64,000 bases of DNA from a virus, in IMG/VR virus record IMGVR_UViG_3300030004_000003, positions 2,893-66,892 of that record. The stretch is one strand, 5' to 3'. A program made the translations under genes and the position numbers. This document shows, piece by piece, positions 1 through 64,000 of the stretch; position 1 is the stretch's first letter; every line of letters starts with the position of its first letter. A model generated the notes under the pieces. That model was not told the DNA's origin and made no database searches. It saw only the letters and a program-made list of their open reading frames with translations.

Positions 1-466
1 CGCCAAAGAGCCGCTTTTCCGGGGGGCATGGTATGTCTCGGGTGGCATTATTGGTCAGGGATCCAAGGCCATGATCACCGTCTGGATTGATCGCGGGTAT
101 GTGAACGGATTGCAGCCAATGATTGGAAAGATCCTTATGAGTGGCGATGCGCAGAGTCCTCCTCCAGCCATCACTGTTCCTGCTAAATTCGATGCGGAGG
201 GGAGGGCTTGGGTGGGAATCCTCATTAACATTGATCCTGCCACGGGGAATCTGAGGAATACGACACAGGCCAAACTGACGGAAAACGATCTCACAATTTC
301 CATTCAGACAACAACGATCATTCCTTCGGCGAATGGCTCTATCTTCTTTCATCCTATTGCAGTCATCAGGAAAAATCTTTCACCGATCCAGATCGCCTAT
401 TTTGATTATCAGTGGGGGACTGTTCAGCAACACGGGATCTGGCGTCATTTTTTAATTCCAAGCTAA
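1..466 (+). CDS. Virion tail-region protein (probably 5'-truncated by window edge)
   Basis: ORF 71..466 in a tight operon with downstream tail genes. Confidence 0.55.
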   Translation, partial: AKEPLFRGAWYVSGGIIGQGSKAMITVWIDRGYVNGLQPMIGKILMSGDAQSPPPAITVPAKFDAEGRAWVGILINIDPATGNLRNTTQAKLTENDLTISIQTTTIIPSANGSIFFHPIAVIRKNLSPIQIAYFDYQWGTVQQHGIWRHFLIPS

Positions 467-473
467 CGCCGCG

Positions 474-1388
474 ATGAATCTGCTGCGCAATCAAAGCGGT
501 GGCTCGGAGGTCTATTACCAGCCTCGCCAAAATCATGACCAGGCGCATCCATGGTCGGTAAGCATGAAATACAACTCGGGTTGGCAGGCAGTCATCACCC
601 CGGGATTTGTCGATGGATCTGATCCTTATTATGCGCCGCTCTCGGCGGGATTGTGCGCCGAGCCAAACATTTCCCTTTCTGAAACTCAGGATGTAACTTC
701 CATCCCTCCCTTCTTTGTAAATTTTGGAGCAGTGCCTCCTGCGCAGGATGCCTCCCTTCAGGCTGATGCCAACGGCAATTTGGCCCTGCTTGTGAATCAG
801 CAAGCGGCCTCCGGGTGCTGTTCTGGCGGGGTTGGTCGGCTCTTAAAAAGCTGTGATATTTGGGTTGTTATCGCGCGCGCCTCCTATGCTGTGGCCGTGG
901 ATATGCCTGCTGATCTGGTGGTCGGCAATTTAGTGGACTACACAGTAACTTACAATACACAGACCTTGAGCCACTACGGCTCTCGCCCTCGACTGCAGAC
1001 GGGACCTTCGATGCCATCCACTTCGTCGGCCACCCTTGCTGAACGGCTTGCTGGAGATTACAGCGATGATGGTCAGGACTATATGTTGGTTGCCACGGTT
1101 TATTTCCTTTCCCGCACCCAGGATAATCCTGACTTCAGTGCCAAGCTCGACGAGACATGGCTCCCGTATGTGCAGAATGCCTGTTTTTGGAATGTCTCCT
1201 ACCGTGCCGCAAATATCCCTCCGGTGACGCTTCAGCAGAACTCGATTAGCCCCTTCCTGGCTTGGTATATCGGCCAATATACGCTGGCGGGTCAGGATGT
1301 GCTCGGGGCCATGTCTGCCGCTGAACAGAATATCTATAACTCGGTCTTCAACGCCAATGCCACCATGGGCACCTTTTACACCGCATGA
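474..1388 (+). CDS. Putative tail structural protein
   Basis: 304-aa ORF, ATGA-coupled to next gene, tail module context. Confidence 0.55.
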   Translation: MNLLRNQSGGSEVYYQPRQNHDQAHPWSVSMKYNSGWQAVITPGFVDGSDPYYAPLSAGLCAEPNISLSETQDVTSIPPFFVNFGAVPPAQDASLQADANGNLALLVNQQAASGCCSGGVGRLLKSCDIWVVIARASYAVAVDMPADLVVGNLVDYTVTYNTQTLSHYGSRPRLQTGPSMPSTSSATLAERLAGDYSDDGQDYMLVATVYFLSRTQDNPDFSAKLDETWLPYVQNACFWNVSYRAANIPPVTLQQNSISPFLAWYIGQYTLAGQDVLGAMSAAEQNIYNSVFNANATMGTFYTA

Positions 1389-1702
1389 GCACTCCAACGG
1401 CGAAAACCGATTCTTATGGGCTCAATAAGCTGTCCCGATTGCAGGGTGAGGATGCGGCAGCGCGTGCAGCGGCGGCCGCGACAGTGCTGGAGCCTGATTT
1501 TCCTTATACCGCTCTCTCGATTGGCCTTCCTTTTTGGCAGCAATGTTTGACTGTGGGCCCGCTTGGTTTTTCTTCAGTAAGTTCTGGATCAGCCGGATCT
1601 GGCGGATCGGCGTCAGGATCGAGTGATTTGGGTGATTTGTCGGGAGGGTTTGTGGGCGGAGGAGGATCTTCCGGCGGGGGTGGGGCTGGCGGAGATTTTT
1701 AA
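1385..1702 (+). CDS. Small tail-region protein with Gly/Ser-rich C-terminus
   Basis: 105-aa ORF coupled to the previous gene. Confidence 0.5.
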   Translation: MSTPTAKTDSYGLNKLSRLQGEDAAARAAAAATVLEPDFPYTALSIGLPFWQQCLTVGPLGFSSVSSGSAGSGGSASGSSDLGDLSGGFVGGGGSSGGGGAGGDF

Positions 1703-1723
1703 GTTGACTGATGGCCGCAGGGT

Positions 1724-3946
1724 ATGGCGGTTAATTCCCTGATCTATTGTGATCTCTATCGTGGTGTGGCGTGCAAAAGTTCTGCTGCCGACACGATGAC
1801 GTTTCCTACTTTCGTGGCGGGTGGAAAGATCACCTATGGTCTGCGCTTTCTGGAGTACCAAGGCAGTTATTTTACAGTCGATCAGACTCTTGCGTCGCTT
1901 CGAGTGGCGATGGGTTTGGTGGATGCTCGCCCGGCAACAGGAACCTATCAGTTGCAGGCGGCGTCGGGCATCTCCACAGCCGCCAATACCACGGCCATTT
2001 TACAGTGGAATGCCGTCGCGACGGAAATCACGACGGCATTGAATGCCCTCTCCATTGCCACCGGAAATCCATTCGTTGTCACGGATGTGCCTGGCGGCTA
2101 TGTCGTGAATCGAACAGATGGGAGCGCTATCTCCCTGTCTGTTATTTCCAATACGATGCGTCCCGTTTCTTTCGGACAGATCGAGGCTGCTCAAATCGGG
2201 ACTGTGTGGCAATATGAGGTGAGGCTCTGTCAGGCTCCTCTTGCCTTTACGAATACGGCCGCTCGCGTTGTCCCTCCCGCTCCGGTTATCACGGAGATCC
2301 AGGCAGGTGGGGCCAGTATGGATGGTGTGACGAAGTGGAATGAAATCCAGTCCCTGTCGATTCTCCCATCCTTCCTGGGGACGTACCAACTCAGTCTCGG
2401 CCTTGCAAAGACCGAGTTGCTCGATGTCACTGATGGTGCTTCGCAGCTTCAGGATGCCTTGAACACGATGCTGGCACCTCAAGGTGCCTTCGTCACTGTG
2501 ACCAATCCGACGACGAATGTTGCCAACATTGAGTTTGGTGGATCTCTTGCGGGAATGGGCGTTGGGCTTTTGCAGGTGTCGGTTTATTCGGCTCCTCCCG
2601 GTGATTGGACGTTCTCGCTCGATCTTGGCACCTATGAAATGCTCACCGCTCTTTGGGCGGCCGGTGAAAGTCTGCAACTGGCCTTTGAGGCCGAGGCCGA
2701 TATTTACCTTGATCCTACTGATTTCTCGGCTGGAACCGAGACGGTTAAGCTTTGGAGCACCACGGTTGCTGTAGCCCCGCCGCTCATTACTCCAAATCTG
2801 GAGTCTGTTCCTGAAATCGACTGGGTGCGGCCACCGGCGGATACCTATATTCCTGGCACGACAGATCAGATTCTTATCGGCAATCAAGAGGCTGTTTTGA
2901 TTCCTACTATTGGAGATGGAGTTTCCGATCATTTCCCGATTACTCACAATCTCAATTCTGTCGTTCCTACGGTCAAGGTGCGTCAGACGGCCGCTGGAGG
3001 CAAGCTGCTGAGCGATGAGGCATACACTGTGAATTATGACAGTGTAAATGCGCTCACTATTTATGGTTTGGAATCGTTGATAACGCCCGGCTCGCCTCCG
3101 GCCGTTGATGAGTACACGGTGCTCATTGAGGCTACCGGGCCCGCCTCGGTGTTTCAGACTCATACGCACACCATCGCGCAGATCGTCGGATTGCAGACGC
3201 TTCTCGATGGGTACGACTCCGCCATTTCTGCCTTACAATCCATCCTGCCCACGATCTCAGGCGCAGGAACAACGACGAGCGCCACGGGCATTCCGATTCC
3301 TCTCACTCTGAAGAGTGAGATCCTTGGTTGGCCAGCCTCCGCTGTGGTTCCGGCCGCATCCGCCACGACTGGTTACTCAAGCAGTCAGATGCTCAATAGG
3401 CCGCCGTCTCTCCTTCCTGTTGGATCAGGTGGCATCAACACAGATCGGGAATTATGGCGTGTGGCGATGAATCCGCAGCTTCTGGCGCTGGGTCGGACGC
3501 TACAAATTGACTGGGGTGTTGCCCTCCAGGTGCTTCGTCCAAACTGCGGGATGGAGTATCAGCTTGTGGTGGAGATCGGCACTTATGCGAGTGCTGGCAG
3601 TATGCTGAACATTACTTGGGAGAGCGGGCCTGTCTTCTCACAGCCAATCGTTCTTACCGAGGAGCTGACGGTTCATAGTTTTGGTATCACGATTCCGCGC
3701 GGCATTGTCGGATCTACGGATACACTGCAACTCACGCAACAGCTTTATGGTATTTCCTCTGGGAATAATACTGCTGCACCCACGAGCGCTTCCTTTGCTA
3801 TTCGCTGCCGTCTTATCGGATTGGAAACGGAGCCTTCAAGTGTGCAGCCAGACCCTCGCGGTTGGATCTACCTTGCCGTCGTTCCGAGTCTGACGGCAGC
3901 CACGGGAGTGACGATTGCTCAAGCCCTGGTCGCCACCCCGGCATAG
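1724..3946 (+). CDS. Tail tip/baseplate-like structural protein
   Basis: 740 aa, Thr/Ala/beta-rich, HTHTIAQIVGLQ tail-fibre-type motif, preceded by TTGAC at -20. Confidence 0.6.
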   Translation: MAVNSLIYCDLYRGVACKSSAADTMTFPTFVAGGKITYGLRFLEYQGSYFTVDQTLASLRVAMGLVDARPATGTYQLQAASGISTAANTTAILQWNAVATEITTALNALSIATGNPFVVTDVPGGYVVNRTDGSAISLSVISNTMRPVSFGQIEAAQIGTVWQYEVRLCQAPLAFTNTAARVVPPAPVITEIQAGGASMDGVTKWNEIQSLSILPSFLGTYQLSLGLAKTELLDVTDGASQLQDALNTMLAPQGAFVTVTNPTTNVANIEFGGSLAGMGVGLLQVSVYSAPPGDWTFSLDLGTYEMLTALWAAGESLQLAFEAEADIYLDPTDFSAGTETVKLWSTTVAVAPPLITPNLESVPEIDWVRPPADTYIPGTTDQILIGNQEAVLIPTIGDGVSDHFPITHNLNSVVPTVKVRQTAAGGKLLSDEAYTVNYDSVNALTIYGLESLITPGSPPAVDEYTVLIEATGPASVFQTHTHTIAQIVGLQTLLDGYDSAISALQSILPTISGAGTTTSATGIPIPLTLKSEILGWPASAVVPAASATTGYSSSQMLNRPPSLLPVGSGGINTDRELWRVAMNPQLLALGRTLQIDWGVALQVLRPNCGMEYQLVVEIGTYASAGSMLNITWESGPVFSQPIVLTEELTVHSFGITIPRGIVGSTDTLQLTQQLYGISSGNNTAAPTSASFAIRCRLIGLETEPSSVQPDPRGWIYLAVVPSLTAATGVTIAQALVATPA

Positions 3947-3947
3947 G

Positions 3948-5246
3948 ATGAACATTACCTCATCAAATGTGGTTGCCGGAACGGTTGGTGTGCCCCTTTC
4001 GTTTAATCTAACAGCGGTCACCACGTTCTCGGGGGAAACCTTTGAGGGGTGGAGTTTAACCAATTCCACAAACCCTCCTCCTTTTGACGGTGGAACCTTG
4101 GCAGTGGGGTCTGTGGCCGGGTTGCCCGCAGGGCTGTCATTTAATCACTCCACCGGCCTCCTTTCTGGAACTCCCACAAGCATTGGCGTTACTGCCTTGC
4201 ATCAGTGGGCTTATGGCATCGAATCGGGCGGCACGAGTGGGGCGGGAACGGTATTGACAATAACTATCAATGGCGTAGCGCAAACGATCTCATCCTTTTC
4301 TGTTCCAAATAAAAACTATGGTACGGGATGGAGTGGTAACTCTTTTGCTGTTACCACTCCAGCCGCATCTTCAGGTCTGACATCTGTCCTATCGGTGCTC
4401 TCTGGTCCTGCTACGATCTCTGGCACTACCGTCACGGTCACGGGACCCGGAACCGTGGTGCTCGCTGCTAATCAGCCGGGAAATTCCACCTATGCCGCCG
4501 CCCCGCAAGTTACAGCCAGCTTTACGGTTGTCACGGCCTCAATCTCTCTTTCAAATCTCACGCAAACAACGACTGGCTCACCGCTTCCAGTAACAGTAAC
4601 CACCACTCCTCCAGGACTTGCCCATACGGTTACCTATACGGGAACTGGTTCGACTGTTTACGCAACCTCATCAACTCCCCCATCCGCCGCAGGCACCTAC
4701 GCCGTCGTGGCGACCATCACTGACGGTTCCGCCCCGAGCATTGCCACCGCATCGACTGCATATACCATCATCTTGGCAATCACGGGCACCGCTCTGGTTA
4801 TTCCAGCGTCGGTGATCAACATTGTCATGAGTACGCTCGCCGCCACGATTAGTCCCGCACCACTTGCGGCCGTCTATGGAGATGATTTCTTTCTTATTGT
4901 GAGATTTTTCGATGATTCCTCCACATCGCTCCAGCCTGTTTCAACTGCGCTTAGTCTCTCGCTAAGCGAGTTTCCGGGTGGTGAAATCCTGGCCGTCTCG
5001 GATTCCTGGTCGCTGGGTGTTGATACGTCTGGAGCTTCTTTCTATATCCTTCATGTTCCGCTTGCGGGCACCCCTCTTCTGGAGGCGCTCGCGGATGCCG
5101 CCAAAACTCCGCCTGGCAAGAGCGCCATGATTGCGCAACTGGCATGGACGCAGATCAATCCGTACCATTCATTATCAGTAGGACCCGCCACTATTTATCA
5201 GTCATTGCCGCCGATTGAATTTGATCTCTATCCCGCGCTCTTATGA
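3948..5246 (+). CDS. Ig-like domain virion protein (He_PIG/MBG-like repeats)
   Basis: GLPAGLSFNHSTGLLSGTPT and PPSAAGTYAVVATI motifs; start placed at ATG 3948. Confidence 0.65.
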   Translation: MNITSSNVVAGTVGVPLSFNLTAVTTFSGETFEGWSLTNSTNPPPFDGGTLAVGSVAGLPAGLSFNHSTGLLSGTPTSIGVTALHQWAYGIESGGTSGAGTVLTITINGVAQTISSFSVPNKNYGTGWSGNSFAVTTPAASSGLTSVLSVLSGPATISGTTVTVTGPGTVVLAANQPGNSTYAAAPQVTASFTVVTASISLSNLTQTTTGSPLPVTVTTTPPGLAHTVTYTGTGSTVYATSSTPPSAAGTYAVVATITDGSAPSIATASTAYTIILAITGTALVIPASVINIVMSTLAATISPAPLAAVYGDDFFLIVRFFDDSSTSLQPVSTALSLSLSEFPGGEILAVSDSWSLGVDTSGASFYILHVPLAGTPLLEALADAAKTPPGKSAMIAQLAWTQINPYHSLSVGPATIYQSLPPIEFDLYPALL

Positions 5247-5692
5247 TCTCCGGTCCTCGCCTCCAGTTTGATTTTGTTGCTCGCGGCGTTACTTGCCCGG
5301 CCTCGATCGTTGCTCCGACCTCTGGGGACCTTTTTGTTTTTCTGGTTTTTACGGGCGTTGATGACTCTGGCGCTCCGATTAATCCTAATCCAACGATTTC
5401 CAGTCCATCACTTGTACTCAAAGAGTATGTCACGGGTTATCCCGTGGCTTCCTCGGACTCTTGCGCGTATGTGACGGGATCGTATGTTGCGGGAGTATCA
5501 CCCGCTCAATGGGTGTTCCATGTACCCATGACCGGTGCAACTCTTGCAGCAGCCCTTAAAGACGCCGCAATCGCCGCTCTGATTGGCGAGATTGAGTTCA
5601 CGATGAACAACCCTTTTTCAACCCATCTGGGTGGTTCTACACTTATTACGAGAAGCCTTCCATTTTCCTTCGAGTATAGTCTGACCTACTAA
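5243..5692 (+). CDS. Tail protein resembling the C-terminal domain of the preceding gene
   Basis: Shared pattern: YGDDFFLIVRF..LHVPLAG vs SGDLFVFLVF..FHVPMTG. Confidence 0.5.
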   Translation: MISGPRLQFDFVARGVTCPASIVAPTSGDLFVFLVFTGVDDSGAPINPNPTISSPSLVLKEYVTGYPVASSDSCAYVTGSYVAGVSPAQWVFHVPMTGATLAAALKDAAIAALIGEIEFTMNNPFSTHLGGSTLITRSLPFSFEYSLTY

Positions 5693-5722
5693 TTGGCATG
5701 AGTTGACGGGTGGCGAATGGTT

Positions 5723-8700
5723 GTGATCCTTACCGTTGATCTTGACTCTTTGGCGCTTTCCGCATCTTCGGTGCCTGTTTTAATAGCGGGAAAGGTCAAT
5801 CCCATCTCGATTCGGTTTGTTAGGCACGGAAGATTTCAACAACTACCGGATGGTACGCCGGGGAATGTTTCCCTCACTCGTGGAGGAGTTCTTATTGCGG
5901 GTGGGCTTTCTTACTCCTGGGTAAAAAGCGAAGTTGGCACGACTGCCATCTACACTGTCACATTAGATTGTAACACCACGGAGATTGCGGCCATTTCATG
6001 GGGTTCCTCTCCTTCGTTTCCTTGTTTGCTAACGGTTGATTGGACTGTCGGTGACGCTCCCTTTGAAAGTCAACCACTGCTGCTCAATCTCCTTGCTTCA
6101 AATTTTGAGGGCGATGAATCTGCTCCAACTGCTCTACCGTCCCTAAAGGCGGATGTCTCGGCTGAGTGGGATCCCACTGATAATGTTTATTGGATTACCC
6201 AAGAGAAGGCTCAACAGGGAATTCGCCTAGCCGCCAACGCTCTCTTGCTCCGAGTCAGTGGCGGCTACATTCAGTGGCAGCACGCCGGTGATGCTTCCTG
6301 GAATGATCTTATTGCTGTTTCTTCCTTGGTGGGTGCGCCGGGATCAACCGGAGAGGATGGCACCAATGGCACAAACGGAACCAATGGTTTGTCCGTTAAT
6401 CTTCAGGTCAGCGACGGCTGCATTCAATGGCAACACCCGGGAGATGCCTTCTGGAACAACCTTATTGAAGTTTCCTCTCTTGTTGGTGCAACCGGCCCCG
6501 CTGGTTCTTACAACCAGTCCCTCAACACGACTGATCCCTGTAGCTTTGTCTCGGGTACATTCGGAGGTATTCGAGTCAACACCACATCAAATGCGGATCA
6601 TCCTCTGGTGTGGGACATGGGTGGAAGTGGCGAGCTTTCTATAAATATAGGGGGCACAAAACGAGCCGCTTTGTCTTTCGATGACGCATTCGGACAAGTG
6701 AACTACTACAACGCTACGTCACTTGCATTAATGGCGCTGACGGACAGCGGAGAAGTTCTGCTAGGCCCCTACTATGGCAATAAAGTGATGGTGGATGGGT
6801 CTTCCACTCTTTCTGGTGGATCGTGGTCTATCCTTAATAGTGGCGTTGCAACCTTCATAGAAGGCTCTTTTGCCTATGGCTTGACTTACCTGTACAATGA
6901 TGGCTCTGCCGACATTGCTGGGGGCGCAGCCCACATTGGATCTGATGGTTCTGCCCTCTTTACCTCGATCACCCTTCCTAATGCTACGGCGATCAAGATA
7001 GGGGCTTTTGATAACGGAACAGGTGGAGCTAACGGCCTCGGATTGATATGTTCGGTTGGATACGAACTCAACTGGCAGGGTGGAAGGCTTCGTTCCATAT
7101 ATCAGGGAGACAGCACAGGTACTCCTCAGATGCTCTTCCTTGACTCCCCGTTGTCGATTGGAGTTCAAGGGGACTACCCTGCTTTCATTTTCAACTTGGA
7201 TGGCTCGGCCTCCCTATCAAATAGTCTCCTGACTTTCGGTGCTGATGGCTCCGTAGATGCCGCAGACGGACAGGCCACTATTGACGCTTACGGCAATGGT
7301 CTTTTCCGAAGCATGGGATTCCTTGGAGGCGGTAGCAACGCCCTCTATGACGATGGTGGTCTGCAATATGGCTCTCAAGCTGTGGCGATGGTCGGATCAA
7401 ATGTTTCCAACTTTGTAAATGACATGGGGTATATTACCAGTTGGGGGTATGACCAATCGTTGAATACAGGGGATTCTCCCTCATTCGATAGACTAACCCT
7501 AAACGGTTCCTTAAATATCTATGCAGGGGGTATTGCTATTGGATGGTCTGGCTATGATCACTACGCAGAAATCGACGGCTCTGATGGTTCAGCGTACTTC
7601 GCCCACAACAATTTCCTTATTGATGCCTCTGGAAACTTTGGCTCCTATGGTGGCCTTAGCTGGATCACAGCGGCGGGAAGCGCGGGGTTCGGTGCTGGTC
7701 TAGGTGTTGGCTTTGGGGGTAGTCAGGGTAATGAGGAGATTGGTTGGCAGTATAATGCAGCAATCCTGACGGATGGGTCGGCTCAGTTTGCCAATAATGT
7801 AGCAGGGGTCACGGCTGCGGGGCATCTCTACGGCGCAAACTTCTATTCGATGAATCAGGCAGTGGGAACAACCTCCTCTCCCACTTTTGCAGGAGTCTAT
7901 TTAAGTGGAGGAAGTGAGCTTCATGATTCCAGTGGGCTAAAGTACGGAAGCTCCACGGTTGCAATGCAGGGTATTGGAGTTAGTCATTTTTCTAATGACG
8001 CTGGTTATCTCACTACTGAATATAACTATTTCAATCAACTTCTCAATACAGGAAGCTCTCCAACTTTCGCTGGACTGACTGTCGGAGAGTTTACTGTTGA
8101 TGCTTATGGTAACTTAACCTTGGGTACTGGCGGGTTGACACATCTCAATGCTGATGGATCAGCATTGTTTTCTAACAACTCAATCCTTATGGAGGCTGAT
8201 GGAAACCTATACACTGGTCAGAATCATTCGGGACCATTGAGTAGCCCCGCATTCATTAATCTGGGGAACAGTTATAACTCTGGAACCAGTGCACTAGGAA
8301 GTAAGCTATTCTTCTATACGAATGGAACTGTTGGTAGTACTTTTGCGATAGGTGTTGGCCCAACGAGTGACATGCAGTATCACGCAGGATCATCGGGAAA
8401 GCATGATTTCTACTCTGACGGTACTCTCGTAGGTGAGTTCAGCATTTATGGCCTTAGTGTAGTAGGCAATACCCTTCATACAGATGGTTCAGCTTCATTT
8501 GCTAATGGTTGTGCCACAGTAGACATGGGAGGCAATGCTTCCTTTGCGGGCGGGATGGTGATCGCCAGTTATGATGATGGAGTCAATGTTGGAGATGGTG
8601 CAGCGCAGATGCTGCCCTCTGGGTCGGTTTGCGGAAATGAGTTCCACACCAACAGTGGCAATATCCAACTGAATAACAATGGATCGGCCCTTTTCTCAGG

Positions 8701-9385
8701 TGGTCAAACCCGCATGCAATCTGATGGTGGATTTTTAATTGGAAGTTATGGGATCTACGATGGGGATGCTCTCATCTACCTCAAGCCCGATGGTTCAGCG
8801 TGGTTTGCTAATAATGCCTTTAACATAGGAACTGATGGTACAGTTCAAATACAGTACGATGCCATCAGCTTGAACGGTTCGGATGGGTCAGCGTGGTTTG
8901 TAGGAGGAGGCATAGTAATCGGAAACGTTGTACCGCCCGATGATGACATTACGGTGACCAATGGCATCCAGCTTGGTAGTAGTTACATCTATGATGATGG
9001 TGGTTATCTACACCTCTACAGTGGTGCAGGATCGCAAGTATCAATGTCAGGCGGGGTTCTTTGGGGATCAAGTTACGCAGGGGCGCTAAATCCCGATGGG
9101 AGCGTAATAGTAGATATTGGAGGTAATGGAACTCTTGGCCGTTCTGGTATCGGATCTTTTATATGGGCAGGACTACCTGGAGATGAGGCAGGCTCCTTGA
9201 ACACCGATGGGTCTGCTTCATTTGCAGGAGGACAATCTTTTATCGGGAATGACGGAGGCGCGGGGTTTGGCAATCTACAGATATTCTGGGATGGCTCGGT
9301 TAACCTTGGGGGTGGATCGTCTGGAGTAGGTGCTCTCACTTCCGATGGCACCCACCTCTACTGGATGGGGACCATGATCATCTAA
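5723..9385 (+). CDS. Long tail fibre / receptor-binding protein
   Basis: ~1220 aa Gly-rich; collagen-like GxY stretch; duplicated IQWQH..W.DLI.VSSLVG module; many DGSAxF repeats. Start is ATG 5717 or GTG 5723. Confidence 0.75.
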   Translation: MILTVDLDSLALSASSVPVLIAGKVNPISIRFVRHGRFQQLPDGTPGNVSLTRGGVLIAGGLSYSWVKSEVGTTAIYTVTLDCNTTEIAAISWGSSPSFPCLLTVDWTVGDAPFESQPLLLNLLASNFEGDESAPTALPSLKADVSAEWDPTDNVYWITQEKAQQGIRLAANALLLRVSGGYIQWQHAGDASWNDLIAVSSLVGAPGSTGEDGTNGTNGTNGLSVNLQVSDGCIQWQHPGDAFWNNLIEVSSLVGATGPAGSYNQSLNTTDPCSFVSGTFGGIRVNTTSNADHPLVWDMGGSGELSINIGGTKRAALSFDDAFGQVNYYNATSLALMALTDSGEVLLGPYYGNKVMVDGSSTLSGGSWSILNSGVATFIEGSFAYGLTYLYNDGSADIAGGAAHIGSDGSALFTSITLPNATAIKIGAFDNGTGGANGLGLICSVGYELNWQGGRLRSIYQGDSTGTPQMLFLDSPLSIGVQGDYPAFIFNLDGSASLSNSLLTFGADGSVDAADGQATIDAYGNGLFRSMGFLGGGSNALYDDGGLQYGSQAVAMVGSNVSNFVNDMGYITSWGYDQSLNTGDSPSFDRLTLNGSLNIYAGGIAIGWSGYDHYAEIDGSDGSAYFAHNNFLIDASGNFGSYGGLSWITAAGSAGFGAGLGVGFGGSQGNEEIGWQYNAAILTDGSAQFANNVAGVTAAGHLYGANFYSMNQAVGTTSSPTFAGVYLSGGSELHDSSGLKYGSSTVAMQGIGVSHFSNDAGYLTTEYNYFNQLLNTGSSPTFAGLTVGEFTVDAYGNLTLGTGGLTHLNADGSALFSNNSILMEADGNLYTGQNHSGPLSSPAFINLGNSYNSGTSALGSKLFFYTNGTVGSTFAIGVGPTSDMQYHAGSSGKHDFYSDGTLVGEFSIYGLSVVGNTLHTDGSASFANGCATVDMGGNASFAGGMVIASYDDGVNVGDGAAQMLPSGSVCGNEFHTNSGNIQLNNNGSALFSGGQTRMQSDGGFLIGSYGIYDGDALIYLKPDGSAWFANNAFNIGTDGTVQIQYDAISLNGSDGSAWFVGGGIVIGNVVPPDDDITVTNGIQLGSSYIYDDGGYLHLYSGAGSQVSMSGGVLWGSSYAGALNPDGSVIVDIGGNGTLGRSGIGSFIWAGLPGDEAGSLNTDGSASFAGGQSFIGNDGGAGFGNLQIFWDGSVNLGGGSSGVGALTSDGTHLYWMGTMII

Positions 9386-9512
9386 TTTCAATGAAACTTT
9401 CGCTGAATAAATCAACTCGACGCTCCCTGCTGCGCAGCAACGGAATGAAGAGAAATCTACCTCAGCGTAAAAAAACAGAAGGACAACTGTAAATCGCTCC
9501 AAAAACAAAGTT

Positions 9513-9821
9513 ATGGCTATTCAAATCCCATCCGCTACCAGGGCGGCAACCGTGGCAAACAACGTCGCCAGAGATGTCAGCAATGTTGCGACCCAGATCA
9601 ACGGCTACCTAACCAATGGTCAGGCCGCAAACCCACAGCAAAACATCCCTGGTGTTGCTGCCGCCGACATTATTCTGGCACTTGGAGGTGCAGGTAGCGC
9701 CGGTGTTCTGCAGCTTCAGCTTATTGTTGCTGTTGTGAACGCCTCTGATGCAACGCTGCTTGCCGCTGCGCTCGCTGCTGTGACTCCTGCCCCCACACCA
9801 ACTCCAACACCAGCGGCCTAA
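9513..9821 (+). CDS. Small Ala-rich protein with PT-repeat tail
   Basis: 102-aa ORF after an A-rich leader. Confidence 0.55.
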   Translation: MAIQIPSATRAATVANNVARDVSNVATQINGYLTNGQAANPQQNIPGVAAADIILALGGAGSAGVLQLQLIVAVVNASDATLLAAALAAVTPAPTPTPTPAA

Positions 9822-9849
9822 ACCACCTTGATTTCCTGAGCCGTCAGAA

Positions 9850-10140
9850 ATGGCGGCTCAGGATCAAACAAATCCGACTATGAGCGAAGAAACCAAAATC
9901 ATCAAAGAAAACGAACCGGTATTGCAAACGCTTGCTGCCATTCTTTCTCTGATTCGTTGGCTCGGCGGCGGCTCGCTTATAGCGCTCGTGAGCGTCGGAG
10001 TGATCCTGATTTCGGATCATTACGACCATCTTCGTGTAGCAAAAGAGGCGGACTGGATCTACCCGCGCTTCTCGGAAGTTTGGTACGGACAGGGATATTC
10101 CAAGTCCGACACGAAGGACAAAAATCAGGACAGTCAATAA
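9850..10140 (+). CDS. Single-TM membrane protein, lysis cassette (holin/antiholin-like)
   Basis: One hydrophobic segment, upstream of endolysin. Confidence 0.45.
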   Translation: MAAQDQTNPTMSEETKIIKENEPVLQTLAAILSLIRWLGGGSLIALVSVGVILISDHYDHLRVAKEADWIYPRFSEVWYGQGYSKSDTKDKNQDSQ

Positions 10141-10199
10141 TTGAGGCCATCAGGCCCAAACTTTAGATGACAAGCGGTGCAAGTTTGAACACTTCCACC

Positions 10200-10877
10200 A
10201 TGAATCAAAAATCCCGACTCTTATTTATCATTGGAGCTGCAGCCGCTTCCTTCCTTCTCAACTGTTTTGTTGGATGCGCGCCCGTTCAGCCCTCACTCCC
10301 GCTCGCTGCTTCCCATGTTGCCTTGGATCAATCTGTAGCAAATGCTCAGAGTGATCAGCACAGAGCGGTCGTCGAGGCTGCAAAACTCGCTGCCAGCGAC
10401 AAGAACCCTGCTGATCATCAGGAGATAGTCGATCTTCAGTCCACTATTAATGACCTTGGTGGGAAGCTGAACGCCGTCACTGGTCAGGTTCAGTGGTACG
10501 AGGTTCAGTACGCCAAGACCTATAATGATGACTCTGATACTCATGTGAATCTCATCCATGCCATCGACTACGGAAATAATGAGCATAAGGCTCATGTGGC
10601 TGCCGACAAGCGAGCCGATGTGGTGATCTATGCGTTCGCTATCTGGGCCGCTTTCATTGCCGTTGGGCTCTGGGGGGAAACCGTTGGCAGGCTTCTGAAA
10701 AGCTGCCCTATTGGGCCTATCGCCGCCGTTGCCGTGGCTGCACCCGTCATTGTCTTTGTGGCTGCTTTTTCGGCCGCCTACGCCTTCGCCTACTATGTGC
10801 TGACGTGGTTGGGCCAGTTTCTTCCCGACTTCTCGGGAGCCATCCCGTCGATCGGGCACCTCTTTCATCGCTTATGA
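10200..10877 (+). CDS. Lipoprotein with coiled coil and C-terminal TM helices (spanin-like)
   Basis: Signal peptide ending FVGC, helical middle, two hydrophobic C-terminal segments. Confidence 0.55.
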   Translation: MNQKSRLLFIIGAAAASFLLNCFVGCAPVQPSLPLAASHVALDQSVANAQSDQHRAVVEAAKLAASDKNPADHQEIVDLQSTINDLGGKLNAVTGQVQWYEVQYAKTYNDDSDTHVNLIHAIDYGNNEHKAHVAADKRADVVIYAFAIWAAFIAVGLWGETVGRLLKSCPIGPIAAVAVAAPVIVFVAAFSAAYAFAYYVLTWLGQFLPDFSGAIPSIGHLFHRL

Positions 10878-11158
10878 ATGCGCTGACGTACCTCAAGTCG
10901 ATGTTCGCCACCCTCGATGGGCAGGGACCATCGTTTGTCCGCTGGCTGCTCTTTTTGGGTGTTGCTCCCTTCATGGCGATTGCATGGGAAGAGGTATTCT
11001 ACTTTGCCGTTGCTCACAAGTTCGTTGCGATTGATGGCAATGTGGTCGCCCTTGCCACGGCGATAGGCGGCATCTTGAGCGTCAATTTCGGCTTTGCTCG
11101 TTATCAGGAGAGCAAGGAGATCCAGTCCAATCAATCCCCACAACCACCACAACAATGA
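10874..11158 (+). CDS. Putative holin (2 TM)
   Basis: Two hydrophobic helices, ATGA-coupled directly to the endolysin. Confidence 0.6.
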   Translation: MNALTYLKSMFATLDGQGPSFVRWLLFLGVAPFMAIAWEEVFYFAVAHKFVAIDGNVVALATAIGGILSVNFGFARYQESKEIQSNQSPQPPQQ

Positions 11159-11775
11159 TACCCGACCTCAAAGCCCTCTGGGACTCGTTCCTCATCACGG
11201 ACCTTGAACGCTTCAAGCAGCCCGTAGCGGCCATCCTTGCAGCCAGAGACCGGTATGCAGCCGTGGCTGAGACAACCGGGGTGCCCTGGCAGGTGATCGG
11301 CGTGATCCACCAGCGCGAGTGCAGTGGTGATTTTAACTGCCACCTCCACAATGGGGATCCTCTCGCGGCTCGGACGGTTGATGAGCCTGCCGGTCGCCCT
11401 ACGGCTGGCAATCCTCCTTTCACCTGGGATGTCTCCGCCGTGGATGCTCTGAGCTATGACGGCTTTCTGCATCTTGATCTTTGGAGTGATGTCCCAACGG
11501 CCCTCTATCGCATTGAGCGATTCAATGGGCTTGGCTATCGCAGCCACAATCTTCTGTCTCCCTACATCTGGGCAGGGACCGACCGGTACACAAAAGGCAA
11601 GTACGGTTCGGATGGTCACTTTGATCCTGAGCTCGTGGATCAGCAGCCTGGATGTGCTGGTATGCTGAGGCTTCTCAGCTTCGGCGTGGTGCCTAATGCT
11701 GATCCAACACCTTCTGTCGCTCCAGGAGGGGTGGTAATTACTCCGGAATTTGGTGCTCAGGAGACAATTTCATGA
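11155..11775 (+). CDS. Endolysin, lysozyme-like family
   Basis: GVPWQVIGVIHQRECSGDF..HLHNGDP..ERFNGLGY..SPYIWAGT..GKY..DGHFD motifs of COG5526-type lysozyme-like proteins. Confidence 0.8.
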   Translation: MIPDLKALWDSFLITDLERFKQPVAAILAARDRYAAVAETTGVPWQVIGVIHQRECSGDFNCHLHNGDPLAARTVDEPAGRPTAGNPPFTWDVSAVDALSYDGFLHLDLWSDVPTALYRIERFNGLGYRSHNLLSPYIWAGTDRYTKGKYGSDGHFDPELVDQQPGCAGMLRLLSFGVVPNADPTPSVAPGGVVITPEFGAQETIS

Positions 11776-12054
11776 GGTATCAATCTGCCATCTAGCCATG
11801 TGCCAGGTGATCTATTGCATGACCGGCAAGAGGCGCGTGAGGGAAGGGGCGCATTGTCAGGAATGCAATGGATTTCATCATCCCCTCGATGCTGGCACGC
11901 CGCCGCTGATTGCCAGCATCAGGACAGTCGCCCACATGCTTCATCATGACGAGATCTCGGCCCGTGATGCCGCTCTAACGCTCTTTCTGCTGACTGATCC
12001 GCGTTGCGATGAGCCGGAACCTCGTCGGCATGATTGACGAACGGAACTATTGAT

Positions 12055-12465
12055 ATGGCCCGCACAAAGCAAAAACTCATTTTGTTTTCGGAGGATGTGA
12101 TTCCGGAATTTCCAAGCATCAAGCTTGCTGTTTTGAGGGATACGCAAGAATGGGCGCTCGTGTTATACAGGAATGGAAAATGGCAATGCCATGGACGGCG
12201 CGTTCGTATCAGGTGGTGGATCAATCTCTTTCTTCCGTATGACCTTCCAGGACTGAAAGGGCGCTTAGTATCCAAATCCGAATCTGAGCAAGCCCTCCAA
12301 GATATTTCTGATGCTTTCGCTGGCTATAATAAATATCTAGCCAGTTCTCAGCCTCATCAATCTTTTCGACGCAATAAGAAGGCATCTTCTGCTGCGGTGA
12401 AGCCAGAGCGCGGCGATACCGGCGTGTTGCCTCGGGATCGTTCTGTCCGCCACCATCGGAAATAA
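12055..12465 (+). CDS. Hypothetical protein
   Basis: In-frame ATG 12055 preceded by TTGAC at -21 with GATATGGC context. Confidence 0.45.
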   Translation: MARTKQKLILFSEDVIPEFPSIKLAVLRDTQEWALVLYRNGKWQCHGRRVRIRWWINLFLPYDLPGLKGRLVSKSESEQALQDISDAFAGYNKYLASSQPHQSFRRNKKASSAAVKPERGDTGVLPRDRSVRHHRK

Positions 12466-12502
12466 GTTTCTCAATGTCGCGAATTGATTCCTTGGCAGTC
12501 AT
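12221..12502 (-). CDS. Hypothetical protein (overlaps the plus-strand ORF)
   Basis: 93-aa ORF following 12518..13192 on the same strand. Confidence 0.4.
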   Translation of the reverse strand: MTAKESIRDIEKLISDGGGQNDPEATRRYRRALASPQQKMPSYCVEKIDEAENWLDIYYSQRKHQKYLGGLAQIRIWILSALSVLEGHTEERD

Positions 12503-12517
12503 TGGGTGAAATAGCCC

Positions 12518-13192
12518 TTATTGCCGATCCTGTTTGGGTACGAAGTATTTGTAGATCTGGCCGATGATTGGGATCCAGAGGATAACGCCAACGATAATCA
12601 TGCCGAAGTGGGATCCGCTACCAGTGCCTACGGCCATGTTGTCATAAATTTTCCACATTCCATTCAAAATCAGAGCGAAGGAAATGATGCTCAGTATAAT
12701 AGCGATTCCGAGTCCGTGCCTGTCTTGGTAGCCGTCGTTCTTTACGCCTCCAATGATCCTGTTCACGCGGTTTCTGAAGCTTGTGGGACCACTGCGAGAG
12801 TCAAATAGTGCAGCGGGGCTGGTAACAATGATGATCGGGCCAATAACCCATCCAATGACGGGTATGAACAGACAGATGATTCCGATTATGATGAGGCGGC
12901 CCATGGTTCCAAATCTATATGCCCAAGTGGCCTGTCCTTCGCCTTCCATGTAGGCTGCAATGTATTGGCGGTCAATGGCGGCTTGTTTGGAGCTCTGTTG
13001 GGCGTTCAGGGGAAGATCGTTCTTCTGAACCTCTTGATGTGGGTAGAGGACTTTTACCAACGTATCCCAGTTCGCGCAGTGCATGTTCTTCGCCTCGTCA
13101 TTGAGCGTCACGCGTCCCTCGATCACCATGTCCTCCACGAACTCCTTTTCAAATGGCCCGTAGATCTCGTTGTTGCGACGGATGAGAATCAT
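12518..13192 (-). CDS. GYF_2/DUF4339-like domain membrane protein
   Basis: N-terminal IYGPF..V..M..EGR...W pattern plus about 4 TM segments. Confidence 0.6.
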   Translation of the reverse strand: MILIRRNNEIYGPFEKEFVEDMVIEGRVTLNDEAKNMHCANWDTLVKVLYPHQEVQKNDLPLNAQQSSKQAAIDRQYIAAYMEGEGQATWAYRFGTMGRLIIIGIICLFIPVIGWVIGPIIIVTSPAALFDSRSGPTSFRNRVNRIIGGVKNDGYQDRHGLGIAIILSIISFALILNGMWKIYDNMAVGTGSGSHFGMIIVGVILWIPIIGQIYKYFVPKQDRQ

Positions 13193-13443
13193 TGGTTTTT
13201 CGGCGGGAATTTTTTACCAAGTTCAGGAGGGGCTTCCGCGAGTTGCGCGATGCTAATTTCTCGAACTAGTCGTTTGTGATGTTCGGGAAGAGTTGATTCC
13301 ACGAAATCTAGATGTCGCTCTATCCCCTCCCTAATAAATTTCCGGACGGTTTCCTTGCCGGTTAATAGCGACAAGATTCTTGCGCGATCCCACATGGGTG
13401 CAGGAATGCTCACGCTTTGCATAGGCGGCTTTACTTCCTTCAT
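13189..13443 (-). CDS. Putative ribbon-helix-helix repressor
   Basis: QSVSIPAPMWDRARILS..TVRKFIREGIERHL pattern. Confidence 0.55.
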   Translation of the reverse strand: MKEVKPPMQSVSIPAPMWDRARILSLLTGKETVRKFIREGIERHLDFVESTLPEHHKRLVREISIAQLAEAPPELGKKFPPKNQ

Positions 13444-13545
13444 GGAATTACAATCTTAACAAATTGTGAAATTGTCAATTTATAAAAAATATGAGAATGG
13501 AAAAAAGATTTGACGCGATTTGAAAAAATGGATTTATTACACGCA
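13443..13545. promoter_or_regulatory. Divergent sigma70-type promoters, probably leaderless
   Basis: TTGACA (minus, 13478) and TTGACG (plus, 13510), each 35 nt upstream of its ATG; AT-rich. Confidence 0.6.
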
Positions 13546-13745
13546 TGCCCGTTTCAAAAACCCCCCAAGGATCCAAGAAATCAAAGGTTGAAGCAGATGA
13601 GCAGCGCTCAAAGTCGAGTGGCGTTTCTCTCCCTCATGCGGTTTATAAAGCCGCTCGGAGCCGCGCCTTCCGCAGGGAGATGAGTTTCAGTGCCCACATT
13701 TGCGATCTCATTATGAAAGATCTCAAACTCGAATCTGCTCGGTAA
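13545..13745 (+). CDS. Putative Arc-like ribbon-helix-helix regulator
   Basis: SSGVSLPHAVYKAARSRAFRREMSFSAHICDLI pattern. Confidence 0.6.
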   Translation: MPVSKTPQGSKKSKVEADEQRSKSSGVSLPHAVYKAARSRAFRREMSFSAHICDLIMKDLKLESAR

Positions 13746-13766
13746 TTTTTTCTCTCAACTCTCCCC

Positions 13767-14033
13767 GTGATGCCCACCACGCAAGCCCCCACCCAAGACG
13801 CCCCTCGCGTCCGTTCCAAAATCTCTCGACGCATGAAGGATACGCTCCTTCACCTCGGCCGGGAGCGTCCGATCATTGTCACTCTCGACATGAATGCCGG
13901 TACGGTTTCCGTCAGGCTCCTTGGCTGCCGTAATGCACGGCTCTACTTTGCGAGTGATCTTGCCCGGTTCCCGACTGCAACGCCGCAGCTTGGGCTTCCA
14001 TTGTCATTCATTGGCGATGAGGAGGGGAAATGA
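13767..14033 (+). CDS. Hypothetical early protein
   Basis: 88-aa ORF coupled to the xis-like gene. Confidence 0.5.
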   Translation: MMPTTQAPTQDAPRVRSKISRRMKDTLLHLGRERPIIVTLDMNAGTVSVRLLGCRNARLYFASDLARFPTATPQLGLPLSFIGDEEGK

Positions 14034-14308
14034 GCGCCATTGAATTACTGAAAAAGGGGGAGCTTGCCAACGCCATGGGGGCCTCTCCTGGCTATGTCTC
14101 CGGTATGATTAGGAAGGGGTACAAAATGGAATATGGCACCCGCACCACCCTGGAACATGCCCTGGCTTGGCGCGCCGCTAATCCAAATTTTCGACTGGTG
14201 GATGCTTATCCCTCCATGGTCTCGAAACCTAAGACTTCAGGGCATCCGTGCAAGCGGTCAAATCGGAAGCCTTTAATCTCTGGTAAATCGCGTGGACCTG
14301 CTCACTAG
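14030..14308 (+). CDS. Excisionase-like HTH protein
   Basis: LLKKGELANAMGASPGYVSGM HTH; convergent with and overlapping the integrase 3' end. Confidence 0.55.
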   Translation: MSAIELLKKGELANAMGASPGYVSGMIRKGYKMEYGTRTTLEHALAWRAANPNFRLVDAYPSMVSKPKTSGHPCKRSNRKPLISGKSRGPAH

Positions 14309-15257
14309 AATGACCAATAAACCTCATCGTCTGCTGCTCATTGATTCCGGCTCTTGCCAGTCTGGTGATTGCGCTCACGCGAGTGGAATGGAAGGTCATT
14401 CCCTCAATACCAAGATTTTTAAAAATCCGGCTCCAGTCTCTGGAGGCATTGCGGGTGAAGTTCCAAGTGACGGTCTTCTTCTTCCGTTTGAGGTTTTGAA
14501 GCAAGAGTTTGATAGTGGGATTCAGGGCGGTCGTATGCCTTTTGCCCCCCTTAAGCGTGAGGGTAACTGTGTTGTTCTTAAAATCGACATCGCGAAGCGG
14601 AAAGGAGGTCTCAGCGAGGCGGCATCCCTGGGCCCAGGCAATCCTCCAGGAGATCTGAGCCCACTCGGGGAGGGTGGGGAGCTTTCGCCAGATGATGGCA
14701 AGCTGCACGTCGGAAAACTCCTGCTTCTGGTGTGGTGCGTCTTTTTTAAGGCCGAGTTTGGCGGCGGGATTGGTGACGATCCAAGTCATCGCGACGGCCT
14801 CGTTGAGAATTTTCCGCAGGATCACCAGGTCATGAATGGCGGTATTGCGTCCGGCGCCCTCTCTGATCTTCACTCCGTTCTCAATGCCCTGCCGCCAGTT
14901 CAAATACTCGTGGCAGTGTTCCCTGCGGATCTGCTCTGCAGTGCGAATCCCCTTCAAGGTGAAAAACTCCAGCAGCCATTTCCAAGCGAGAGAATAGCTT
15001 TCAAGGGTCTGTTCTTGTTTGATGTAGGTGGAAGTAATCCATGGCTGCACCCATTTGGAGAGGTGGCGATCGTTTCTCTCGGAGGGAGCAGCATTGCGCT
15101 CAATTACCTCCTTTTCGGCCTTCTTCTTTCGAGCCTCTCGGGTCTCGGCCACGGATCTCCATTTCAAGCCGGTCGATTCTTGTTGCGTCGTTCCCGAGGA
15201 ATCAATGTATTTTATCCACCAGAACGGCGATCTGTCTCTTTTGTAAAGCGATGCCAT
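14229..15257 (-). CDS. int: Tyrosine recombinase / integrase
   Basis: GCRLAE (R), LKGG (K), FHSTR (HxxR), GHS (H), AIYQ (Y); likely start MASLYKR at 15257. Confidence 0.92.
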   Translation of the reverse strand: MASLYKRDRSPFWWIKYIDSSGTTQQESTGLKWRSVAETREARKKKAEKEVIERNAAPSERNDRHLSKWVQPWITSTYIKQEQTLESYSLAWKWLLEFFTLKGIRTAEQIRREHCHEYLNWRQGIENGVKIREGAGRNTAIHDLVILRKILNEAVAMTWIVTNPAAKLGLKKDAPHQKQEFSDVQLAIIWRKLPTLPEWAQISWRIAWAQGCRLAETSFPLRDVDFKNNTVTLTLKGGKRHTTALNPTIKLLLQNLKRKKKTVTWNFTRNASRDWSRIFKNLGIEGMTFHSTRVSAITRLARAGINEQQTMRFIGHSSEQVHAIYQRLKASDLTACTDALKS

Positions 15258-15434
15258 AGTGTAGCTAGTGTAGCTAAAAAGCAAAAACCAGCAAGAAGCA
15301 ACACTAAGAATACAGAGAAGCCAATAAGTTTCCAAAAGAGAAACCGTTATTCATGGTTCGAATCCATGCGGGGTAGCCACTACTTTGAAAGAGAGAATAG
15401 GTCATCTTTTGAGAGTGTAGCTTCGAGTGTAGCG
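15258..15434 (+). other. attP: tRNA 3'-half core (about 15343-15379) with flanking arm-type repeats
   Basis: CATGG-TTCGAAT-CCATG-CGGGGTA-G-CCA; AGTGTAGC(T/G) at 15258, 15267, 15414 and 15426. Confidence 0.85.
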
Positions 15435-15469
15435 ATTTGCTCCTCGACTGTTGAAGGGGGGGTACTCTG

Positions 15470-16243
15470 ATGGAAGAGCCCCGTCCACGCGTTCCAGGGC
15501 TGAATATGGCTCTGACTGAGGAGGAAATCCTCCTTTCCGATGAGGAGCCTTCAGTTTTTGAAGAAAATTCTTCGGGTGTTGAATCTGATTATGAGGGGCA
15601 TGTTGTTCGTCAAAATGCCCTGTATGCCCTCTCTTTTGAGGAGTTTGAGGCAGGGCTGACTCCCGAGGAGAGAGCGAAGCTTATCGCCAGTGGAGCAATG
15701 AGTCATGCCTCTCCCGATATTGAGGATTACAAGGCTTACGCCAAGAAGAAGGAGTTGCTCGGAGTGACGAAGGACGCCGCCGAGAGTTCTCTGGCTAGTT
15801 ATTCCACGGATCTCGCAGGAGCCGTTGATAAGGTCGCGGATGAGTTGCTGGAGCTCGGGGTGCCTCGCGAGGTAGCCGTAAAGGTTGCTGTGTGGCATGA
15901 GGCCCGGCTTTCCCGTGAGGCAGAGGCCCGTAAGGCTGCCTTAATCGTCAAATTCGCCGGAGTTTTTCTCGGCTGCTCGAATGTGCGTCTGATGGCTGCC
16001 GCCCTGGCGTATTCCGCCGATCTGGCCCTGACCTATGGCATGGGGACGATGACGGAATGGGGTCGCCAACACGGTCTTTCCCGTTCGGCGGTGAGCAAGG
16101 TCTCGAATTGGTGGAAGAGGGAACTTGGGCTGCCTGGAGGCAGTCACATGGAAGAGGAAAAAACCTGCCAAGCACTTAGCGAGGCACAAAAAAAGAAACA
16201 TTGGAGGAAACAAAAATATGGAAATAAGTCTGTTGGGAAATGA
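15470..16243 (+). CDS. Protein with C-terminal HTH (possible transcription regulator)
   Basis: TMTEWGRQHGLSRSAVSKVSNWWKRELGL. Confidence 0.55.
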   Translation: MEEPRPRVPGLNMALTEEEILLSDEEPSVFEENSSGVESDYEGHVVRQNALYALSFEEFEAGLTPEERAKLIASGAMSHASPDIEDYKAYAKKKELLGVTKDAAESSLASYSTDLAGAVDKVADELLELGVPREVAVKVAVWHEARLSREAEARKAALIVKFAGVFLGCSNVRLMAAALAYSADLALTYGMGTMTEWGRQHGLSRSAVSKVSNWWKRELGLPGGSHMEEEKTCQALSEAQKKKHWRKQKYGNKSVGK

Positions 16244-16877
16244 AGCTCCCGCGCTGAAGTGGGAGGATAACGGGGTAACGATTCCCGAGGAGACGACGGT
16301 GACGGAGCTGGAGGCAGTCCTCCGGAACTTCGCCGCATGGCGCTCTGTGGAATCGGTGGCTCTCTCTGATATTCTCGCGTTTGCGGATCGCAAGGGGATG
16401 CTGGAGCAGCTTCACCCCGTTTTTGAGGAGTGTGATCTCTCACCTGTCGATGTGGGCAAGGCTCTCGCAATCTCCAATGTGCCTCGTGGTCTGCGTCACG
16501 AAAAGCTGACTGCTGAACACTATCTTGTGGTCTCGCAGTTGCTCTACCCCGAACAGACCCGATGGCTCCAAGATGCCGTGCGGTACAAGCTGACCGGGCT
16601 GCAACTGAAGCGTTCGATCGAGGTAGGTCGTGTGCTTAAAAAAGATGAGATGGAGGAGCTCTCCGGGCGTGGCAGTGGCATCGCTAATTATCACGCTGCT
16701 GTGAGTCAGTGGCAGCGTTGGAAGACGCGTTTGGGTGGTGTGATGGCAATCATCGCTTGGCCTACCCCTATTCTGGAAAAATGGTTGGTTGAGGTTCAGG
16801 AGGTAGGCGCTGACATCATCGCCGCCGAGGCGGAACTCAAGAAGCGCAAGTCCCTTACTGAGGGAGGTGCAAAATGA
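16218..16877 (+). CDS. Hypothetical phage protein
   Basis: In-frame ATG 16218; coupled operon. Confidence 0.55.
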   Translation: MEISLLGNEAPALKWEDNGVTIPEETTVTELEAVLRNFAAWRSVESVALSDILAFADRKGMLEQLHPVFEECDLSPVDVGKALAISNVPRGLRHEKLTAEHYLVVSQLLYPEQTRWLQDAVRYKLTGLQLKRSIEVGRVLKKDEMEELSGRGSGIANYHAAVSQWQRWKTRLGGVMAIIAWPTPILEKWLVEVQEVGADIIAAEAELKKRKSLTEGGAK

Positions 16878-18344
16878 ATATCCCTGCTCCTGCTGGTCCA
16901 TCTGCGGCCACGATGTTCACTCCCTATTGTTTTGCTACTGTTCCGGGTGGGATTCCTTGTAAGGGGCCTTCAATCAGAGGGTTTTTGGAAGGATTTAGGG
17001 GAGTTGTTGGTAGTGGCAAGCATCACCGTATCACTAAGACCGGTCCAATCGACATCGCCGGTCGGGAATACTCCGTCCAGGAGGATGGATCTCTCTTCAA
17101 TGTCTCGCGCATCAAGAGCGGGCGGTATGCCCGTTCTGCAGAGCGGCGGTTTCGTCACCGTTTCGGCAAGAAGGCTCTCAAAGCCACGCTGCGTGAGCGG
17201 TTCGCTGAAGTTAGTAAGGAACTCAAGAAAGGAGGTGCGGCATGAGTGAGGGGAATACCGATAAAGCTGAAACCGGAAAGCTGAAGGCTGAGTCAGAGGG
17301 CGAAGGGTTGAAAGCGAAGACTGCTGCGGATCGCACCAAGTCGATGCTGATGGCCAAAGCTGCTGCCTGCTACGCCTATGCTGCCGCGCGGCAGTTCCAG
17401 TATGGAGATCGGTGTCTGGATGATGCACTTCCTCCCGAGGAATGGCCTTATGAGGCTGATTTGTGGACGATCGGGGTCACTGCTCACTACACGCTTGTGC
17501 AGGCAGGAAATTGGATTTTTCTCGCTGCGACTCATGATGATCCAGGCGGAGAGAAAATTCCCTCCGGGGATAAAGTGGATCTCAAGCCGCTCTCTGCTGC
17601 CGACGCGAGTGTGGATCCTGATCTTTTTCTCGCTCGAACTCGTCTGCTTAAGTTTGGAGATGTTCTGGCTGAGGGGGATTTTGTCAAACATTCCCGCCTT
17701 GGTGATTGGGTGCCGGTTCTGCCTGATCACTATGGGAAAATTATCCCTCGCTTCAACGGTTGGTACCGGCGTCCATTCGAAGGAATCGAAGGAGGTGAGA
17801 AGTAATGAACGCTATCACTCCTCAGCAGTTTATCGGCACACTCATCAGCGTTGTGGTCTGGTTGTTGGTCTGGCATTTCCTGCTGTTTCCTCTTGTGGAG
17901 TGGATCAGGAAAGTTGGTTCTCCTTTACGCTGGTGGATTGATCGGAGAGTTGAGGAGGAATACCCCGATCTGGTCGCTGAGTTGATCTATCTCCGGCGGG
18001 AGTCGGAGGTAAGCGCGGAGTGGCGCAGTGAATCAACAGGGCTTCGCGCTCAACTGCAGCTTGTTATGACGGAGAATCAGGCTCTCAAGCATGAAAATGG
18101 GATGCTGAGGGGAGCCTTAACTCTCCCGAAGTCAGCAATCAGCAGTCAGGAATCAGAGGGGGGCATCGCGAGTGGCTCAGTCTTTTTCAGGCAGTCGCTT
18201 GGAGAACCGTGGAAGGAAGAGCCGAAGTCGCGGCCTGGATTTCGGAGTTTCAGGGCTGGGGAATTGCCTGCCTCTGATGAGGAACTCGCCCGTCGTGAGT
18301 ATCTCAAGAATCCCGACAGTCTTCTCGGTGAACACGGTCCCTAG
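16874..18344 (+). CDS. Three coupled hypothetical ORFs (16874-17245, 17242-17805, 17805-18344)
   Basis: GGAGG Shine-Dalgarno sites and ATGA/TAATG overlaps. Confidence 0.6.
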
Positions 18345-18427
18345 AGGCTATTTCCACTAAATTTTAATCAAACAAGTCAATCATCATAAAACAAAATCAT
18401 TAATATAACACAAAATCTCACATTGTC

Positions 18428-19576
18428 ATGAATTCAACTCTTTCTTCTCGCGGCATGGCCGCAGGCACCCTTGGTGGTTCCCAAATTCACCCCTCTCATG
18501 CCCCTCATTCAGTACCTGCGTTACAGGCGTTTCCTGATCATCTGCATGTGGTGACGGCTATTGCCAATCCCGCTCGCTACAAGTCGCGTTATCGCCTCTA
18601 CAGGGCCTTTGCAAAACAGGTGGAAGATGCTGGTGCCATCCTAACCACAGTGGAATGTGCCTTTGGAGGCCGTCCCTTTGAGGTCACTGACGAGTGGAAT
18701 CCCCGCCATATCCAGGTCCGCTCTAATGACGAGCTCTGGTTCAAGGAAAACCTTCTTAATATCGGAATATCGCGGCTTCCATCGGATGCCAAATATGTAG
18801 CAGTCGTGGATGCGGACATCATGTTCTTCCGCCCAGATTGGGCGCAGGAGACCATCCAAAAGCTCCAGCATTATTCCGCAGTGCAGATGTTCTCCACGAT
18901 CACTTATCTCGATCCTGTGAATGAACCGATTAATACGCGGGTTGGATTTGCCGAGCGGTGGATGAGAGGAGAGGTTTTTCACACGCTTGGAGGGGATGTT
19001 CAAAACCCCATTTTCCACCATCGTGCCACAGGGGTGCGTGGTCTCGCAGTCACGGATTCCTGCTGTTCATCCTACGATGAAGGAAGTGGGATGATGCCCT
19101 CGAATTCTAAGCCAAAGGATAGCTGGGGGCCTCCGGGTGGTGCATGGGCCTACCGTCGCGATGCCCTTGATGCCGCTGGTGGTCTGATTGATTTTTGTAT
19201 TCTTGGATCGGCAGACTGGTTTATGGCAGCAGCCAAGGCTGGATTCCTTGCCGCCGCACTTCCTAAATCCTATTCCCCGGGGTTTCGTGCGGCGCTTCAG
19301 GAATGGGGTGAGCGGGCGAGGGAGGCTTTCCGTAAAAACATCGGCGTGGTCTCGGGCGGAGCAGTGCATTACTGGCATGGGAAGATGGCCGAGAGGCGCT
19401 ACGGCGAGAGGGAGGCAATCCTGCGTGATACCGCGTTCAACCCTTCTGTTCATCTCCGCAAAGATTCTCAAGGGCTCTACCGCCTTCGCGACGCCGGTGA
19501 TGAGAATTTCATCAGACTCCGCGACGACATTCGGGCGTATTTCGCTGGGCGCAACGAAGACTCCATCGATGCCTGA
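18428..19576 (+). CDS. GT-A fold glycosyltransferase-like protein
   Basis: WFKENLLNIG..YVAVVDADIMF (DxD), GGAWAYRR, ILGSAD, HYWHG motifs. Confidence 0.7.
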   Translation: MNSTLSSRGMAAGTLGGSQIHPSHAPHSVPALQAFPDHLHVVTAIANPARYKSRYRLYRAFAKQVEDAGAILTTVECAFGGRPFEVTDEWNPRHIQVRSNDELWFKENLLNIGISRLPSDAKYVAVVDADIMFFRPDWAQETIQKLQHYSAVQMFSTITYLDPVNEPINTRVGFAERWMRGEVFHTLGGDVQNPIFHHRATGVRGLAVTDSCCSSYDEGSGMMPSNSKPKDSWGPPGGAWAYRRDALDAAGGLIDFCILGSADWFMAAAKAGFLAAALPKSYSPGFRAALQEWGERAREAFRKNIGVVSGGAVHYWHGKMAERRYGEREAILRDTAFNPSVHLRKDSQGLYRLRDAGDENFIRLRDDIRAYFAGRNEDSIDA

Positions 19577-19608
19577 TTTACCAACGAACATTAACCAACT
19601 AATTTATC

Positions 19609-20580
19609 ATGAGTAATTTTTCAAAAAATGAATTAGCAGCGCGATTTCTCGAAGCCATGGTTTCCCGTCCAGGAAATAGGGAGCCGGGGTCAATACCCTC
19701 CTGGGTGGATCTGGCTTTTGAATATGCTGAGACGTTTCTGAAGAAAGCGGAAACGGGAGAGGCGACGAAAATCGACGCACGCTCGGTAAGTGGCGGCAGC
19801 ACTGGGTTTATCGGAAACCTTAACAATCCTCTCTATGTCCATCCGTTGCATCAAGACAGCCATAAGCCCGTCGAGCATAAGGTTCATGTTTGGGATGGAG
19901 GGAAGTATGTCCAGGTGTGGCCTCCGCAGCCCGTGGAAAAAGCAATGGAGGGAGAGGGTCTCGCGCAGAGACGCCAAGCCGCAGAGACTGCTGATCAGAA
20001 GTGCGGCGAGGCGTTAAAGCGCGGTCTGGTTCGTCAAAAGGTCGGGGAGATCATCAAGATAGATGCTGATCACCCTGAGATTTACTGTTTCCCCTTTGGG
20101 GAGATTGCGGATTTGAAGGAGATCGCTCGGGATCTGGCCGTCGCCCTCTCTGCTCTCAAGATGAGCAAGGGTCAGCCTCTCGGGGTGATTGCCGAGGCTG
20201 TGGATGACGCCCTCAATGCTTATGATGAGTGGAGTGAGAAGAGGGATGAGGATGTGGTCAAGGTTGCTGACAAGATCGTTGGGGAAACCGCCTTCAATCC
20301 TAATCCAGAAAACTGGGTCAAGGCACCCATTATCATCCCTGGTGATCTTTCCCGTAGCGGGCAAGACGAGATTGTCGGTCAAATTTTGTGCAAGTCGGTC
20401 GTTGCCGGGATGCTTGCTAATGGGATCAAGGCTCTCTCGCTGACTGTCCGATCCAAACCTGAGGGCAGCGAGCTTGTTAGTGCCTATCTGGTTTCTTCCG
20501 CGCCCCCAGCATGCCCTGGCGTCCCCGTCTCTCTGTCATCAGAAAATGAATCTCTTCACTCGGAGGGGCCCGTATCATGA
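19609..20580 (+). CDS. Hypothetical mosaic phage protein
   Basis: 323-aa ORF after an A-rich leader. Confidence 0.55.
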   Translation: MSNFSKNELAARFLEAMVSRPGNREPGSIPSWVDLAFEYAETFLKKAETGEATKIDARSVSGGSTGFIGNLNNPLYVHPLHQDSHKPVEHKVHVWDGGKYVQVWPPQPVEKAMEGEGLAQRRQAAETADQKCGEALKRGLVRQKVGEIIKIDADHPEIYCFPFGEIADLKEIARDLAVALSALKMSKGQPLGVIAEAVDDALNAYDEWSEKRDEDVVKVADKIVGETAFNPNPENWVKAPIIIPGDLSRSGQDEIVGQILCKSVVAGMLANGIKALSLTVRSKPEGSELVSAYLVSSAPPACPGVPVSLSSENESLHSEGPVS

Positions 20581-20936
20581 GCGCTCCATTCGTTGTTGCG
20601 CCGGACATGAAATCCCATGTTCGGGATACCGATCCAGCGACTTCCCGAGCCGCTGCCAAGCTTCCCAGAAATACGATCCGATGGGGATCTCAGAGGCATT
20701 CCCTCCTGATCGCCTTTGGTTCCTCTACTGACATGACGGATGAGGAGGCCGGGAAGATGGCTGGGCTCTATGAGGTTCATAGCTGCTACTGGAAGCGCTG
20801 CGGGGAGCTTCGGCAGCTTGGATTGATCGAGGATACCGGCACTGTCCGAAAATCATCCTGTGGCTGCGATGTCATCGTCTCCCGCATTACCAAGCCGGGC
20901 AGGAAGTTTCTCTTTGAACTAGCAACAGGGAAATAA
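20577..20936 (+). CDS. Winged-HTH phage protein
   Basis: RDTDPATSRAAA..MTDEEA..WKRCGELRQLGLIEDTG pattern. Confidence 0.6.
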   Translation: MSAPFVVAPDMKSHVRDTDPATSRAAAKLPRNTIRWGSQRHSLLIAFGSSTDMTDEEAGKMAGLYEVHSCYWKRCGELRQLGLIEDTGTVRKSSCGCDVIVSRITKPGRKFLFELATGK

Positions 20937-20978
20937 CCTGCCGCCCTTAATAAAACTAACAATCAAAAAACTTATAAA

Positions 20979-22619
20979 ATGAAAAACAAAAACAATTCCG
21001 AAAAAAACAAATTAACAATAGTGAAGGGAAACCTGTTAACTATCGAGCGCGGTATCCTTGTCCATCAAGTGAATACGCTTGGTGTCATGGGGGGCGGTAT
21101 CGCTCTCCAGATCCGGGAAAAGTGGCCGATCCTTTTTGAGCGATACGCCGCGAAATGCAAAAAAGGAGAGTTGAAGCTTGGTCAGGTTGATGTCTTTGAG
21201 ATCTCGCCAGATCTTTACGTGGTCAATCTTGCTGGGCAGGAATCAACATCTTCACCCGACGGGGTGGACACAAATTATGCCTCCTATGAGGAGTCTCTTC
21301 CTGTGGTGCGGGCGCTGGGTGAGGAGAAGGGTCTCCCTGTCTATTTTCCGCATGGTATCGGCTGTGGGCTCGCGGGTGGGGATTGGAGTGTTATGGAGCC
21401 TCTTCTCCATAAACATATCCCAGAAGCCACCCTCGTGCAATACACGCCGCCTCCCGTGTTCACGGATCCAGTGCTTGTGCTCCGTACTTGTGACAAAGAC
21501 TTTAAGTCCTACGGTGGTTTTCAGTGGCCGCGCGAAGGATATGTGGAGGCACCTGACTTCCGTAACAACACAGAATGCGGTCATGGGCTTCATGGGTTGC
21601 TCGACGGTTGGGGTAATCTAGATCTCCTGGATTGGGGTATCGATGCTGTCGCTATGGTAGTGGAAACTGATCGCTCCCTTATCATTGACCTTGGGGACAA
21701 GGTTAAATTTCCATGCGGCTACGTTAAAAAAACTGGCACTCTCGCTGCCCTGATTGGCGAATTTAGGTGCGATGCCGCGAAGATAAAAAAAGAAGTTGAG
21801 GATCTGGAGAAAACCGTTGGTACTGCATCGCACCTAAATTCGCAAAGTGCCTCCGGCGATGACAGCCAACTTTCGGCCTCCGGGTGGAACAGCCAACTTT
21901 CGGCCTCCGGGTGGAACAGCCAACTTTCGGCCTCCGGCGATGACAGCCAACTTTCGGCCTCCGGCGATGACAGCCAACTTTCGGCCTCCGGGTGGAACAG
22001 CCAACTTTCGGCCTCCGGAAATCGCAGCCAACTTTCGGCCTCCGGCGATGACAGCAAACTTTCGGCCTCCGGCGATGACAGCAAACTTTCGGCCTCCGGC
22101 GATGACAGCCAACTTTCGGCCTCCGGGTGGAACAGCCAACTTTCGGCCTCCGGAAATCGCAGCCAACTTTCGGCCTCCGGAAATCGCAGCAAACTTTCGG
22201 CCTCCGGCGATGACAGCCAACTTTCGGCCTCCGGCGATGACAGCCAACTTTCGGCCTCCGGCGATGACAGCCAACTTTCGGCCTCCGGGTGGAACAGCCA
22301 ACTTTCGGCCTCCGGAAATCGCAGCAAACTTTCGGCCTCCGGAAATCGCAGCAAACTTTCGGCCTCCGGCGATGACAGCCAACTTTCGGCCTCCGGGTGG
22401 AACAGCCAACTTTCGGCCTCCGGAAAATCATCTTTGGTGGTGGGTGCCTCGATTGGATGTGTCGTTAGCGCTGGTGAAAATGGAGCCTTGGTACTATCGC
22501 GCTGGGTTGAGGGCGAGAAACGCTATCGCGTCACGGTGGCCTATGTAGGAGAAAACGGCATCAAGGCTGATACGAACTATCGCCTCAATGAGGCTGGTGA
22601 ATTTGAGGAGGTGGCGTAA
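20979..22619 (+). CDS. Macrodomain (Poa1p/TARG1/DarG-like) fused to a 9-aa repeat protein
   Basis: KGNLL..ILVHQVNTLGVMGGGIALQIREKWP..FPHGIGCGLAGGDW, then CGHGLHG domain and SASGxxSxL repeats. Confidence 0.8.
   Translation: MKNKNNSEKNKLTIVKGNLLTIERGILVHQVNTLGVMGGGIALQIREKWPILFERYAAKCKKGELKLGQVDVFEISPDLYVVNLAGQESTSSPDGVDTNYASYEESLPVVRALGEEKGLPVYFPHGIGCGLAGGDWSVMEPLLHKHIPEATLVQYTPPPVFTDPVLVLRTCDKDFKSYGGFQWPREGYVEAPDFRNNTECGHGLHGLLDGWGNLDLLDWGIDAVAMVVETDRSLIIDLGDKVKFPCGYVKKTGTLAALIGEFRCDAAKIKKEVEDLEKTVGTASHLNSQSASGDDSQLSASGWNSQLSASGWNSQLSASGDDSQLSASGDDSQLSASGWNSQLSASGNRSQLSASGDDSKLSASGDDSKLSASGDDSQLSASGWNSQLSASGNRSQLSASGNRSKLSASGDDSQLSASGDDSQLSASGDDSQLSASGWNSQLSASGNRSKLSASGNRSKLSASGDDSQLSASGWNSQLSASGKSSLVVGASIGCVVSAGENGALVLSRWVEGEKRYRVTVAYVGENGIKADTNYRLNEAGEFEEVA
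21846..22424 (+). repeat. 27-bp coding tandem repeat, 21 units plus a partial unit
   Basis: TCGGCCTCCGG-(CGATGAC/GTGGAAC/AAATCGC)-AGC(C/A)AACTT units read directly. Confidence 0.97.
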
Positions 22620-24553
22620 TGGGACTCCTCAAAAAAGTTACAGATGAGAGAGATGCTCTCCTGGCTGAAAACCGTCGCCTACGGAGGGAGGCGGAGCTCC
22701 ATCTTGCTGATCCTGATCAGAAATCTCTGAGCCGATTGAAGCGTGCTCTGGAAATACCAGCACCATCACATCTCTTCGTTGCCCGCAAGAAACCAACCTT
22801 TGCTAAGAAATGAGCGCTACTGACGAAGTAAAAGGTGAAAAAGTGGGAAGGTGCGAAGGAGCCGATACGGAGGCGCTGACTTATGGAGCCGCCATTGAGG
22901 CCCTGAAAACGACCTCTCATGCGGATCGAATCCGATATGAACAGGCTATTCTCAGTAAGATCAATGCGCTTGCTGGGAGCATCACCGGCATGGATCGGCT
23001 GCCTGAAAAGGTCACGAGGTATGAACAGTGCGCCGCGCGTCTCGCTCAGGATCAGTTTCTGGATCGGGATCCCCTCAACAATGCCTCCAAGATCGCCGCA
23101 CATTATTTGCGACTGAGTGGGCTGGCATTTAATTTGGCGTCGCTGGTGGAGATTTTTCGGTACTCGGAGTTACCCCTTACCGAGGATCAGTATGGTCTGA
23201 TCGAATATCTCGTCCGTGAGATCCAGCGGGGACAACTCGCTGATTTTGGCCGAGTGACTTTCTTTATGAAGAAGGAGGAGGGGAGATGAGCGGCTGCACG
23301 CATGATGCTTATCTTTCCCGCTACGCCGCCAAACATGCGGCTCGGCTGCGGCATGAGGAGTCAGGGATTCTCCGCTGCCCAGAGTGCGGACAGTGGAGGG
23401 TGCTGGCCGGTGAGGAGCTGGCCAAGGCCATCGAGGCTGCTGAGGGGCAGTTCTCGCGCAAAGACGCCAAGACGCAGAGAGGGGAGGAGGCTCATCATGA
23501 ATAACCTTTCATTACACGGGTTGAAATTTGTTTTTGGGATGCCTGCTGAAGTAAAGGAGATCCGAAATCTTCCGTATCCGCAGCATCGGTTTCTCTTCTC
23601 ACCGACGGAGTTTGCCCGTGTAGCCATCCGGCACAAAGGGCATGGCATGGCGGTCTTTCATCTGCTCGATCATGGGGATCACTACACGATCTGGACTTCG
23701 GGGGAACTGGTAGGAAATTTCCGTCTTCATGGATCGCTGACGGCGCGGGTGCGTGCTGGGCAAGTGGTAGAGAGGGGAGTTCTCGCGCAAAGACGCAAAG
23801 ACGCAGAGGGAGAAAAAAAGGGCGGATCGGAAGACGGAGGGCAGAGGTCAATCGTTATCTGCAAGCATAGCACGACCGGTAAGTCGTGGCTGGCTTACCA
23901 AACCCCTGGAAGCCAAGCACCGATTGAAACTCATCCCGACATTGATCGGATCACCGCTCGGTATGGATCACATAAAACAATCAACACTGGAGGAATGAAA
24001 TCATGAAGGCGCTGCTCACTCGGATTCGCTATCGGTTGCGGTATTACTGGCGGCTTTTGCTTCAGCAGTATCTGAGGATCTGCCCTGATTGCTTCGACCG
24101 TCTCAATGTCACTTGGGCGGGTAAGGTTCACTGTCCTAACTGCGGGAGGGTTGTATGAGCGAGGATGCTGCCAAGTCGAAGGTCGAGGGTCGAAGGCTTA
24201 ATGCTGAAACCCTCAAAGCGCAGCAAGCGGCCCGGTGGCGCACACGGCTGGTCACGGCTCGGGATTACTGGGCTGTCCGGGCTCCGGAGGATATTCCCTC
24301 ATGGTTTGAGCCTGTGATGGAGACTGAGCGTCCTGAAGAAAAGAGTGGTTTTAGGCACTCTGTTACAGGGGAATATCGCGCGGTTATTTACGACAATGAG
24401 TTTGAGTCCATGACGGAAGAGGAATCGAACTGCTGGGATAGTATTCCTATGTTGATACTGGAATGGGGCAGGAAGCGGCGTGAGGCGCTGCTGTCTCAAT
24501 GGCCGTGGGCTTGGGCTGATCTGATGCTGAAGGCAGGGGAGGTTGTGCGATGA
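22619..24553 (+). CDS. Coupled small hypothetical ORFs (22619-22813, 22810-23289, 23286-23504, 23497-24006, 24003-24158, 24155-24553)
   Basis: Start/stop overlaps, SD-like motifs, CxxC motifs in two ORFs. Confidence 0.55.
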
Positions 24554-25419
24554 ATAAGGAGCGGCCTATTCTTTTCTCGGGCGATATGGTTCGCGCGCTC
24601 ATGGCTGGGCAAAAGACTCAGACGAGGGGGATTGTGAAGCCGCAGCCTCTTAATGAGCGCGTTGGAATGGTCAACATGAGTTATTGCGGAGACTCAAATA
24701 CATGGTGCGTTGGTGGCGCTGTTAGTGAATATACGGTTGCAAACCCTAGAAATCCACTCGCTCCAATGTTGCCGCCTAAATGGGCTTGCCCTTATGGCCG
24801 TCCAGGGGATCGGCTTTGGGTGAAGGAGACTTTTGCCTATGTGCGCTGCTCCTCGGACTACGAAACCGGGTCGGAGACTAATTATTGGGAGTGGGATAAA
24901 GAGTTTAATGGAGAAAAGCTCCCTGAAAATCTAAAGCTCAATCCTCGATATGGCAGTAATGCTGCGCATTTATGCTATCGGGCTGATGGAGAGGATGGAA
25001 ATCCGTCAGAATTGTACCCGATGACCGACCTGGCAGGGAAGGTGGTCGCGAAGCAGGAAATCCCCTGGTCTTCATCCCTCTTTATGTGGCGCTGGGCGTC
25101 AAGAATCACGCTGGATGTCTCCATGGTTCGTGTCGAACGGCTGAATGACATTAGCCGAGGTGATTGTATGGCCGAAGGATGCCCGTTTCCCAACATGGCG
25201 AAGGGGGCGGATCCCCGAGAATGGTATGCCAATCTCTGGGAATCCATCAATGGAAAGGGCTCTTGGGATCTGAATCCCTGGGTCTGGGTGATTCAATTTC
25301 CGCGCATGATGCAGCGGGTCTGCCTGGAGTGTGGGAGTAGTTATGTGGGGCGTGCCATGCCGATTGATCTCAATAAGGTGAAGCTCTGTCCTGCCTGCAA
25401 GGAAAGGAGGGTGGCATGA
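24550..25419 (+). CDS. ASCH/PUA-like phage protein with C-terminal Zn ribbon
   Basis: KERPILFSGDMVRALMAGQKTQTR..CPYG.PGDRLWVKET..WASRITL..RVERL..NPWVWV. Confidence 0.75.
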   Translation: MNKERPILFSGDMVRALMAGQKTQTRGIVKPQPLNERVGMVNMSYCGDSNTWCVGGAVSEYTVANPRNPLAPMLPPKWACPYGRPGDRLWVKETFAYVRCSSDYETGSETNYWEWDKEFNGEKLPENLKLNPRYGSNAAHLCYRADGEDGNPSELYPMTDLAGKVVAKQEIPWSSSLFMWRWASRITLDVSMVRVERLNDISRGDCMAEGCPFPNMAKGADPREWYANLWESINGKGSWDLNPWVWVIQFPRMMQRVCLECGSSYVGRAMPIDLNKVKLCPACKERRVA

Positions 25420-26170
25420 ATCTCCCGGTGCCTAATTCCCGAGTTCTCTTCATTGGGGGCGGCTCACATCTCGTGGAGGATAATGTTCCCGACGATGCGC
25501 GGTGGTGGAAGAGGATTGGCCTCCACTCCGCTCAGAATTTACCAGTAGCGGGAAGGCCTCAGCAGGAGGAGGCTCCTTTGCTGCCTGTGGATTGCTATCG
25601 CCTTGAGAGGACGCGTTTTCAGGTCGAGGATAAATACTCTTTCCGTGGTTATCGGTGGATCGAGATAGATTTTTTCTGCCTGGATTCTCTTGATCCTGAT
25701 GATGCGAGTGAGATCGTCGTTCGGTTTTATCGAGACAGGTTCTTTAGACAGGTGCTCTCGGAGGAGCTCTCAAAGGAAAGGGAGAAGGTTGCAGCGTTAA
25801 AGGTGTCTCTTCTTGCTGCCGAGAATTTTCTCGCTGCAATAAAACGCCGTGGTGTGGCCGGAGAATTCGGATGGCATGTTCTCCCTCGCGTGGATTTTCT
25901 CGCAACGCTGAAGGCGCTTGGTTTGTGCCAGAGGCCAGAGTTCGCCTATCAAGATTTCAAAGGTGAGAAGGAAGGAGGGGAGCTATGATCAAGGTTCTTT
26001 CAACAGGCGAATTTCAGGCAACGGATGGTTCTGTTCGCGCCCGGTTTGATTCGAAGCCAGCGGCTGTCCTCTGGCTCTATGGAACGATTGGCTTCGACAT
26101 CGCCTATCCTCATCTCCGGGGGAATTATCCGAATTGTGCTCCGATCTCCAAAAAAGGAGGTTCCCGATGA
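25416..26170 (+). CDS. Two hypothetical ORFs (25416-25988, 25985-26170)
   Basis: ATGA overlaps with SD. Confidence 0.5.
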
Positions 26171-27450
26171 TCTCGATTGCCGAAGCAAAGGCCGCCACTC
26201 CTCTTCGTGTTCTCATGGAACGGGATGGGATGGTCTTCCGAAATGTCGCTGGGCAACTGAAGGCGCATTGTGTCTTTCACGAGGAGAGCACTCCCTCGCT
26301 TGTGCTGCATGATGAGCCGGATGGTGGGTGGTTTAAGTGCTTCGGATGTGATGCCAAGGGCGATGCGATCAATTATCTGGAGCAGCGCCATGGGCTCTCC
26401 CGAAAGGAGGCGGTCGTGCGTCTCTCTGGTGGATCCCGAGGGGAGGTTTATGATCGGGCCAAGGCTCTCCCTGCCCCCAGCAAGCCAATCGAGCCGGAGA
26501 AGGTCATAGAGCCGCTGGATGCCGAGATGCTGGCCGACTGGGAAGCCTGCTGTGCTGATCTCTACACTGATCCCTCGGAGATCGCGCGCTGGGCCTCCTG
26601 GCGCGGTCTGCGTCCCGCTGTGATCGAGTGGGCGGCTCGCCAACTGCTCTGCGGGAAGGTGATCTATAATGGGCAGTATCGGGAGGCATTTGCCATCCGT
26701 CGGGCTGACTCCGCAATGCTCTCGGCTCATATCCGTCTCGCTCCGAATTCTCGGGGTAATGAGCATCCGAAAGCCTCCTGGCGCTATAAGCCTGCTGGGG
26801 TGGGGGCGTGGCCTTTTGCCGTGGTGCCTACCACGGGAATTGATTTTGTGAAGTATGTTTTTGTCTGTGAGGGGCAGTGGGATGCTCTCGCTCTCATTGA
26901 TGTGATGGGCTGGGAGGTCGGGATGCCTGATTCTGTCGCGGTCTTTGGGATGCGCGGAGCCACCTCCTTCAAGTCGCTCCTGGAGTATCGTTTCAGTGAT
27001 CGTGCGTCTTTCTTCCTGATCGCCGATCGGGATGCGGCCGGTGCGAAGTGGTTCTGTAACAGGTCGTCGAGTGGCGATGCCATTGAGGATTCCTTCTCGA
27101 TGCGCCTGGAGGCTCTTGGGTTCCGTGTCTGGTCGTTCTGGCCCACGAAAGCCAAGGATCTCAATGATGCCGTCAAGGTGATGGATGAGGCCGCCAGGGA
27201 TGCCTTCCGTGATCTGCTGCGATCGAAGATCCCGACCAAGCAGCGCCCTGCCCGACCTACTTTCCGCCAGTGGCTCGCTCATCAGAAGAATCGTCCTGAT
27301 GAGGTTGGGGCACTGGGTCTCAAGATTGTGAAGGGAGGCAAGTATCCCCCTGCTCGCGCTCCGCTCTGGAAGTGGCGCACTTATGCCCGTGAGGTCGGCT
27401 GGGATCTCAACCACCTGCAATCCGCCTGGGAGGAATGGGAGAAGCTCTAA
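26167..27450 (+). CDS. DnaG-type primase (CHC2 zinc finger + Toprim)
   Basis: CVFHEESTPS..FKCFGC; VCEGQWDAL; IADRDAAG; KDLND. Confidence 0.85.
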   Translation: MISIAEAKAATPLRVLMERDGMVFRNVAGQLKAHCVFHEESTPSLVLHDEPDGGWFKCFGCDAKGDAINYLEQRHGLSRKEAVVRLSGGSRGEVYDRAKALPAPSKPIEPEKVIEPLDAEMLADWEACCADLYTDPSEIARWASWRGLRPAVIEWAARQLLCGKVIYNGQYREAFAIRRADSAMLSAHIRLAPNSRGNEHPKASWRYKPAGVGAWPFAVVPTTGIDFVKYVFVCEGQWDALALIDVMGWEVGMPDSVAVFGMRGATSFKSLLEYRFSDRASFFLIADRDAAGAKWFCNRSSSGDAIEDSFSMRLEALGFRVWSFWPTKAKDLNDAVKVMDEAARDAFRDLLRSKIPTKQRPARPTFRQWLAHQKNRPDEVGALGLKIVKGGKYPPARAPLWKWRTYAREVGWDLNHLQSAWEEWEKL

Positions 27451-27474
27451 TCACAGATCTAATCACTAAAATTT

Positions 27475-28365
27475 ATGAAGGAACATTACATCTCTAAAAA
27501 ATTCGGATCTCCAGCACTGGATCTCATCGAGACTATCAATGAGATTCTCGATGATTACCGCGAGCAGGGATATGACCTGTCGCTGCGTCAGCTCTACTAT
27601 CAGCTTGTCAGTAAGAACATCGTTCCTAATACGGAGCGGAGTTATAAAAATGTCGGTTCCCTGGTCGCCGATGCCCGTCTCGCTGGGATGATCGACTGGA
27701 ATATGATCAAGGATCGCGGCAGGGAGACGATCGGCAACTCTCACTGGAATAGCCCTAAAGAGATCCTGGAGTCGGCGGCTTATGGCTTCCGTCTCGATCG
27801 ATGGGATAATCAACCCAACTATGTCGAGGTGATGGTAGAGAAGCAGGCCCTGGAGGGCGTCCTCCTTCCTGTCTGCGAGAAGATGGATGTGCGCTTCACG
27901 GCCAACAAGGGATACTCCTCTGCCTCGGCTCTCTACGAGACGGCAAACCGGTTCCTGGATCATCTCGGGGAGGGGCGAGGTCTCCATATTATTTATCTCG
28001 GGGATCATGATCCCTCCGGCATCGATATGACGCGCGACATCGAGGATCGGATGGCCCTCTTCCTCCGGGATGACGCTCACCACCTCTCCGTCCACCGAAT
28101 CGCCCTGAATATGGATCAGGTGCGGAAGTTCAAACCGCCCGAGAATCCGGCCAAGACCACGGACTCGCGCGCGGAGAATTATATTCAGAAGTTTGGTCGA
28201 TCAAGCTGGGAGCTCGACGCTCTGGAGCCGAGCGTGCTGGCTCGTCTTGTCGAGGGAGCGATCGAGAATCTAATTGATGATGTTGCCTGGGAAGTAATGG
28301 TCGACAAGGAAGATGGATATAAGGGCGATCTGAGGATCATGGCCTCCAGGTACGCCGATGAGTGA
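27475..28365 (+). CDS. HTH + Toprim protein (topoisomerase VI-A/DUF2399-like)
   Basis: LSLRQLYYQL, VEVMVEK, YLGDHDPSG, WELDAL. Confidence 0.75.
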   Translation: MKEHYISKKFGSPALDLIETINEILDDYREQGYDLSLRQLYYQLVSKNIVPNTERSYKNVGSLVADARLAGMIDWNMIKDRGRETIGNSHWNSPKEILESAAYGFRLDRWDNQPNYVEVMVEKQALEGVLLPVCEKMDVRFTANKGYSSASALYETANRFLDHLGEGRGLHIIYLGDHDPSGIDMTRDIEDRMALFLRDDAHHLSVHRIALNMDQVRKFKPPENPAKTTDSRAENYIQKFGRSSWELDALEPSVLARLVEGAIENLIDDVAWEVMVDKEDGYKGDLRIMASRYADE

Positions 28366-28900
28366 AGCCAACGCTGCTTCTGTGCCCAATGATCACCATC
28401 CTTCCACTCCTGAAGGGCTCTCCGGCCCTGAGTCCGGTCTTAATCAGGTGCTCTCAGGCAAGCTTGGGAAGCGCTATGGCGCTCTCCCTGTCGTCGCTCA
28501 ACCGCAGGAAAATGAACTGCTCATAGGATTTATCGTGACTCTCGCCTTCCATCTCAAAGGAAAAGGTCTCTATCGCCGCGATCGCGTGATCATGGTGCCG
28601 GATCTGGAGGCCAAGCGTCTCCTGCCAATGACCGCAAAGTGGTTCTGCTCGTGGTCACAACGGCATGTCGTGACCTCCAAGGAGAAGAAGACGCGTGATG
28701 GCGATGTCTATGAGGTGATGAAGGATATGCCTACCGAAGCCGCCGAAAAGGTGCTGGAGAGTCATGAGTTCATCGTTCCTATCCCACGGATCGACGAGGT
28801 GCATGGCGTCCCTCTTCCCAAGCTCGTGGAGGGCTCTCCAGTCGTGCTGATGACGGAGGGGTACGACGAGGAGCTTCGGGTCTGGAGTTTTAATTTATGA
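28358..28900 (+). CDS. Probable N-terminal half of a split phage replicative helicase
   Basis: Ends with VHGVPLP..LMTEGYDEE, the segment that normally precedes LL.EFPFAD in this family (recognised from memory). Confidence 0.55.
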   Translation: MSEANAASVPNDHHPSTPEGLSGPESGLNQVLSGKLGKRYGALPVVAQPQENELLIGFIVTLAFHLKGKGLYRRDRVIMVPDLEAKRLLPMTAKWFCSWSQRHVVTSKEKKTRDGDVYEVMKDMPTEAAEKVLESHEFIVPIPRIDEVHGVPLPKLVEGSPVVLMTEGYDEELRVWSFNL

Positions 28901-31900
28901 GTGCGCTTTACGACTCTCTGCTTCTGGCATCTGTCGCCTGTTTTTTGCTGGCGATCGTCGGACGACTCTTTGCCATCTATGGGTTCCCTCACGCTTTTCT
29001 GGGCCGTTGTAAAAACTGGTTCCGCAATCGCTGGTATCGCCTCACGCGATGCCGCCTCGGTTGCCGGACTTCTGATCTTACGACTCAGCGCCTGGAGAAG
29101 CACTCCGCCGAAGTGCCGATCGTTTATTTCACCATGGAGGGTCAGCAGTCAGGAACAGCCCTCTGCACAAGGCATGACCGTAGGGTGCGCTGCCAATTCT
29201 GCGGTCGCCTACATTATCACGCCACCAAAATCTACTCACCAATCAACAACTAACCCAATGCTAACAATGAAATCAGGAATAGAACTCATTGCCGAGGAAC
29301 GCCTCCGGCAAATCTCTCAAGAGAGATACACGCCGGAGCATGATGACAGCCATGCCGACGATGAACTCGTTTTTGCCGCAATAGCCTACCTCGAAGTTGC
29401 TTCCGGTGAATTTCCTTCTGTAGCAGTGCTCCAGTGGCCGTGGGATACGACGAGTTTTAAGCCGGATCAATTTGGGACGAAAAATTTGGCGAAGGCTGGT
29501 GCCTTGATCGCTTCGGAGATTGATCGTCGGCGGCGTTTGCAGGTGAAGGAGGTGGCGTCATGAGTCTAAAAACTGTCACTTTCAAGGCGTCGATCAGCGC
29601 CTCCACTTATGATCACTACACTGCCCGTGTGCTGGTCGCTGCCGAACTCCGCCATATCGCCGATCAAATCGAGGAGGGGTCGTGCGTGGGTGAATCCGGC
29701 ACTGCCGCCGTCGCTGATCATCTCTCGTGGGAGATCAATGATCCATGGGAGGGGATGGTCTCCATCGTGGAGCGCCGCAAGAAGATGGCTCCTCATAACC
29801 CGCACAGCATCCCTGTCTCTCGCAGGAATCTGGATTGTATCGGCGGTGAGGGTGGTAAGGCTGCTACGGAGGTAATCAAGCCATGAGTGATCTCATTATG
29901 GTTGGTTGGACGGATGGGGGTACGGGGATCACCAACTTCGACCCAAAGGAGCTGCCTCTCTATGAGGCGGCTCTGGAGGAGACCAAGGATGAAGATCTGA
30001 TCCTGGTTTCAAGGCCCTTTGGCCGGTTCTGCATTCCCTCCGATTACTCTCTTCATTTCAAAAGGGGCAGAGAGAAAGACCTCTCTGATTTCTGGAAAGT
30101 TTTCGATCGGATCCAACAGCAAAAACTAACAACTAAATAACTATCATTATGAAATCAATAACACCAGCGGCACTCGTAGCCGCCGCCATCGGCGATTTCG
30201 GAAACTTCATGGTAGCCTCCACGCCGGGAGGTATCGAGACCCAGGAGCGAAGCGGGCAAATTGAGCAGTCTTTCAAGGAAACTCTGCCTGTGGATATGGG
30301 GGAGCACCGAACGCAATTTGAGGCTCTCGGGTTCGTCTTTGGAGAATCTGAAGGTATCTTTATTGAGGCTAAGTTTCCGAAGGGATGGAGGAAAAAGCCG
30401 ACTGAGCACTCGATGTGGACTGATATTGTGGATGATCAGGGTCGCAAGCGGGGAGGTATCTTCTATAAAGCGGCCTTCTACGATTGCCGATCTGCCGCTC
30501 ATCTTGAAACCCGATTCAGCGTTAGGGATAACTATGGAAATCAGGAAAGAGTGGTCTCTGTCGTCGATGTCAGTGGCAAGGTGGAGAAGAAAATTACCGG
30601 GCTGCTGGCACCGGACTGGGATGATCATGCGGAAGGGCTTCGGCGCGTCGAGAAGTGCGAACAGGCGCGCCGGGAGCTGACGGCATGGCTGGACGAGAAT
30701 TATCCGGAGTGGCGGTCGCCGCTCGCGTACTGGGAGGAGTAAAGAAGCAATCTAATAATATCATTATGAAACTACTGCTGCTCAAAATTCTCAATTCAAA
30801 GGCTGCTTCGATTCTCTGGGTCTGTTTTGCCGTCTTAATCATCGCTCTCGTTGCCGCATGTGAGGTGATCAAGACTATCGCTTTTTGGAAATACCTCACT
30901 CACTGACTAATAACATTACTATGAGCGAGCCAAATAAGCAATGGTATGTCGGATCACAGAATGATGCACTTTTCATCATTAATACCCCTCCACGCCCCTC
31001 AAATGATGATGCGCGGCATGATCGCCCCGATGGTCCCACGGTAGTCCTGTCTGTACATGGGTTGGATCCGGAGAAGGTACAACAGATCGTCGATGCCCAT
31101 AACGATGGTGTGCAAGAGCTTTTACTGCAACTGGATCAGCATTCCAGGGTTATCAAGTCTCAGTCAGATCGCCTCAATCATATTGCCGAGCTTCTGAAGG
31201 ATGTGGAGCCCATGGATGGCTTCCCTCTCAGTATCGGGAGTAAGATAAATTTGTTGTTTCTGCGGTTGGCGGATGAGCAACGGAAGGTAAGGGAGGTCGA
31301 GCGCAGTGAGGCTGATGTACGCCAGATCCTGACAATCACTTCTGATGAGTTATCACTGACTGGGAAGGCGCTCGCTAGTGAGGGGGAGAAGGTGAAGGAA
31401 CTTGAAGGTAGCCGAGATAAAGCGGTCAAGTCCGTCCTTGATCTGATTGGCGCGATCGAGACAATCCGGATGGATCGCACACACTCCGCTGACGGGGATG
31501 TCTATGTCCTGCAGACTCAGGAATGGGGCGAGTGGATTCTGGGAGAGGCGAAGGCTGCTCGCCTGATCGTTGCCCCTCTTCAATCCATGGCTGTCCTGAA
31601 GGTTGAAAAGGAGGTGCAGGAATGAACGCGGAATCCATTCAAGAGATCAACCGCGCCATTGCCGAGGCGTGCGGGTGGCGACCATCAAGAAGTAGATTCC
31701 AAGGATTTCCACCAAACAAACCCGACTCAACTCTGCTTTATGATGCAGAGTATTACCCAGGATATTGGGAAAACCTACACGCATGCTGCGAGTTTGAATC
31801 AAAGAACCCATTTCTTTATTCAACAGCCTTGAGGGAAATTCTGGAAAATCATGTTGGGAAAACTGAGTGGGATGGAGGAAATAAAAAGGCCTTTTATTTC

Positions 31901-34195
31901 ATCACAGCAACAGCCCCTCAACGCTGCGAGGCTTTCTTGAAAACCCTCGGGCTCTGGAGGGAGGAATGGAAATGACCCTCCTTCTTACCATCCTCCTCCT
32001 AGCCGCGCCTTCGCCAAAGGTAAAACCGACCGCTACGCCGAAGCAAAGCCACTCGGTAAAAATCCCAACTCCTATTCCTACGCCCGTTCCGACTCCCACA
32101 CCGAAGCCAACTCCAACTCCTAAAAACATCTTAATTGAGCAAGTCTGCCCTCCGGGAAATCCTACGCCTGCCACGAGTCGGCTTACTCCATTTTCTGCTT
32201 AATAACTAACAATCCGCTAAAATGATAAAGTGTAACTACTGTGGTAAATATAAACCATCTCATGGCGGAGAGTATATTTCCGTTTTTCATCCTAAGTGCC
32301 ATTGTCGAATCGTTGAGGTTGCGGCGGATTCAGCATCAGACAACAGCTTCTTGATTAATGCGATAGTGGCTACAGAAATAGCTCAACTCCAAACTGATAC
32401 CTCATGTATTCACACTGATTCCGAAATCGGGATGACAATGGGAGATGCGACCTTAAAGCAGCTTCCAGATGGCACCTGGGAGGCTACGGCTCCTATTGGA
32501 TCGATCTTCGGCTCTGAGGTGCAGGGAGAATGCCGTGGTCAAGGCGCTACCCAAGAGGATGCTCTGGCTGAACTGGCCAGAGATAGGAAGAACCTGAATG
32601 ATTCTCTCTGGTTTTAATTCAATAATTCTATGCCACTTAAAACCCATTGGATGCCGCTACAAGATTTCAACCCTCCACTCAATACAAGCACCTAACAACA
32701 AAATAAAATGCAACAATACAATACAAACATCCGTAACAATGTCCTTCAGTGGACTAAGGAAGAGAAGGCTATCTCGGAAGCGCATGAACTCGTCGAGCAT
32801 ATGGGAGCGTCTGGCCATCTGACCAATGCTTCTATCCTGCTCATGGCGGCTCGTCAGGCTGTCGCCCATCACATTATGGATCAGCCGGATGTGAGTGTGG
32901 GTCATCAAGGGAAGCCGAGGGATATTTACGAGGTGAAGTTCGGCGACATCTACAAAAACGGGGAGTTTTTTTCCGAGTTCCACGAGGACAGTCATGGAGT
33001 AGAAATCACTTGCGACGAACTCAACCGTCTAGCGGGAGGTGAGGGATGAGCGGGGAAGCCGTTAAAATTGACGAGCGCTTAATCGATCGGATCGGTGTGC
33101 GTGAATGGGGACTCCCTTCAATCTGCATGCCTGGGAAAATGTGGCGCAGTGAGATTAACGGAACGATTTCCTGCATGGTGCCGCACGAGGATGCCAGCAA
33201 GGTTAAGATCGAGACGCGGCCGCTCGTGATAATTCCGGCTGGATGCGAGATGAGCTGGCTTCCTGACTCGTGGAGGGCTGCGCTATGGGAGTATGTCAAG
33301 GCGTGGCCTAACTCCGGGTGCGGCTATGGCCCGTTCCTGGCGATCACTGAAGAAGAGCGCTGTGACTTTATCCGCAAATGGGCAAAGGAGTTGGTGGAGT
33401 CGGATAATATCGGCTGCCTAGGAACAGCAAACGACATCGGAGAGTTCGCTGCGTATGGCTATGAGCTTGCTGGAGGTTCCCGATGAAGTCCTCTCATCTC
33501 CATATTCTCCAACACAGTCTTGGAGTCGATCAGTACGGCCGTGGACCGCAATACCGCAATCACTTTGTCACGGGAGGCAGATGTGAGGACTTCCTGTTAT
33601 GCAAGGAGCTTGTGGAAATGGGTTTGATGGTCGAGCAGGGGGTTGCTGTCATCCCTGAAGCAGATCACTGTTTTATTGTCACTTATGACGGAAAAAAGGC
33701 CATGGCTGATGGCTCTCCGCCTGCTCCTAAGCTCTCACGCTCTGCGCTCCGGTATCGTGAGTTCCTCAGTGAAGATTCCGGAATGTCCTTCGGGGAATGG
33801 CTGCGGGCTCAGAAGCACTGGAAGCGCTATTTGAAAGATCGGGAAGCGATGGCATGAGTGACAATTACCCTCAATTCTGTCCTCTCTGTGGTTCTCGTCG
33901 GAAGGATCTGCCTGTCCCCGTCTATGAGTGTGGCTCGCATGATGATCCTCAATATATGCGTGTCGTGGTGACGGAGGAGTGTCAGCGGCGACAAGATCTC
34001 CTTGAGATGGCGATTGTGTCGGCTGCATTCGAGCAGTTTCGTTATTTCGCTACTCAGTATTTCGCCCAACGCGGCGCTGTCCGCACCCGAGGGTGGCCTG
34101 AAACTCCTTTTCCGGATGTGGGCTTCTATGCAGTCGATGTGGACGCTCCCACTGCTCACTTTCCAATTCTCCGTTATATCAATCAACCCAAGTAA
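28897..34195 (+). CDS. Array of about 15 small accessory ORFs (e.g. 29258-29563, 30149-30742, 30921-31625, 31622-31975, 32708-33049, 33483-33857)
   Basis: Coupled starts/stops and A-rich leaders; several resemble widespread phage hypotheticals (IAEERLRQ..EHDD; IFYKAAFYD; YRNHFVTG). Confidence 0.6.
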
Positions 34196-34228
34196 GTCGT
34201 TAGTCAAAACCCAACCAAATCAACTATT

Positions 34229-34537
34229 ATGAATGTAATAACCGAAGGTCACAAATACAAGCTCGCCCAGTTTGAAGGATCCGATCCTCAAACTCTCCAG
34301 TTCATCGAGAAGGCTCCGATCGCTGTGGGTGCCACTGAGTTCTTCACGGTCAATGATGGTACTACCAATGAGGAGGTTTTGGCGGTCTTAATTGACCGTC
34401 TGAATTATCTGCAAAGGAAGTTCCCTTGCCGTGAAAATACCATCGTGATCACGAAACTGGAGGAGTCGCTGATGTGGCTGAATAAGCGCACTTCCGACCG
34501 TCTCGCCCGCAATGTCGAAGGTAAGCAACTGGCCTGA
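34229..34537 (+). CDS. Tad1-like anti-defence signalling-molecule sponge
   Basis: G..NEEVLAVLIDRLNYLQ.KFPCRENTIVITKLEESLMWLNKRTSDRLARNVEG matches the Tad1 C-terminal pattern. Confidence 0.7.
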   Translation: MNVITEGHKYKLAQFEGSDPQTLQFIEKAPIAVGATEFFTVNDGTTNEEVLAVLIDRLNYLQRKFPCRENTIVITKLEESLMWLNKRTSDRLARNVEGKQLA

Positions 34538-36283
34538 TGAACTTTATTTATCAACGTGTCTCCGAACACTGCTGCTCTCCCTGGTGGATGGAGTCGTGCT
34601 ATCACGATTATGCCACCAGGGAGAATGTCATGGTCGCCTGGCCGCTCGGGATCTTCGTGAAGCTGACTTATGGCCTGTGGCTTGCCCTACAGATTGGCGG
34701 CCGTAAGAAGACTTGGATCGATCGGATGCTGGAGGATCGCTATCGCCGAGATTATGAGGAGCTTGAGAATCTCCGGAGCCGATGCCGTAGTTCATGGATG
34801 GCTGATAATGCCATCCTGGCGCTGGAGGGGCAACTGAAGCGGGCTGTCGCCGTTGCTGAGGAGTTGAAAGAGATTGGGTTGCCTCTCTCTGATCGCTGCT
34901 TAGAATGGAGTGCAGAACTCGAAAAGCTCAGTCAATTAAAGAAGGAGGCAGGGTTATGAGCGGGCAATTCGTACTTTGGGGGCGCTCCGCTGGGAAGTCT
35001 CTCTCTAGGGAGGATCTAGAGAAGATGCTCTCGGTACTGATCGTCAGAACCGAATGTGCTCCACCTGACACGATCATTATCAGTGATCAATACTCTCCCG
35101 AGGAGAAGCAGAAGATTCTAATTCACGCTCAGGAGCTCGGCATGACTATTAATCAACCAAAAAAAGGAGGAGGGAGATGATCACTATCACTTATAAGGAT
35201 CTCGAAAAAGCAGTTCGTGATTGCAGGGATAAAATCACTTCGGATGGTGGAAATCCTCCAGATGGATATGATCCGACGGACGAGAGGGTATTCAAGGTTG
35301 CGGACGCCTGCTGGTTCGACGGCATGGATCGCATGGGCCGTGCCATCCTGTCGTGGGCAGAAGATCAACCTGATTGGATGCAACACTTAAAAGATGAAGC
35401 TGGTGTATGCCAGTTTCAGTTCTCGCGGGTCATGGCAGGCGATAGTTTCAGGAGGCTGAATGACGGGGATCGGGAGATTCTGGTTAAAATATTCGATTGG
35501 ATTTGCTCCCTGAATGCGCAGTCCGCCGCACCTGCAGTTTCACTCCCTGAAGGGATGCAGCCCGGGCCGTTCTCTCATGAGGTCGCTCATGTCGATGGGC
35601 TGGCTGAGGTGCTAGAGCAAAATCAGGAGATCGACTGGATGTATGGGGATATTGCGGTTGCTGCTCGTGATATTCATCTGGCGAGCTCGTTAGTGGGGGA
35701 GCCGGTAGTACAGAAGGGAGGGTTTCTGAGGATTCTGGGTCCATCTTTGGTGTATGAAAAACCTTACCTTGCCAGAGTGCTGCTCGATGAGCCTACTCTG
35801 TATAATTTTGCTGTAAATCGCGAGGATTTGCGCCCTTTGCCATCTCGTCGCTATACTTGCGTGTGCTGTGGTCAGAGGTGTTGGCGGTCTAATTCCCTTG
35901 AAGATCGGTTACTCGCTCCTTGCTGTCCTGCGTGTGAGGATCTTGCGGGTAATATAGAGCGCCATGAGGCACTAGCCGCAGAGGGTCGCGCTGTTCGCGA
36001 AAAGCTCAACTCTCTGTCTTCTCTCTGATTTCTTAAGATGAAAATACCTAAATTTGTCAGTGTAGAAACCGAGATCGAGGTGGATATCTGCGCGGCGATC
36101 ATCGCATCCATTCTGGCTGAGGAGCCTGTCGGATCCCGTCAGGGCGTCGTGTGTATCAATAACTTCGCCGCTGTTCTCAAGGGATTCTCTCCGGAGATGA
36201 TCGATCAGATTGGCCTTCCTGCCAGGAAGGTGATCGCTGATTTTTTCAGAGAGCAGGCGATCCGATTCTCTCCAGACGGGTGA
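34537..36283 (+). CDS. Four hypothetical ORFs (34537-34959, 34956-35180, 35177-36028, 36038-36283)
   Basis: Coupled operon. Confidence 0.5.
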
Positions 36284-36389
36284 GTCGCCTTGTGCGGCCG
36301 CTTGCGGCGTACTTGCGGTTTATCTGTATTACTTTGTCCTTCACTAATCTGTTTTCCTTTCACCTTTTGTTTGTCTCTTCGATTTTTTT

Positions 36390-37541
36390 ATGATCACTTG
36401 CCCTTATCACGAGTGGGATCTTCCCGCCTCAACTCTCTATCTCCGCCGCTTGCTATCAGAGTTTCCCTTCGCCGATCGCAAGGAGGATGGTACTTCCCGG
36501 TCGATGGCGGTCCAGGTGGCCGCAATGCTGTCGCAGTTCTGTGTCTCGATGTTCCCAGCCGGTGCCTCCCGTATGGGCATTATTTATAATGCCAATTCTC
36601 AACGCTCTGGTAAGTCTCTCCTGGCCAAGATCGCCATTACGCCAATTCACGGGATTTTTATGCCCTCGACCTGGAAGGGGAATGAGGAGGAACTCAATAA
36701 GGTGATCGACTCGGCCGCGCTCTCGGGCTGTACCTATATTTGCTTCGATAATGTGCGAGGCTATCTTGCCTCGCAGACGCTGGAGGCGATCATGACCGCT
36801 CCCTCGTGGACTGGGCGTATTCTCGGAAAGACGGAGATGTTCACCGCTCCCAATCGGATGACGCTCTTTGTCACTGGCAATGACTGCACTCTATCACCCG
36901 ATCTGGAACACCGCACGCTGCGCTGTGATCTGTTTGTTCCAGAGGGTGATGTTCAGGAACGGTCGCCTTCGTTCGTGATCGATGATACTTGGCTGATCGA
37001 GCGGGAGAATCGCGTCGATATTCTCTCTGCTCTTTGGGGTGTGGTTCGGGCGTGGGATGCAGCGGGTCGTCCGGATGCCTCGTCGCTGGGGATCAAGCCA
37101 AGGCTGGGATTTGAGCGATGGGGTGAGTTGTTGGGGGGTATTGTGTCGTTTGCAGGCTTCGGGAATTGTCTCGAACATGCCCCTTCTGACACGGCCGGAG
37201 GCTCTGAGATGCGCAATATCCGCAATCTGATCACGGCTCTCTGTGAGCTTGCGATCCATGATCACCAGGAGTTCACGTTTCAGTCTGTCGTGAACGCTGC
37301 CAATGACAATGATGTGTTCGAGTATATGATGGACGGCCGGAGGTCTGATGGGGATTTCGTACTCACGGCCAAGGCTCGCAGCCGCTTCGGCCTTACCCTG
37401 GGGCGCTATGCGCCGAATATAGATGTTACTGGCGTACCACGAAGCTATGTAATAAACGGCAAGAAGGTGATGTTCGGAACGACTAAACAGGGGAAAAACA
37501 AGCGGTATTTTATCACGCAAGAGGCTGGCACCTGCGAGTAG
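36390..37541 (+). CDS. P-loop NTPase, C-terminal half of a primase-associated helicase
   Basis: LLSEFPFAD, Walker A ANSQRSGKS, CFDNV, RILGK, VTGN motifs. Confidence 0.8.
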   Translation: MITCPYHEWDLPASTLYLRRLLSEFPFADRKEDGTSRSMAVQVAAMLSQFCVSMFPAGASRMGIIYNANSQRSGKSLLAKIAITPIHGIFMPSTWKGNEEELNKVIDSAALSGCTYICFDNVRGYLASQTLEAIMTAPSWTGRILGKTEMFTAPNRMTLFVTGNDCTLSPDLEHRTLRCDLFVPEGDVQERSPSFVIDDTWLIERENRVDILSALWGVVRAWDAAGRPDASSLGIKPRLGFERWGELLGGIVSFAGFGNCLEHAPSDTAGGSEMRNIRNLITALCELAIHDHQEFTFQSVVNAANDNDVFEYMMDGRRSDGDFVLTAKARSRFGLTLGRYAPNIDVTGVPRSYVINGKKVMFGTTKQGKNKRYFITQEAGTCE

Positions 37542-37686
37542 TCTGGTTGGTTCATTTTGAAATGAAAATATGGGTTGTAGGGTCGATTTCCCTGCAACCC
37601 ATTGGTTTTTGGTCGCTTTTTTTAGGTAATTCGCCTTTTTGCTCTAAGATAAGTCAATGGATGCGAGGATTTTGCGCAATCGGAAT

Positions 37687-37879
37687 GGGTCATCGGGGGT
37701 ACGATTACGAGAAACGGGCAACCTTGTCCTTTGCAATTCGTTGGTTTTGCGCCTCTTGTGATTGCTCTGGATTGGTCATTAGGGGTCATCGGGGGTTAAA
37801 CGGTGCATATAAAAAAATCCAAAGAAATGAATTTAAGGGCAAAATAATATACAGTCGCTCATTTAACCCATGATGACCC
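37687..37879. repeat. Direct and inverted repeats around an AT-rich spacer (possible origin or packaging site)
   Basis: GGGTCATCGGGGGT at 37687 and 37783; inverted copy at 37862-37879. Confidence 0.6.
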
Positions 37880-38109
37880 ATGCTACCATGTCGAGACACC
37901 AACCAAGGCGGTGATCTCCATCGCTTTGCAACGAGGAGGGGTTATGGGAAGGGTGTGATTTGAACCTCGTCGCGTGTCACCAAATAGAAATGTTACCACC
38001 ACGGTGGTTAAAGGAATCTCTTTTTTACAGGTTTTTAAGAGGTTTCCCGAAGGGTACATTCATGTTCTCCTGTAAGTTTCCAATAAGTTGACAGGTTACA
38101 CATGGGTGT

Positions 38110-38778
38110 GTGGACACTGGAATCGTCAATCAGATCGCGGCTGCCTGGGGAACTTCCCGAGCCTACGTCTATAAATTGGGAAAAAAGGGCTGTCCGATCC
38201 AGATCCCCGAAGACTCCTCTGTTGAGGAGCTGATTAAGACCGCAACAGAGTGGCGCATCGCCAACTCCCGTCATGGAGTCGGATACCGGTCAAAAAAATC
38301 GAACAATCCACCCACTGAGGGTGCCGGGACAGAGAACGAGGAAATACAACCGTCTGGACCAGTGTGGCCGCCACCTAAAGCCAGAAAGAAGGTTAAGGTT
38401 GATACGATTGAGCGAAGTCTCGACCAGGCGATTGCGATCGAACGCCAGTGTGCTGAGGAGGTTGAGCGCCTGAGTAACGATCCTGGCAAGCTTGTCACCG
38501 CTATCAATGCCTACAACAAGGCTCAAAACAACCGCATGGACACTGAAAAGCGTGTTCTGGAGCTTCTTGAGAAGCGCGGCCAACTCATTTCTCTCCCCGC
38601 TGCCCAACAAATCATTACCCGTGTCTGGGTTCCTTTCCTGATGCGACTCCGCGCGTGCCCACGCAATGCTGCCCAAAAAGCCAACCCTCAAGACGATGTT
38701 CTCGCCGAAGAGGCTATAAGGTTGGAAATAGAGGCTGCCATTGAAGAAGGGCAGAAGGAGTATGCCAAGGCAATGTGA
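38110..38778 (+). CDS. Terminase small subunit (Nu1-like)
   Basis: N-terminal HTH QIAAAWGTSRAYVYKLGKKGCP, coiled coil, KRGQLI; directly upstream of terL. Confidence 0.75.
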   Translation: MDTGIVNQIAAAWGTSRAYVYKLGKKGCPIQIPEDSSVEELIKTATEWRIANSRHGVGYRSKKSNNPPTEGAGTENEEIQPSGPVWPPPKARKKVKVDTIERSLDQAIAIERQCAEEVERLSNDPGKLVTAINAYNKAQNNRMDTEKRVLELLEKRGQLISLPAAQQIITRVWVPFLMRLRACPRNAAQKANPQDDVLAEEAIRLEIEAAIEEGQKEYAKAM

Positions 38779-40609
38779 CGCGCCAGAGGCGCTCCAGGCC
38801 GTTGAAAAGGCCATGTGGCATGTCTTGGCTCCTACGCCGAGTCGGCCTGTATGGCAGTTCTTGGAGGATCATGCCTACCTGACCGAGACGCAAAGTTCCT
38901 CGCCGGGGCAGTTTAGGACGACTTCGCGGCCCTACATGAGGGAACCGCTTGATTGCTTCCGGGATAAACGCATTACGGATCTGGCGCTCTGTTTTGGTAC
39001 TCAGACAGGGAAAACCACAATCGTGATCGGTGGGGCGGCCTGGAAACTCTGTAACGATCCCATGAACGCGCTGTGGGTGATGCCAAACACTGACCTGGCA
39101 TCGTCGTTTTCTAAATCCCGCTGGATCCCCTTCATTGATTCGATTGATCCGCTTCAGAAGCAGAAATCAACCGATCGGAAGCTTTTTGCCACACTGGAGC
39201 AACATTTTTCCCGAGCGATCCTGAATTTTGTTGGATCCAACTCCCCGGCCAACGTGTCCTCCCGTCCCGCAGGGCTGCTTCTAGTCGATGAAACTGACAA
39301 ACTGGGGCAGAAGACGGAAAAGGAGGCAGGGGCACTCCAGAACGCCGAAGAGCGCTCTAAAACCTTCCCCTACCCACTTAGGGTTAAGACCAGTACGCCC
39401 ACCACGGTTCATGGCGATATTTGGCAGGAATTTCTCCGGGGGGATCAGCGGTACTTCTTCGTCCCCTGTCCTCATCCTAACTGCGGAAAGAAAATTCAAC
39501 TCAAGTGGGGTCAGGTAAGGTGGTGGGAGCACGATGCCTCGGAGAGTAAAACAAACGGGGACTGGGATGAGGAGAAGGTGCGTAAAAATACCTACTACCG
39601 CTGCCAGGAGTGCGAAGGGAAGATCTACGACCATCAAAAGGAAATGTTGTTGGCTGGTGGTGAATGGATCCCGACGAATCCTAACTCACTTATTGGCCGC
39701 AGGAGCTACCATTTGAACAGTCTCTACGCGCCGCTGAAGGAGTGTAACTGGGGTCTATTGGCCGTGAAGTGGATCCAGAGCAAAACGAGCCTCACTCGGC
39801 GGCAGGCGTTCATTAACTCAACACTGGCGGAGCCTTACGACGACGAGCGTTCTGTCGATGACGATCCGATTAATACGGTGATCTACACTACCTCAGATCT
39901 TCCCACTGATCGGATTCCGATCATGACGGTCGATGTGCAGGAGAATCATTTTTGGACCATCATCCGCGACTGGAGCAATCCGAAGCTTCCAGGTGGTCAG
40001 CAGAGTTGGCTGATGCATGAGGGGCGCATCGAGACTCCTGAGGAATTGGAAGCTCTCCAGGCCAAGTATGGCGTGGAGGCGAAGCGTGTAGGTCTCGACA
40101 TGGCTCACCGTCCAAACAAGGTCGGGGCGCTTCTGGTAAAAAACGGATGGCGTGGACTCTGGGGTAGCGACAAGGCGGGATTTATTCACTCCCTTGGAAA
40201 TGGGAACAAGGTTATCAAAGAATACTCACCGGTCCAATACCGTGATCCTCACTTGGGAACGGTTCATCAGAGCGAACAGAACAACAAGGCGATGTTCGTC
40301 TATTGGGCAAACGATCGGATCAAGGATCGTCTGGAAGTGCTTCGATACGAAGATCCGCCGCGCTGGCATGTGCATAACAACATCTCGAAGGATTACGTCC
40401 ATCAGATGAATAGTGAGCGGCGGGAGGTGAAGACCTATCGCATGACTGGCCGCAAGGCGTATTACTGGAAGCGGATTCGGAAGGCGAATCACCTCTTTGA
40501 CTGCGAATCAATGCAGATTGTGATGGGGCTGATCGGGGGTGTTATTCATGACGACGCGGATCACGCCGCCTCCCAACAGGCATTCAAGCTGGACGATCAG
40601 AAGGCATGA
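38762..40609 (+). CDS. Terminase large subunit (lambda GpA family)
   Basis: PYMREPLD, GTQTGKT, LLLVDETD, TSTPT, GDQRYFFVPCP, MTVDVQ, NHLFDCE; exact start uncertain. Confidence 0.93.
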   Translation: MPRQCDAPEALQAVEKAMWHVLAPTPSRPVWQFLEDHAYLTETQSSSPGQFRTTSRPYMREPLDCFRDKRITDLALCFGTQTGKTTIVIGGAAWKLCNDPMNALWVMPNTDLASSFSKSRWIPFIDSIDPLQKQKSTDRKLFATLEQHFSRAILNFVGSNSPANVSSRPAGLLLVDETDKLGQKTEKEAGALQNAEERSKTFPYPLRVKTSTPTTVHGDIWQEFLRGDQRYFFVPCPHPNCGKKIQLKWGQVRWWEHDASESKTNGDWDEEKVRKNTYYRCQECEGKIYDHQKEMLLAGGEWIPTNPNSLIGRRSYHLNSLYAPLKECNWGLLAVKWIQSKTSLTRRQAFINSTLAEPYDDERSVDDDPINTVIYTTSDLPTDRIPIMTVDVQENHFWTIIRDWSNPKLPGGQQSWLMHEGRIETPEELEALQAKYGVEAKRVGLDMAHRPNKVGALLVKNGWRGLWGSDKAGFIHSLGNGNKVIKEYSPVQYRDPHLGTVHQSEQNNKAMFVYWANDRIKDRLEVLRYEDPPRWHVHNNISKDYVHQMNSERREVKTYRMTGRKAYYWKRIRKANHLFDCESMQIVMGLIGGVIHDDADHAASQQAFKLDDQKA

Positions 40610-42950
40610 TTTTTTTGATAAGAGCGGTGTGATCGTCGAATCCGGACCCCTTAACCCATGCGATTTTTCCTCTCGTGCTGCGTGGGAGAAGGATGATGCG
40701 CTCTGGTGAGATGAGCTTTTTTATCAGTGCTTTCTGTGCCGGGCTTGCCTTTGGGATAAAAAATGTCCCGGTTGGTTTCATGGGCTGATCGCACCAATCA
40801 GAGATCTCACTCATGGTTTTTGCGTGAAGGGAATATAGGGTTTATCACAGCAGCAGCCTGGGGCGTCTCGGTATGCTGATCCGCACCCGCAGAGGCCAAG
40901 TTTTAGCCATTCGGTGTAAGTCATAATAATAGGATTTCCCTTATTCTCTTCATTGAATTTTCGGAGCTTCGCCTGATGCTCTATATGTTTTTCAAGTTCG
41001 GTGCTCATGCCTTTGGTGTGGATGGGAAAAAGTGCTCACCGAGGTGATAGACTCCCTCGATGAACATCTCGCCGAAATGGCGGTATCCGACCATGCCGAG
41101 CGGGATAGCTGTGGTGACCAAGGTGGCACCGAGGAAGAGGAGTTTATTATCTCCCTTGGGTGGTAGCACCACGGTATCCACGGCAACAGTGACGGCGCGG
41201 GGCTTGGATTTTGTGTGTCGGGGTTTTCGAGGGGTGGTTGTTTTCATTTTTGATGGGGCTGATTGGCGAGATGGGTCTCGGCTAGGGAAATCTCATCCAT
41301 GGCCCTGTTAAGAGCCTCGCGTGTTTTGGGATCGAGATTGCGCGCCTGATCGGTGATGGAGGAAATAGCTTCCTTTGCTCTGTCGATCTGGTGGTTCGCG
41401 GCAATTCGATCTAGTCTGGATATGGGTATCATTGTTCGGGCGGGTAGTAGCAGAAGCCGGTGCGGATGGCGGCGAGCTCGGGGTAGTATTTCCAGCACTT
41501 ACCTTCGGCGATAATGAAGTGAGTGGCGGCGATGGTGTCTGGAGACGCGCCGTTGTATTTGGCGACCTCGCCTTCCATCCAGCTTACGATCTCGGGATGG
41601 AGCGGGAGCTTTCCATCTGCGATCGCCTCGCTAAGGGCGTCTTTTACGGAAAAAGGTATCGCAACCTCAGTGATCTCCTTTGGAGCCTCTCCGGCCAATC
41701 TTGGAGCCGGATCATTGCTTAGAATAGATCGTTCCAGATCTCGGCTGATCGCCTCTGGAGATTTATTGGTCTTGCCGGTGAGTTCATCCAGGATGATTCC
41801 GGATTCGAGTTCGGCGGGGGATTGCTCGGGAGGGTGTTCGTCGTTGGGCATGGAGGGCGGTGGCGTCCATCCTAGCGCGATGAGGGCGTTTCTAACAGCC
41901 TGATCCTTGGCGGTGCAATAGTGTTTCATGAACTTCTCTCCTGCTCGTCCTTCGAGGATCTCAATCTCGCCCTTTTCGCGGTCGATTGTTGTGTGGAAGA
42001 TGATTTTTGGGAGGAAGGGTGTTTGGGGTTGGTTCATGAGTGAGTGAAGGTGGTGGTCTTCTTTTTAGTTTCGTATGCGATTCCGGAGCACATCAGCAGT
42101 ATCTGAGCGCCGAGTTTTTTATCTGCCTTGTTCTTGCCATTCAGGGCCATTTCCTTTGCTTGAAGCACTAGGTCTCCCCAAGCTCCGTGACGCTCTGAAA
42201 AGGAGGGAATTTGATCACAGGCGCGCCGTGCCGTTTGTTCGACGCTGGTGCGATCTTCGATAAAATCGTCGATGGAGAACGAGTTCATTTCAAAGATAGG
42301 GGAATAAGGCGTAAGAGATTCGATTTAAGGAATCTGAAATCCATCATCATCCAAGTTCCCATCTGGGAAAGCCCAAGTTCCCTCGCAATCGATTCGAAGA
42401 TAGCGGAGACCTTGTTCTTTCATGGCGCGATGGAGGGATATGAAATACTCGCTGAATCCCGCTACTTTGAGTTCCTTGATGAAATTTTCAAACTCTTCAT
42501 CCTCATGCTTTTGATAAATCAGGTATCCGTATTCGGATCTAAAGAGGCAATTTCCTTCTTCTTTATCAAGGAGGAGGGCGTCATTTTTGGTGATGTCTCC
42601 CGTGGAACATTCTCCGATCGTGTCGATTTGGGCGATGGTGGCTTTCATGATCGAGCACTCCATATTGTTCCTTCGTCTTCTGTGGTAATGGATCCATCGG
42701 GGTGGATGTCGCACGCGGCAACCCATTCTTCGAGTTCAAAATTCAGTTCATCGAACTGGCGATCTCCATCGAGAAACTCTTGCAAATGGGCAATGTGATC
42801 GGTGATCAATGCAAGCTGCGCTTCCTTCTCGGTGTCAAAGGTTCTGGGGATGGATTTCTTCCCTTGAAGACTCATCCAAGAGGATTTTACACCTCTCTCG
42901 GTGCGTTCAAGAATGATCCAAGTGTGGATCACGGGTCTTTCTGGATTCAT
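40584..42950 (-). CDS. Coupled small minus-strand ORFs (42645-42950, 42325-42648, 42034-42288, 41429-42037, 41244-41432, 41005-41247, 40811-41008, 40584-40814)
   Basis: ATGA overlaps on the minus strand. Confidence 0.55.
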
Positions 42951-42989
42951 TGTGTGTTGAGGGTTGGCAGAATAGGGGCGAATTATTTT

Positions 42990-43670
42990 TTAGTTTTCGA
43001 TGGTCAGCAAGATGGTGCCAATGCCGGTGCCTTCGGATTGGAATTCCCCGGCCGGGATGGTCTCCCAGTGCGAGGAGAGGGGTTTGAGTTGCTCAAGCCG
43101 GTGGCGGGTGTCCATGCAGAGGGCTGCCAGGCGTCCACCTGGGCGGAGGAACTTGCGGGCATGGAGGATGTGGGCAATGTCGCTGCGCATGTGGAACGGG
43201 GGGTTCATGGCGATACAATCAAAGGTTTCAATGTCATCCTGGCTCATCGTTAGAAAGTTGCGCTGTTTAATGATGACGCCAGTGCGGTTCTGAACAAAGA
43301 GTTCCCCGGCGCACCGTGGTGCGATTTCGACCGCAGTGACTTCCGATGGCTTGTAGGGTGCGATGGCATCGAGAATCCGGCCAAGGCCCGCTGACGGCTC
43401 CAGAATACGCTCTCCGCCTGCGAGTCCGAGAAGGGCAACAAGTCGTGCGGCCAGTGAGATGGGCGTCTGGAAAAGCTGATAGGTGGAAACTGCCCTGGGG
43501 GCGGTGCCGTTCTCATGCCGGTTCCGGATCGTGTCGAAGCGACCGCGCAACTCCTCCTGCTCGTAACGGGCGGCGTCATTCTCCATCCGGAGTTCATGGA
43601 GGCGATGGAAAGGCGCGTCGAAGTGCGGCTTATTCATGATAGGCGAAGGCCGATCGTCGGTGATGATCAT
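42990..43670 (-). CDS. Adenine-type DNA methyltransferase
   Basis: QLFQTP, ILEPSAGLG (motif I), MNPPF (motif IV). Confidence 0.85.
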   Translation of the reverse strand: MIITDDRPSPIMNKPHFDAPFHRLHELRMENDAARYEQEELRGRFDTIRNRHENGTAPRAVSTYQLFQTPISLAARLVALLGLAGGERILEPSAGLGRILDAIAPYKPSEVTAVEIAPRCAGELFVQNRTGVIIKQRNFLTMSQDDIETFDCIAMNPPFHMRSDIAHILHARKFLRPGGRLAALCMDTRHRLEQLKPLSSHWETIPAGEFQSEGTGIGTILLTIEN

Positions 43671-45310
43671 GCGGTGACGAGTTGAAGTGATGGTGTTTTG
43701 ACCGCATCCCAGACGGCGGAGTGGAGTGGCTTTTGAGGCTTGTCGGTGAGGATGATGACGCGGGAGGGAACATGGTAGTGTCCATCGCCGCCGTCTCCAC
43801 GGGTTCGGCGGACTTGGCAGACTTCTTGGCCATACTTGCTGCGGCCTTTATCGAGGGAGGTGTAGTGTAGTCCGCACTCATGTCCTCCTGGGAAGACTTG
43901 CCGGGTTCCTGCTGCACAATAAGAGCCTTTGGAGTTGGCGGAATAGGTCGCCTGGGTGGTTCGCAGGATGGTGGAAGGTTTGAATTCTCCGTCGCATCTT
44001 CCATGTCGCCGAATTTCACTTTCTTCCCATTCCTCTTTTTCGTGGGAATTCCAGAGAGACTGGAGGCGTTGGGCGTCCTCGTCGGTCGGGTTGATGAGAG
44101 GAATGGTTTCCGCTTTGGGTGCGGCGGCTTTTGCGGCTTTCCGCTTGGCAAGGAACTCGGCGAGTTCCTCCTCAGTCGGCGGCCGATAGACATCGGCCGC
44201 CAGGCGCTCGACTTCGATGGTATGGGAAAGAATCCTGCCGATGCCGTCGGGGAAGGGATTTCCATAGTGGTTGGTGAAGGATGGCTTGTTATCCTGCACG
44301 AGCACGGAGACAACGCGTCCGGTTTTGCTCGACTTATTGACCTTCTGGATCTGGCGACTTCCCAGGAATCCTCCCGGGATCATCTCCAGATTACCGGCGC
44401 GGCCGCCTTGGGCTTCGAGCATCTGATTCTCGTAGGCGATCCTCAATTTAAGATGGCGGATCGTGGTTGAAATACTGGTTGTTTCCCAGCCTTCGGAATC
44501 TGGCGCGTGATGCGTGCTCAAATAGTGGGCGGCATAGTCGGCGAGGGAAGGCGGGTTTTCTCCCTTTTGATGCTCAAAGTAGTAGGCGTGGGGAGCTTCG
44601 GGGTTACACGGATGGGCGTGTTTTCCATAACCAGCGATGATGTCGATGAGGTCTTTCTTGGCGCGATTTGCGTCTCCTCCGTAGGCGCGTGTGGCTGCGA
44701 TGGCCGTGATAGCTCCTTCGGGATCTGCTGCAATTTCCTGCACTCTGAGAAAATGAGAAGCGTATTGCTCCTGGGTCTTTTCGGCTGCCCGCAGATCGGA
44801 TTCCAGAACCTTGATGCGGCCCATGCGGACATCGGGTCGGGATTTGTAGAGGGCGTGGCTGATGACGGCCGCTGTACGGCGCGTCCAGTATTCGGCCTTG
44901 TCCCAAGCGTCGGTGGCGCGGGTTCCAATTCGGTCATGACGGGCCGCCGCTTTCTCTGCGCGCTTCTCGCTCTGGAAGCCGTGAGCGGTCGGTTGGCTTT
45001 CGTAGCGATCAGCGTGACCGATTGCCTCGTCCTGCCGCTTGTCGCGGTATCCTGCGAAGCGCTCGGCACGATCGGCGGCGCGTTCCTCCGGACCCATGTC
45101 CTCATCGTAGATAATGTCGGAGTAGGTCAGAGCGGTGTTCCTTCGTTCTGGTGTCCAAGTTGCGACAAAATCACCTCCTCCAGCTTCGCGTTGCTTGAAG
45201 AGGGCTTTCCATCCTTGGGATTTGAGTTTGAGGTACTCGTCGCGAGGAACCCGACCGATGTAGAGCCGGAGCTTATTATCCTCGGGTGAATAGGTGGCGT
45301 ATTGTTCCAT
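43667..45310 (-). CDS. DUF3560-like protein (plasmid leading-region type)
   Basis: ATYSPEDNKLRLY..ERAADRAERF..KAEYWTRR..RIKVLESDLR pattern; coupled to the methyltransferase. Confidence 0.7.
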   Translation of the reverse strand: MEQYATYSPEDNKLRLYIGRVPRDEYLKLKSQGWKALFKQREAGGGDFVATWTPERRNTALTYSDIIYDEDMGPEERAADRAERFAGYRDKRQDEAIGHADRYESQPTAHGFQSEKRAEKAAARHDRIGTRATDAWDKAEYWTRRTAAVISHALYKSRPDVRMGRIKVLESDLRAAEKTQEQYASHFLRVQEIAADPEGAITAIAATRAYGGDANRAKKDLIDIIAGYGKHAHPCNPEAPHAYYFEHQKGENPPSLADYAAHYLSTHHAPDSEGWETTSISTTIRHLKLRIAYENQMLEAQGGRAGNLEMIPGGFLGSRQIQKVNKSSKTGRVVSVLVQDNKPSFTNHYGNPFPDGIGRILSHTIEVERLAADVYRPPTEEELAEFLAKRKAAKAAAPKAETIPLINPTDEDAQRLQSLWNSHEKEEWEESEIRRHGRCDGEFKPSTILRTTQATYSANSKGSYCAAGTRQVFPGGHECGLHYTSLDKGRSKYGQEVCQVRRTRGDGGDGHYHVPSRVIILTDKPQKPLHSAVWDAVKTPSLQLVTA

Positions 45311-45683
45311 AAAGTGGGAAGGTAAAATGTGGGAAAGTGGAAAGGTCGAAGGTCAAAAGACGATGGACGAAGGGGTGTTAATCTTTGGCTTCCGGGAGCG
45401 CGTCGAAGCGCTTCCGGGATTTGATGGGTTGGGTGGTGATGCGGTCGAGGTGATCGCCGTCGAGGGTGAGGTGGCAGCCGAGCTTGTTGGCTCGTGCTGT
45501 GATCTGGCGCACCGGGAAGGATTCATTGATCGGCTTCACGGGAATGTGCAGGTAGCACGGAATGACGCGGTACTTGATGGGCATAAAAGGTGCGTGGGAA
45601 CGCGGCTTAGTCATTCTCGCCACGGGCGAGAAGTCCGAGCGTCAACAGATGATCGGATGACTGATCCGGGAGGATCGGCAGAC

Positions 45684-45706
45684 AAAAAAACCGCTCCGAA
45701 GAGCGG
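45684..45706 (-). terminator. Intrinsic terminator with cUUCGg loop
   Basis: Minus strand CCGCTC-TTCG-GAGCGG-TTTTTTT. Confidence 0.8.
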
Positions 45707-45736
45707 CTGTAAAAGGGGGTAGGGTGAAAGGTGGCG

Positions 45737-48489
45737 TTAGAGAGTCATGGGGATGAGTGGGGTGATGCTGACTTCTTCCATCACGGTGTCGCCTTCCAGG
45801 TCTTCTGTGAGGCGGTTGAGCAACAGAATGTGATTGTCCTTCACTTCGACGGTTTGATTGAGTCGTTCATCAAAGTCGTAAATCAGGTTGGATTCCGTGT
45901 GGTCGGGATCGTCTGGATCTGGCGTCACCACATTCAGAAAAACATGCCCGTCCTCGCCGGTCTCGTTTTCGGTATGGTGATAACGGACATAAGTTCCATC
46001 GACTTCGACGGCTGCTGCGCCAAAAAGGATCTCGATGGCGGCGGAGAGGGTGATGGTTTTCATGGTCTTACAATTTCGAGGCTGGGATGAGTGAACAGTC
46101 GGTGCATTTGTTGTCCTTGTGGAGCTGTTCGTCGGATTTTCCGCAGTCGATGCACTCGACTCCGTGTGCAAGGTAACTGTTGATGGCTGTGGTGAGTTCA
46201 ATGCTGGCCTCGTCGGAGAGGTCGAGTTCCGACAGGATGGATTCCCTCATGGAGTCGTCATCAAGTGCAACGCGCGCAATCTCGGCAAGCTGTACGGACT
46301 GCTCGTCGTTGAAGGGTGAGTGGGCGAAGCCGTCGGATTTCTGTTCTGCGGTGACGCTGGCTCTCTCGATGATTTCTAAAATAGCTTCACAGTCTTCGGA
46401 TGGGATATTTTCGCTCTCGCCTATGTAGTCCTCGATCTCATCGAGGGCGGTTCTGGAAAACCCAGAGGCCGATGTGACGCTGGCGCTTTTAACGGTGCAG
46501 AACTGGTCGAGTTGATGAGAGAATCCCATGTCCTCAGCGGCCTCTAGGGCCCGCTGGATGGCATCCTCGGCGGCGGTTTTCAAATCTGCATCCGTGAAAG
46601 GCATTTGCTCTGGATCATCGGGCGTGATCTCGATCTCAACGGGAATGATGAATTTCATGGATGACGGGGTAAAAAGTGGGAAAGTAAAAGGTCAGACAAC
46701 AAATCGCTCGCCGTCCTCGGTGAATTCGTAGTCGTTGCACCTGATCGACTCGTCTATTTGTTCGTCGGCGTTATGGTATTCATACTCTTTTTCAAGGGTG
46801 CGATAGAGCCAGTCCATAAGATCCCAAAGGGCCTGTTGTGCCAGTTTGAATGCCGCCTCTTGGGCTGGCCACAAAGCTTCATTCTCCGCCAGATTGTTAT
46901 CTTCGTTATCAAAGCATCGCTCCTCCATATTCACGGATTTTGCGAAGTAGTATCGGTAGTTATGGGTGATCTCGATGCTTAGGAAGGGCTGATCTTTCGC
47001 AGCTTTTTCGATTGCCTCGGCGATCCGGTGGAGATCCTCATCGAGGGGTGCAAATTCCCTCAGTTTTCCGGGCTGGACGGCACTCGCTCTCCATGTCCCC
47101 TCAAAGCAGGCTCCATCTCCCTGAGACCAAAATCCGCTCCACCAGATGCTCGGTTCCTGTCGGGTTTTTCCGTTACCAAGCCGGACTGAGTGAAAGGCGA
47201 TGTCGATGCCTAGCAGTGGGGCGATCTGGCAGAGATCTTCAGTGACACTTTCGGAATAAAAGGTATCTCCCTCGCTGGATTTTCTCCACCAGTTCCGGGC
47301 GGTTTCCTTGGCGGCATCGGTGAGTTCATCAAACTCATAAACTTGGATTTCTACGGTTTTCATACGGGTTGTTCCTCCGGGGTGAACCAGCCGTGGTTTG
47401 CGGCTTCATAGACGCAGGGGGTGCCCTCAATGGTCTCGGTCAGTTCGTCCTCCAGGATGTCGAATTGCGTCAGATAGGTGATCAGGAGAGTCTCAAGCTG
47501 GTTGTGGTCCCAGTCGCGCACGGGCTTCTGCCAGAGCGGATCGTCCAGATCATTGGAGTAGAAGGAACAGAATCCGCTCCGGTGCGAGTGGCGGTCGAAT
47601 ATGACCGAGCGGAGGGTTTCCTCCTTGATGTTTTCAGCAATCCGTTCGATCTGCTCTACAGGGATCAGGACAAAGCAGATGTCAGTGGAAAAATTGTAAA
47701 ACTTCGGGCTTTTCAGACTCTCCAGTTCCATCGGAATGCCGGTTTCACTGGAGAAAGCGGAGACCCATCCTTTGGTGATGGCCTCGGCGGCAAGTAACCA
47801 GGAGAAGCGTTTATCGACATCGCTCCAGTCCTGGCCGGTGGATTCCATCTCAGACTCGATTTCCTGATCCATCAGGCCATCCAGATAGGAATTGTAGAAG
47901 CCTGGGAACCAAGGGAGGACAACGAGGAGCTTGTCGGGATCTTTAGAAAGGTTGCTCATGCCACTCCTCCTTCGCAGACGCTGATGGCTGATTTTTCGAG
48001 GGCGTTGTAAAATGCTTCGGTGCAAGCCTCTTCCCATGCGGTACAGATCTCCTCCTGAAGATCCTGAACATCTTCGTCTTCGAGTTCCGTTTCGGTGAAG
48101 AGTTTTGCCATTAGTGATTGTGGAGTTTCATCACCAGCCCATTCCCCGCTGAGATTAGGGAGTTTGAAGGCATCTATTACCACAGGATCGCCGTCGCGGT
48201 AGCCATCAAGAAATTTCCTCGCAGCTTCCTTTTCTCCACGGGTGGCGCGACCTCCCCAGAGATCCTGAATATGCCATTCGGCGGCATTGACTCCGGCGGT
48301 GATTCCGTCATTTCTGGCCAAAATAAGCACGTCATTGGTGCGCGACTCGATTTTGGACGCTACCCAGTCATCGTATCCCAGCCGGGTGTCGTCGTTGGCT
48401 ATTTCGTAGCGCCAGTCCAACTTTGGGAAGCTGGGATGCTCTTCAGTATCGGAGTAGTGAGGAATAGTGGGTGCGTCGGCGTAGCTCAT
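45737..48489 (-). CDS. Five acidic hypothetical ORFs (47956-48489, 47360-47959, 46692-47363, 46068-46658, 45737-46063)
   Basis: Asp/Glu-rich; 46692-47363 (VYEFDELTDAAKETARNW..GFWSQGDGACF..YEFTEDG) resembles a family common in plasmids and early phage regions. Confidence 0.6.
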
Positions 48490-49047
48490 GGTGTAGGGTG
48501 GTAGAGGGTGACGATTCGGACGGTTAGGGCCGTCAGGATGAATCCGAGCGCGCAAAGGAGTCGGATGAGGGCGTAGTGACGTTGAGTCATCGGATTTTCA
48601 CCAGTTGGCCCATCTGAATGCTCCAGTAGTGGGAGAGATGGCCTCTGAGGGAATCAAGGGTGCGCTGGTTGCCGAGCGGCTTTCCAAGGCGCATTCCGTG
48701 AATGTCTCGCCAATACCGGTGCTCCTCTTTCGGACGGCTGAAATGCAGTGTGCCGAGACACCCTAGTCGGGCGAGGCGGTAGAGACGGTGGAAGGTTTCC
48801 CGTGAAAGGTTCATGGGTGGGCAATAAGTCGGGGATTACTTCTTTGCTGATGAGTCAACGGCTCCGCTTTTTCCGTCTGAGAAACCTGGCGGCACGGCGT
48901 TCTAGTTTGATCTGGTAGTCGTCGCGATCTCCCCAGGGCTCACACTCCTCCTTGGCGGAGTCCATGAGGTGCAAGGAAGGGTTCTGAATGGGTCTGATGG
49001 ATGGCATATACATGGTAAAAAAATGTCGGATGGTTTGATCTAGGCAC

Positions 49048-49084
49048 AAAAAAGCCGGGAGGATTTTCACCCTCCCGGCTTTTT
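49048..49084. terminator. Bidirectional intrinsic terminator
   Basis: AAAAGCCGGGAGG-attttcac-CCTCCCGGCTTTTT. Confidence 0.85.
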
Positions 49085-49101
49085 CTTCTCCGGTGGAATT
49101 T

Positions 49102-49875
49102 TTAGGCTAGAGCGGTCATTGAATTTTTCAGGGAAGCGGACAGGGAAACGCTTTCCCCTATCTGGAGATATTCCCGGAGCGTTTGATATTGAACCCGGCG
49201 CGCTCCTTCCTCCAGTGGCTGCCTTGTGAGGATGGAAAGGGGATTTTTTCCGGCTGCGATATTTCGCACAATCTTTAGTTTCTCCTTCAGATTAAAGGAT
49301 GCTTTCCGGCTTTGATCGTGCTTCGCTGATTGAAAAATTGCGCTTCGAAGTGTGCGCAATTGATCGGCCAGGCGAAGCCGTTCCGCTTGCCTCTTCTCCT
49401 CGTGATCGTGTGGAATGATGAGCTTGTGAGGGTGGAACTGTTGCACTTCGTCCAGGTTGTTTTCTCGTGAAACATCATGGTTGCCGCCGTTCATTCTTAG
49501 AAGGTCGCGCACTGCTCGGAAAATCTGGGCGATTCCTTCAGGCTGCTTGTGAATGCCTTGCGCCACCATAGCAAAGACGGTTTGCGCTGCGTCCTGTTTG
49601 TCCTGAAGGGAAAGGACGCGCTCGGGTCTCTGGTTTAATGACCGCTTGCGCGTGAATTTGCTCGCCTGCTGCTTCCCCTCTGGGAATTCGATTCGATGGA
49701 TCACGGCGCTTGCCAGTCGAGCGCTTTCTTCGTCGGGCGCGTGAAGGTAGGAAGGGAGCGTTTCCGTGATTTCCTCCTCTTCTCTGTTTTTCAATCCGTC
49801 CACCTTGCGCTTTTTATGCGTCAAATTAGTGAATTGAATATGCGTTTTTACTGTGTTTGATTTAGTGCCTTTCAT
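49102..49875 (-). CDS. Basic protein, weakly sigma-factor-like
   Basis: QDKQDAAQTVFAMV..IFRAVRDLLR resembles sigma region 2; own promoter and terminator. Confidence 0.4.
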   Translation of the reverse strand: MKGTKSNTVKTHIQFTNLTHKKRKVDGLKNREEEEITETLPSYLHAPDEESARLASAVIHRIEFPEGKQQASKFTRKRSLNQRPERVLSLQDKQDAAQTVFAMVAQGIHKQPEGIAQIFRAVRDLLRMNGGNHDVSRENNLDEVQQFHPHKLIIPHDHEEKRQAERLRLADQLRTLRSAIFQSAKHDQSRKASFNLKEKLKIVRNIAAGKNPLSILTRQPLEEGARRVQYQTLREYLQIGESVSLSASLKNSMTALA

Positions 49876-49883
49876 AGGGTTAA

Positions 49884-49912
49884 AGACTAAGGTTTATCTC
49901 TCACTTTATCAA
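49884..49912 (-). promoter_or_regulatory. Sigma70-type promoter
   Basis: TTGATA-17 nt-TAGTCT, ATG 8 nt downstream of the -10 box. Confidence 0.7.
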
Positions 49913-49954
49913 GATCAAAAGATCATTATTCGATCACTTTCTCTCTATTATTAA

Positions 49955-50043
49955 GGGAATAACCCGTAAGAGATTCGACTCTTTCACTCTCTTTCATTCA
50001 ATAATTTTTCTCTATAGATAGGGGAATAACCCGTAAGAGATTC
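49955..50043. repeat. 22-bp direct repeat x2 (third near-copy at about 42294-42323)
   Basis: GGGAATAACCCGTAAGAGATTC at 49955 and 50022. Confidence 0.9.
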
Positions 50044-50302
50044 TCGGTCTAGCAACGTCTAACAATGCAATCTTACAAGCAAACAATAAACATACTTATA
50101 CATAATTATGTTTATGCGGTCGTCCGTTGTAATTAGGTGATCCTTTGATAAAACTAACCATGTTATTTTTATGCAGAGGAAGCTAAAGGGGAAGGCTGAA
50201 ATCTAAAGGAGGATCGGCCATCGGCGATCTGATTCAGCTTTCAGCTTTCAGGTTTCATCCCTTATCGAATTCATCGGTTCGGTTGACTCCTGCCGTGTGG
50301 GT

Positions 50303-50548
50303 ATGGCGAGCAACGAATGGATGGAAATCTACCGGTCTTACTCCGGGATTGAGTTGGCGAATGAAATAACTCTGCTGAAGAAGCAGGCCACGCTCTACAC
50401 CGCCCAGACGCTCGGGGACAAGTCGCACACCAAGGATCTCCAACTCGTCACGAACCGCCTCCACGCCGCCACGCGCGTTCGCAATGAGGTTCGCTTCCGG
50501 GGTGCTCCTAATTTCGCCGCCCCTGATTTCAGCAACGGCATCGGTTGA
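50303..50548 (+). CDS. Head completion protein (gpW-like position)
   Basis: 81 aa directly upstream of the portal; helix-hairpin-helix pattern. Confidence 0.6.
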   Translation: MASNEWMEIYRSYSGIELANEITLLKKQATLYTAQTLGDKSHTKDLQLVTNRLHAATRVRNEVRFRGAPNFAAPDFSNGIG

Positions 50549-50572
50549 GGCATCCGACCCCTTTTTGAGCTT

Positions 50573-52300
50573 ATGAACTTCTTAGACCGCGCCATCGCTG
50601 CCGTTAATCCAGAAGCCGGTTTTCGCCGGGCGGCCTATCGGGAGCGCATGAAAATGTTCAGCTATGACGCCGCTTCTCCTGGGAGGAAACGCGGCTCCTC
50701 CGGGGGTGCCTCCAAGAACGGTTCCTCTGAGAATTTTCGCGCGGCCCGGGATCGTATCGACATCATGTGGGACTCGCGGGATGTGGTCAGGAATTTTGGC
50801 ATCCTGAAAGGGATTGTCGCCAGGATCGTTCAATACACGGTCGATCAGGTTCAATATAATTCCCAGACCGGTGACGATCAGGTCGATGGCCAGTATCAAG
50901 ATTTCTTAACAGAGTGGAGTGAGTCGGCCGACATCACTGGTCGCCACAGCCTGGCTGAACTCACCTGGATGGCCTTTTGGAGTGAATTGGTCGATGGAGA
51001 CCACGGGTGGAACATGCTTGCCATGGATGGGGGTGATCCTCGCGCGATGCGAATCCAGCCGATCGAGGCGGACCGTATCGGCAATGTTCGCAACCCGGCT
51101 GAGACCAACATGGGTAATAAGGTTGGCGGTATCACGGTGGACGACAAGGGGAGCCCTCTCTCCTATGACATCTACAAGCGTGATCGGCTCACGACTCAAT
51201 ACAGCTTTGATCAGGCCGTTCCTGCCCTGCAATTCCTTCACTTCTTTGATCCGCAGCGTGTCGATCAGTATCGGGGGGTTTCTGCGCTGGCGACAGCGAT
51301 CGCTCCTGCCCGGGATCTCTATGAGATCTATGAGTTTGAGAAGCAGGCTGCCAAATGGCAGATCGGCCATGCCGGATTTATCGAACAGGCTGATCCCTAC
51401 AATCCCAACGATCCGAATGCTTGGAACGGTACGGCTCGTGGTGGTCGTGGAACTCCCGATACTACAGCGGGTGCTGGCCCTGGCATTATCGATATGGTGG
51501 CCGCAAAGGTCATCCGCCTCAACCAGGGGGACAAGGTGCAGTTTGCGCCTGGCACCAACCGGCCTAGCGGTGCTTTTATTTCGTTGGTTCAGACCATGAT
51601 CAGGGAGATCTGTTCCGGTACGCAAAATGGCTACCCTTACGGCTTCCTTTATGACATTTCGGAGCTCGGTGGCCATGGAAGCCGCGTCGAGGTGGCTCAA
51701 GCCATGCGCGGTATCACGCGGAACCAGGCGCGGATTACCCGTCAGGGGCTCAATCATGTGCGCGACATCGTGTTGGGTGGTGCTATTGCTGCCGGACTTC
51801 TTCCTGCTCATCCTCTCTGGCGTTCCGGTCGCTGGTCGTTTGGCGGTACGCTAACGGGTGACTTTGGCAACGACACAACCGCCAAGATCGCAGAACTGAA
51901 TGCCGGGATCGTCAATCTCTCGGATCTGATTTCCGACAAGGGCGGCAACTTCGAGCGCACGGTGCGCAAATCAGCCAGTGAAATCACCTACATGCAAAAG
52001 GTGGCTGCCGATACAGGGGTGCCTATCGAGCTCCTGACGGCGCGCCTTCCTGGTGCCTCGCAACTCCTTGCCGCCATGAATCAGCCGCCTCCTCCGCCTC
52101 CTGCGGGGCTTGTCGAGGCTGATATTGATGCCAAGCCGCTCCTGGAAATCCTGAAACAGGTAGGAGATGGCAAAATGGATCGGGAGAGTGGTGTCGCCGC
52201 GATCATCCAACTCTACGGAATCGCTCGATCTGAGGTGGAGAAAATGGTGCCTGACGCCGCACCCGCTTCAACTGCCACTCCAGTTCCTCCTAAAAAATGA
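50573..52300 (+). CDS. Portal protein (lambda family)
   Basis: NFLDRAIAAVNP..YDAA..SRDVVRN..IEADRI..QYRGVSALA. Confidence 0.9.
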   Translation: MNFLDRAIAAVNPEAGFRRAAYRERMKMFSYDAASPGRKRGSSGGASKNGSSENFRAARDRIDIMWDSRDVVRNFGILKGIVARIVQYTVDQVQYNSQTGDDQVDGQYQDFLTEWSESADITGRHSLAELTWMAFWSELVDGDHGWNMLAMDGGDPRAMRIQPIEADRIGNVRNPAETNMGNKVGGITVDDKGSPLSYDIYKRDRLTTQYSFDQAVPALQFLHFFDPQRVDQYRGVSALATAIAPARDLYEIYEFEKQAAKWQIGHAGFIEQADPYNPNDPNAWNGTARGGRGTPDTTAGAGPGIIDMVAAKVIRLNQGDKVQFAPGTNRPSGAFISLVQTMIREICSGTQNGYPYGFLYDISELGGHGSRVEVAQAMRGITRNQARITRQGLNHVRDIVLGGAIAAGLLPAHPLWRSGRWSFGGTLTGDFGNDTTAKIAELNAGIVNLSDLISDKGGNFERTVRKSASEITYMQKVAADTGVPIELLTARLPGASQLLAAMNQPPPPPPAGLVEADIDAKPLLEILKQVGDGKMDRESGVAAIIQLYGIARSEVEKMVPDAAPASTATPVPPKK

Positions 52301-55300
52301 AGCCGTCGCCTGCTCAGATCGAAGCCGGGAACTATGCAAAGAAGCATCTTCGGATCTGCGGGCTCGACCTCTCGATTGAAAACCGAAAAGGGAGTGTCCG
52401 GAGTGGTAAAGGCAAGGATGGCAAAGAATGGCGTATTAAAATGCCGGTCGATTATGGATACATCAAGGGAACGCTTGGCCCTGATGGCGACCATGTGGAC
52501 GTTTTTGTCGGCCCTGATCGGGATCTCACGAATGAATCCCCTGTCTGGGTGGTGAATCAGAAAAAGGATGATGGGAAGACCTTCGATGAGCACAAAGTTC
52601 TCCTGGGATTTCCTGACATTGGGAGTGCCGTGGCGGCCTATCGGAATTCCTACGACATTCCGATGTTTGGCAATCTGGTGAAGATGTCGCTCCGGATGCT
52701 GAAGCTTCAGTTGCGCAATGGCAGACTGTGGCGACCGTTGAAAGAATTTGCAGGATTGCTTCCCAAAGGGTATTCCTTGCCAGAAGTCATTCATGAAAAA
52801 CCCGCTGGTCCAACAATAGGACTCTATGAATATCCTAAGAAAACTCCTCGCTCGCCTGAATACAGTTCCTCAACCGGTTCTCAAGGCAATAACGACCTTT
52901 CCAAAGGAAAGTCCAATCGGGCAGCACCTCGAAAAAGAGAGGCAGGAGTTATCACCATCCCAAGGGAAGGATATTTTGCAGGGCAACTCCAGACCGGCGA
53001 TGTCCCGGATGGTGAACTTCGAGTATTAGCTCACAATGCTCGTCGCGGAGTTCTCAAGCATGAGATTGTCCACAGCATTTTAGATCAGAAAAGGGGCGGC
53101 GTTCCCGACAGCGTGGCGGGATTTGCCAAAGAGGAGTTGGCTGCCCATAGCAAGCAATTCTTGGGAAAGAAATCCCCGCTTCTCGACAGGCCATTATCCA
53201 AACGGCTTGCCTCAGTAATCAGGGGCACTATTGCCAGCACGAAATTAGGAGTCAAAGCAAACGGGATTAAGAAATGGTTTGCGGATCCGTTGACGCGGGA
53301 TCGAGTGGGTATGGCTCTGAAGACTTTCTCCGACCGAACTCCCTACTGCGATCCTCGGCAGTTTCCTGGTGAATCCGCTGCCCCTGTCTCTTCTGAGCGC
53401 CGCGATCTCCTCAAGAGCGGCATTATTGCTACGGGTGTCGCTGGTGGTGCCGGGCTTGCTGGGCTTGCTATGCGAGGATCTGTGAACAAGGCTCAAAAGG
53501 CAGATCTCCTCCGTGACGCTGTGAATAAGATCGTTGCTGCCCGCAAGGGGGCTAAGACCGCCGCACAAGCTGGCGCTGTCGCATCAGCCAAGGGTGCGCA
53601 GGATGCTTCCATTGAGGCTCAAAAGCTCCGCGTCTCCAGGATTCAGGGAGTCAAAAAAACAGATGCGCGTCTCGGTAAAGTGGGAAAATCCCTGGTCAAA
53701 AACGGGGCGCTCACTCCAGGCGAGGCCGCGACGGCTAAAACTGGATTTCGTTCTTCTCATGCTCGTTTGACCGGGTTCTCAGCCCGACTTCATCTTTTCG
53801 ACGCCGCCGTGATCCGTGAGAAGCGTGACGGCCTCTCCAAGGCCAAGGATGCCGCTGTGCTGGCTGGTGGTCTCGGGGTGCTTGGTGCCTCCGCTTACGC
53901 TGGAATCAAGGCCCATGGAATCTCCAAGCTTGTGAAAGGGGAGATTCCCAAGGTATCCCGCGCGATCCGTCGCGCCGTGCCGCCAGTTGCCAAGAAAGCA
54001 AACGATCTTTTGGATGCCGGTAAGGCTGCTGCCGGTCAACTCCAAACCACGGCCAAGGAAGCCAATGAATCGGTTGGTCACTCCACGGCTGTCTATTCCG
54101 ACATCGGAAAACTCTACAAACAGGCAAAAGGTGGCGTCTATAATCTTCTGCATCCGGTGAATACCGTCCGGGAGGTCAAATCGGCCTTCCGGGCGGGGTT
54201 GCGTGGCGAGGAAACCTACCCTACCAAGCCGCGCCCCAAGTGGGCGCTCTCCGCCAAGATAAAGACTCGTCTCAAGGAATTTGCTGATCGTTTGGAGACT
54301 TCCGAAGAGGGCGTTCCTTTAAATGGTCGGGTTGCGCACGATCGGTTTATCAAGCAGATCCATGAGGGTGATCTGGATCGTCGGGACCGCAATATCTCTC
54401 ATGCTGGCGTTGCTGGTGCTCTGACTGGAGCGCTGGTGGCCAAGCCCGGCAAGCGTCTGATCGGCGCGGGTGCTGGTGCCGCTCTTGGTGGTGCCGGTGT
54501 GCTGGCAATCCGTGCCATCACGGATCGTCATCGCGACATCTACGGTGATCGTCCCCGGTGGGCGAAGGATGCTGAAACTCTTCCTGCTGTGGCAGGTGCT
54601 GGTGCTGCGTTGGGGATTATTGGAAAGCGGGTACTCGCGGGCAAGCGTCTGAGTCGCGTCATTCGCCTAAAAACCTTTGATCTTCCCGATGATGATCAGC
54701 CTCCGATGAACCCCGCGTTGAAAGCCGGGCTTACGGGTGCTGTCGCCGGGGGGGTGATGGGATCTCTTCCTGCGTTCAAAGTGGGATCCAAGCTCGCTCC
54801 TTCACTGGGATGGATTGGGGCTGGTGCGGCCGGGATGGGTGCGCTTGTCGGTGGTGGCACCTACATTGGCGATAAAATCCTCGGGCCTGCGAAGCCGAAT
54901 GAAGGCGCTCCTTTTACCAAGCGTGCCGCCATTGGTGGTGCATTGCTTGGAACGGCGGCAGGTGCGGGTGCAGTCCTTGCTGCCAAGAAGATTCCCGCAG
55001 TCTCAAAGTTTATTGATGGCTACGCTGATTTTCGTCCTGTGAATTTCATCAAAAATGCCTCCCTGCCTGCTGCCACGGCGGCTGGTGCCGGGGTTGGTGC
55101 TCTAGTGGGTGCTGATAAGGCTGGTGATGAAGGACAGCAGGTTGATGCGCTCAATTCGATTCAGAATCAGAAAAAGACTTTTGGGCGGCAGGTGAGGGGA
55201 TTGCTCAAAGAGTTTGGCTACTCTGATCAGAGCCGCCGTCAGGATGGGAAATTTCGCAATCCTGTGGCTGGTGCCTTCGGTGTGGATGATGACAACGGGG

Positions 55301-56046
55301 ATGTCTCTGTGCGGCAGGTCGCGGGAGCATTTTACCGCAAAGGTCAAACCATTCACCGATGGACAGGGCGAGGCACCGGGGTTGTCTCCGATGCCGGAAG
55401 CGTGCTCTCAGGCCAGCCTCGTGATCGTGATGCCTCCGGGCGTCCGCGCAAGCGCGAGTGGGAGAAGGCATGGTTTAAGAATGCCCTCGGATCCGCTGCC
55501 GCCGGGGGTGCCCTCTTGGCTGGTGCCCATGTGACTAAGAACACCGCCTGGGGTCGCCGTGTGGTGCAGCCCAAACTCCGTGCTGCCAGCAACTGGGCGG
55601 CAGGGAAAGGCGTGAATCTTCTCTCGGCAAAAATGAAACCTGAATCACTCCATCTGCTCACTCGTCTTCATCTCCTTGACGAATGGGCTGAATATCATGG
55701 CTGGGATGTGCGCGATCCGCGTGGCCGTTCCGCTCGTGTCTTTGCTCCAGGATCTCGCCCTCGTACTCGTCGCGAGAAGGAATGGCACGAAAAGAAGGAT
55801 AACCGCGAGGCGCTCCTCAAGGGTGCCGTCGTAGGTGCTGCCGCGCTCGGTGTGGCTGGAGGCTATGCCGGAACCCGGCTTGCTGGTGGCAAGTCGCTGA
55901 TCCCATCTGCGGTCAAAGGGCTGTTAAAATCGAAGCCGCTAAGTGTCGCTGAAGCGGAGGCTCATCTTGCGGCTGCAAAATCTCGCGAACAAAAAGTCGT
56001 CAATGGTCCATGGCGGGGAACCAAACCGTTGACTCCGGAACAGTAA
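52297..56046 (+). CDS. Large modular head-associated protein: inorganic-pyrophosphatase-like domain, HExxH domain, Gly/Ala hydrophobic modules
   Basis: PSPAQIEAGNY.K..SIEN.KGS.RSG..YGYIKGT.G.DGDHVDVFVG..FDEHKV; HEIVH; internal in-frame start at 53311. Confidence 0.75.
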   Translation: MKPSPAQIEAGNYAKKHLRICGLDLSIENRKGSVRSGKGKDGKEWRIKMPVDYGYIKGTLGPDGDHVDVFVGPDRDLTNESPVWVVNQKKDDGKTFDEHKVLLGFPDIGSAVAAYRNSYDIPMFGNLVKMSLRMLKLQLRNGRLWRPLKEFAGLLPKGYSLPEVIHEKPAGPTIGLYEYPKKTPRSPEYSSSTGSQGNNDLSKGKSNRAAPRKREAGVITIPREGYFAGQLQTGDVPDGELRVLAHNARRGVLKHEIVHSILDQKRGGVPDSVAGFAKEELAAHSKQFLGKKSPLLDRPLSKRLASVIRGTIASTKLGVKANGIKKWFADPLTRDRVGMALKTFSDRTPYCDPRQFPGESAAPVSSERRDLLKSGIIATGVAGGAGLAGLAMRGSVNKAQKADLLRDAVNKIVAARKGAKTAAQAGAVASAKGAQDASIEAQKLRVSRIQGVKKTDARLGKVGKSLVKNGALTPGEAATAKTGFRSSHARLTGFSARLHLFDAAVIREKRDGLSKAKDAAVLAGGLGVLGASAYAGIKAHGISKLVKGEIPKVSRAIRRAVPPVAKKANDLLDAGKAAAGQLQTTAKEANESVGHSTAVYSDIGKLYKQAKGGVYNLLHPVNTVREVKSAFRAGLRGEETYPTKPRPKWALSAKIKTRLKEFADRLETSEEGVPLNGRVAHDRFIKQIHEGDLDRRDRNISHAGVAGALTGALVAKPGKRLIGAGAGAALGGAGVLAIRAITDRHRDIYGDRPRWAKDAETLPAVAGAGAALGIIGKRVLAGKRLSRVIRLKTFDLPDDDQPPMNPALKAGLTGAVAGGVMGSLPAFKVGSKLAPSLGWIGAGAAGMGALVGGGTYIGDKILGPAKPNEGAPFTKRAAIGGALLGTAAGAGAVLAAKKIPAVSKFIDGYADFRPVNFIKNASLPAATAAGAGVGALVGADKAGDEGQQVDALNSIQNQKKTFGRQVRGLLKEFGYSDQSRRQDGKFRNPVAGAFGVDDDNGDVSVRQVAGAFYRKGQTIHRWTGRGTGVVSDAGSVLSGQPRDRDASGRPRKREWEKAWFKNALGSAAAGGALLAGAHVTKNTAWGRRVVQPKLRAASNWAAGKGVNLLSAKMKPESLHLLTRLHLLDEWAEYHGWDVRDPRGRSARVFAPGSRPRTRREKEWHEKKDNREALLKGAVVGAAALGVAGGYAGTRLAGGKSLIPSAVKGLLKSKPLSVAEAEAHLAAAKSREQKVVNGPWRGTKPLTPEQ

Positions 56047-56056
56047 CAAACACTCT

Positions 56057-56599
56057 ATGAAAACATCCGCACCACTCCGTCGCCTCGTTGAGCTCTCGTC
56101 CCGCTGTGTCGGAAAAGAGCTTAATGTAAAAGTCGCACCAAAAACCGCCGTCGTCGCGCCAGGCGGACGCATCGCGATCAAAACTTTCCAGTCTCGCCAT
56201 CGTCTTCGGGAACTCTCGCGCAAGATCGAGCTTGGGTTTTTCAGCCCTACCAAGCAAGTTTCTGTCCAAGGTCAGAATGGCCAGTTCCAGGGCACCCAGA
56301 CAGAGGCCAATCCATCAGGGATCGCTGCTGATACCGCCGTCGTGGGTGCAGGTGCTGTGGGTGCCGGAGCGCTCCACAATGCGGTCATGAACAATTACGG
56401 AACTGGAAGCAAGGTTCCTGGTGAGACGACGGCAGCGAATGCTTACGGCAACGCCGCGCGCAATCTGCTTCCTCCTGCAATTTCTGATTCCGTGGTCCCG
56501 GCTGCGTCCAAAGTCGGGGGGCTTGTGGATACGGCTGGGGCCACCGGAATCGGATCCAAAATCGGAAATCTCCTTAAGAGCCTGCGCGCGGCTGCTTAA
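56057..56599 (+). CDS. Head-associated protein sharing motifs with the large protein
   Basis: RLVELSSR, IKTFQ, LRELS motifs; Gly/Ala segment. Confidence 0.55.
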   Translation: MKTSAPLRRLVELSSRCVGKELNVKVAPKTAVVAPGGRIAIKTFQSRHRLRELSRKIELGFFSPTKQVSVQGQNGQFQGTQTEANPSGIAADTAVVGAGAVGAGALHNAVMNNYGTGSKVPGETTAANAYGNAARNLLPPAISDSVVPAASKVGGLVDTAGATGIGSKIGNLLKSLRAAA

Positions 56600-56632
56600 T
56601 CACACCAACTCACCTCGAACCAACCCATCATC

Positions 56633-56899
56633 ATGTCACTACTCACTATTACCGAATCTTCCTGGACCAAAATCAAGGAAGTCCTTGCCAGCGTCCCTCA
56701 TGAACTCGCTGCTGATCTCGAACATATCGAGACGGTGCTTGGGTTGAAGGCGAAGGTTGCTACAGAGGTCGAAAGCCTGGAGACGAAGGTCGAAGGCGAT
56801 TTGAAAGCTGAAGCAGAACTTCCTGCTGGCGGAGCAGCTTCCGCTCCAGAAGTTGCCGCCAAAGCGCTTGAAGAGGCTTCAGAGGCAACGGGACTGTGA
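56633..56899 (+). CDS. Small acidic protein
   Basis: 88-aa ORF. Confidence 0.55.
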   Translation: MSLLTITESSWTKIKEVLASVPHELAADLEHIETVLGLKAKVATEVESLETKVEGDLKAEAELPAGGAASAPEVAAKALEEASEATGL

Positions 56900-56916
56900 G
56901 CTGAATAAAATTTCAT

Positions 56917-56991
56917 GTCAGGGTGGACAAACGGTAAGTCGCCGGGCTCATAACCCGGAGATTGAAGGTTCGATTCCTTCCCCTGCTACCA
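56917..56991 (+). tRNA. tRNA-Met(CAT), initiator-like
   Basis: Anticodon arm CCGGG-CTCATAA-CCCGG, T arm GAAGG-TTCGATT-CCTTC, A11:U24, encoded CCA. Confidence 0.88.
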
Positions 56992-57017
56992 ACTTCACCA
57001 TTTTTTACCCGATCACC

Positions 57018-57296
57018 ATGGATCCGCGTCCACGAAATACCGAAGGGCAGTTCTCTCCTGAAACCGGTGGAGGACTTGATCCGTCCACGATGCAGGCTGC
57101 CTACAATCCTCAGATTATTAATCAGCGGCAGAGTTCCCCTGTGATGGATGCGATCCGCCGTCGTTCAGGGAAAAATCCACCGGTTGAGGAAACGGTACCA
57201 AGCGGAGCGAGCGATACGGTGTTGGAGGCCAAGTTTGTAAATCCGCGCACCTATCTTCTGAAGCGGCTGATCGCCTTCTCCCGATCCCGGAAATAA
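57018..57296 (+). CDS. Small head-region protein
   Basis: RPRNTEGQF motif; ends in RLIAFS. Confidence 0.5.
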   Translation: MDPRPRNTEGQFSPETGGGLDPSTMQAAYNPQIINQRQSSPVMDAIRRRSGKNPPVEETVPSGASDTVLEAKFVNPRTYLLKRLIAFSRSRK

Positions 57297-57349
57297 TCCC
57301 ATATCCGATGATCTGCCTTGCGTGATGGTTGACGGATGCCCGAAGGGGC

Positions 57350-58633
57350 ATGGAACCATCCGAAAAATTCTTCGAACAACTCAGCGGCCGTGTTGATTCC
57401 GTCAATGGGGTAATCCACGGAGTCTCGATCATCACAGGGGGCGTGACGGCAAGGGGTCACGATTTGGAGGTTGATATGAAGACCGTGACGCAGCTTTTCG
57501 GCTGCGCTCACAAGATGGGCAAGGTGCCCGTCAAATGGAACCACAAGAGCGGGGCGGATGCCGTGGCCGGGTATCTCGAAAACTTCCGCATTGATGGGCA
57601 GAAGCTTCTCGGAGACTGGCATCTGCTCAAGTTCCACGAGAAGTACGATCAGGCCCTGGAGCTTGCACAACGTATGCCTGAGTGCATCGGCCTCTCCGCC
57701 GCATTTCTCGGCGAAGATGAAAAGAGGGCTGATGGGAAGACGGCTGCTCGGTGTGAGGAGCTTGTTTCCGTGGATGTCGTTGCCAATCCGGCCGCCAATC
57801 CGAACGGGTTTTTCGAGGCGCTTTTCCCCACCGGCGTTGACACGCCGAACAAGAACGAAACGCTTATGCAAACTCAAACTAATCCACAGCAACAGGCGGA
57901 GCCAACCCTCAAGGATGTGCTCGCTGCCGTCACCGCCCTTACCTCGCAAGTCACACAGCAGGGTGAGACCATCGCAGCCCTCCAGGGTGCCTCTCAGGGC
58001 AACCAGCAGGAGCAGGAACTCTCCATTGAGGATCTTCTGACGCTCACTCCCCAGCAGATCGCGCAGTTTGTTCAGGAAGGTCACATCACGGATGAGGATG
58101 CCGCAGGCATCCATGGACTCCAGGCTGAAGCTCTCGCCGGTGGCGAGGGTGGTCAAGAAGGTGGTCACGGAAACGGTGGCGAAGGTGCCGCTGCTGCTGT
58201 TGGCGCTACCGCTGGTGGTGCCGAGTTTGCCAGCCTGCGCAAGCAGGTTCGGGAACTCTCCGCTCGTTTCGAGCGTGAAGATGCCGCGCGGGAAAATGCC
58301 GCAATCGAGCATTATTTCGGTCAGATCGAGACGAAGCTCACGGAGCTTTCGACTCAGAACCAGAAACTTTCCGACAGCAACAAGGAGTTGCAGGTCCGCT
58401 GTGATGCTCAGGCTCAGGCTCTGCGCACCGGCATTCGTCCGGTCGCATTCTCCGCAGAGGGTGCCGCTCTTCATTCCTCGGATGGGAAGCTTCACGAGTT
58501 CGAAGAGCTTGTGAAGAAACACCGGGATGCCGGAAAGACGCCTGCTCAGGCGATCCGCCTCGCGCAAAAGGAAAACCCAGCCGCTCACCGGGATTATTAC
58601 CTCGGAGATGCGCGGACTACCCGCTCGCTCTAA
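57350..58633 (+). CDS. Prohead protease-scaffold fusion
   Basis: ARGHD..VKWNH..IGLSAAF..SVDVVANPAANPNG, then acidic coiled coil; likely nested scaffold start at 57866. Confidence 0.8.
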   Translation: MEPSEKFFEQLSGRVDSVNGVIHGVSIITGGVTARGHDLEVDMKTVTQLFGCAHKMGKVPVKWNHKSGADAVAGYLENFRIDGQKLLGDWHLLKFHEKYDQALELAQRMPECIGLSAAFLGEDEKRADGKTAARCEELVSVDVVANPAANPNGFFEALFPTGVDTPNKNETLMQTQTNPQQQAEPTLKDVLAAVTALTSQVTQQGETIAALQGASQGNQQEQELSIEDLLTLTPQQIAQFVQEGHITDEDAAGIHGLQAEALAGGEGGQEGGHGNGGEGAAAAVGATAGGAEFASLRKQVRELSARFEREDAARENAAIEHYFGQIETKLTELSTQNQKLSDSNKELQVRCDAQAQALRTGIRPVAFSAEGAALHSSDGKLHEFEELVKKHRDAGKTPAQAIRLAQKENPAAHRDYYLGDARTTRSL

Positions 58634-58675
58634 CAGGCCGCTCTCAAGACTCACTTCAACCAAGGAACAAAATCC

Positions 58676-59266
58676 ATGAACTTTAACACTGTTGTTTCCG
58701 CCATTGCGGCCACCGACCTTTCCGGCCTTGAAAATCTCGCCGTCACGCTGACCGCTGAAGGCGTTCAGGTTGCCAATGCTGCTGACCGCGCCATTGGAAT
58801 CATTGTGCGTGGCTGCGGCCCTGGAGAGGCTGCTGGCATTTTTCTCACGGCAGCAAACGGCCTTTCCTATGTCGGCGTAGCCGATAACAACGCCATTAAC
58901 ATTGGTGACGAACTGGAGCGCGTCGATGCTGGCATCTATCAGAAGAAATTTGCCCGTGCCATCACGGGGGCTTCTGCCACCGGGATCTTCACCAGTGAGG
59001 AGCATGAGCTTCCCGCTGGAGTGAAAGTATCGCTCTCGGGGCTGACCGGCGGTTCCGATCTCAACCCGCTTCCCACCATCTACTACACGCTTCCGATCGA
59101 CGCGAACACTTTCAAGTTGTCGCTCACGAAGGGAGGCGCGCCGGTCGCTCTGGGTTCCGATGTCACCGCTGGAACGCTCACCCGTTCGGATTCGGAGGTG
59201 ATTCTGGCTTGGGAGGCAGCACCTGCTGGCAGCCAAGGCGGCTTCATCCGGGCGCTCCTTTTCTAA
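58676..59266 (+). CDS. Capsid decoration/cement protein
   Basis: Between scaffold and major capsid protein; AIGI..INIGDEL..EAA pattern with an internal insertion. Confidence 0.6.
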   Translation: MNFNTVVSAIAATDLSGLENLAVTLTAEGVQVANAADRAIGIIVRGCGPGEAAGIFLTAANGLSYVGVADNNAINIGDELERVDAGIYQKKFARAITGASATGIFTSEEHELPAGVKVSLSGLTGGSDLNPLPTIYYTLPIDANTFKLSLTKGGAPVALGSDVTAGTLTRSDSEVILAWEAAPAGSQGGFIRALLF

Positions 59267-59308
59267 CCCTGAACGCTCTCAAGAACATCAACCAAGGAAA
59301 ATACGACC

Positions 59309-60265
59309 ATGTATAACACGACCGACAGCGTTCCACGTCAGGACATCAGCACGCTTCTCATGGAAGCGGTGCATCAGAAAGAGCACTACATCGGCCAGAT
59401 CCTCCTGCCTGTCTATGACAGCCCGAAGGAAGTGGGCCGCTATCCCAAGTTTCGCATCGCCAAAGGGGAGCTCCTGAAGCGTGAGAGTCAGAAGCGCAAT
59501 GCCACGGGCACCTACAACGAGAGCGACGAGAGCTTCGAGTGGGACAGCTACTCGACCGAGGAATACGGTCACGAGAAGCGCGTGGACGACAAGGTGAAGA
59601 AGGAGATGAAAGACTTCTTCGACGCCGAGATGGTCACGGCTGATTTTTGCATGAACAAAGTCATGCTGGATTACGAGCTTGCCGCTGCCTCTGCGATCAT
59701 GGACAGCACTCAGTTCGGAGTGGATGTCGGTTCGGAGCCCTACACCGAGGCCAACCTTGCCATCATGGATGTGCCTCATGACATCAACGCGTCGCTGGAA
59801 GCTCTCTCCGACCTCGGGGAAACTCCCAACACGCTTGTCATCTCCCTGGCGCTCTTCAATCGCATCAAGCGGTCACAAAAGCTCCAGACTTATCTGTATG
59901 GCTTCCTGAACACCACTCAGGGTGGATCCAACATCACCTCCAAGGTGATCGGAGACGCTTTCGGTATCCCGAACGTGGTGATCGCTCGCAAGACCTACGA
60001 CAGCGCCATCAAGGGCAAGACGAACATCGTTCCCGTCTGGGGCAACAACTACATGTTCCTTGGCGATGTCCAAGGAGGCGATTTCATGGCTGGCGGTGTC
60101 GGTCGCTCGATCATCTGGGAGGCAGACAGCGAAGGCGGTCTCTTCACCACAGATCAGTACCGTGACGAGCCTCGTCGTGGTGACAAAATCCGCGTGCGTA
60201 GCAACCGCGTGATCAAGATCATCAACCCGAATGCGGGTCGTCTCATCGGAACTCAGTGGGAGTAG
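59309..60265 (+). CDS. Major capsid protein
   Basis: 318 aa, position, biased codon usage, PNTLVI..IGDAFGIPNV pattern, followed by a terminator. Confidence 0.8.
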   Translation: MYNTTDSVPRQDISTLLMEAVHQKEHYIGQILLPVYDSPKEVGRYPKFRIAKGELLKRESQKRNATGTYNESDESFEWDSYSTEEYGHEKRVDDKVKKEMKDFFDAEMVTADFCMNKVMLDYELAAASAIMDSTQFGVDVGSEPYTEANLAIMDVPHDINASLEALSDLGETPNTLVISLALFNRIKRSQKLQTYLYGFLNTTQGGSNITSKVIGDAFGIPNVVIARKTYDSAIKGKTNIVPVWGNNYMFLGDVQGGDFMAGGVGRSIIWEADSEGGLFTTDQYRDEPRRGDKIRVRSNRVIKIINPNAGRLIGTQWE

Positions 60266-60271
60266 GCCGAG

Positions 60272-60334
60272 AAGCCGAAAGGCTTACATCATTCAAAAGA
60301 ACCGAAACCCGAGAGGGGAGTAGGTTTTGAATGA
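60272..60334 (+). ncRNA. Structured RNA candidate (two GNRA hairpins, bulged-G motif)
   Basis: AAGCC-GAAA-GGCTT; TCATTCAAAA..CC-GAAA-CCC-GAGA-GGG-GAGTA-GG-TTTTGAATGA. Confidence 0.6.
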
Positions 60335-60358
60335 ATCAAATTTGCGTTGGGCACGCTA

Positions 60359-60402
60359 AGCTCCCCTGATCGGTTACTCATGGCCGGTCGGGGGAGTTTT
60401 TT
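60359..60402 (+). terminator. Intrinsic terminator after the capsid gene
   Basis: CTCCCCTGATCGGT..GCCGGTCGGGGGAG-TTTTTT. Confidence 0.75.
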
Positions 60403-60433
60403 GTTTGGGGTGTTGACGGGGAGAACATGAGGT

Positions 60434-60787
60434 ATGAATCCGTTTGATGAAGCTATGGCGCTCGCTGATGAGGATGTCTTTGAAGATGTCTCCGAGCCAA
60501 TCATTCTGGGGGGAATCTGCATTCTGGCGTCCGTAGGGCCTCTATCAAGTGGTGAAACGACTGATTCTTATGGTGGCCGTGCTCGCGTCGAATCGCTCAG
60601 GATTGATGTGCGCAAGTGTGTGCTCGCGGAGGCATTGATTTTTTCCGTGCCGGTTGGAACCGGCGTGACGGTTGATCCTGATGCTCCGGTGCCGCGCCAA
60701 TACCGTTTTGTTTTTCAACGCGATCTCGGGAGCTCGCTCGCCCTCTTTTGTGAATCCACGGCAGGTACTGGAAAAGCAGAATTTTAA
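60434..60787 (+). CDS. Head-tail joining protein (FII-like position)
   Basis: 117 aa after the capsid gene; TTGAC at -21. Confidence 0.55.
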   Translation: MNPFDEAMALADEDVFEDVSEPIILGGICILASVGPLSSGETTDSYGGRARVESLRIDVRKCVLAEALIFSVPVGTGVTVDPDAPVPRQYRFVFQRDLGSSLALFCESTAGTGKAEF

Positions 60788-60870
60788 GATGATCAAATTC
60801 ATAAAACTCACTTTTGGCCTCGTGCTCTGGAGTGCCCTTGAATGGCTGGATCCTGGGGTTCGCTAATTTT

Positions 60871-61269
60871 ATGAAAGATGTACGCGCTGCCCTTGAAACC
60901 GAGCTTACCGCCCTCCTCACGAGTGCGGCCATCCTGGATTGCCCTGTGCTTCCCGGTGCCTCTGATGTACCTGCTCCTGACCGCTACGTGCGCGTGGTGG
61001 CCACGGGTGCGGAGCCGCGCGGTTCGGCGAGTCTGGTGACGGTGGAATATCGGATTGTGGCACCCATCGACGGCTATCCGGTGATCTGGAGTCAGGAAAC
61101 TCTGGCCAAGGTACGACTCTGGTGCATTGCCTGCCCCTCGCCGATGCGGCGATACAATGCCAACGGACTGCGTATTTTTGGGTCTTCACCTCCTCGCCAA
61201 TATCCCGACAGCCGGGATCGTTCCAGGGCGGAGATCCTGCAGTTCAAGGTTGGCGCGATCACTTGCTAG
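60871..61269 (+). CDS. Tail completion-like protein
   Basis: Position and size. Confidence 0.45.
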   Translation: MKDVRAALETELTALLTSAAILDCPVLPGASDVPAPDRYVRVVATGAEPRGSASLVTVEYRIVAPIDGYPVIWSQETLAKVRLWCIACPSPMRRYNANGLRIFGSSPPRQYPDSRDRSRAEILQFKVGAITC

Positions 61270-61297
61270 TGGCGCGTTGACATTCCGCGCAAGTGAT

Positions 61298-61669
61298 ATG
61301 GCTACTCCAATTCATCGCAGGGGCTCGGTTGACTGGTCTTTTGGCGTCAATAACGGCGAGTCTGCTACCGGCCCTGAGGGCCTTGAAGTTACGGAATTTT
61401 CCGGAGATCGCGAGTATTCGACTCAGATGGATCGGGTGGATGATACGGGCGCTTTGGTCGATGTACTGATCGGTGCGGAGATTCAAAAGGTTTCTGTTTC
61501 CGGAAATGGAGGCACCTCCCTTGTCACGTTTGATGCGCTTGATGCCGACACGCTTTCGCATCCGGTCGCCGGTCTCGGGACGATTTTTCCCGTCAAAGTC
61601 AGCGGCGGTCAATCAAACGAAGACTTCACCAAAGTCACCTTTGAGGGAGCCGGTTCTCCTGATCTCTAA
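61298..61669 (+). CDS. Tail tube-like protein 1
   Basis: Start at ATG 61298 (TTGAC at -21); beta-rich; ends NEDFTKVTFEG. Confidence 0.5.
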   Translation: MATPIHRRGSVDWSFGVNNGESATGPEGLEVTEFSGDREYSTQMDRVDDTGALVDVLIGAEIQKVSVSGNGGTSLVTFDALDADTLSHPVAGLGTIFPVKVSGGQSNEDFTKVTFEGAGSPDL

Positions 61670-61688
61670 CACCTAGCCAATCACTATT

Positions 61689-62024
61689 ATGTCACTTGAA
61701 ACCATTGCGGGAACCGACACGGATTTTGGAACCACTGGCGCATCTGCCGCCGGTATCGAGGAAGTCACGCAGGCAGGAGTTGAGGTAGAATTCAAAACAG
61801 TCGTCCCTGCCAAGAATGGCCAGGGTTCCATCAAGGCATTTCTTGTCGGCAAAAAGCAGGCGAATCTGACGGCCGCAGGGTATGTGAGTTCCTTCGAGCC
61901 TCCTGCTCCCGGTGGTGCCATCACGGTGGGTGGAATCAGTGGGAAAATCGTCGCTTCGCACCTTGGTGCCCAGGCAGAGGATTTTGCCAAGGCGAACGTC
62001 ACCGGCAAGGGAGTGGAGCCCTAA
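61689..62024 (+). CDS. Tail tube-like protein 2 (apparent paralog of the previous gene)
   Basis: Ends AEDFAKANVTG; similar size and pattern. Confidence 0.5.
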   Translation: MSLETIAGTDTDFGTTGASAAGIEEVTQAGVEVEFKTVVPAKNGQGSIKAFLVGKKQANLTAAGYVSSFEPPAPGGAITVGGISGKIVASHLGAQAEDFAKANVTGKGVEP

Positions 62025-62057
62025 GTTTCTTAGGACTCATTCCCGCCGCTCCCGGCC

Positions 62058-62870
62058 ATGGCGGATTCTTACTTTCTTTTTGACGATCGGTTTGCTGAGG
62101 CATTTCTGCATCAGCGCAAGCACGTTGTTTTAGGCCGTCGTTTGAAGCCGTTTTCCTATTGGCATAAGCTGCAACTCGAATGGATTAATTCCAAAATCCT
62201 GCTCGGGAATCCCGGTCCATGGGATCTCTGGTTGGCTGTTCGTATCTGTCAAAGCCAGTTTCCGAATCAGGCTCGCCTGCCGGGATCCAAAAAATCTTCT
62301 TGGTGGCAAGTCTGGTGGAATATCGCAAATTATGGCCGTCGGTGGGATCGTGAGACGGAAAAGTTCCGGGAGTATCTCGGCGACTACTGCTCTCCTCCCA
62401 AGCTTTGGGGAGGGCAAGCAAGTGCCAAGCAGCGGCTTGCCGAGGCGTATGATGCCCTCTACGCGCTCACAAATGACTCTGCTGATGCCAAGGAGGCTGC
62501 GAGTTGGCATCGCGCTGCTGAGGCCAAACAGGCTGGAGCTCGTCAGATAGACGATTCACTTGAGGCGGTGGCCTGCTATTGCAAGCGCGGTGGTGGTCCT
62601 GCTGGGGAAGCGTGGAACATGGCGATGGGTGAGTTGCAGTGGATGAACGCCGTCTTTTATCAGATGGATGGTGGCAAATTGGATATTTGGACCCCGGGAG
62701 ACCAGATTCGCTTTGAGAGGCATCTCCTGAAGAGGGCGGCATCGATTGAGGAAATCGCGGAAACCATCCGGCCTCTTCATCCGGACGATTCTCAGGAACT
62801 CCTGAAGGCGCGAGCGGCAGTCGCTTATTGGGAGCGTGTTGTTGTGAATGTTGACGCGGGGGCAAGGTGA
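62058..62870 (+). CDS. Tail assembly chaperone-like protein
   Basis: Directly upstream of the tape measure. Confidence 0.5.
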   Translation: MADSYFLFDDRFAEAFLHQRKHVVLGRRLKPFSYWHKLQLEWINSKILLGNPGPWDLWLAVRICQSQFPNQARLPGSKKSSWWQVWWNIANYGRRWDRETEKFREYLGDYCSPPKLWGGQASAKQRLAEAYDALYALTNDSADAKEAASWHRAAEAKQAGARQIDDSLEAVACYCKRGGGPAGEAWNMAMGELQWMNAVFYQMDGGKLDIWTPGDQIRFERHLLKRAASIEEIAETIRPLHPDDSQELLKARAAVAYWERVVVNVDAGAR

Positions 62871-62871
62871 T

Positions 62872-64000
62872 ATGGCAACCGATCGAGATACTGCACCACC
62901 GCTCGACTTGCTGAATTCGGCAAAAGAGGCGGTTAAGGATACGATCGGACCTCTTGCAGTTCTCACCCTAGGAGCGCAGGCGTACACCTCTGCTCTCTCT
63001 AAATCCGTCCTGGAGGCGCGAGCTCTCCAGTCGGCTCTCACGGCCAGCGCTGGCGCTGAAGCCCTGCGCAGGCAGTTCCAGCAACTCGGCCTCTCGGCCG
63101 GAGCGGCAAAGAGTCAGGTGGAGCAGCTTGCCCGGCTCGCTTCGACCAGTTCTTTCAGTTTTTCCTCCTTGGGTACGGCTGCGAAGAATTTGCAGTCCAT
63201 CGGTGGCGCTTCCGTCAATACCGCTGCCAACATGCGCAAGGTCATGGATGTGGCCGCCGCCACGGGTGCTCCGGTGGAGAATGTCTCCGAAGCCCTTGCC
63301 TCTCTCTATGATCGTCTGAAGAGGGGAGGGGATGGAGCCGCCGCTGCTGCGCAGGAATTGGCCCGCATGGGGGCCATCAGCCAGGATACGGCCGCTCAGA
63401 TTGCGCGGTTCACGGCGGCTGGGGCCAATAGTTCGGCCTCGCTGAAGGTTTTGGAGACAGATCTTGGTAAGGCTAAGGGGGCGAGCGTGGAACTCTCCAC
63501 GACGCTCATCGGGCTGAATCGTCAGCTTGATGGGATGAAAGAGGGGAGTGACGCAAAAATCGGCGCGATGTTCGACGAGGGGGCAAAGGCCGGTCTCCGC
63601 GCTCAGATCGCCTTTGAAAAGGTGAGGGATGTCATGCGGGAGACGGCTGCGGAGAAGATCGCTCCTGTGGTGGGGGCTGTGAATTCCGTCAAGGAGGGAA
63701 TTGGGAATGTTGTCTCCTCCGGTCCAGCGCTTGGGGCGACGAAGAGTCTGACAGGAGGAGCGTATAATTTGGTTGCTGGTGCGACGGTGGCCACTAGCGT
63801 CGGATTGGTTCAGTTTCTCAAAGGTGCAATAACTGGCACAGGTTCAACGTGGGGAAAAGCCAAGGAAATCGCTACTCCGATCATGAAGAGGGTCGGTTCT
63901 GCGGCAGGCAAGATCGATAAATCGCTTCTTGATAACGAGGGTGCCGCTGGGTCCATTTATCGCGGTCTGTCGCGTGCCGTGGAGACGGCATTTTCCAGTG
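62872..64000 (+). CDS. Tape measure protein (3'-truncated by window edge)
   Basis: Ala/Gly-rich helical reading frame from ATG 62872 running to the edge. Confidence 0.7.
   Translation, partial: MATDRDTAPPLDLLNSAKEAVKDTIGPLAVLTLGAQAYTSALSKSVLEARALQSALTASAGAEALRRQFQQLGLSAGAAKSQVEQLARLASTSSFSFSSLGTAAKNLQSIGGASVNTAANMRKVMDVAAATGAPVENVSEALASLYDRLKRGGDGAAAAAQELARMGAISQDTAAQIARFTAAGANSSASLKVLETDLGKAKGASVELSTTLIGLNRQLDGMKEGSDAKIGAMFDEGAKAGLRAQIAFEKVRDVMRETAAEKIAPVVGAVNSVKEGIGNVVSSGPALGATKSLTGGAYNLVAGATVATSVGLVQFLKGAITGTGSTWGKAKEIATPIMKRVGSAAGKIDKSLLDNEGAAGSIYRGLSRAVETAFSS

Follow-up and report, generated by a model that had tools for sequence, protein, structure and literature searches.

The window analysed here, a 64,000-nt stretch of phage DNA (positions 2,893–66,892 of IMG/VR record IMGVR_UViG_3300030004_000003), carries a short element, TTGAC preceded by G, at a near-constant distance ahead of a series of start codons. 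The first-pass annotation had placed thirteen such sites, and all thirteen coordinates and spacings (given below as offsets, from the first T to the first base of the start codon) proved correct, as did the preceding G at twelve of them, the exception being the site at 12034. In the left part of the window, a plus-strand site of the form G-TTGAC-N15-ATG (1703–1726; TTGAC 1704, ATG 1724, offset 20) opens a 740-aa gene (1724–3946), and the preceding stop codon TAA finishes 1 nt before its G. The next plus-strand site (5702–5725; TTGAC 5703, GTG 5723, offset 20) precedes a 1220-aa tail gene whose true start is ambiguous owing to an in-frame ATG at 5717 (offset 14), and a third (12034–12057, plus strand; ATG 12055, offset 21), in which A replaces the G at −1 of the element, precedes a 136-aa gene, the final plus-strand gene ahead of a minus-strand gene at 12518–13192. 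Farther along, a plus-strand site (38087–38112; TTGAC 38088, GTG 38110, offset 22) heads the packaging operon at a probable small terminase gene (38110–38778), while a minus-strand site (45621–45646; TTGAC 45645, GTG 45623, offset 22) precedes an 81-aa ORF (45378–45623) and lies 44 nt past a minus-strand terminator.

The remaining sites, all on the plus strand, begin at 50282–50305 (TTGAC 50283, ATG 50303, offset 20) with the first gene of the head module, an 81-aa gene (50303–50548); this site closes a non-coding gap of about 400 nt and has an orthologous counterpart in 10 of the 10 phages compared. A site at 53289–53313 (TTGAC 53290, ATG 53311, offset 21) falls inside a continuous ORF (52297–56046), where the internal in-frame ATG 53311 opens a 911-aa head protein. 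The equivalent of this ATG is the start of the listed long ORF in five related loci (L001–L005), and in L001 and L003 stop codons can be seen by eye just 5' of it. Two sites are long-spacing variants: one (56028–56059; TTGAC 56029, ATG 56057, offset 28) precedes a 180-aa gene (56057–56599), and the other (57836–57868; TTGAC 57837, ATG 57866, offset 29) lies inside the 427-aa gene 57350–58633, which has a site of its own (57328–57352; TTGAC 57329, ATG 57350, offset 21). The in-frame internal ATG 57866 would give a 255-aa nested product, and the GTT-GAC (Val-Asp) at this internal site is nucleotide-identical in all eight of the eight phages holding the gene. The last three sites precede a 117-aa gene (60434–60787; site 60412–60436, TTGAC 60413, ATG 60434, offset 21), with TTGAC 16 nt past the start of the T-run of a strong terminator behind the major head gene, a 123-aa gene (61298–61669; site 61276–61300, TTGAC 61277, ATG 61298, offset 21), and a 743-aa gene running beyond the window end (site 62850–62874, TTGAC 62851, ATG 62872, offset 21).

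With the phage genome counted as a circle after removal of its 127-bp terminal repeat, TTGAC occurs 92 times in total, and offsets of 20, 21 and 22 to an ATG or GTG that begins an ORF 80 or more codons long are found in four, seven and two cases (13 in total), against a mean of 0.55 per offset over the remaining 73 in the range 5–80 (Poisson p = 2.2e-8 for the 20–22 excess). The expected excess over shuffled sequence was borne out, GTTGAC-N14-16-ATG occurring 9 times in the window versus 1.24 ± 1.03 in 100 dinucleotide shuffles, none of which (0/100) reached 9; seven of the nine window matches are sites of the first-pass annotation. In an unbiased scan of the window only, over all 5-mers and all offsets, TTGAC at 21 ranked fourth (6 vs 0.45, p = 7.5e-6), a rank that does not survive multiple testing by itself, and the reality of the signal is settled by its replication in related loci. 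There, in nine loci (L001–L009), GTTGA at offset 22 (23 vs 1.9, p = 1.5e-17) and TTGAC at 21 (20 vs 1.6) are the top signals among all 5-mers and offsets, confirming the start-linked GTTGAC element as a real observation.

Across five whole records the element occurs 37 times on the late-gene strand versus 0 on the opposite one, with one control match, and 50 of 63 sense-strand GTTGAC hexamers are start-associated. The 20–22 nt spacing seen in 13 cases in the phage genome recurs in 30 in L001–L007, and matching genes of related phages, whose portals are 38–73% identical to that of this phage, carry the same G-TTGAC-N15/16-ATG with an unconserved spacer. Although sequences matching GTYRAC are otherwise avoided, the element persists at 11 positions of the late module. 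Where it sits is modular: in L038, L041 and L042 the portal gene has a copy of its own, which that of this phage lacks. Such a spacing might have been ordinary host promoter architecture, yet 392 kb sampled from a Verrucomicrobiia MAG that includes a related contig contain 464 TTGAC with no positional peak. The hosts of this uncultured phage group are probably Verrucomicrobia. Taken over these comparisons, the data support an element specific to the late/structural module (head, tail, packaging) and to this phage clade.

The ATG downstream of the element is the true translation start, judging from the pattern of substitutions: amino acids are conserved, with synonymous codon changes, from codon 2 onward in four groups of orthologues (Ser as AGC, TCA or TCG; Ala as GCG, GCT or GCA), while upstream of ATG only GTTGAC and GGG are conserved. 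This leaves only the ATG itself or bases ahead of it for any transcription start. A pyrimidine stands at −1 in 34 of 41 sites with A at +1, the dinucleotide at which bacterial RNA polymerase usually starts, and G occupies −4, −3 and −2 in 28, 35 and 26 of the 41, followed by Y-A-T. This GGG-Y block is fixed relative to ATG, its spacing from GTTGAC varying by ±1, and L008 retains a GGGT-purine block at offsets 16–20 with the ATG at 34. The second element that had been proposed beside the start codon is present in most members, but it is absent at several L001 sites and at all sites of the most distant relative, L044, and so is not obligatory. The looser spacing of L044 (20–30 nt), together with the conserved 29-nt class, shows that the ATG need not occupy a fixed point. 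Between box and ATG the site logo contains no −10-like motif, and the spacer, rich in G+C, is difficult to melt.

The claim that canonical SDs are missing at most sites was upheld, the mean anti-SD duplex being −5.0 kcal/mol for TTGAC genes (n = 10) versus −13.4 kcal/mol for SD genes (n = 19). The 42 other genes of the no-SD class have G-poor leaders (11% G) with a structure of −3.3 kcal/mol over −25 to +20, as opposed to 42% G and −9.7 kcal/mol in the ten TTGAC genes (p = 6e-5). The latter are thus without either ribosome-loading signal of the other genes, a strong SD or a G-poor unstructured leader; leaderless initiation is a known third route. Over the first 36 nt their ORFs have less structure than other candidate starts (−3.2 vs −5.4 kcal/mol, 41 vs 151 starts, p = 8e-5), the 151 other starts including unverified gene starts. 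At gene 57350 a stable hairpin (57335–57350) engages the start codon's A and U in pairing with bases upstream, and it is found in the gene and six orthologues with z of −1.3 to −3.8; since the hairpin needs a transcribed spacer, some functional transcripts at this gene would not be leaderless. The late region also encodes a plus-strand tRNA-Met (CAT; 56917–56991) with initiator-like features (three G:C pairs next to the anticodon loop, a weak acceptor-stem top), which may support translation of late mRNAs; initiator-like tRNA-Met genes lie in the late region of four phages.

Both intrinsic terminators reported near sites were recovered, one on the plus strand (60358–60399, 19 pairs and a T-run) behind the major head protein gene (59309–60265) and one on the minus strand (45708–45689, 8 pairs, T7 run) ahead of the site on that strand. 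A third, on the plus strand (37570–37602, 13 pairs), ends the early/middle block on that strand and lies ahead of the 38088 site. Strong intrinsic terminators lie 13–18 nt upstream of the site after the major head gene in this phage (dG −27.6), L001 (−28.4) and L004 (−18.9), a layout of site and terminator that brackets the scaffold and major-head unit. A scan for sigma-70-like promoters on the plus strand between 48 and 64 kb returned none, and the head module, although it starts behind a 400-nt gap and a divergent gene, is without one there. Three early genes had been cited as having TTGA(C/T) 35–37 nt from their ATG, two of which (13545 and 49875 on the minus strand) were recovered by our own gene calls. 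Reading the late-gene element as a canonical sigma-70 −35 box was rejected, there being no −10 box 16–18 bp downstream; a start some 35 nt on would lose translated codons, which the true start at ATG excludes.

As to what might read the element, the two proteins earlier taken for sigma-like show no detectable sigma similarity: both (15470–16243, plus strand, 257 aa but called as 245 aa in the database; 49102–49875, minus strand, 257 aa) are without Pfam or PHROG matches and without a PDB sequence match to sigma, their AlphaFold models are poor, with pLDDT of 51 and 57, and each is conserved in four of five related records. A weak language-model lead connects 49102–49875 to a Sigma70_r2 cluster (score 0.85, 90 shared features), below the tool's own bar. 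Six-frame searches found Sigma70_r2 in none of five phage genomes and Sigma70_r4_2 as two sub-threshold matches, neither in this phage; T7-type RNA_pol was found in none of the five, in a search whose controls were silent too, and no DxDGD motif was found. Only its position, divergent from the first site of the head module, makes the 49102–49875 protein a candidate trans-factor, and 15470–16243, in which a C-terminal helix-turn-helix-like stretch is seen by eye, is a weaker candidate.

The reading we prefer, at about even confidence, is a compact phage-specific late promoter with its transcription start at or a few bases from the ATG, yielding leaderless mRNA. GTTGAC(C/G) would form the upstream box of this clade-specific promoter, transcription would begin some 20–21 nt past the first T, at the A of ATG or up to about 4 nt before it, and most head, tail and packaging units would give leaderless or near-leaderless mRNAs. 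The GGG-pyrimidine block directly 5' of ATG would frame the start site in most clade members, longer-spaced sites (24, 28–29 and 34 nt) would produce 3–14-nt leaders without SD, and a phage factor not recognisable by sequence would direct the host RNA polymerase. A protein acting as a ruler would give a spacing tolerance of this kind, ±1 nt. Of the original proposal of a leaderless late promoter, the real, late-module, clade-specific and non-host element stands, and we infer DNA-level promoter action, the transcription start position and the reading factor. Indirect arguments consistent with a leaderless promoter are the terminators close ahead of a site in three phages, the pyrimidine at −1 with A at +1, the lack of both ribosome-loading signals and the little-structured first 36 nt of the ORFs; the tight spacing, the absence of sigma-70-like plus-strand promoters in 48–64 kb, the modular site position, the L008 block, retention of the element despite GTYRAC avoidance and the initiator-like tRNA-Met genes also speak for it. 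Against the promoter speak the lack of a detectable sigma factor or phage RNA polymerase, the G+C-rich spacer, the hairpin at 57350 and the variable ATG distance, and we know of no bacterial holoenzyme with an upstream box centred near −19 and no −10 element. GTTGAC about 21 nt before the starts of head, tail and packaging genes has the look of a novel, compact type of late-gene switch.

A serious rival, possible if doubtful, places the signal in RNA, where UUGAC about 16 nt before AUG would load ribosomes or mark a processing site: either a phage or ribosomal factor binds it and loads SD-less late cistrons in long polycistronic transcripts, or a cut at GGGY|AUG after transcription produces leaderless mRNAs. 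This would account for an element tied to start codons rather than operon starts, for its presence ahead of internal in-frame starts within continuous ORFs (53311, 57866), for upstream stop codons usually 0–8 nt before it, as in tightly coupled cistrons, and for the start-codon-occluding hairpin with its six counterparts; moreover, the motif at −21 to −17 sits about where mRNA exits the 30S subunit. Among published systems the closest match is the start-associated sequences (SAS) of Cluster K mycobacteriophages, which their authors interpreted as a translation signal. However, the major head gene 59309, with the highest translation need, is without the element while low-copy tail genes have it, and with strong terminators so close ahead of it, a signal acting in translation alone would find little template. 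The spacer is G-rich and structured where the remaining SD-less genes of the phage show the reverse, identity to the bacterial −35 consensus core would be a coincidence, and a scan of about 40 ORFs in the phage recognised no RNA-binding factor or nuclease.

It is rather unlikely that GTTGAC is a DNA operator, stoperator-like, through which a single helix-turn-helix phage regulator, bound at the head of each late unit, silences these units, by blocking RNA polymerase there in the lysogen, or activates them. The phage is indeed temperate (integrase 14229–15335, minus strand; among the related records one is listed as a provirus), its sites are asymmetric, without exception oriented with transcription, and in very short intergenic gaps, and two clade-restricted proteins of unknown family are conserved alongside the motif. 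But an operator with only 6–7 conserved bases would be short, this sequence is common in the host sample, and an operator needs neither a 20–22-nt ruler to the start codon nor a GGG-Y block. An ordinary two-box sigma promoter, with GTTGAC as −35, GGG-Y-AT as −10, a 12-nt spacer and a start about 8 nt inside the ORF, is very unlikely. The stress/sporulation-type group 3 sigma consensus is GTTTAA, 12–15 nt, GGGTAT, which both blocks and their 11–13-nt spacing fit well, and block spacing varies by ±1 while GGG-Y stays tied to ATG; yet the transcript would lose the ATG and the next two to three codons, which are under protein-level selection, a second Met lies nearby in only two of four orthologous groups, and GGG-Y is missing in part of the clade. 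An origin by chance, or as a side effect of biased codon usage or composition, compatible with the fourth rank in the window-only scan, is already refuted by the related-loci replication (p 1e-15 to 1e-17), the strand asymmetry, the start-associated hexamers and the shuffles.

Among known systems, TTGAC equals the first five bases of the sigma-70 −35 hexamer and could thus be readable by a region-4-type helix-turn-helix, but GTTGAC would have to lie 14 bp farther from the only possible start, and a −10 partner is lacking. T4-type late promoters consist of one 8-bp element recognised by a sigma-like protein of the phage, and they resemble the compact promoter proposed here in having numerous simple single boxes across late genes served by host polymerase; the T4 box lies at −10 at a variable distance from the start codon, whereas here the box would be near −19 with the ATG distance fixed. 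The stoperators of mycobacteriophage L5, 13 bp long and genome-wide, are likewise asymmetric, transcription-oriented and placed in short intergenic gaps of a temperate phage, but have no fixed ruler to start codons such as the GTTGAC sites hold. Poxvirus late promoters have a very short initiator that includes ATG and overlaps the transcription start. The late promoter initiator of phiKZ, TATG with G as +1, also overlaps the transcription start (PMC4666361). The start codon as part of a late promoter therefore has precedent, although both of these systems use virus-encoded RNA polymerases, none of which is detectable here, and have no conserved box at −21, while the block beside ATG here is GGG-Y and dispensable in L044. 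Closest are the SAS repeats of Cluster K, whose function is described as unknown in PMC3203893, and which according to that paper are short, asymmetric, present in many copies in one orientation directly upstream of starts with a strong ATG preference, found cluster-wide at different gene families and absent from the host genome, all as seen here. SAS, however, measures 13 bp, includes the SD core, sits 3–7 bp from the start and is found only in the non-structural arm (PMC3203893), whereas the GTTGAC core of 6–7 bp lies 15–16 bp from the start, has no SD and belongs to the structural and packaging module only.

In the circularised genome TTGAC occurs 92 times, and scoring offsets of 5–80 nt (first T of TTGAC to first base of the start codon) for an ATG or GTG at the head of an ORF of 80 codons or more gave 4, 7 and 2 cases at offsets 20, 21 and 22, against a mean of 0.55 at other offsets (Poisson p 2.2e-8), as well as 5 cases at offset 29. 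Coordinates and distances listed for these sites in the first-pass annotation were all correct on re-reading, and the near-fixed distance it claimed stood up against shuffled sequence, with 9 occurrences of GTTGAC-N14-16-ATG compared to 1.24 ± 1.03. Taken by itself the signal from the window is not overwhelming, TTGAC at 21 ranking fourth when all 5-mers were compared without bias at every offset (with a 27-bp tandem repeat masked, since the repeat dominated the unmasked scan). Eleven of the 13 window sites fall within the packaging/structural module, the other two being a site at the head of a minus-strand unit and a long-spacing variant; no site precedes any gene start in the plus-strand early/middle block at 13–38 kb.

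The same arrangement is found at matching genes of seven viral contigs with 56–73% portal identity, where offsets 20, 21 and 22 account for 9, 17 and 4 cases. When two MAG loci are added, GTTGA at 22 (p 1.5e-17) and TTGAC at 21 (p 1.8e-15) become the top 5-mer/offset pairs of the nine loci, so that the positional signal is replicated in related phages as the strongest of all such pairs. Five whole phage records contain GTTGAC-N14-16-ATG 8, 9, 9, 6 and 5 times, invariably on the late-gene strand (37 vs 0 on the other strand, with a single match for the reversed control). For this phage and the nine loci together, 42 of 63 late-strand GTTGAC hexamers lie 20–22 nt and 8 lie 28–29 nt before a long-ORF start, as against one start-associated hexamer of 13 on the opposite strand. 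Additional metagenome relatives also carry the element, including one at 38% portal identity (L044); since L036 duplicates L004, L031–L035 repeat earlier contigs, and L038, L039 and L041 are near-identical, the sites in relatives are not all independent. The observation is thus confirmed, and members across the clade share it. The position of the element moves between genes across phages: the portal gene carries it in L038 (5826), L041 (6107) and L042 (9978), at offset 22–23 and with a protein start M-N-F-L-D, but not at the window portal start 50573, indicating that sites are gained and lost gene by gene.

The parent virus record is 66,892 bp long with a 127-bp terminal repeat, the window being its bases 2893–66892. 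Its recognisable gene set, comprising an integrase (14229–15335, minus strand), a DnaG-type primase (26134–27450), a probable small terminase (38110–38778), a large terminase (38741–40609), a lambda-family portal (50573–52300), a major head protein (59309–60265) and a 1222-aa tail protein (5717–9385), identifies it as a tailed phage with a temperate lifestyle. The genes for packaging, head and tail lie at about 38–40.6 kb and in a stretch from 50.3 to 64 kb continuing round the circle to 12.5 kb. Only three cellular genomes contain a related portal, all Verrucomicrobiota MAGs (labelled Verrucomicrobiia, Akkermansia and Spartobacteria), and the host probably belongs to this phylum. The Akkermansia-type relative (L009) hints that a related prophage may be present in a culturable host. 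No cultured relative emerged from the phage collection by nucleotide match, the best portal identity there being 27%. The masked tandem repeat (21849–22423, 21 copies, 88% matches) lies within a 546-aa gene (20979–22619) and translates into a 9-residue protein repeat; this gene also matches Macro, DUF7666 and DUF3060.

A logo of 41 ATG sites, in which TTGAC is invariant because the sites were selected on it, defines the anatomy of the element. G directly precedes TTGAC in 38 of 41 sites, and the following base is C or G in 31 (G/C/A/T in 17/14/7/3). After a G+C-rich, unconserved spacer comes a second block, GGG-Y, with G at positions −4, −3 and −2 of the ATG in 28, 35 and 26 sites and a pyrimidine at −1 in 34. 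This block keeps a fixed place at the ATG, its distance to TTGAC shifting by ±1, and it is weak in L001 and missing in the distant L044; the core of the signal is therefore GTTGAC and its distance. Upstream stop codons mostly lie 0–8 nt 5' of the initial G, so that the element occupies the entire intergenic gap.

Four orthologous groups show protein sequence conserved from the ATG onwards through synonymous codon changes, as in M-A-S-x-E-W-M, where Ala is encoded by GCG, GCT or GCA and Ser by AGC, TCA or TCG, while DNA 5' of the ATG is unconserved except for the GTTGAC and GGG-Y blocks. On this evidence the ATG is a real start codon. Start regions of this phage form three classes: 19 genes, mostly overlapping early ones, with strong Shine-Dalgarno (SD) sequences of GGAGGTG type; 42 genes with A/C-rich, nearly unstructured leaders containing 11% G; and 10 TTGAC genes, in which the 15 nt before the start contain 42% G and are structured and SD pairing is weak, in line with the earlier remark that most sites have no canonical SD. 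TTGAC genes are thus without either recognised means of bringing a ribosome to a leader, and the opening 36 nt of their ORFs contain unusually little structure, as would be expected of an mRNA that starts with the AUG.

The best available reading, unproven and in our estimate with an even chance of being right, is a compact late promoter that would give leaderless mRNA. In addition to the missing SD, the missing unstructured leader and the unstructured 5' coding region, the pyrimidine at −1 with A at +1 corresponds to the usual transcription start-site dinucleotide. Operon logic fits this reading. The scaffold/major-head unit has sites at 57329 and 57837 and is closed by a terminator with a 19-bp stem (60358–60399), the next TTGAC following 16 nt after the start of the T-run; the same succession appears in L001 (18 nt) and L004 (13 nt), and inspection by eye places it in L007 and L008 too. 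The sites at 38088 and 45645 (minus strand) are also each preceded by a terminator, and both terminators that the first-pass annotation had placed upstream of sites, at 60358–60399 and before 45645, were found. Most longer-spacing sites, read by eye, retain a pyrimidine-purine step at offsets 19–21, and L008 has a GGGT-G block at offsets 16–20 with its ATG at 34, as expected if the start site were measured from GTTGAC and the ATG lay 0–14 nt downstream. The shifting of the element from gene to gene among phages also favours this reading.

A fuller scheme, in which the host RNA polymerase is re-tooled by a phage protein, is tentative and on balance unlikely to hold in all its parts. GTTGAC would be read about 21 bp from the start without a −10 box, 14 bp closer than known sigma-70-family geometry allows; leaderless mRNAs would be made from dozens of late units; and a phage initiator-like tRNA-Met would help translate them in a host otherwise dependent on unstructured leaders. 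We know of no holoenzyme geometry with an upstream box at about −19 and no −10 box. A tRNA-Met (CAT) is present in the late region of four phages (window 56917–56991, L004 21445–21519, L007 21001–21077, L008 19989–20065), and the copies show initiator-like features: in the window copy three G:C pairs border the anticodon loop and the acceptor stem has a G-U and a mismatch at its top, and in the others there is a 1:72 mismatch.

The search for a protein that might read the element returned little. Two proteins proposed in the first-pass annotation as sigma-like (15470–16243, plus strand, and 49102–49875, minus strand), both kept in four of five related records, have no detectable sigma features. 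Their families (one of 6 and one of 10 members) had no Pfam match with E values as high as 10 admitted, matched no sigma sequence in the PDB and gave nothing usable in PHROGs, and their AlphaFold2 models (mean pLDDT 50.7 and 56.6) were too low in confidence for a fold search. A protein atlas offered one lead from 49102–49875 to a Sigma70_r2 cluster, below the atlas's own bar. Six-frame searches found Sigma70_r2 in none of five genomes and no Sigma70_r4_2 match in this phage; a very divergent sigma-like protein would go unseen in all of these sequence comparisons. The phage RNA polymerase family PF00940 was likewise silent in all five genomes, as it was in the control genomes, no DxDGD-type polymerase motif occurs in any ORF of at least 150 aa, and the large ORFs scanned gave no polymerase match. 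Wherever a homologue of 49102–49875 was found, it is the divergent neighbour of the first site of the head module, making it a candidate trans-factor by position only; viral-contig scans with this family or with the major head protein yielded no contigs beyond those already compared. The divergent gap between this homologue and the head module also holds a CCGTCCG-like word, sometimes twice, in L001, L004, L008 and L009 (not obvious in the window), 10–40 nt 5' of the site before the small gene preceding the portal. This word may be an operator.

An alternative placing the signal in the RNA, as a translation enhancer or processing mark, retains about a quarter of the probability, owing to the lack of a known geometry or a detectable factor and to three features of the sites themselves. 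Gene 57350 and six orthologues have a stable hairpin that pairs the start codon with the spacer (57335–57350 in the window; 4–8 bp, ending in or beside the start codon, dG −5 to −12, z −1.3 to −3.8), and RNA containing the spacer should therefore matter at that gene. These hairpins differ in sequence by phage and are individual, RNAalifold finding no common structure or register among the seven. Moreover, the 29-nt sites are conserved, their GTT-GAC being kept as a Val-Asp codon pair in 8 of 8 phages amid variable adjacent residues, and spacing in L044 is looser than in other relatives, so the distance is not absolutely fixed. That a hairpin generally forms between TTGAC and ATG was rejected, since the mean z of −0.52 over 41 sites is driven by the 7 orthologues, the other 34 averaging about −0.13.

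Smaller shares go to two further possibilities. Group 3 sigma (stress/sporulation-type) promoters have two boxes 12–15 nt apart with the start about 8 nt after the second, and the boxes and spacing of the element would fit this consensus, with GGG-Y-AT as the −10 box; the implied start would however lie inside the ORF, in conflict with the conserved ATG and first codons. The element could also be a DNA operator. The phage tRNA-Met has no element upstream and so supplies no translation-independent example of its use. Strand-wise motif avoidance is unusable as a test of DNA-level function, as it is confounded by GTYRAC depletion. In this phage GTCGAC occurs once against 10.1 expected from synonymous-codon shuffles, GTTAAC 2 times against 5.5 and GTCAAC 4 times against 8.3, and in coding regions of L001–L009 the counts are 4 vs 24.5, 0 vs 5.4 and 4 vs 11.4, respectively, with sense-strand GTTGAC depleted in neither. 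Since GTCAAC depletion comes together with that of GTCGAC and GTTAAC, it looks like GTYRAC restriction-site avoidance, which suggests evasion of HincII-type restriction, the functional sites being retained.

The TTGAC core resembles the −35 hexamer TTGACA, but a canonical −35/−10 promoter is ruled out by the ATG being a translated start and by the absence of a TATAAT-like −10 hexamer 16–18 bp downstream, the expected position (codons 2–3) showing no such pattern and a consensus scan of 48–64 kb giving 0 plus-strand promoter-like sites. Transcription beginning about 35 nt after the first T would, as previously argued, start some 14 nt inside the ORF and lose the ATG and selected codons. Nor is there a TANNNT box ending 6–8 nt before the start, as in leaderless promoters of the actinobacterial/Deinococcus type, positions −12 to −7 being C/G-rich with no conserved A/T. 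Two early genes (13510–13547, and 49876–49912 on the minus strand) have TTGAC or TTGATA 35 and 37 nt before their ATG, a spacing at which an ordinary promoter would make them leaderless; their −10 regions match poorly. That the spacing is ordinary host architecture, a possibility raised in the first-pass annotation itself, is unsupported. Three MAGs with related contigs contain GTTGAC-N14/15-ATG 25, 17 and 15 times vs 10, 20 and 7 for the reversed control, roughly control level, the excess in the first being modest and some of its matches copies of a phage site. In a 392-kb sample of that MAG with 464 TTGAC, offsets 20, 21 and 22 gave 1, 1 and 1 ATG/long-ORF pairs, and no positional 4- or 5-mer preceded 300 candidate starts; these showed no SD peak either.

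Some sites lie within longer reading frames. In a 1249-aa ORF (52297–56046) an N-terminal pyrophosphatase domain (InPase, Pfam, E 7.5e-45) is in frame, with no stop, with a large head protein whose own start at 53311 carries the element, and in L006–L008 an upstream in-frame reading (K-W-F...) likewise runs through the site, so that a fusion and a shorter isoform may both be made. Gene 57350–58633 contains a nested in-frame start at 57866 (element offset 29), kept in 8 of 8 phages with the gene, an arrangement that resembles protease/scaffold pairs encoded in a single frame; its 255-aa product had no family match.

If the leaderless promoter is real, it would represent a new promoter architecture for bacterial RNA polymerase, and the phage would be the first known with essentially its whole structural module leaderless, as we know of no other. 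A signal in the RNA would amount to a new SD-independent start signal. Under either reading the element offers a simple way to test gene expression in phages of Verrucomicrobiota, for which, to our knowledge, hardly any transcription data exist. It can also serve to predict start codons, nested in-frame ones included, when such phages are annotated, and it is a candidate orthogonal expression element.

With T4 late promoters and L5 stoperators, which exist in many copies and one orientation, the element shares precisely this logic. The initiator of poxvirus late promoters contains the letters ATG, and transcription in poxviruses, as in phiKZ, is by viral polymerases. A late initiator can contain these letters in phiKZ as well, where it is TATG with G as +1 (PMC4666361). 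The nearest published phenomenon is that of the Cluster K mycobacteriophage start-associated sequences (PMC3203893), which have a 13-bp consensus with an SD core 3–7 bp from the start. The element behaves alike in the genome (single orientation, directly before starts, ATG preference, rare in the host) but differs in sequence, distance and module, as well as in the SD that the Cluster K sequences include. Full-text literature searches gave no description of it; fitting none of the compared families, the element is best described as a phage-specific late expression signal.
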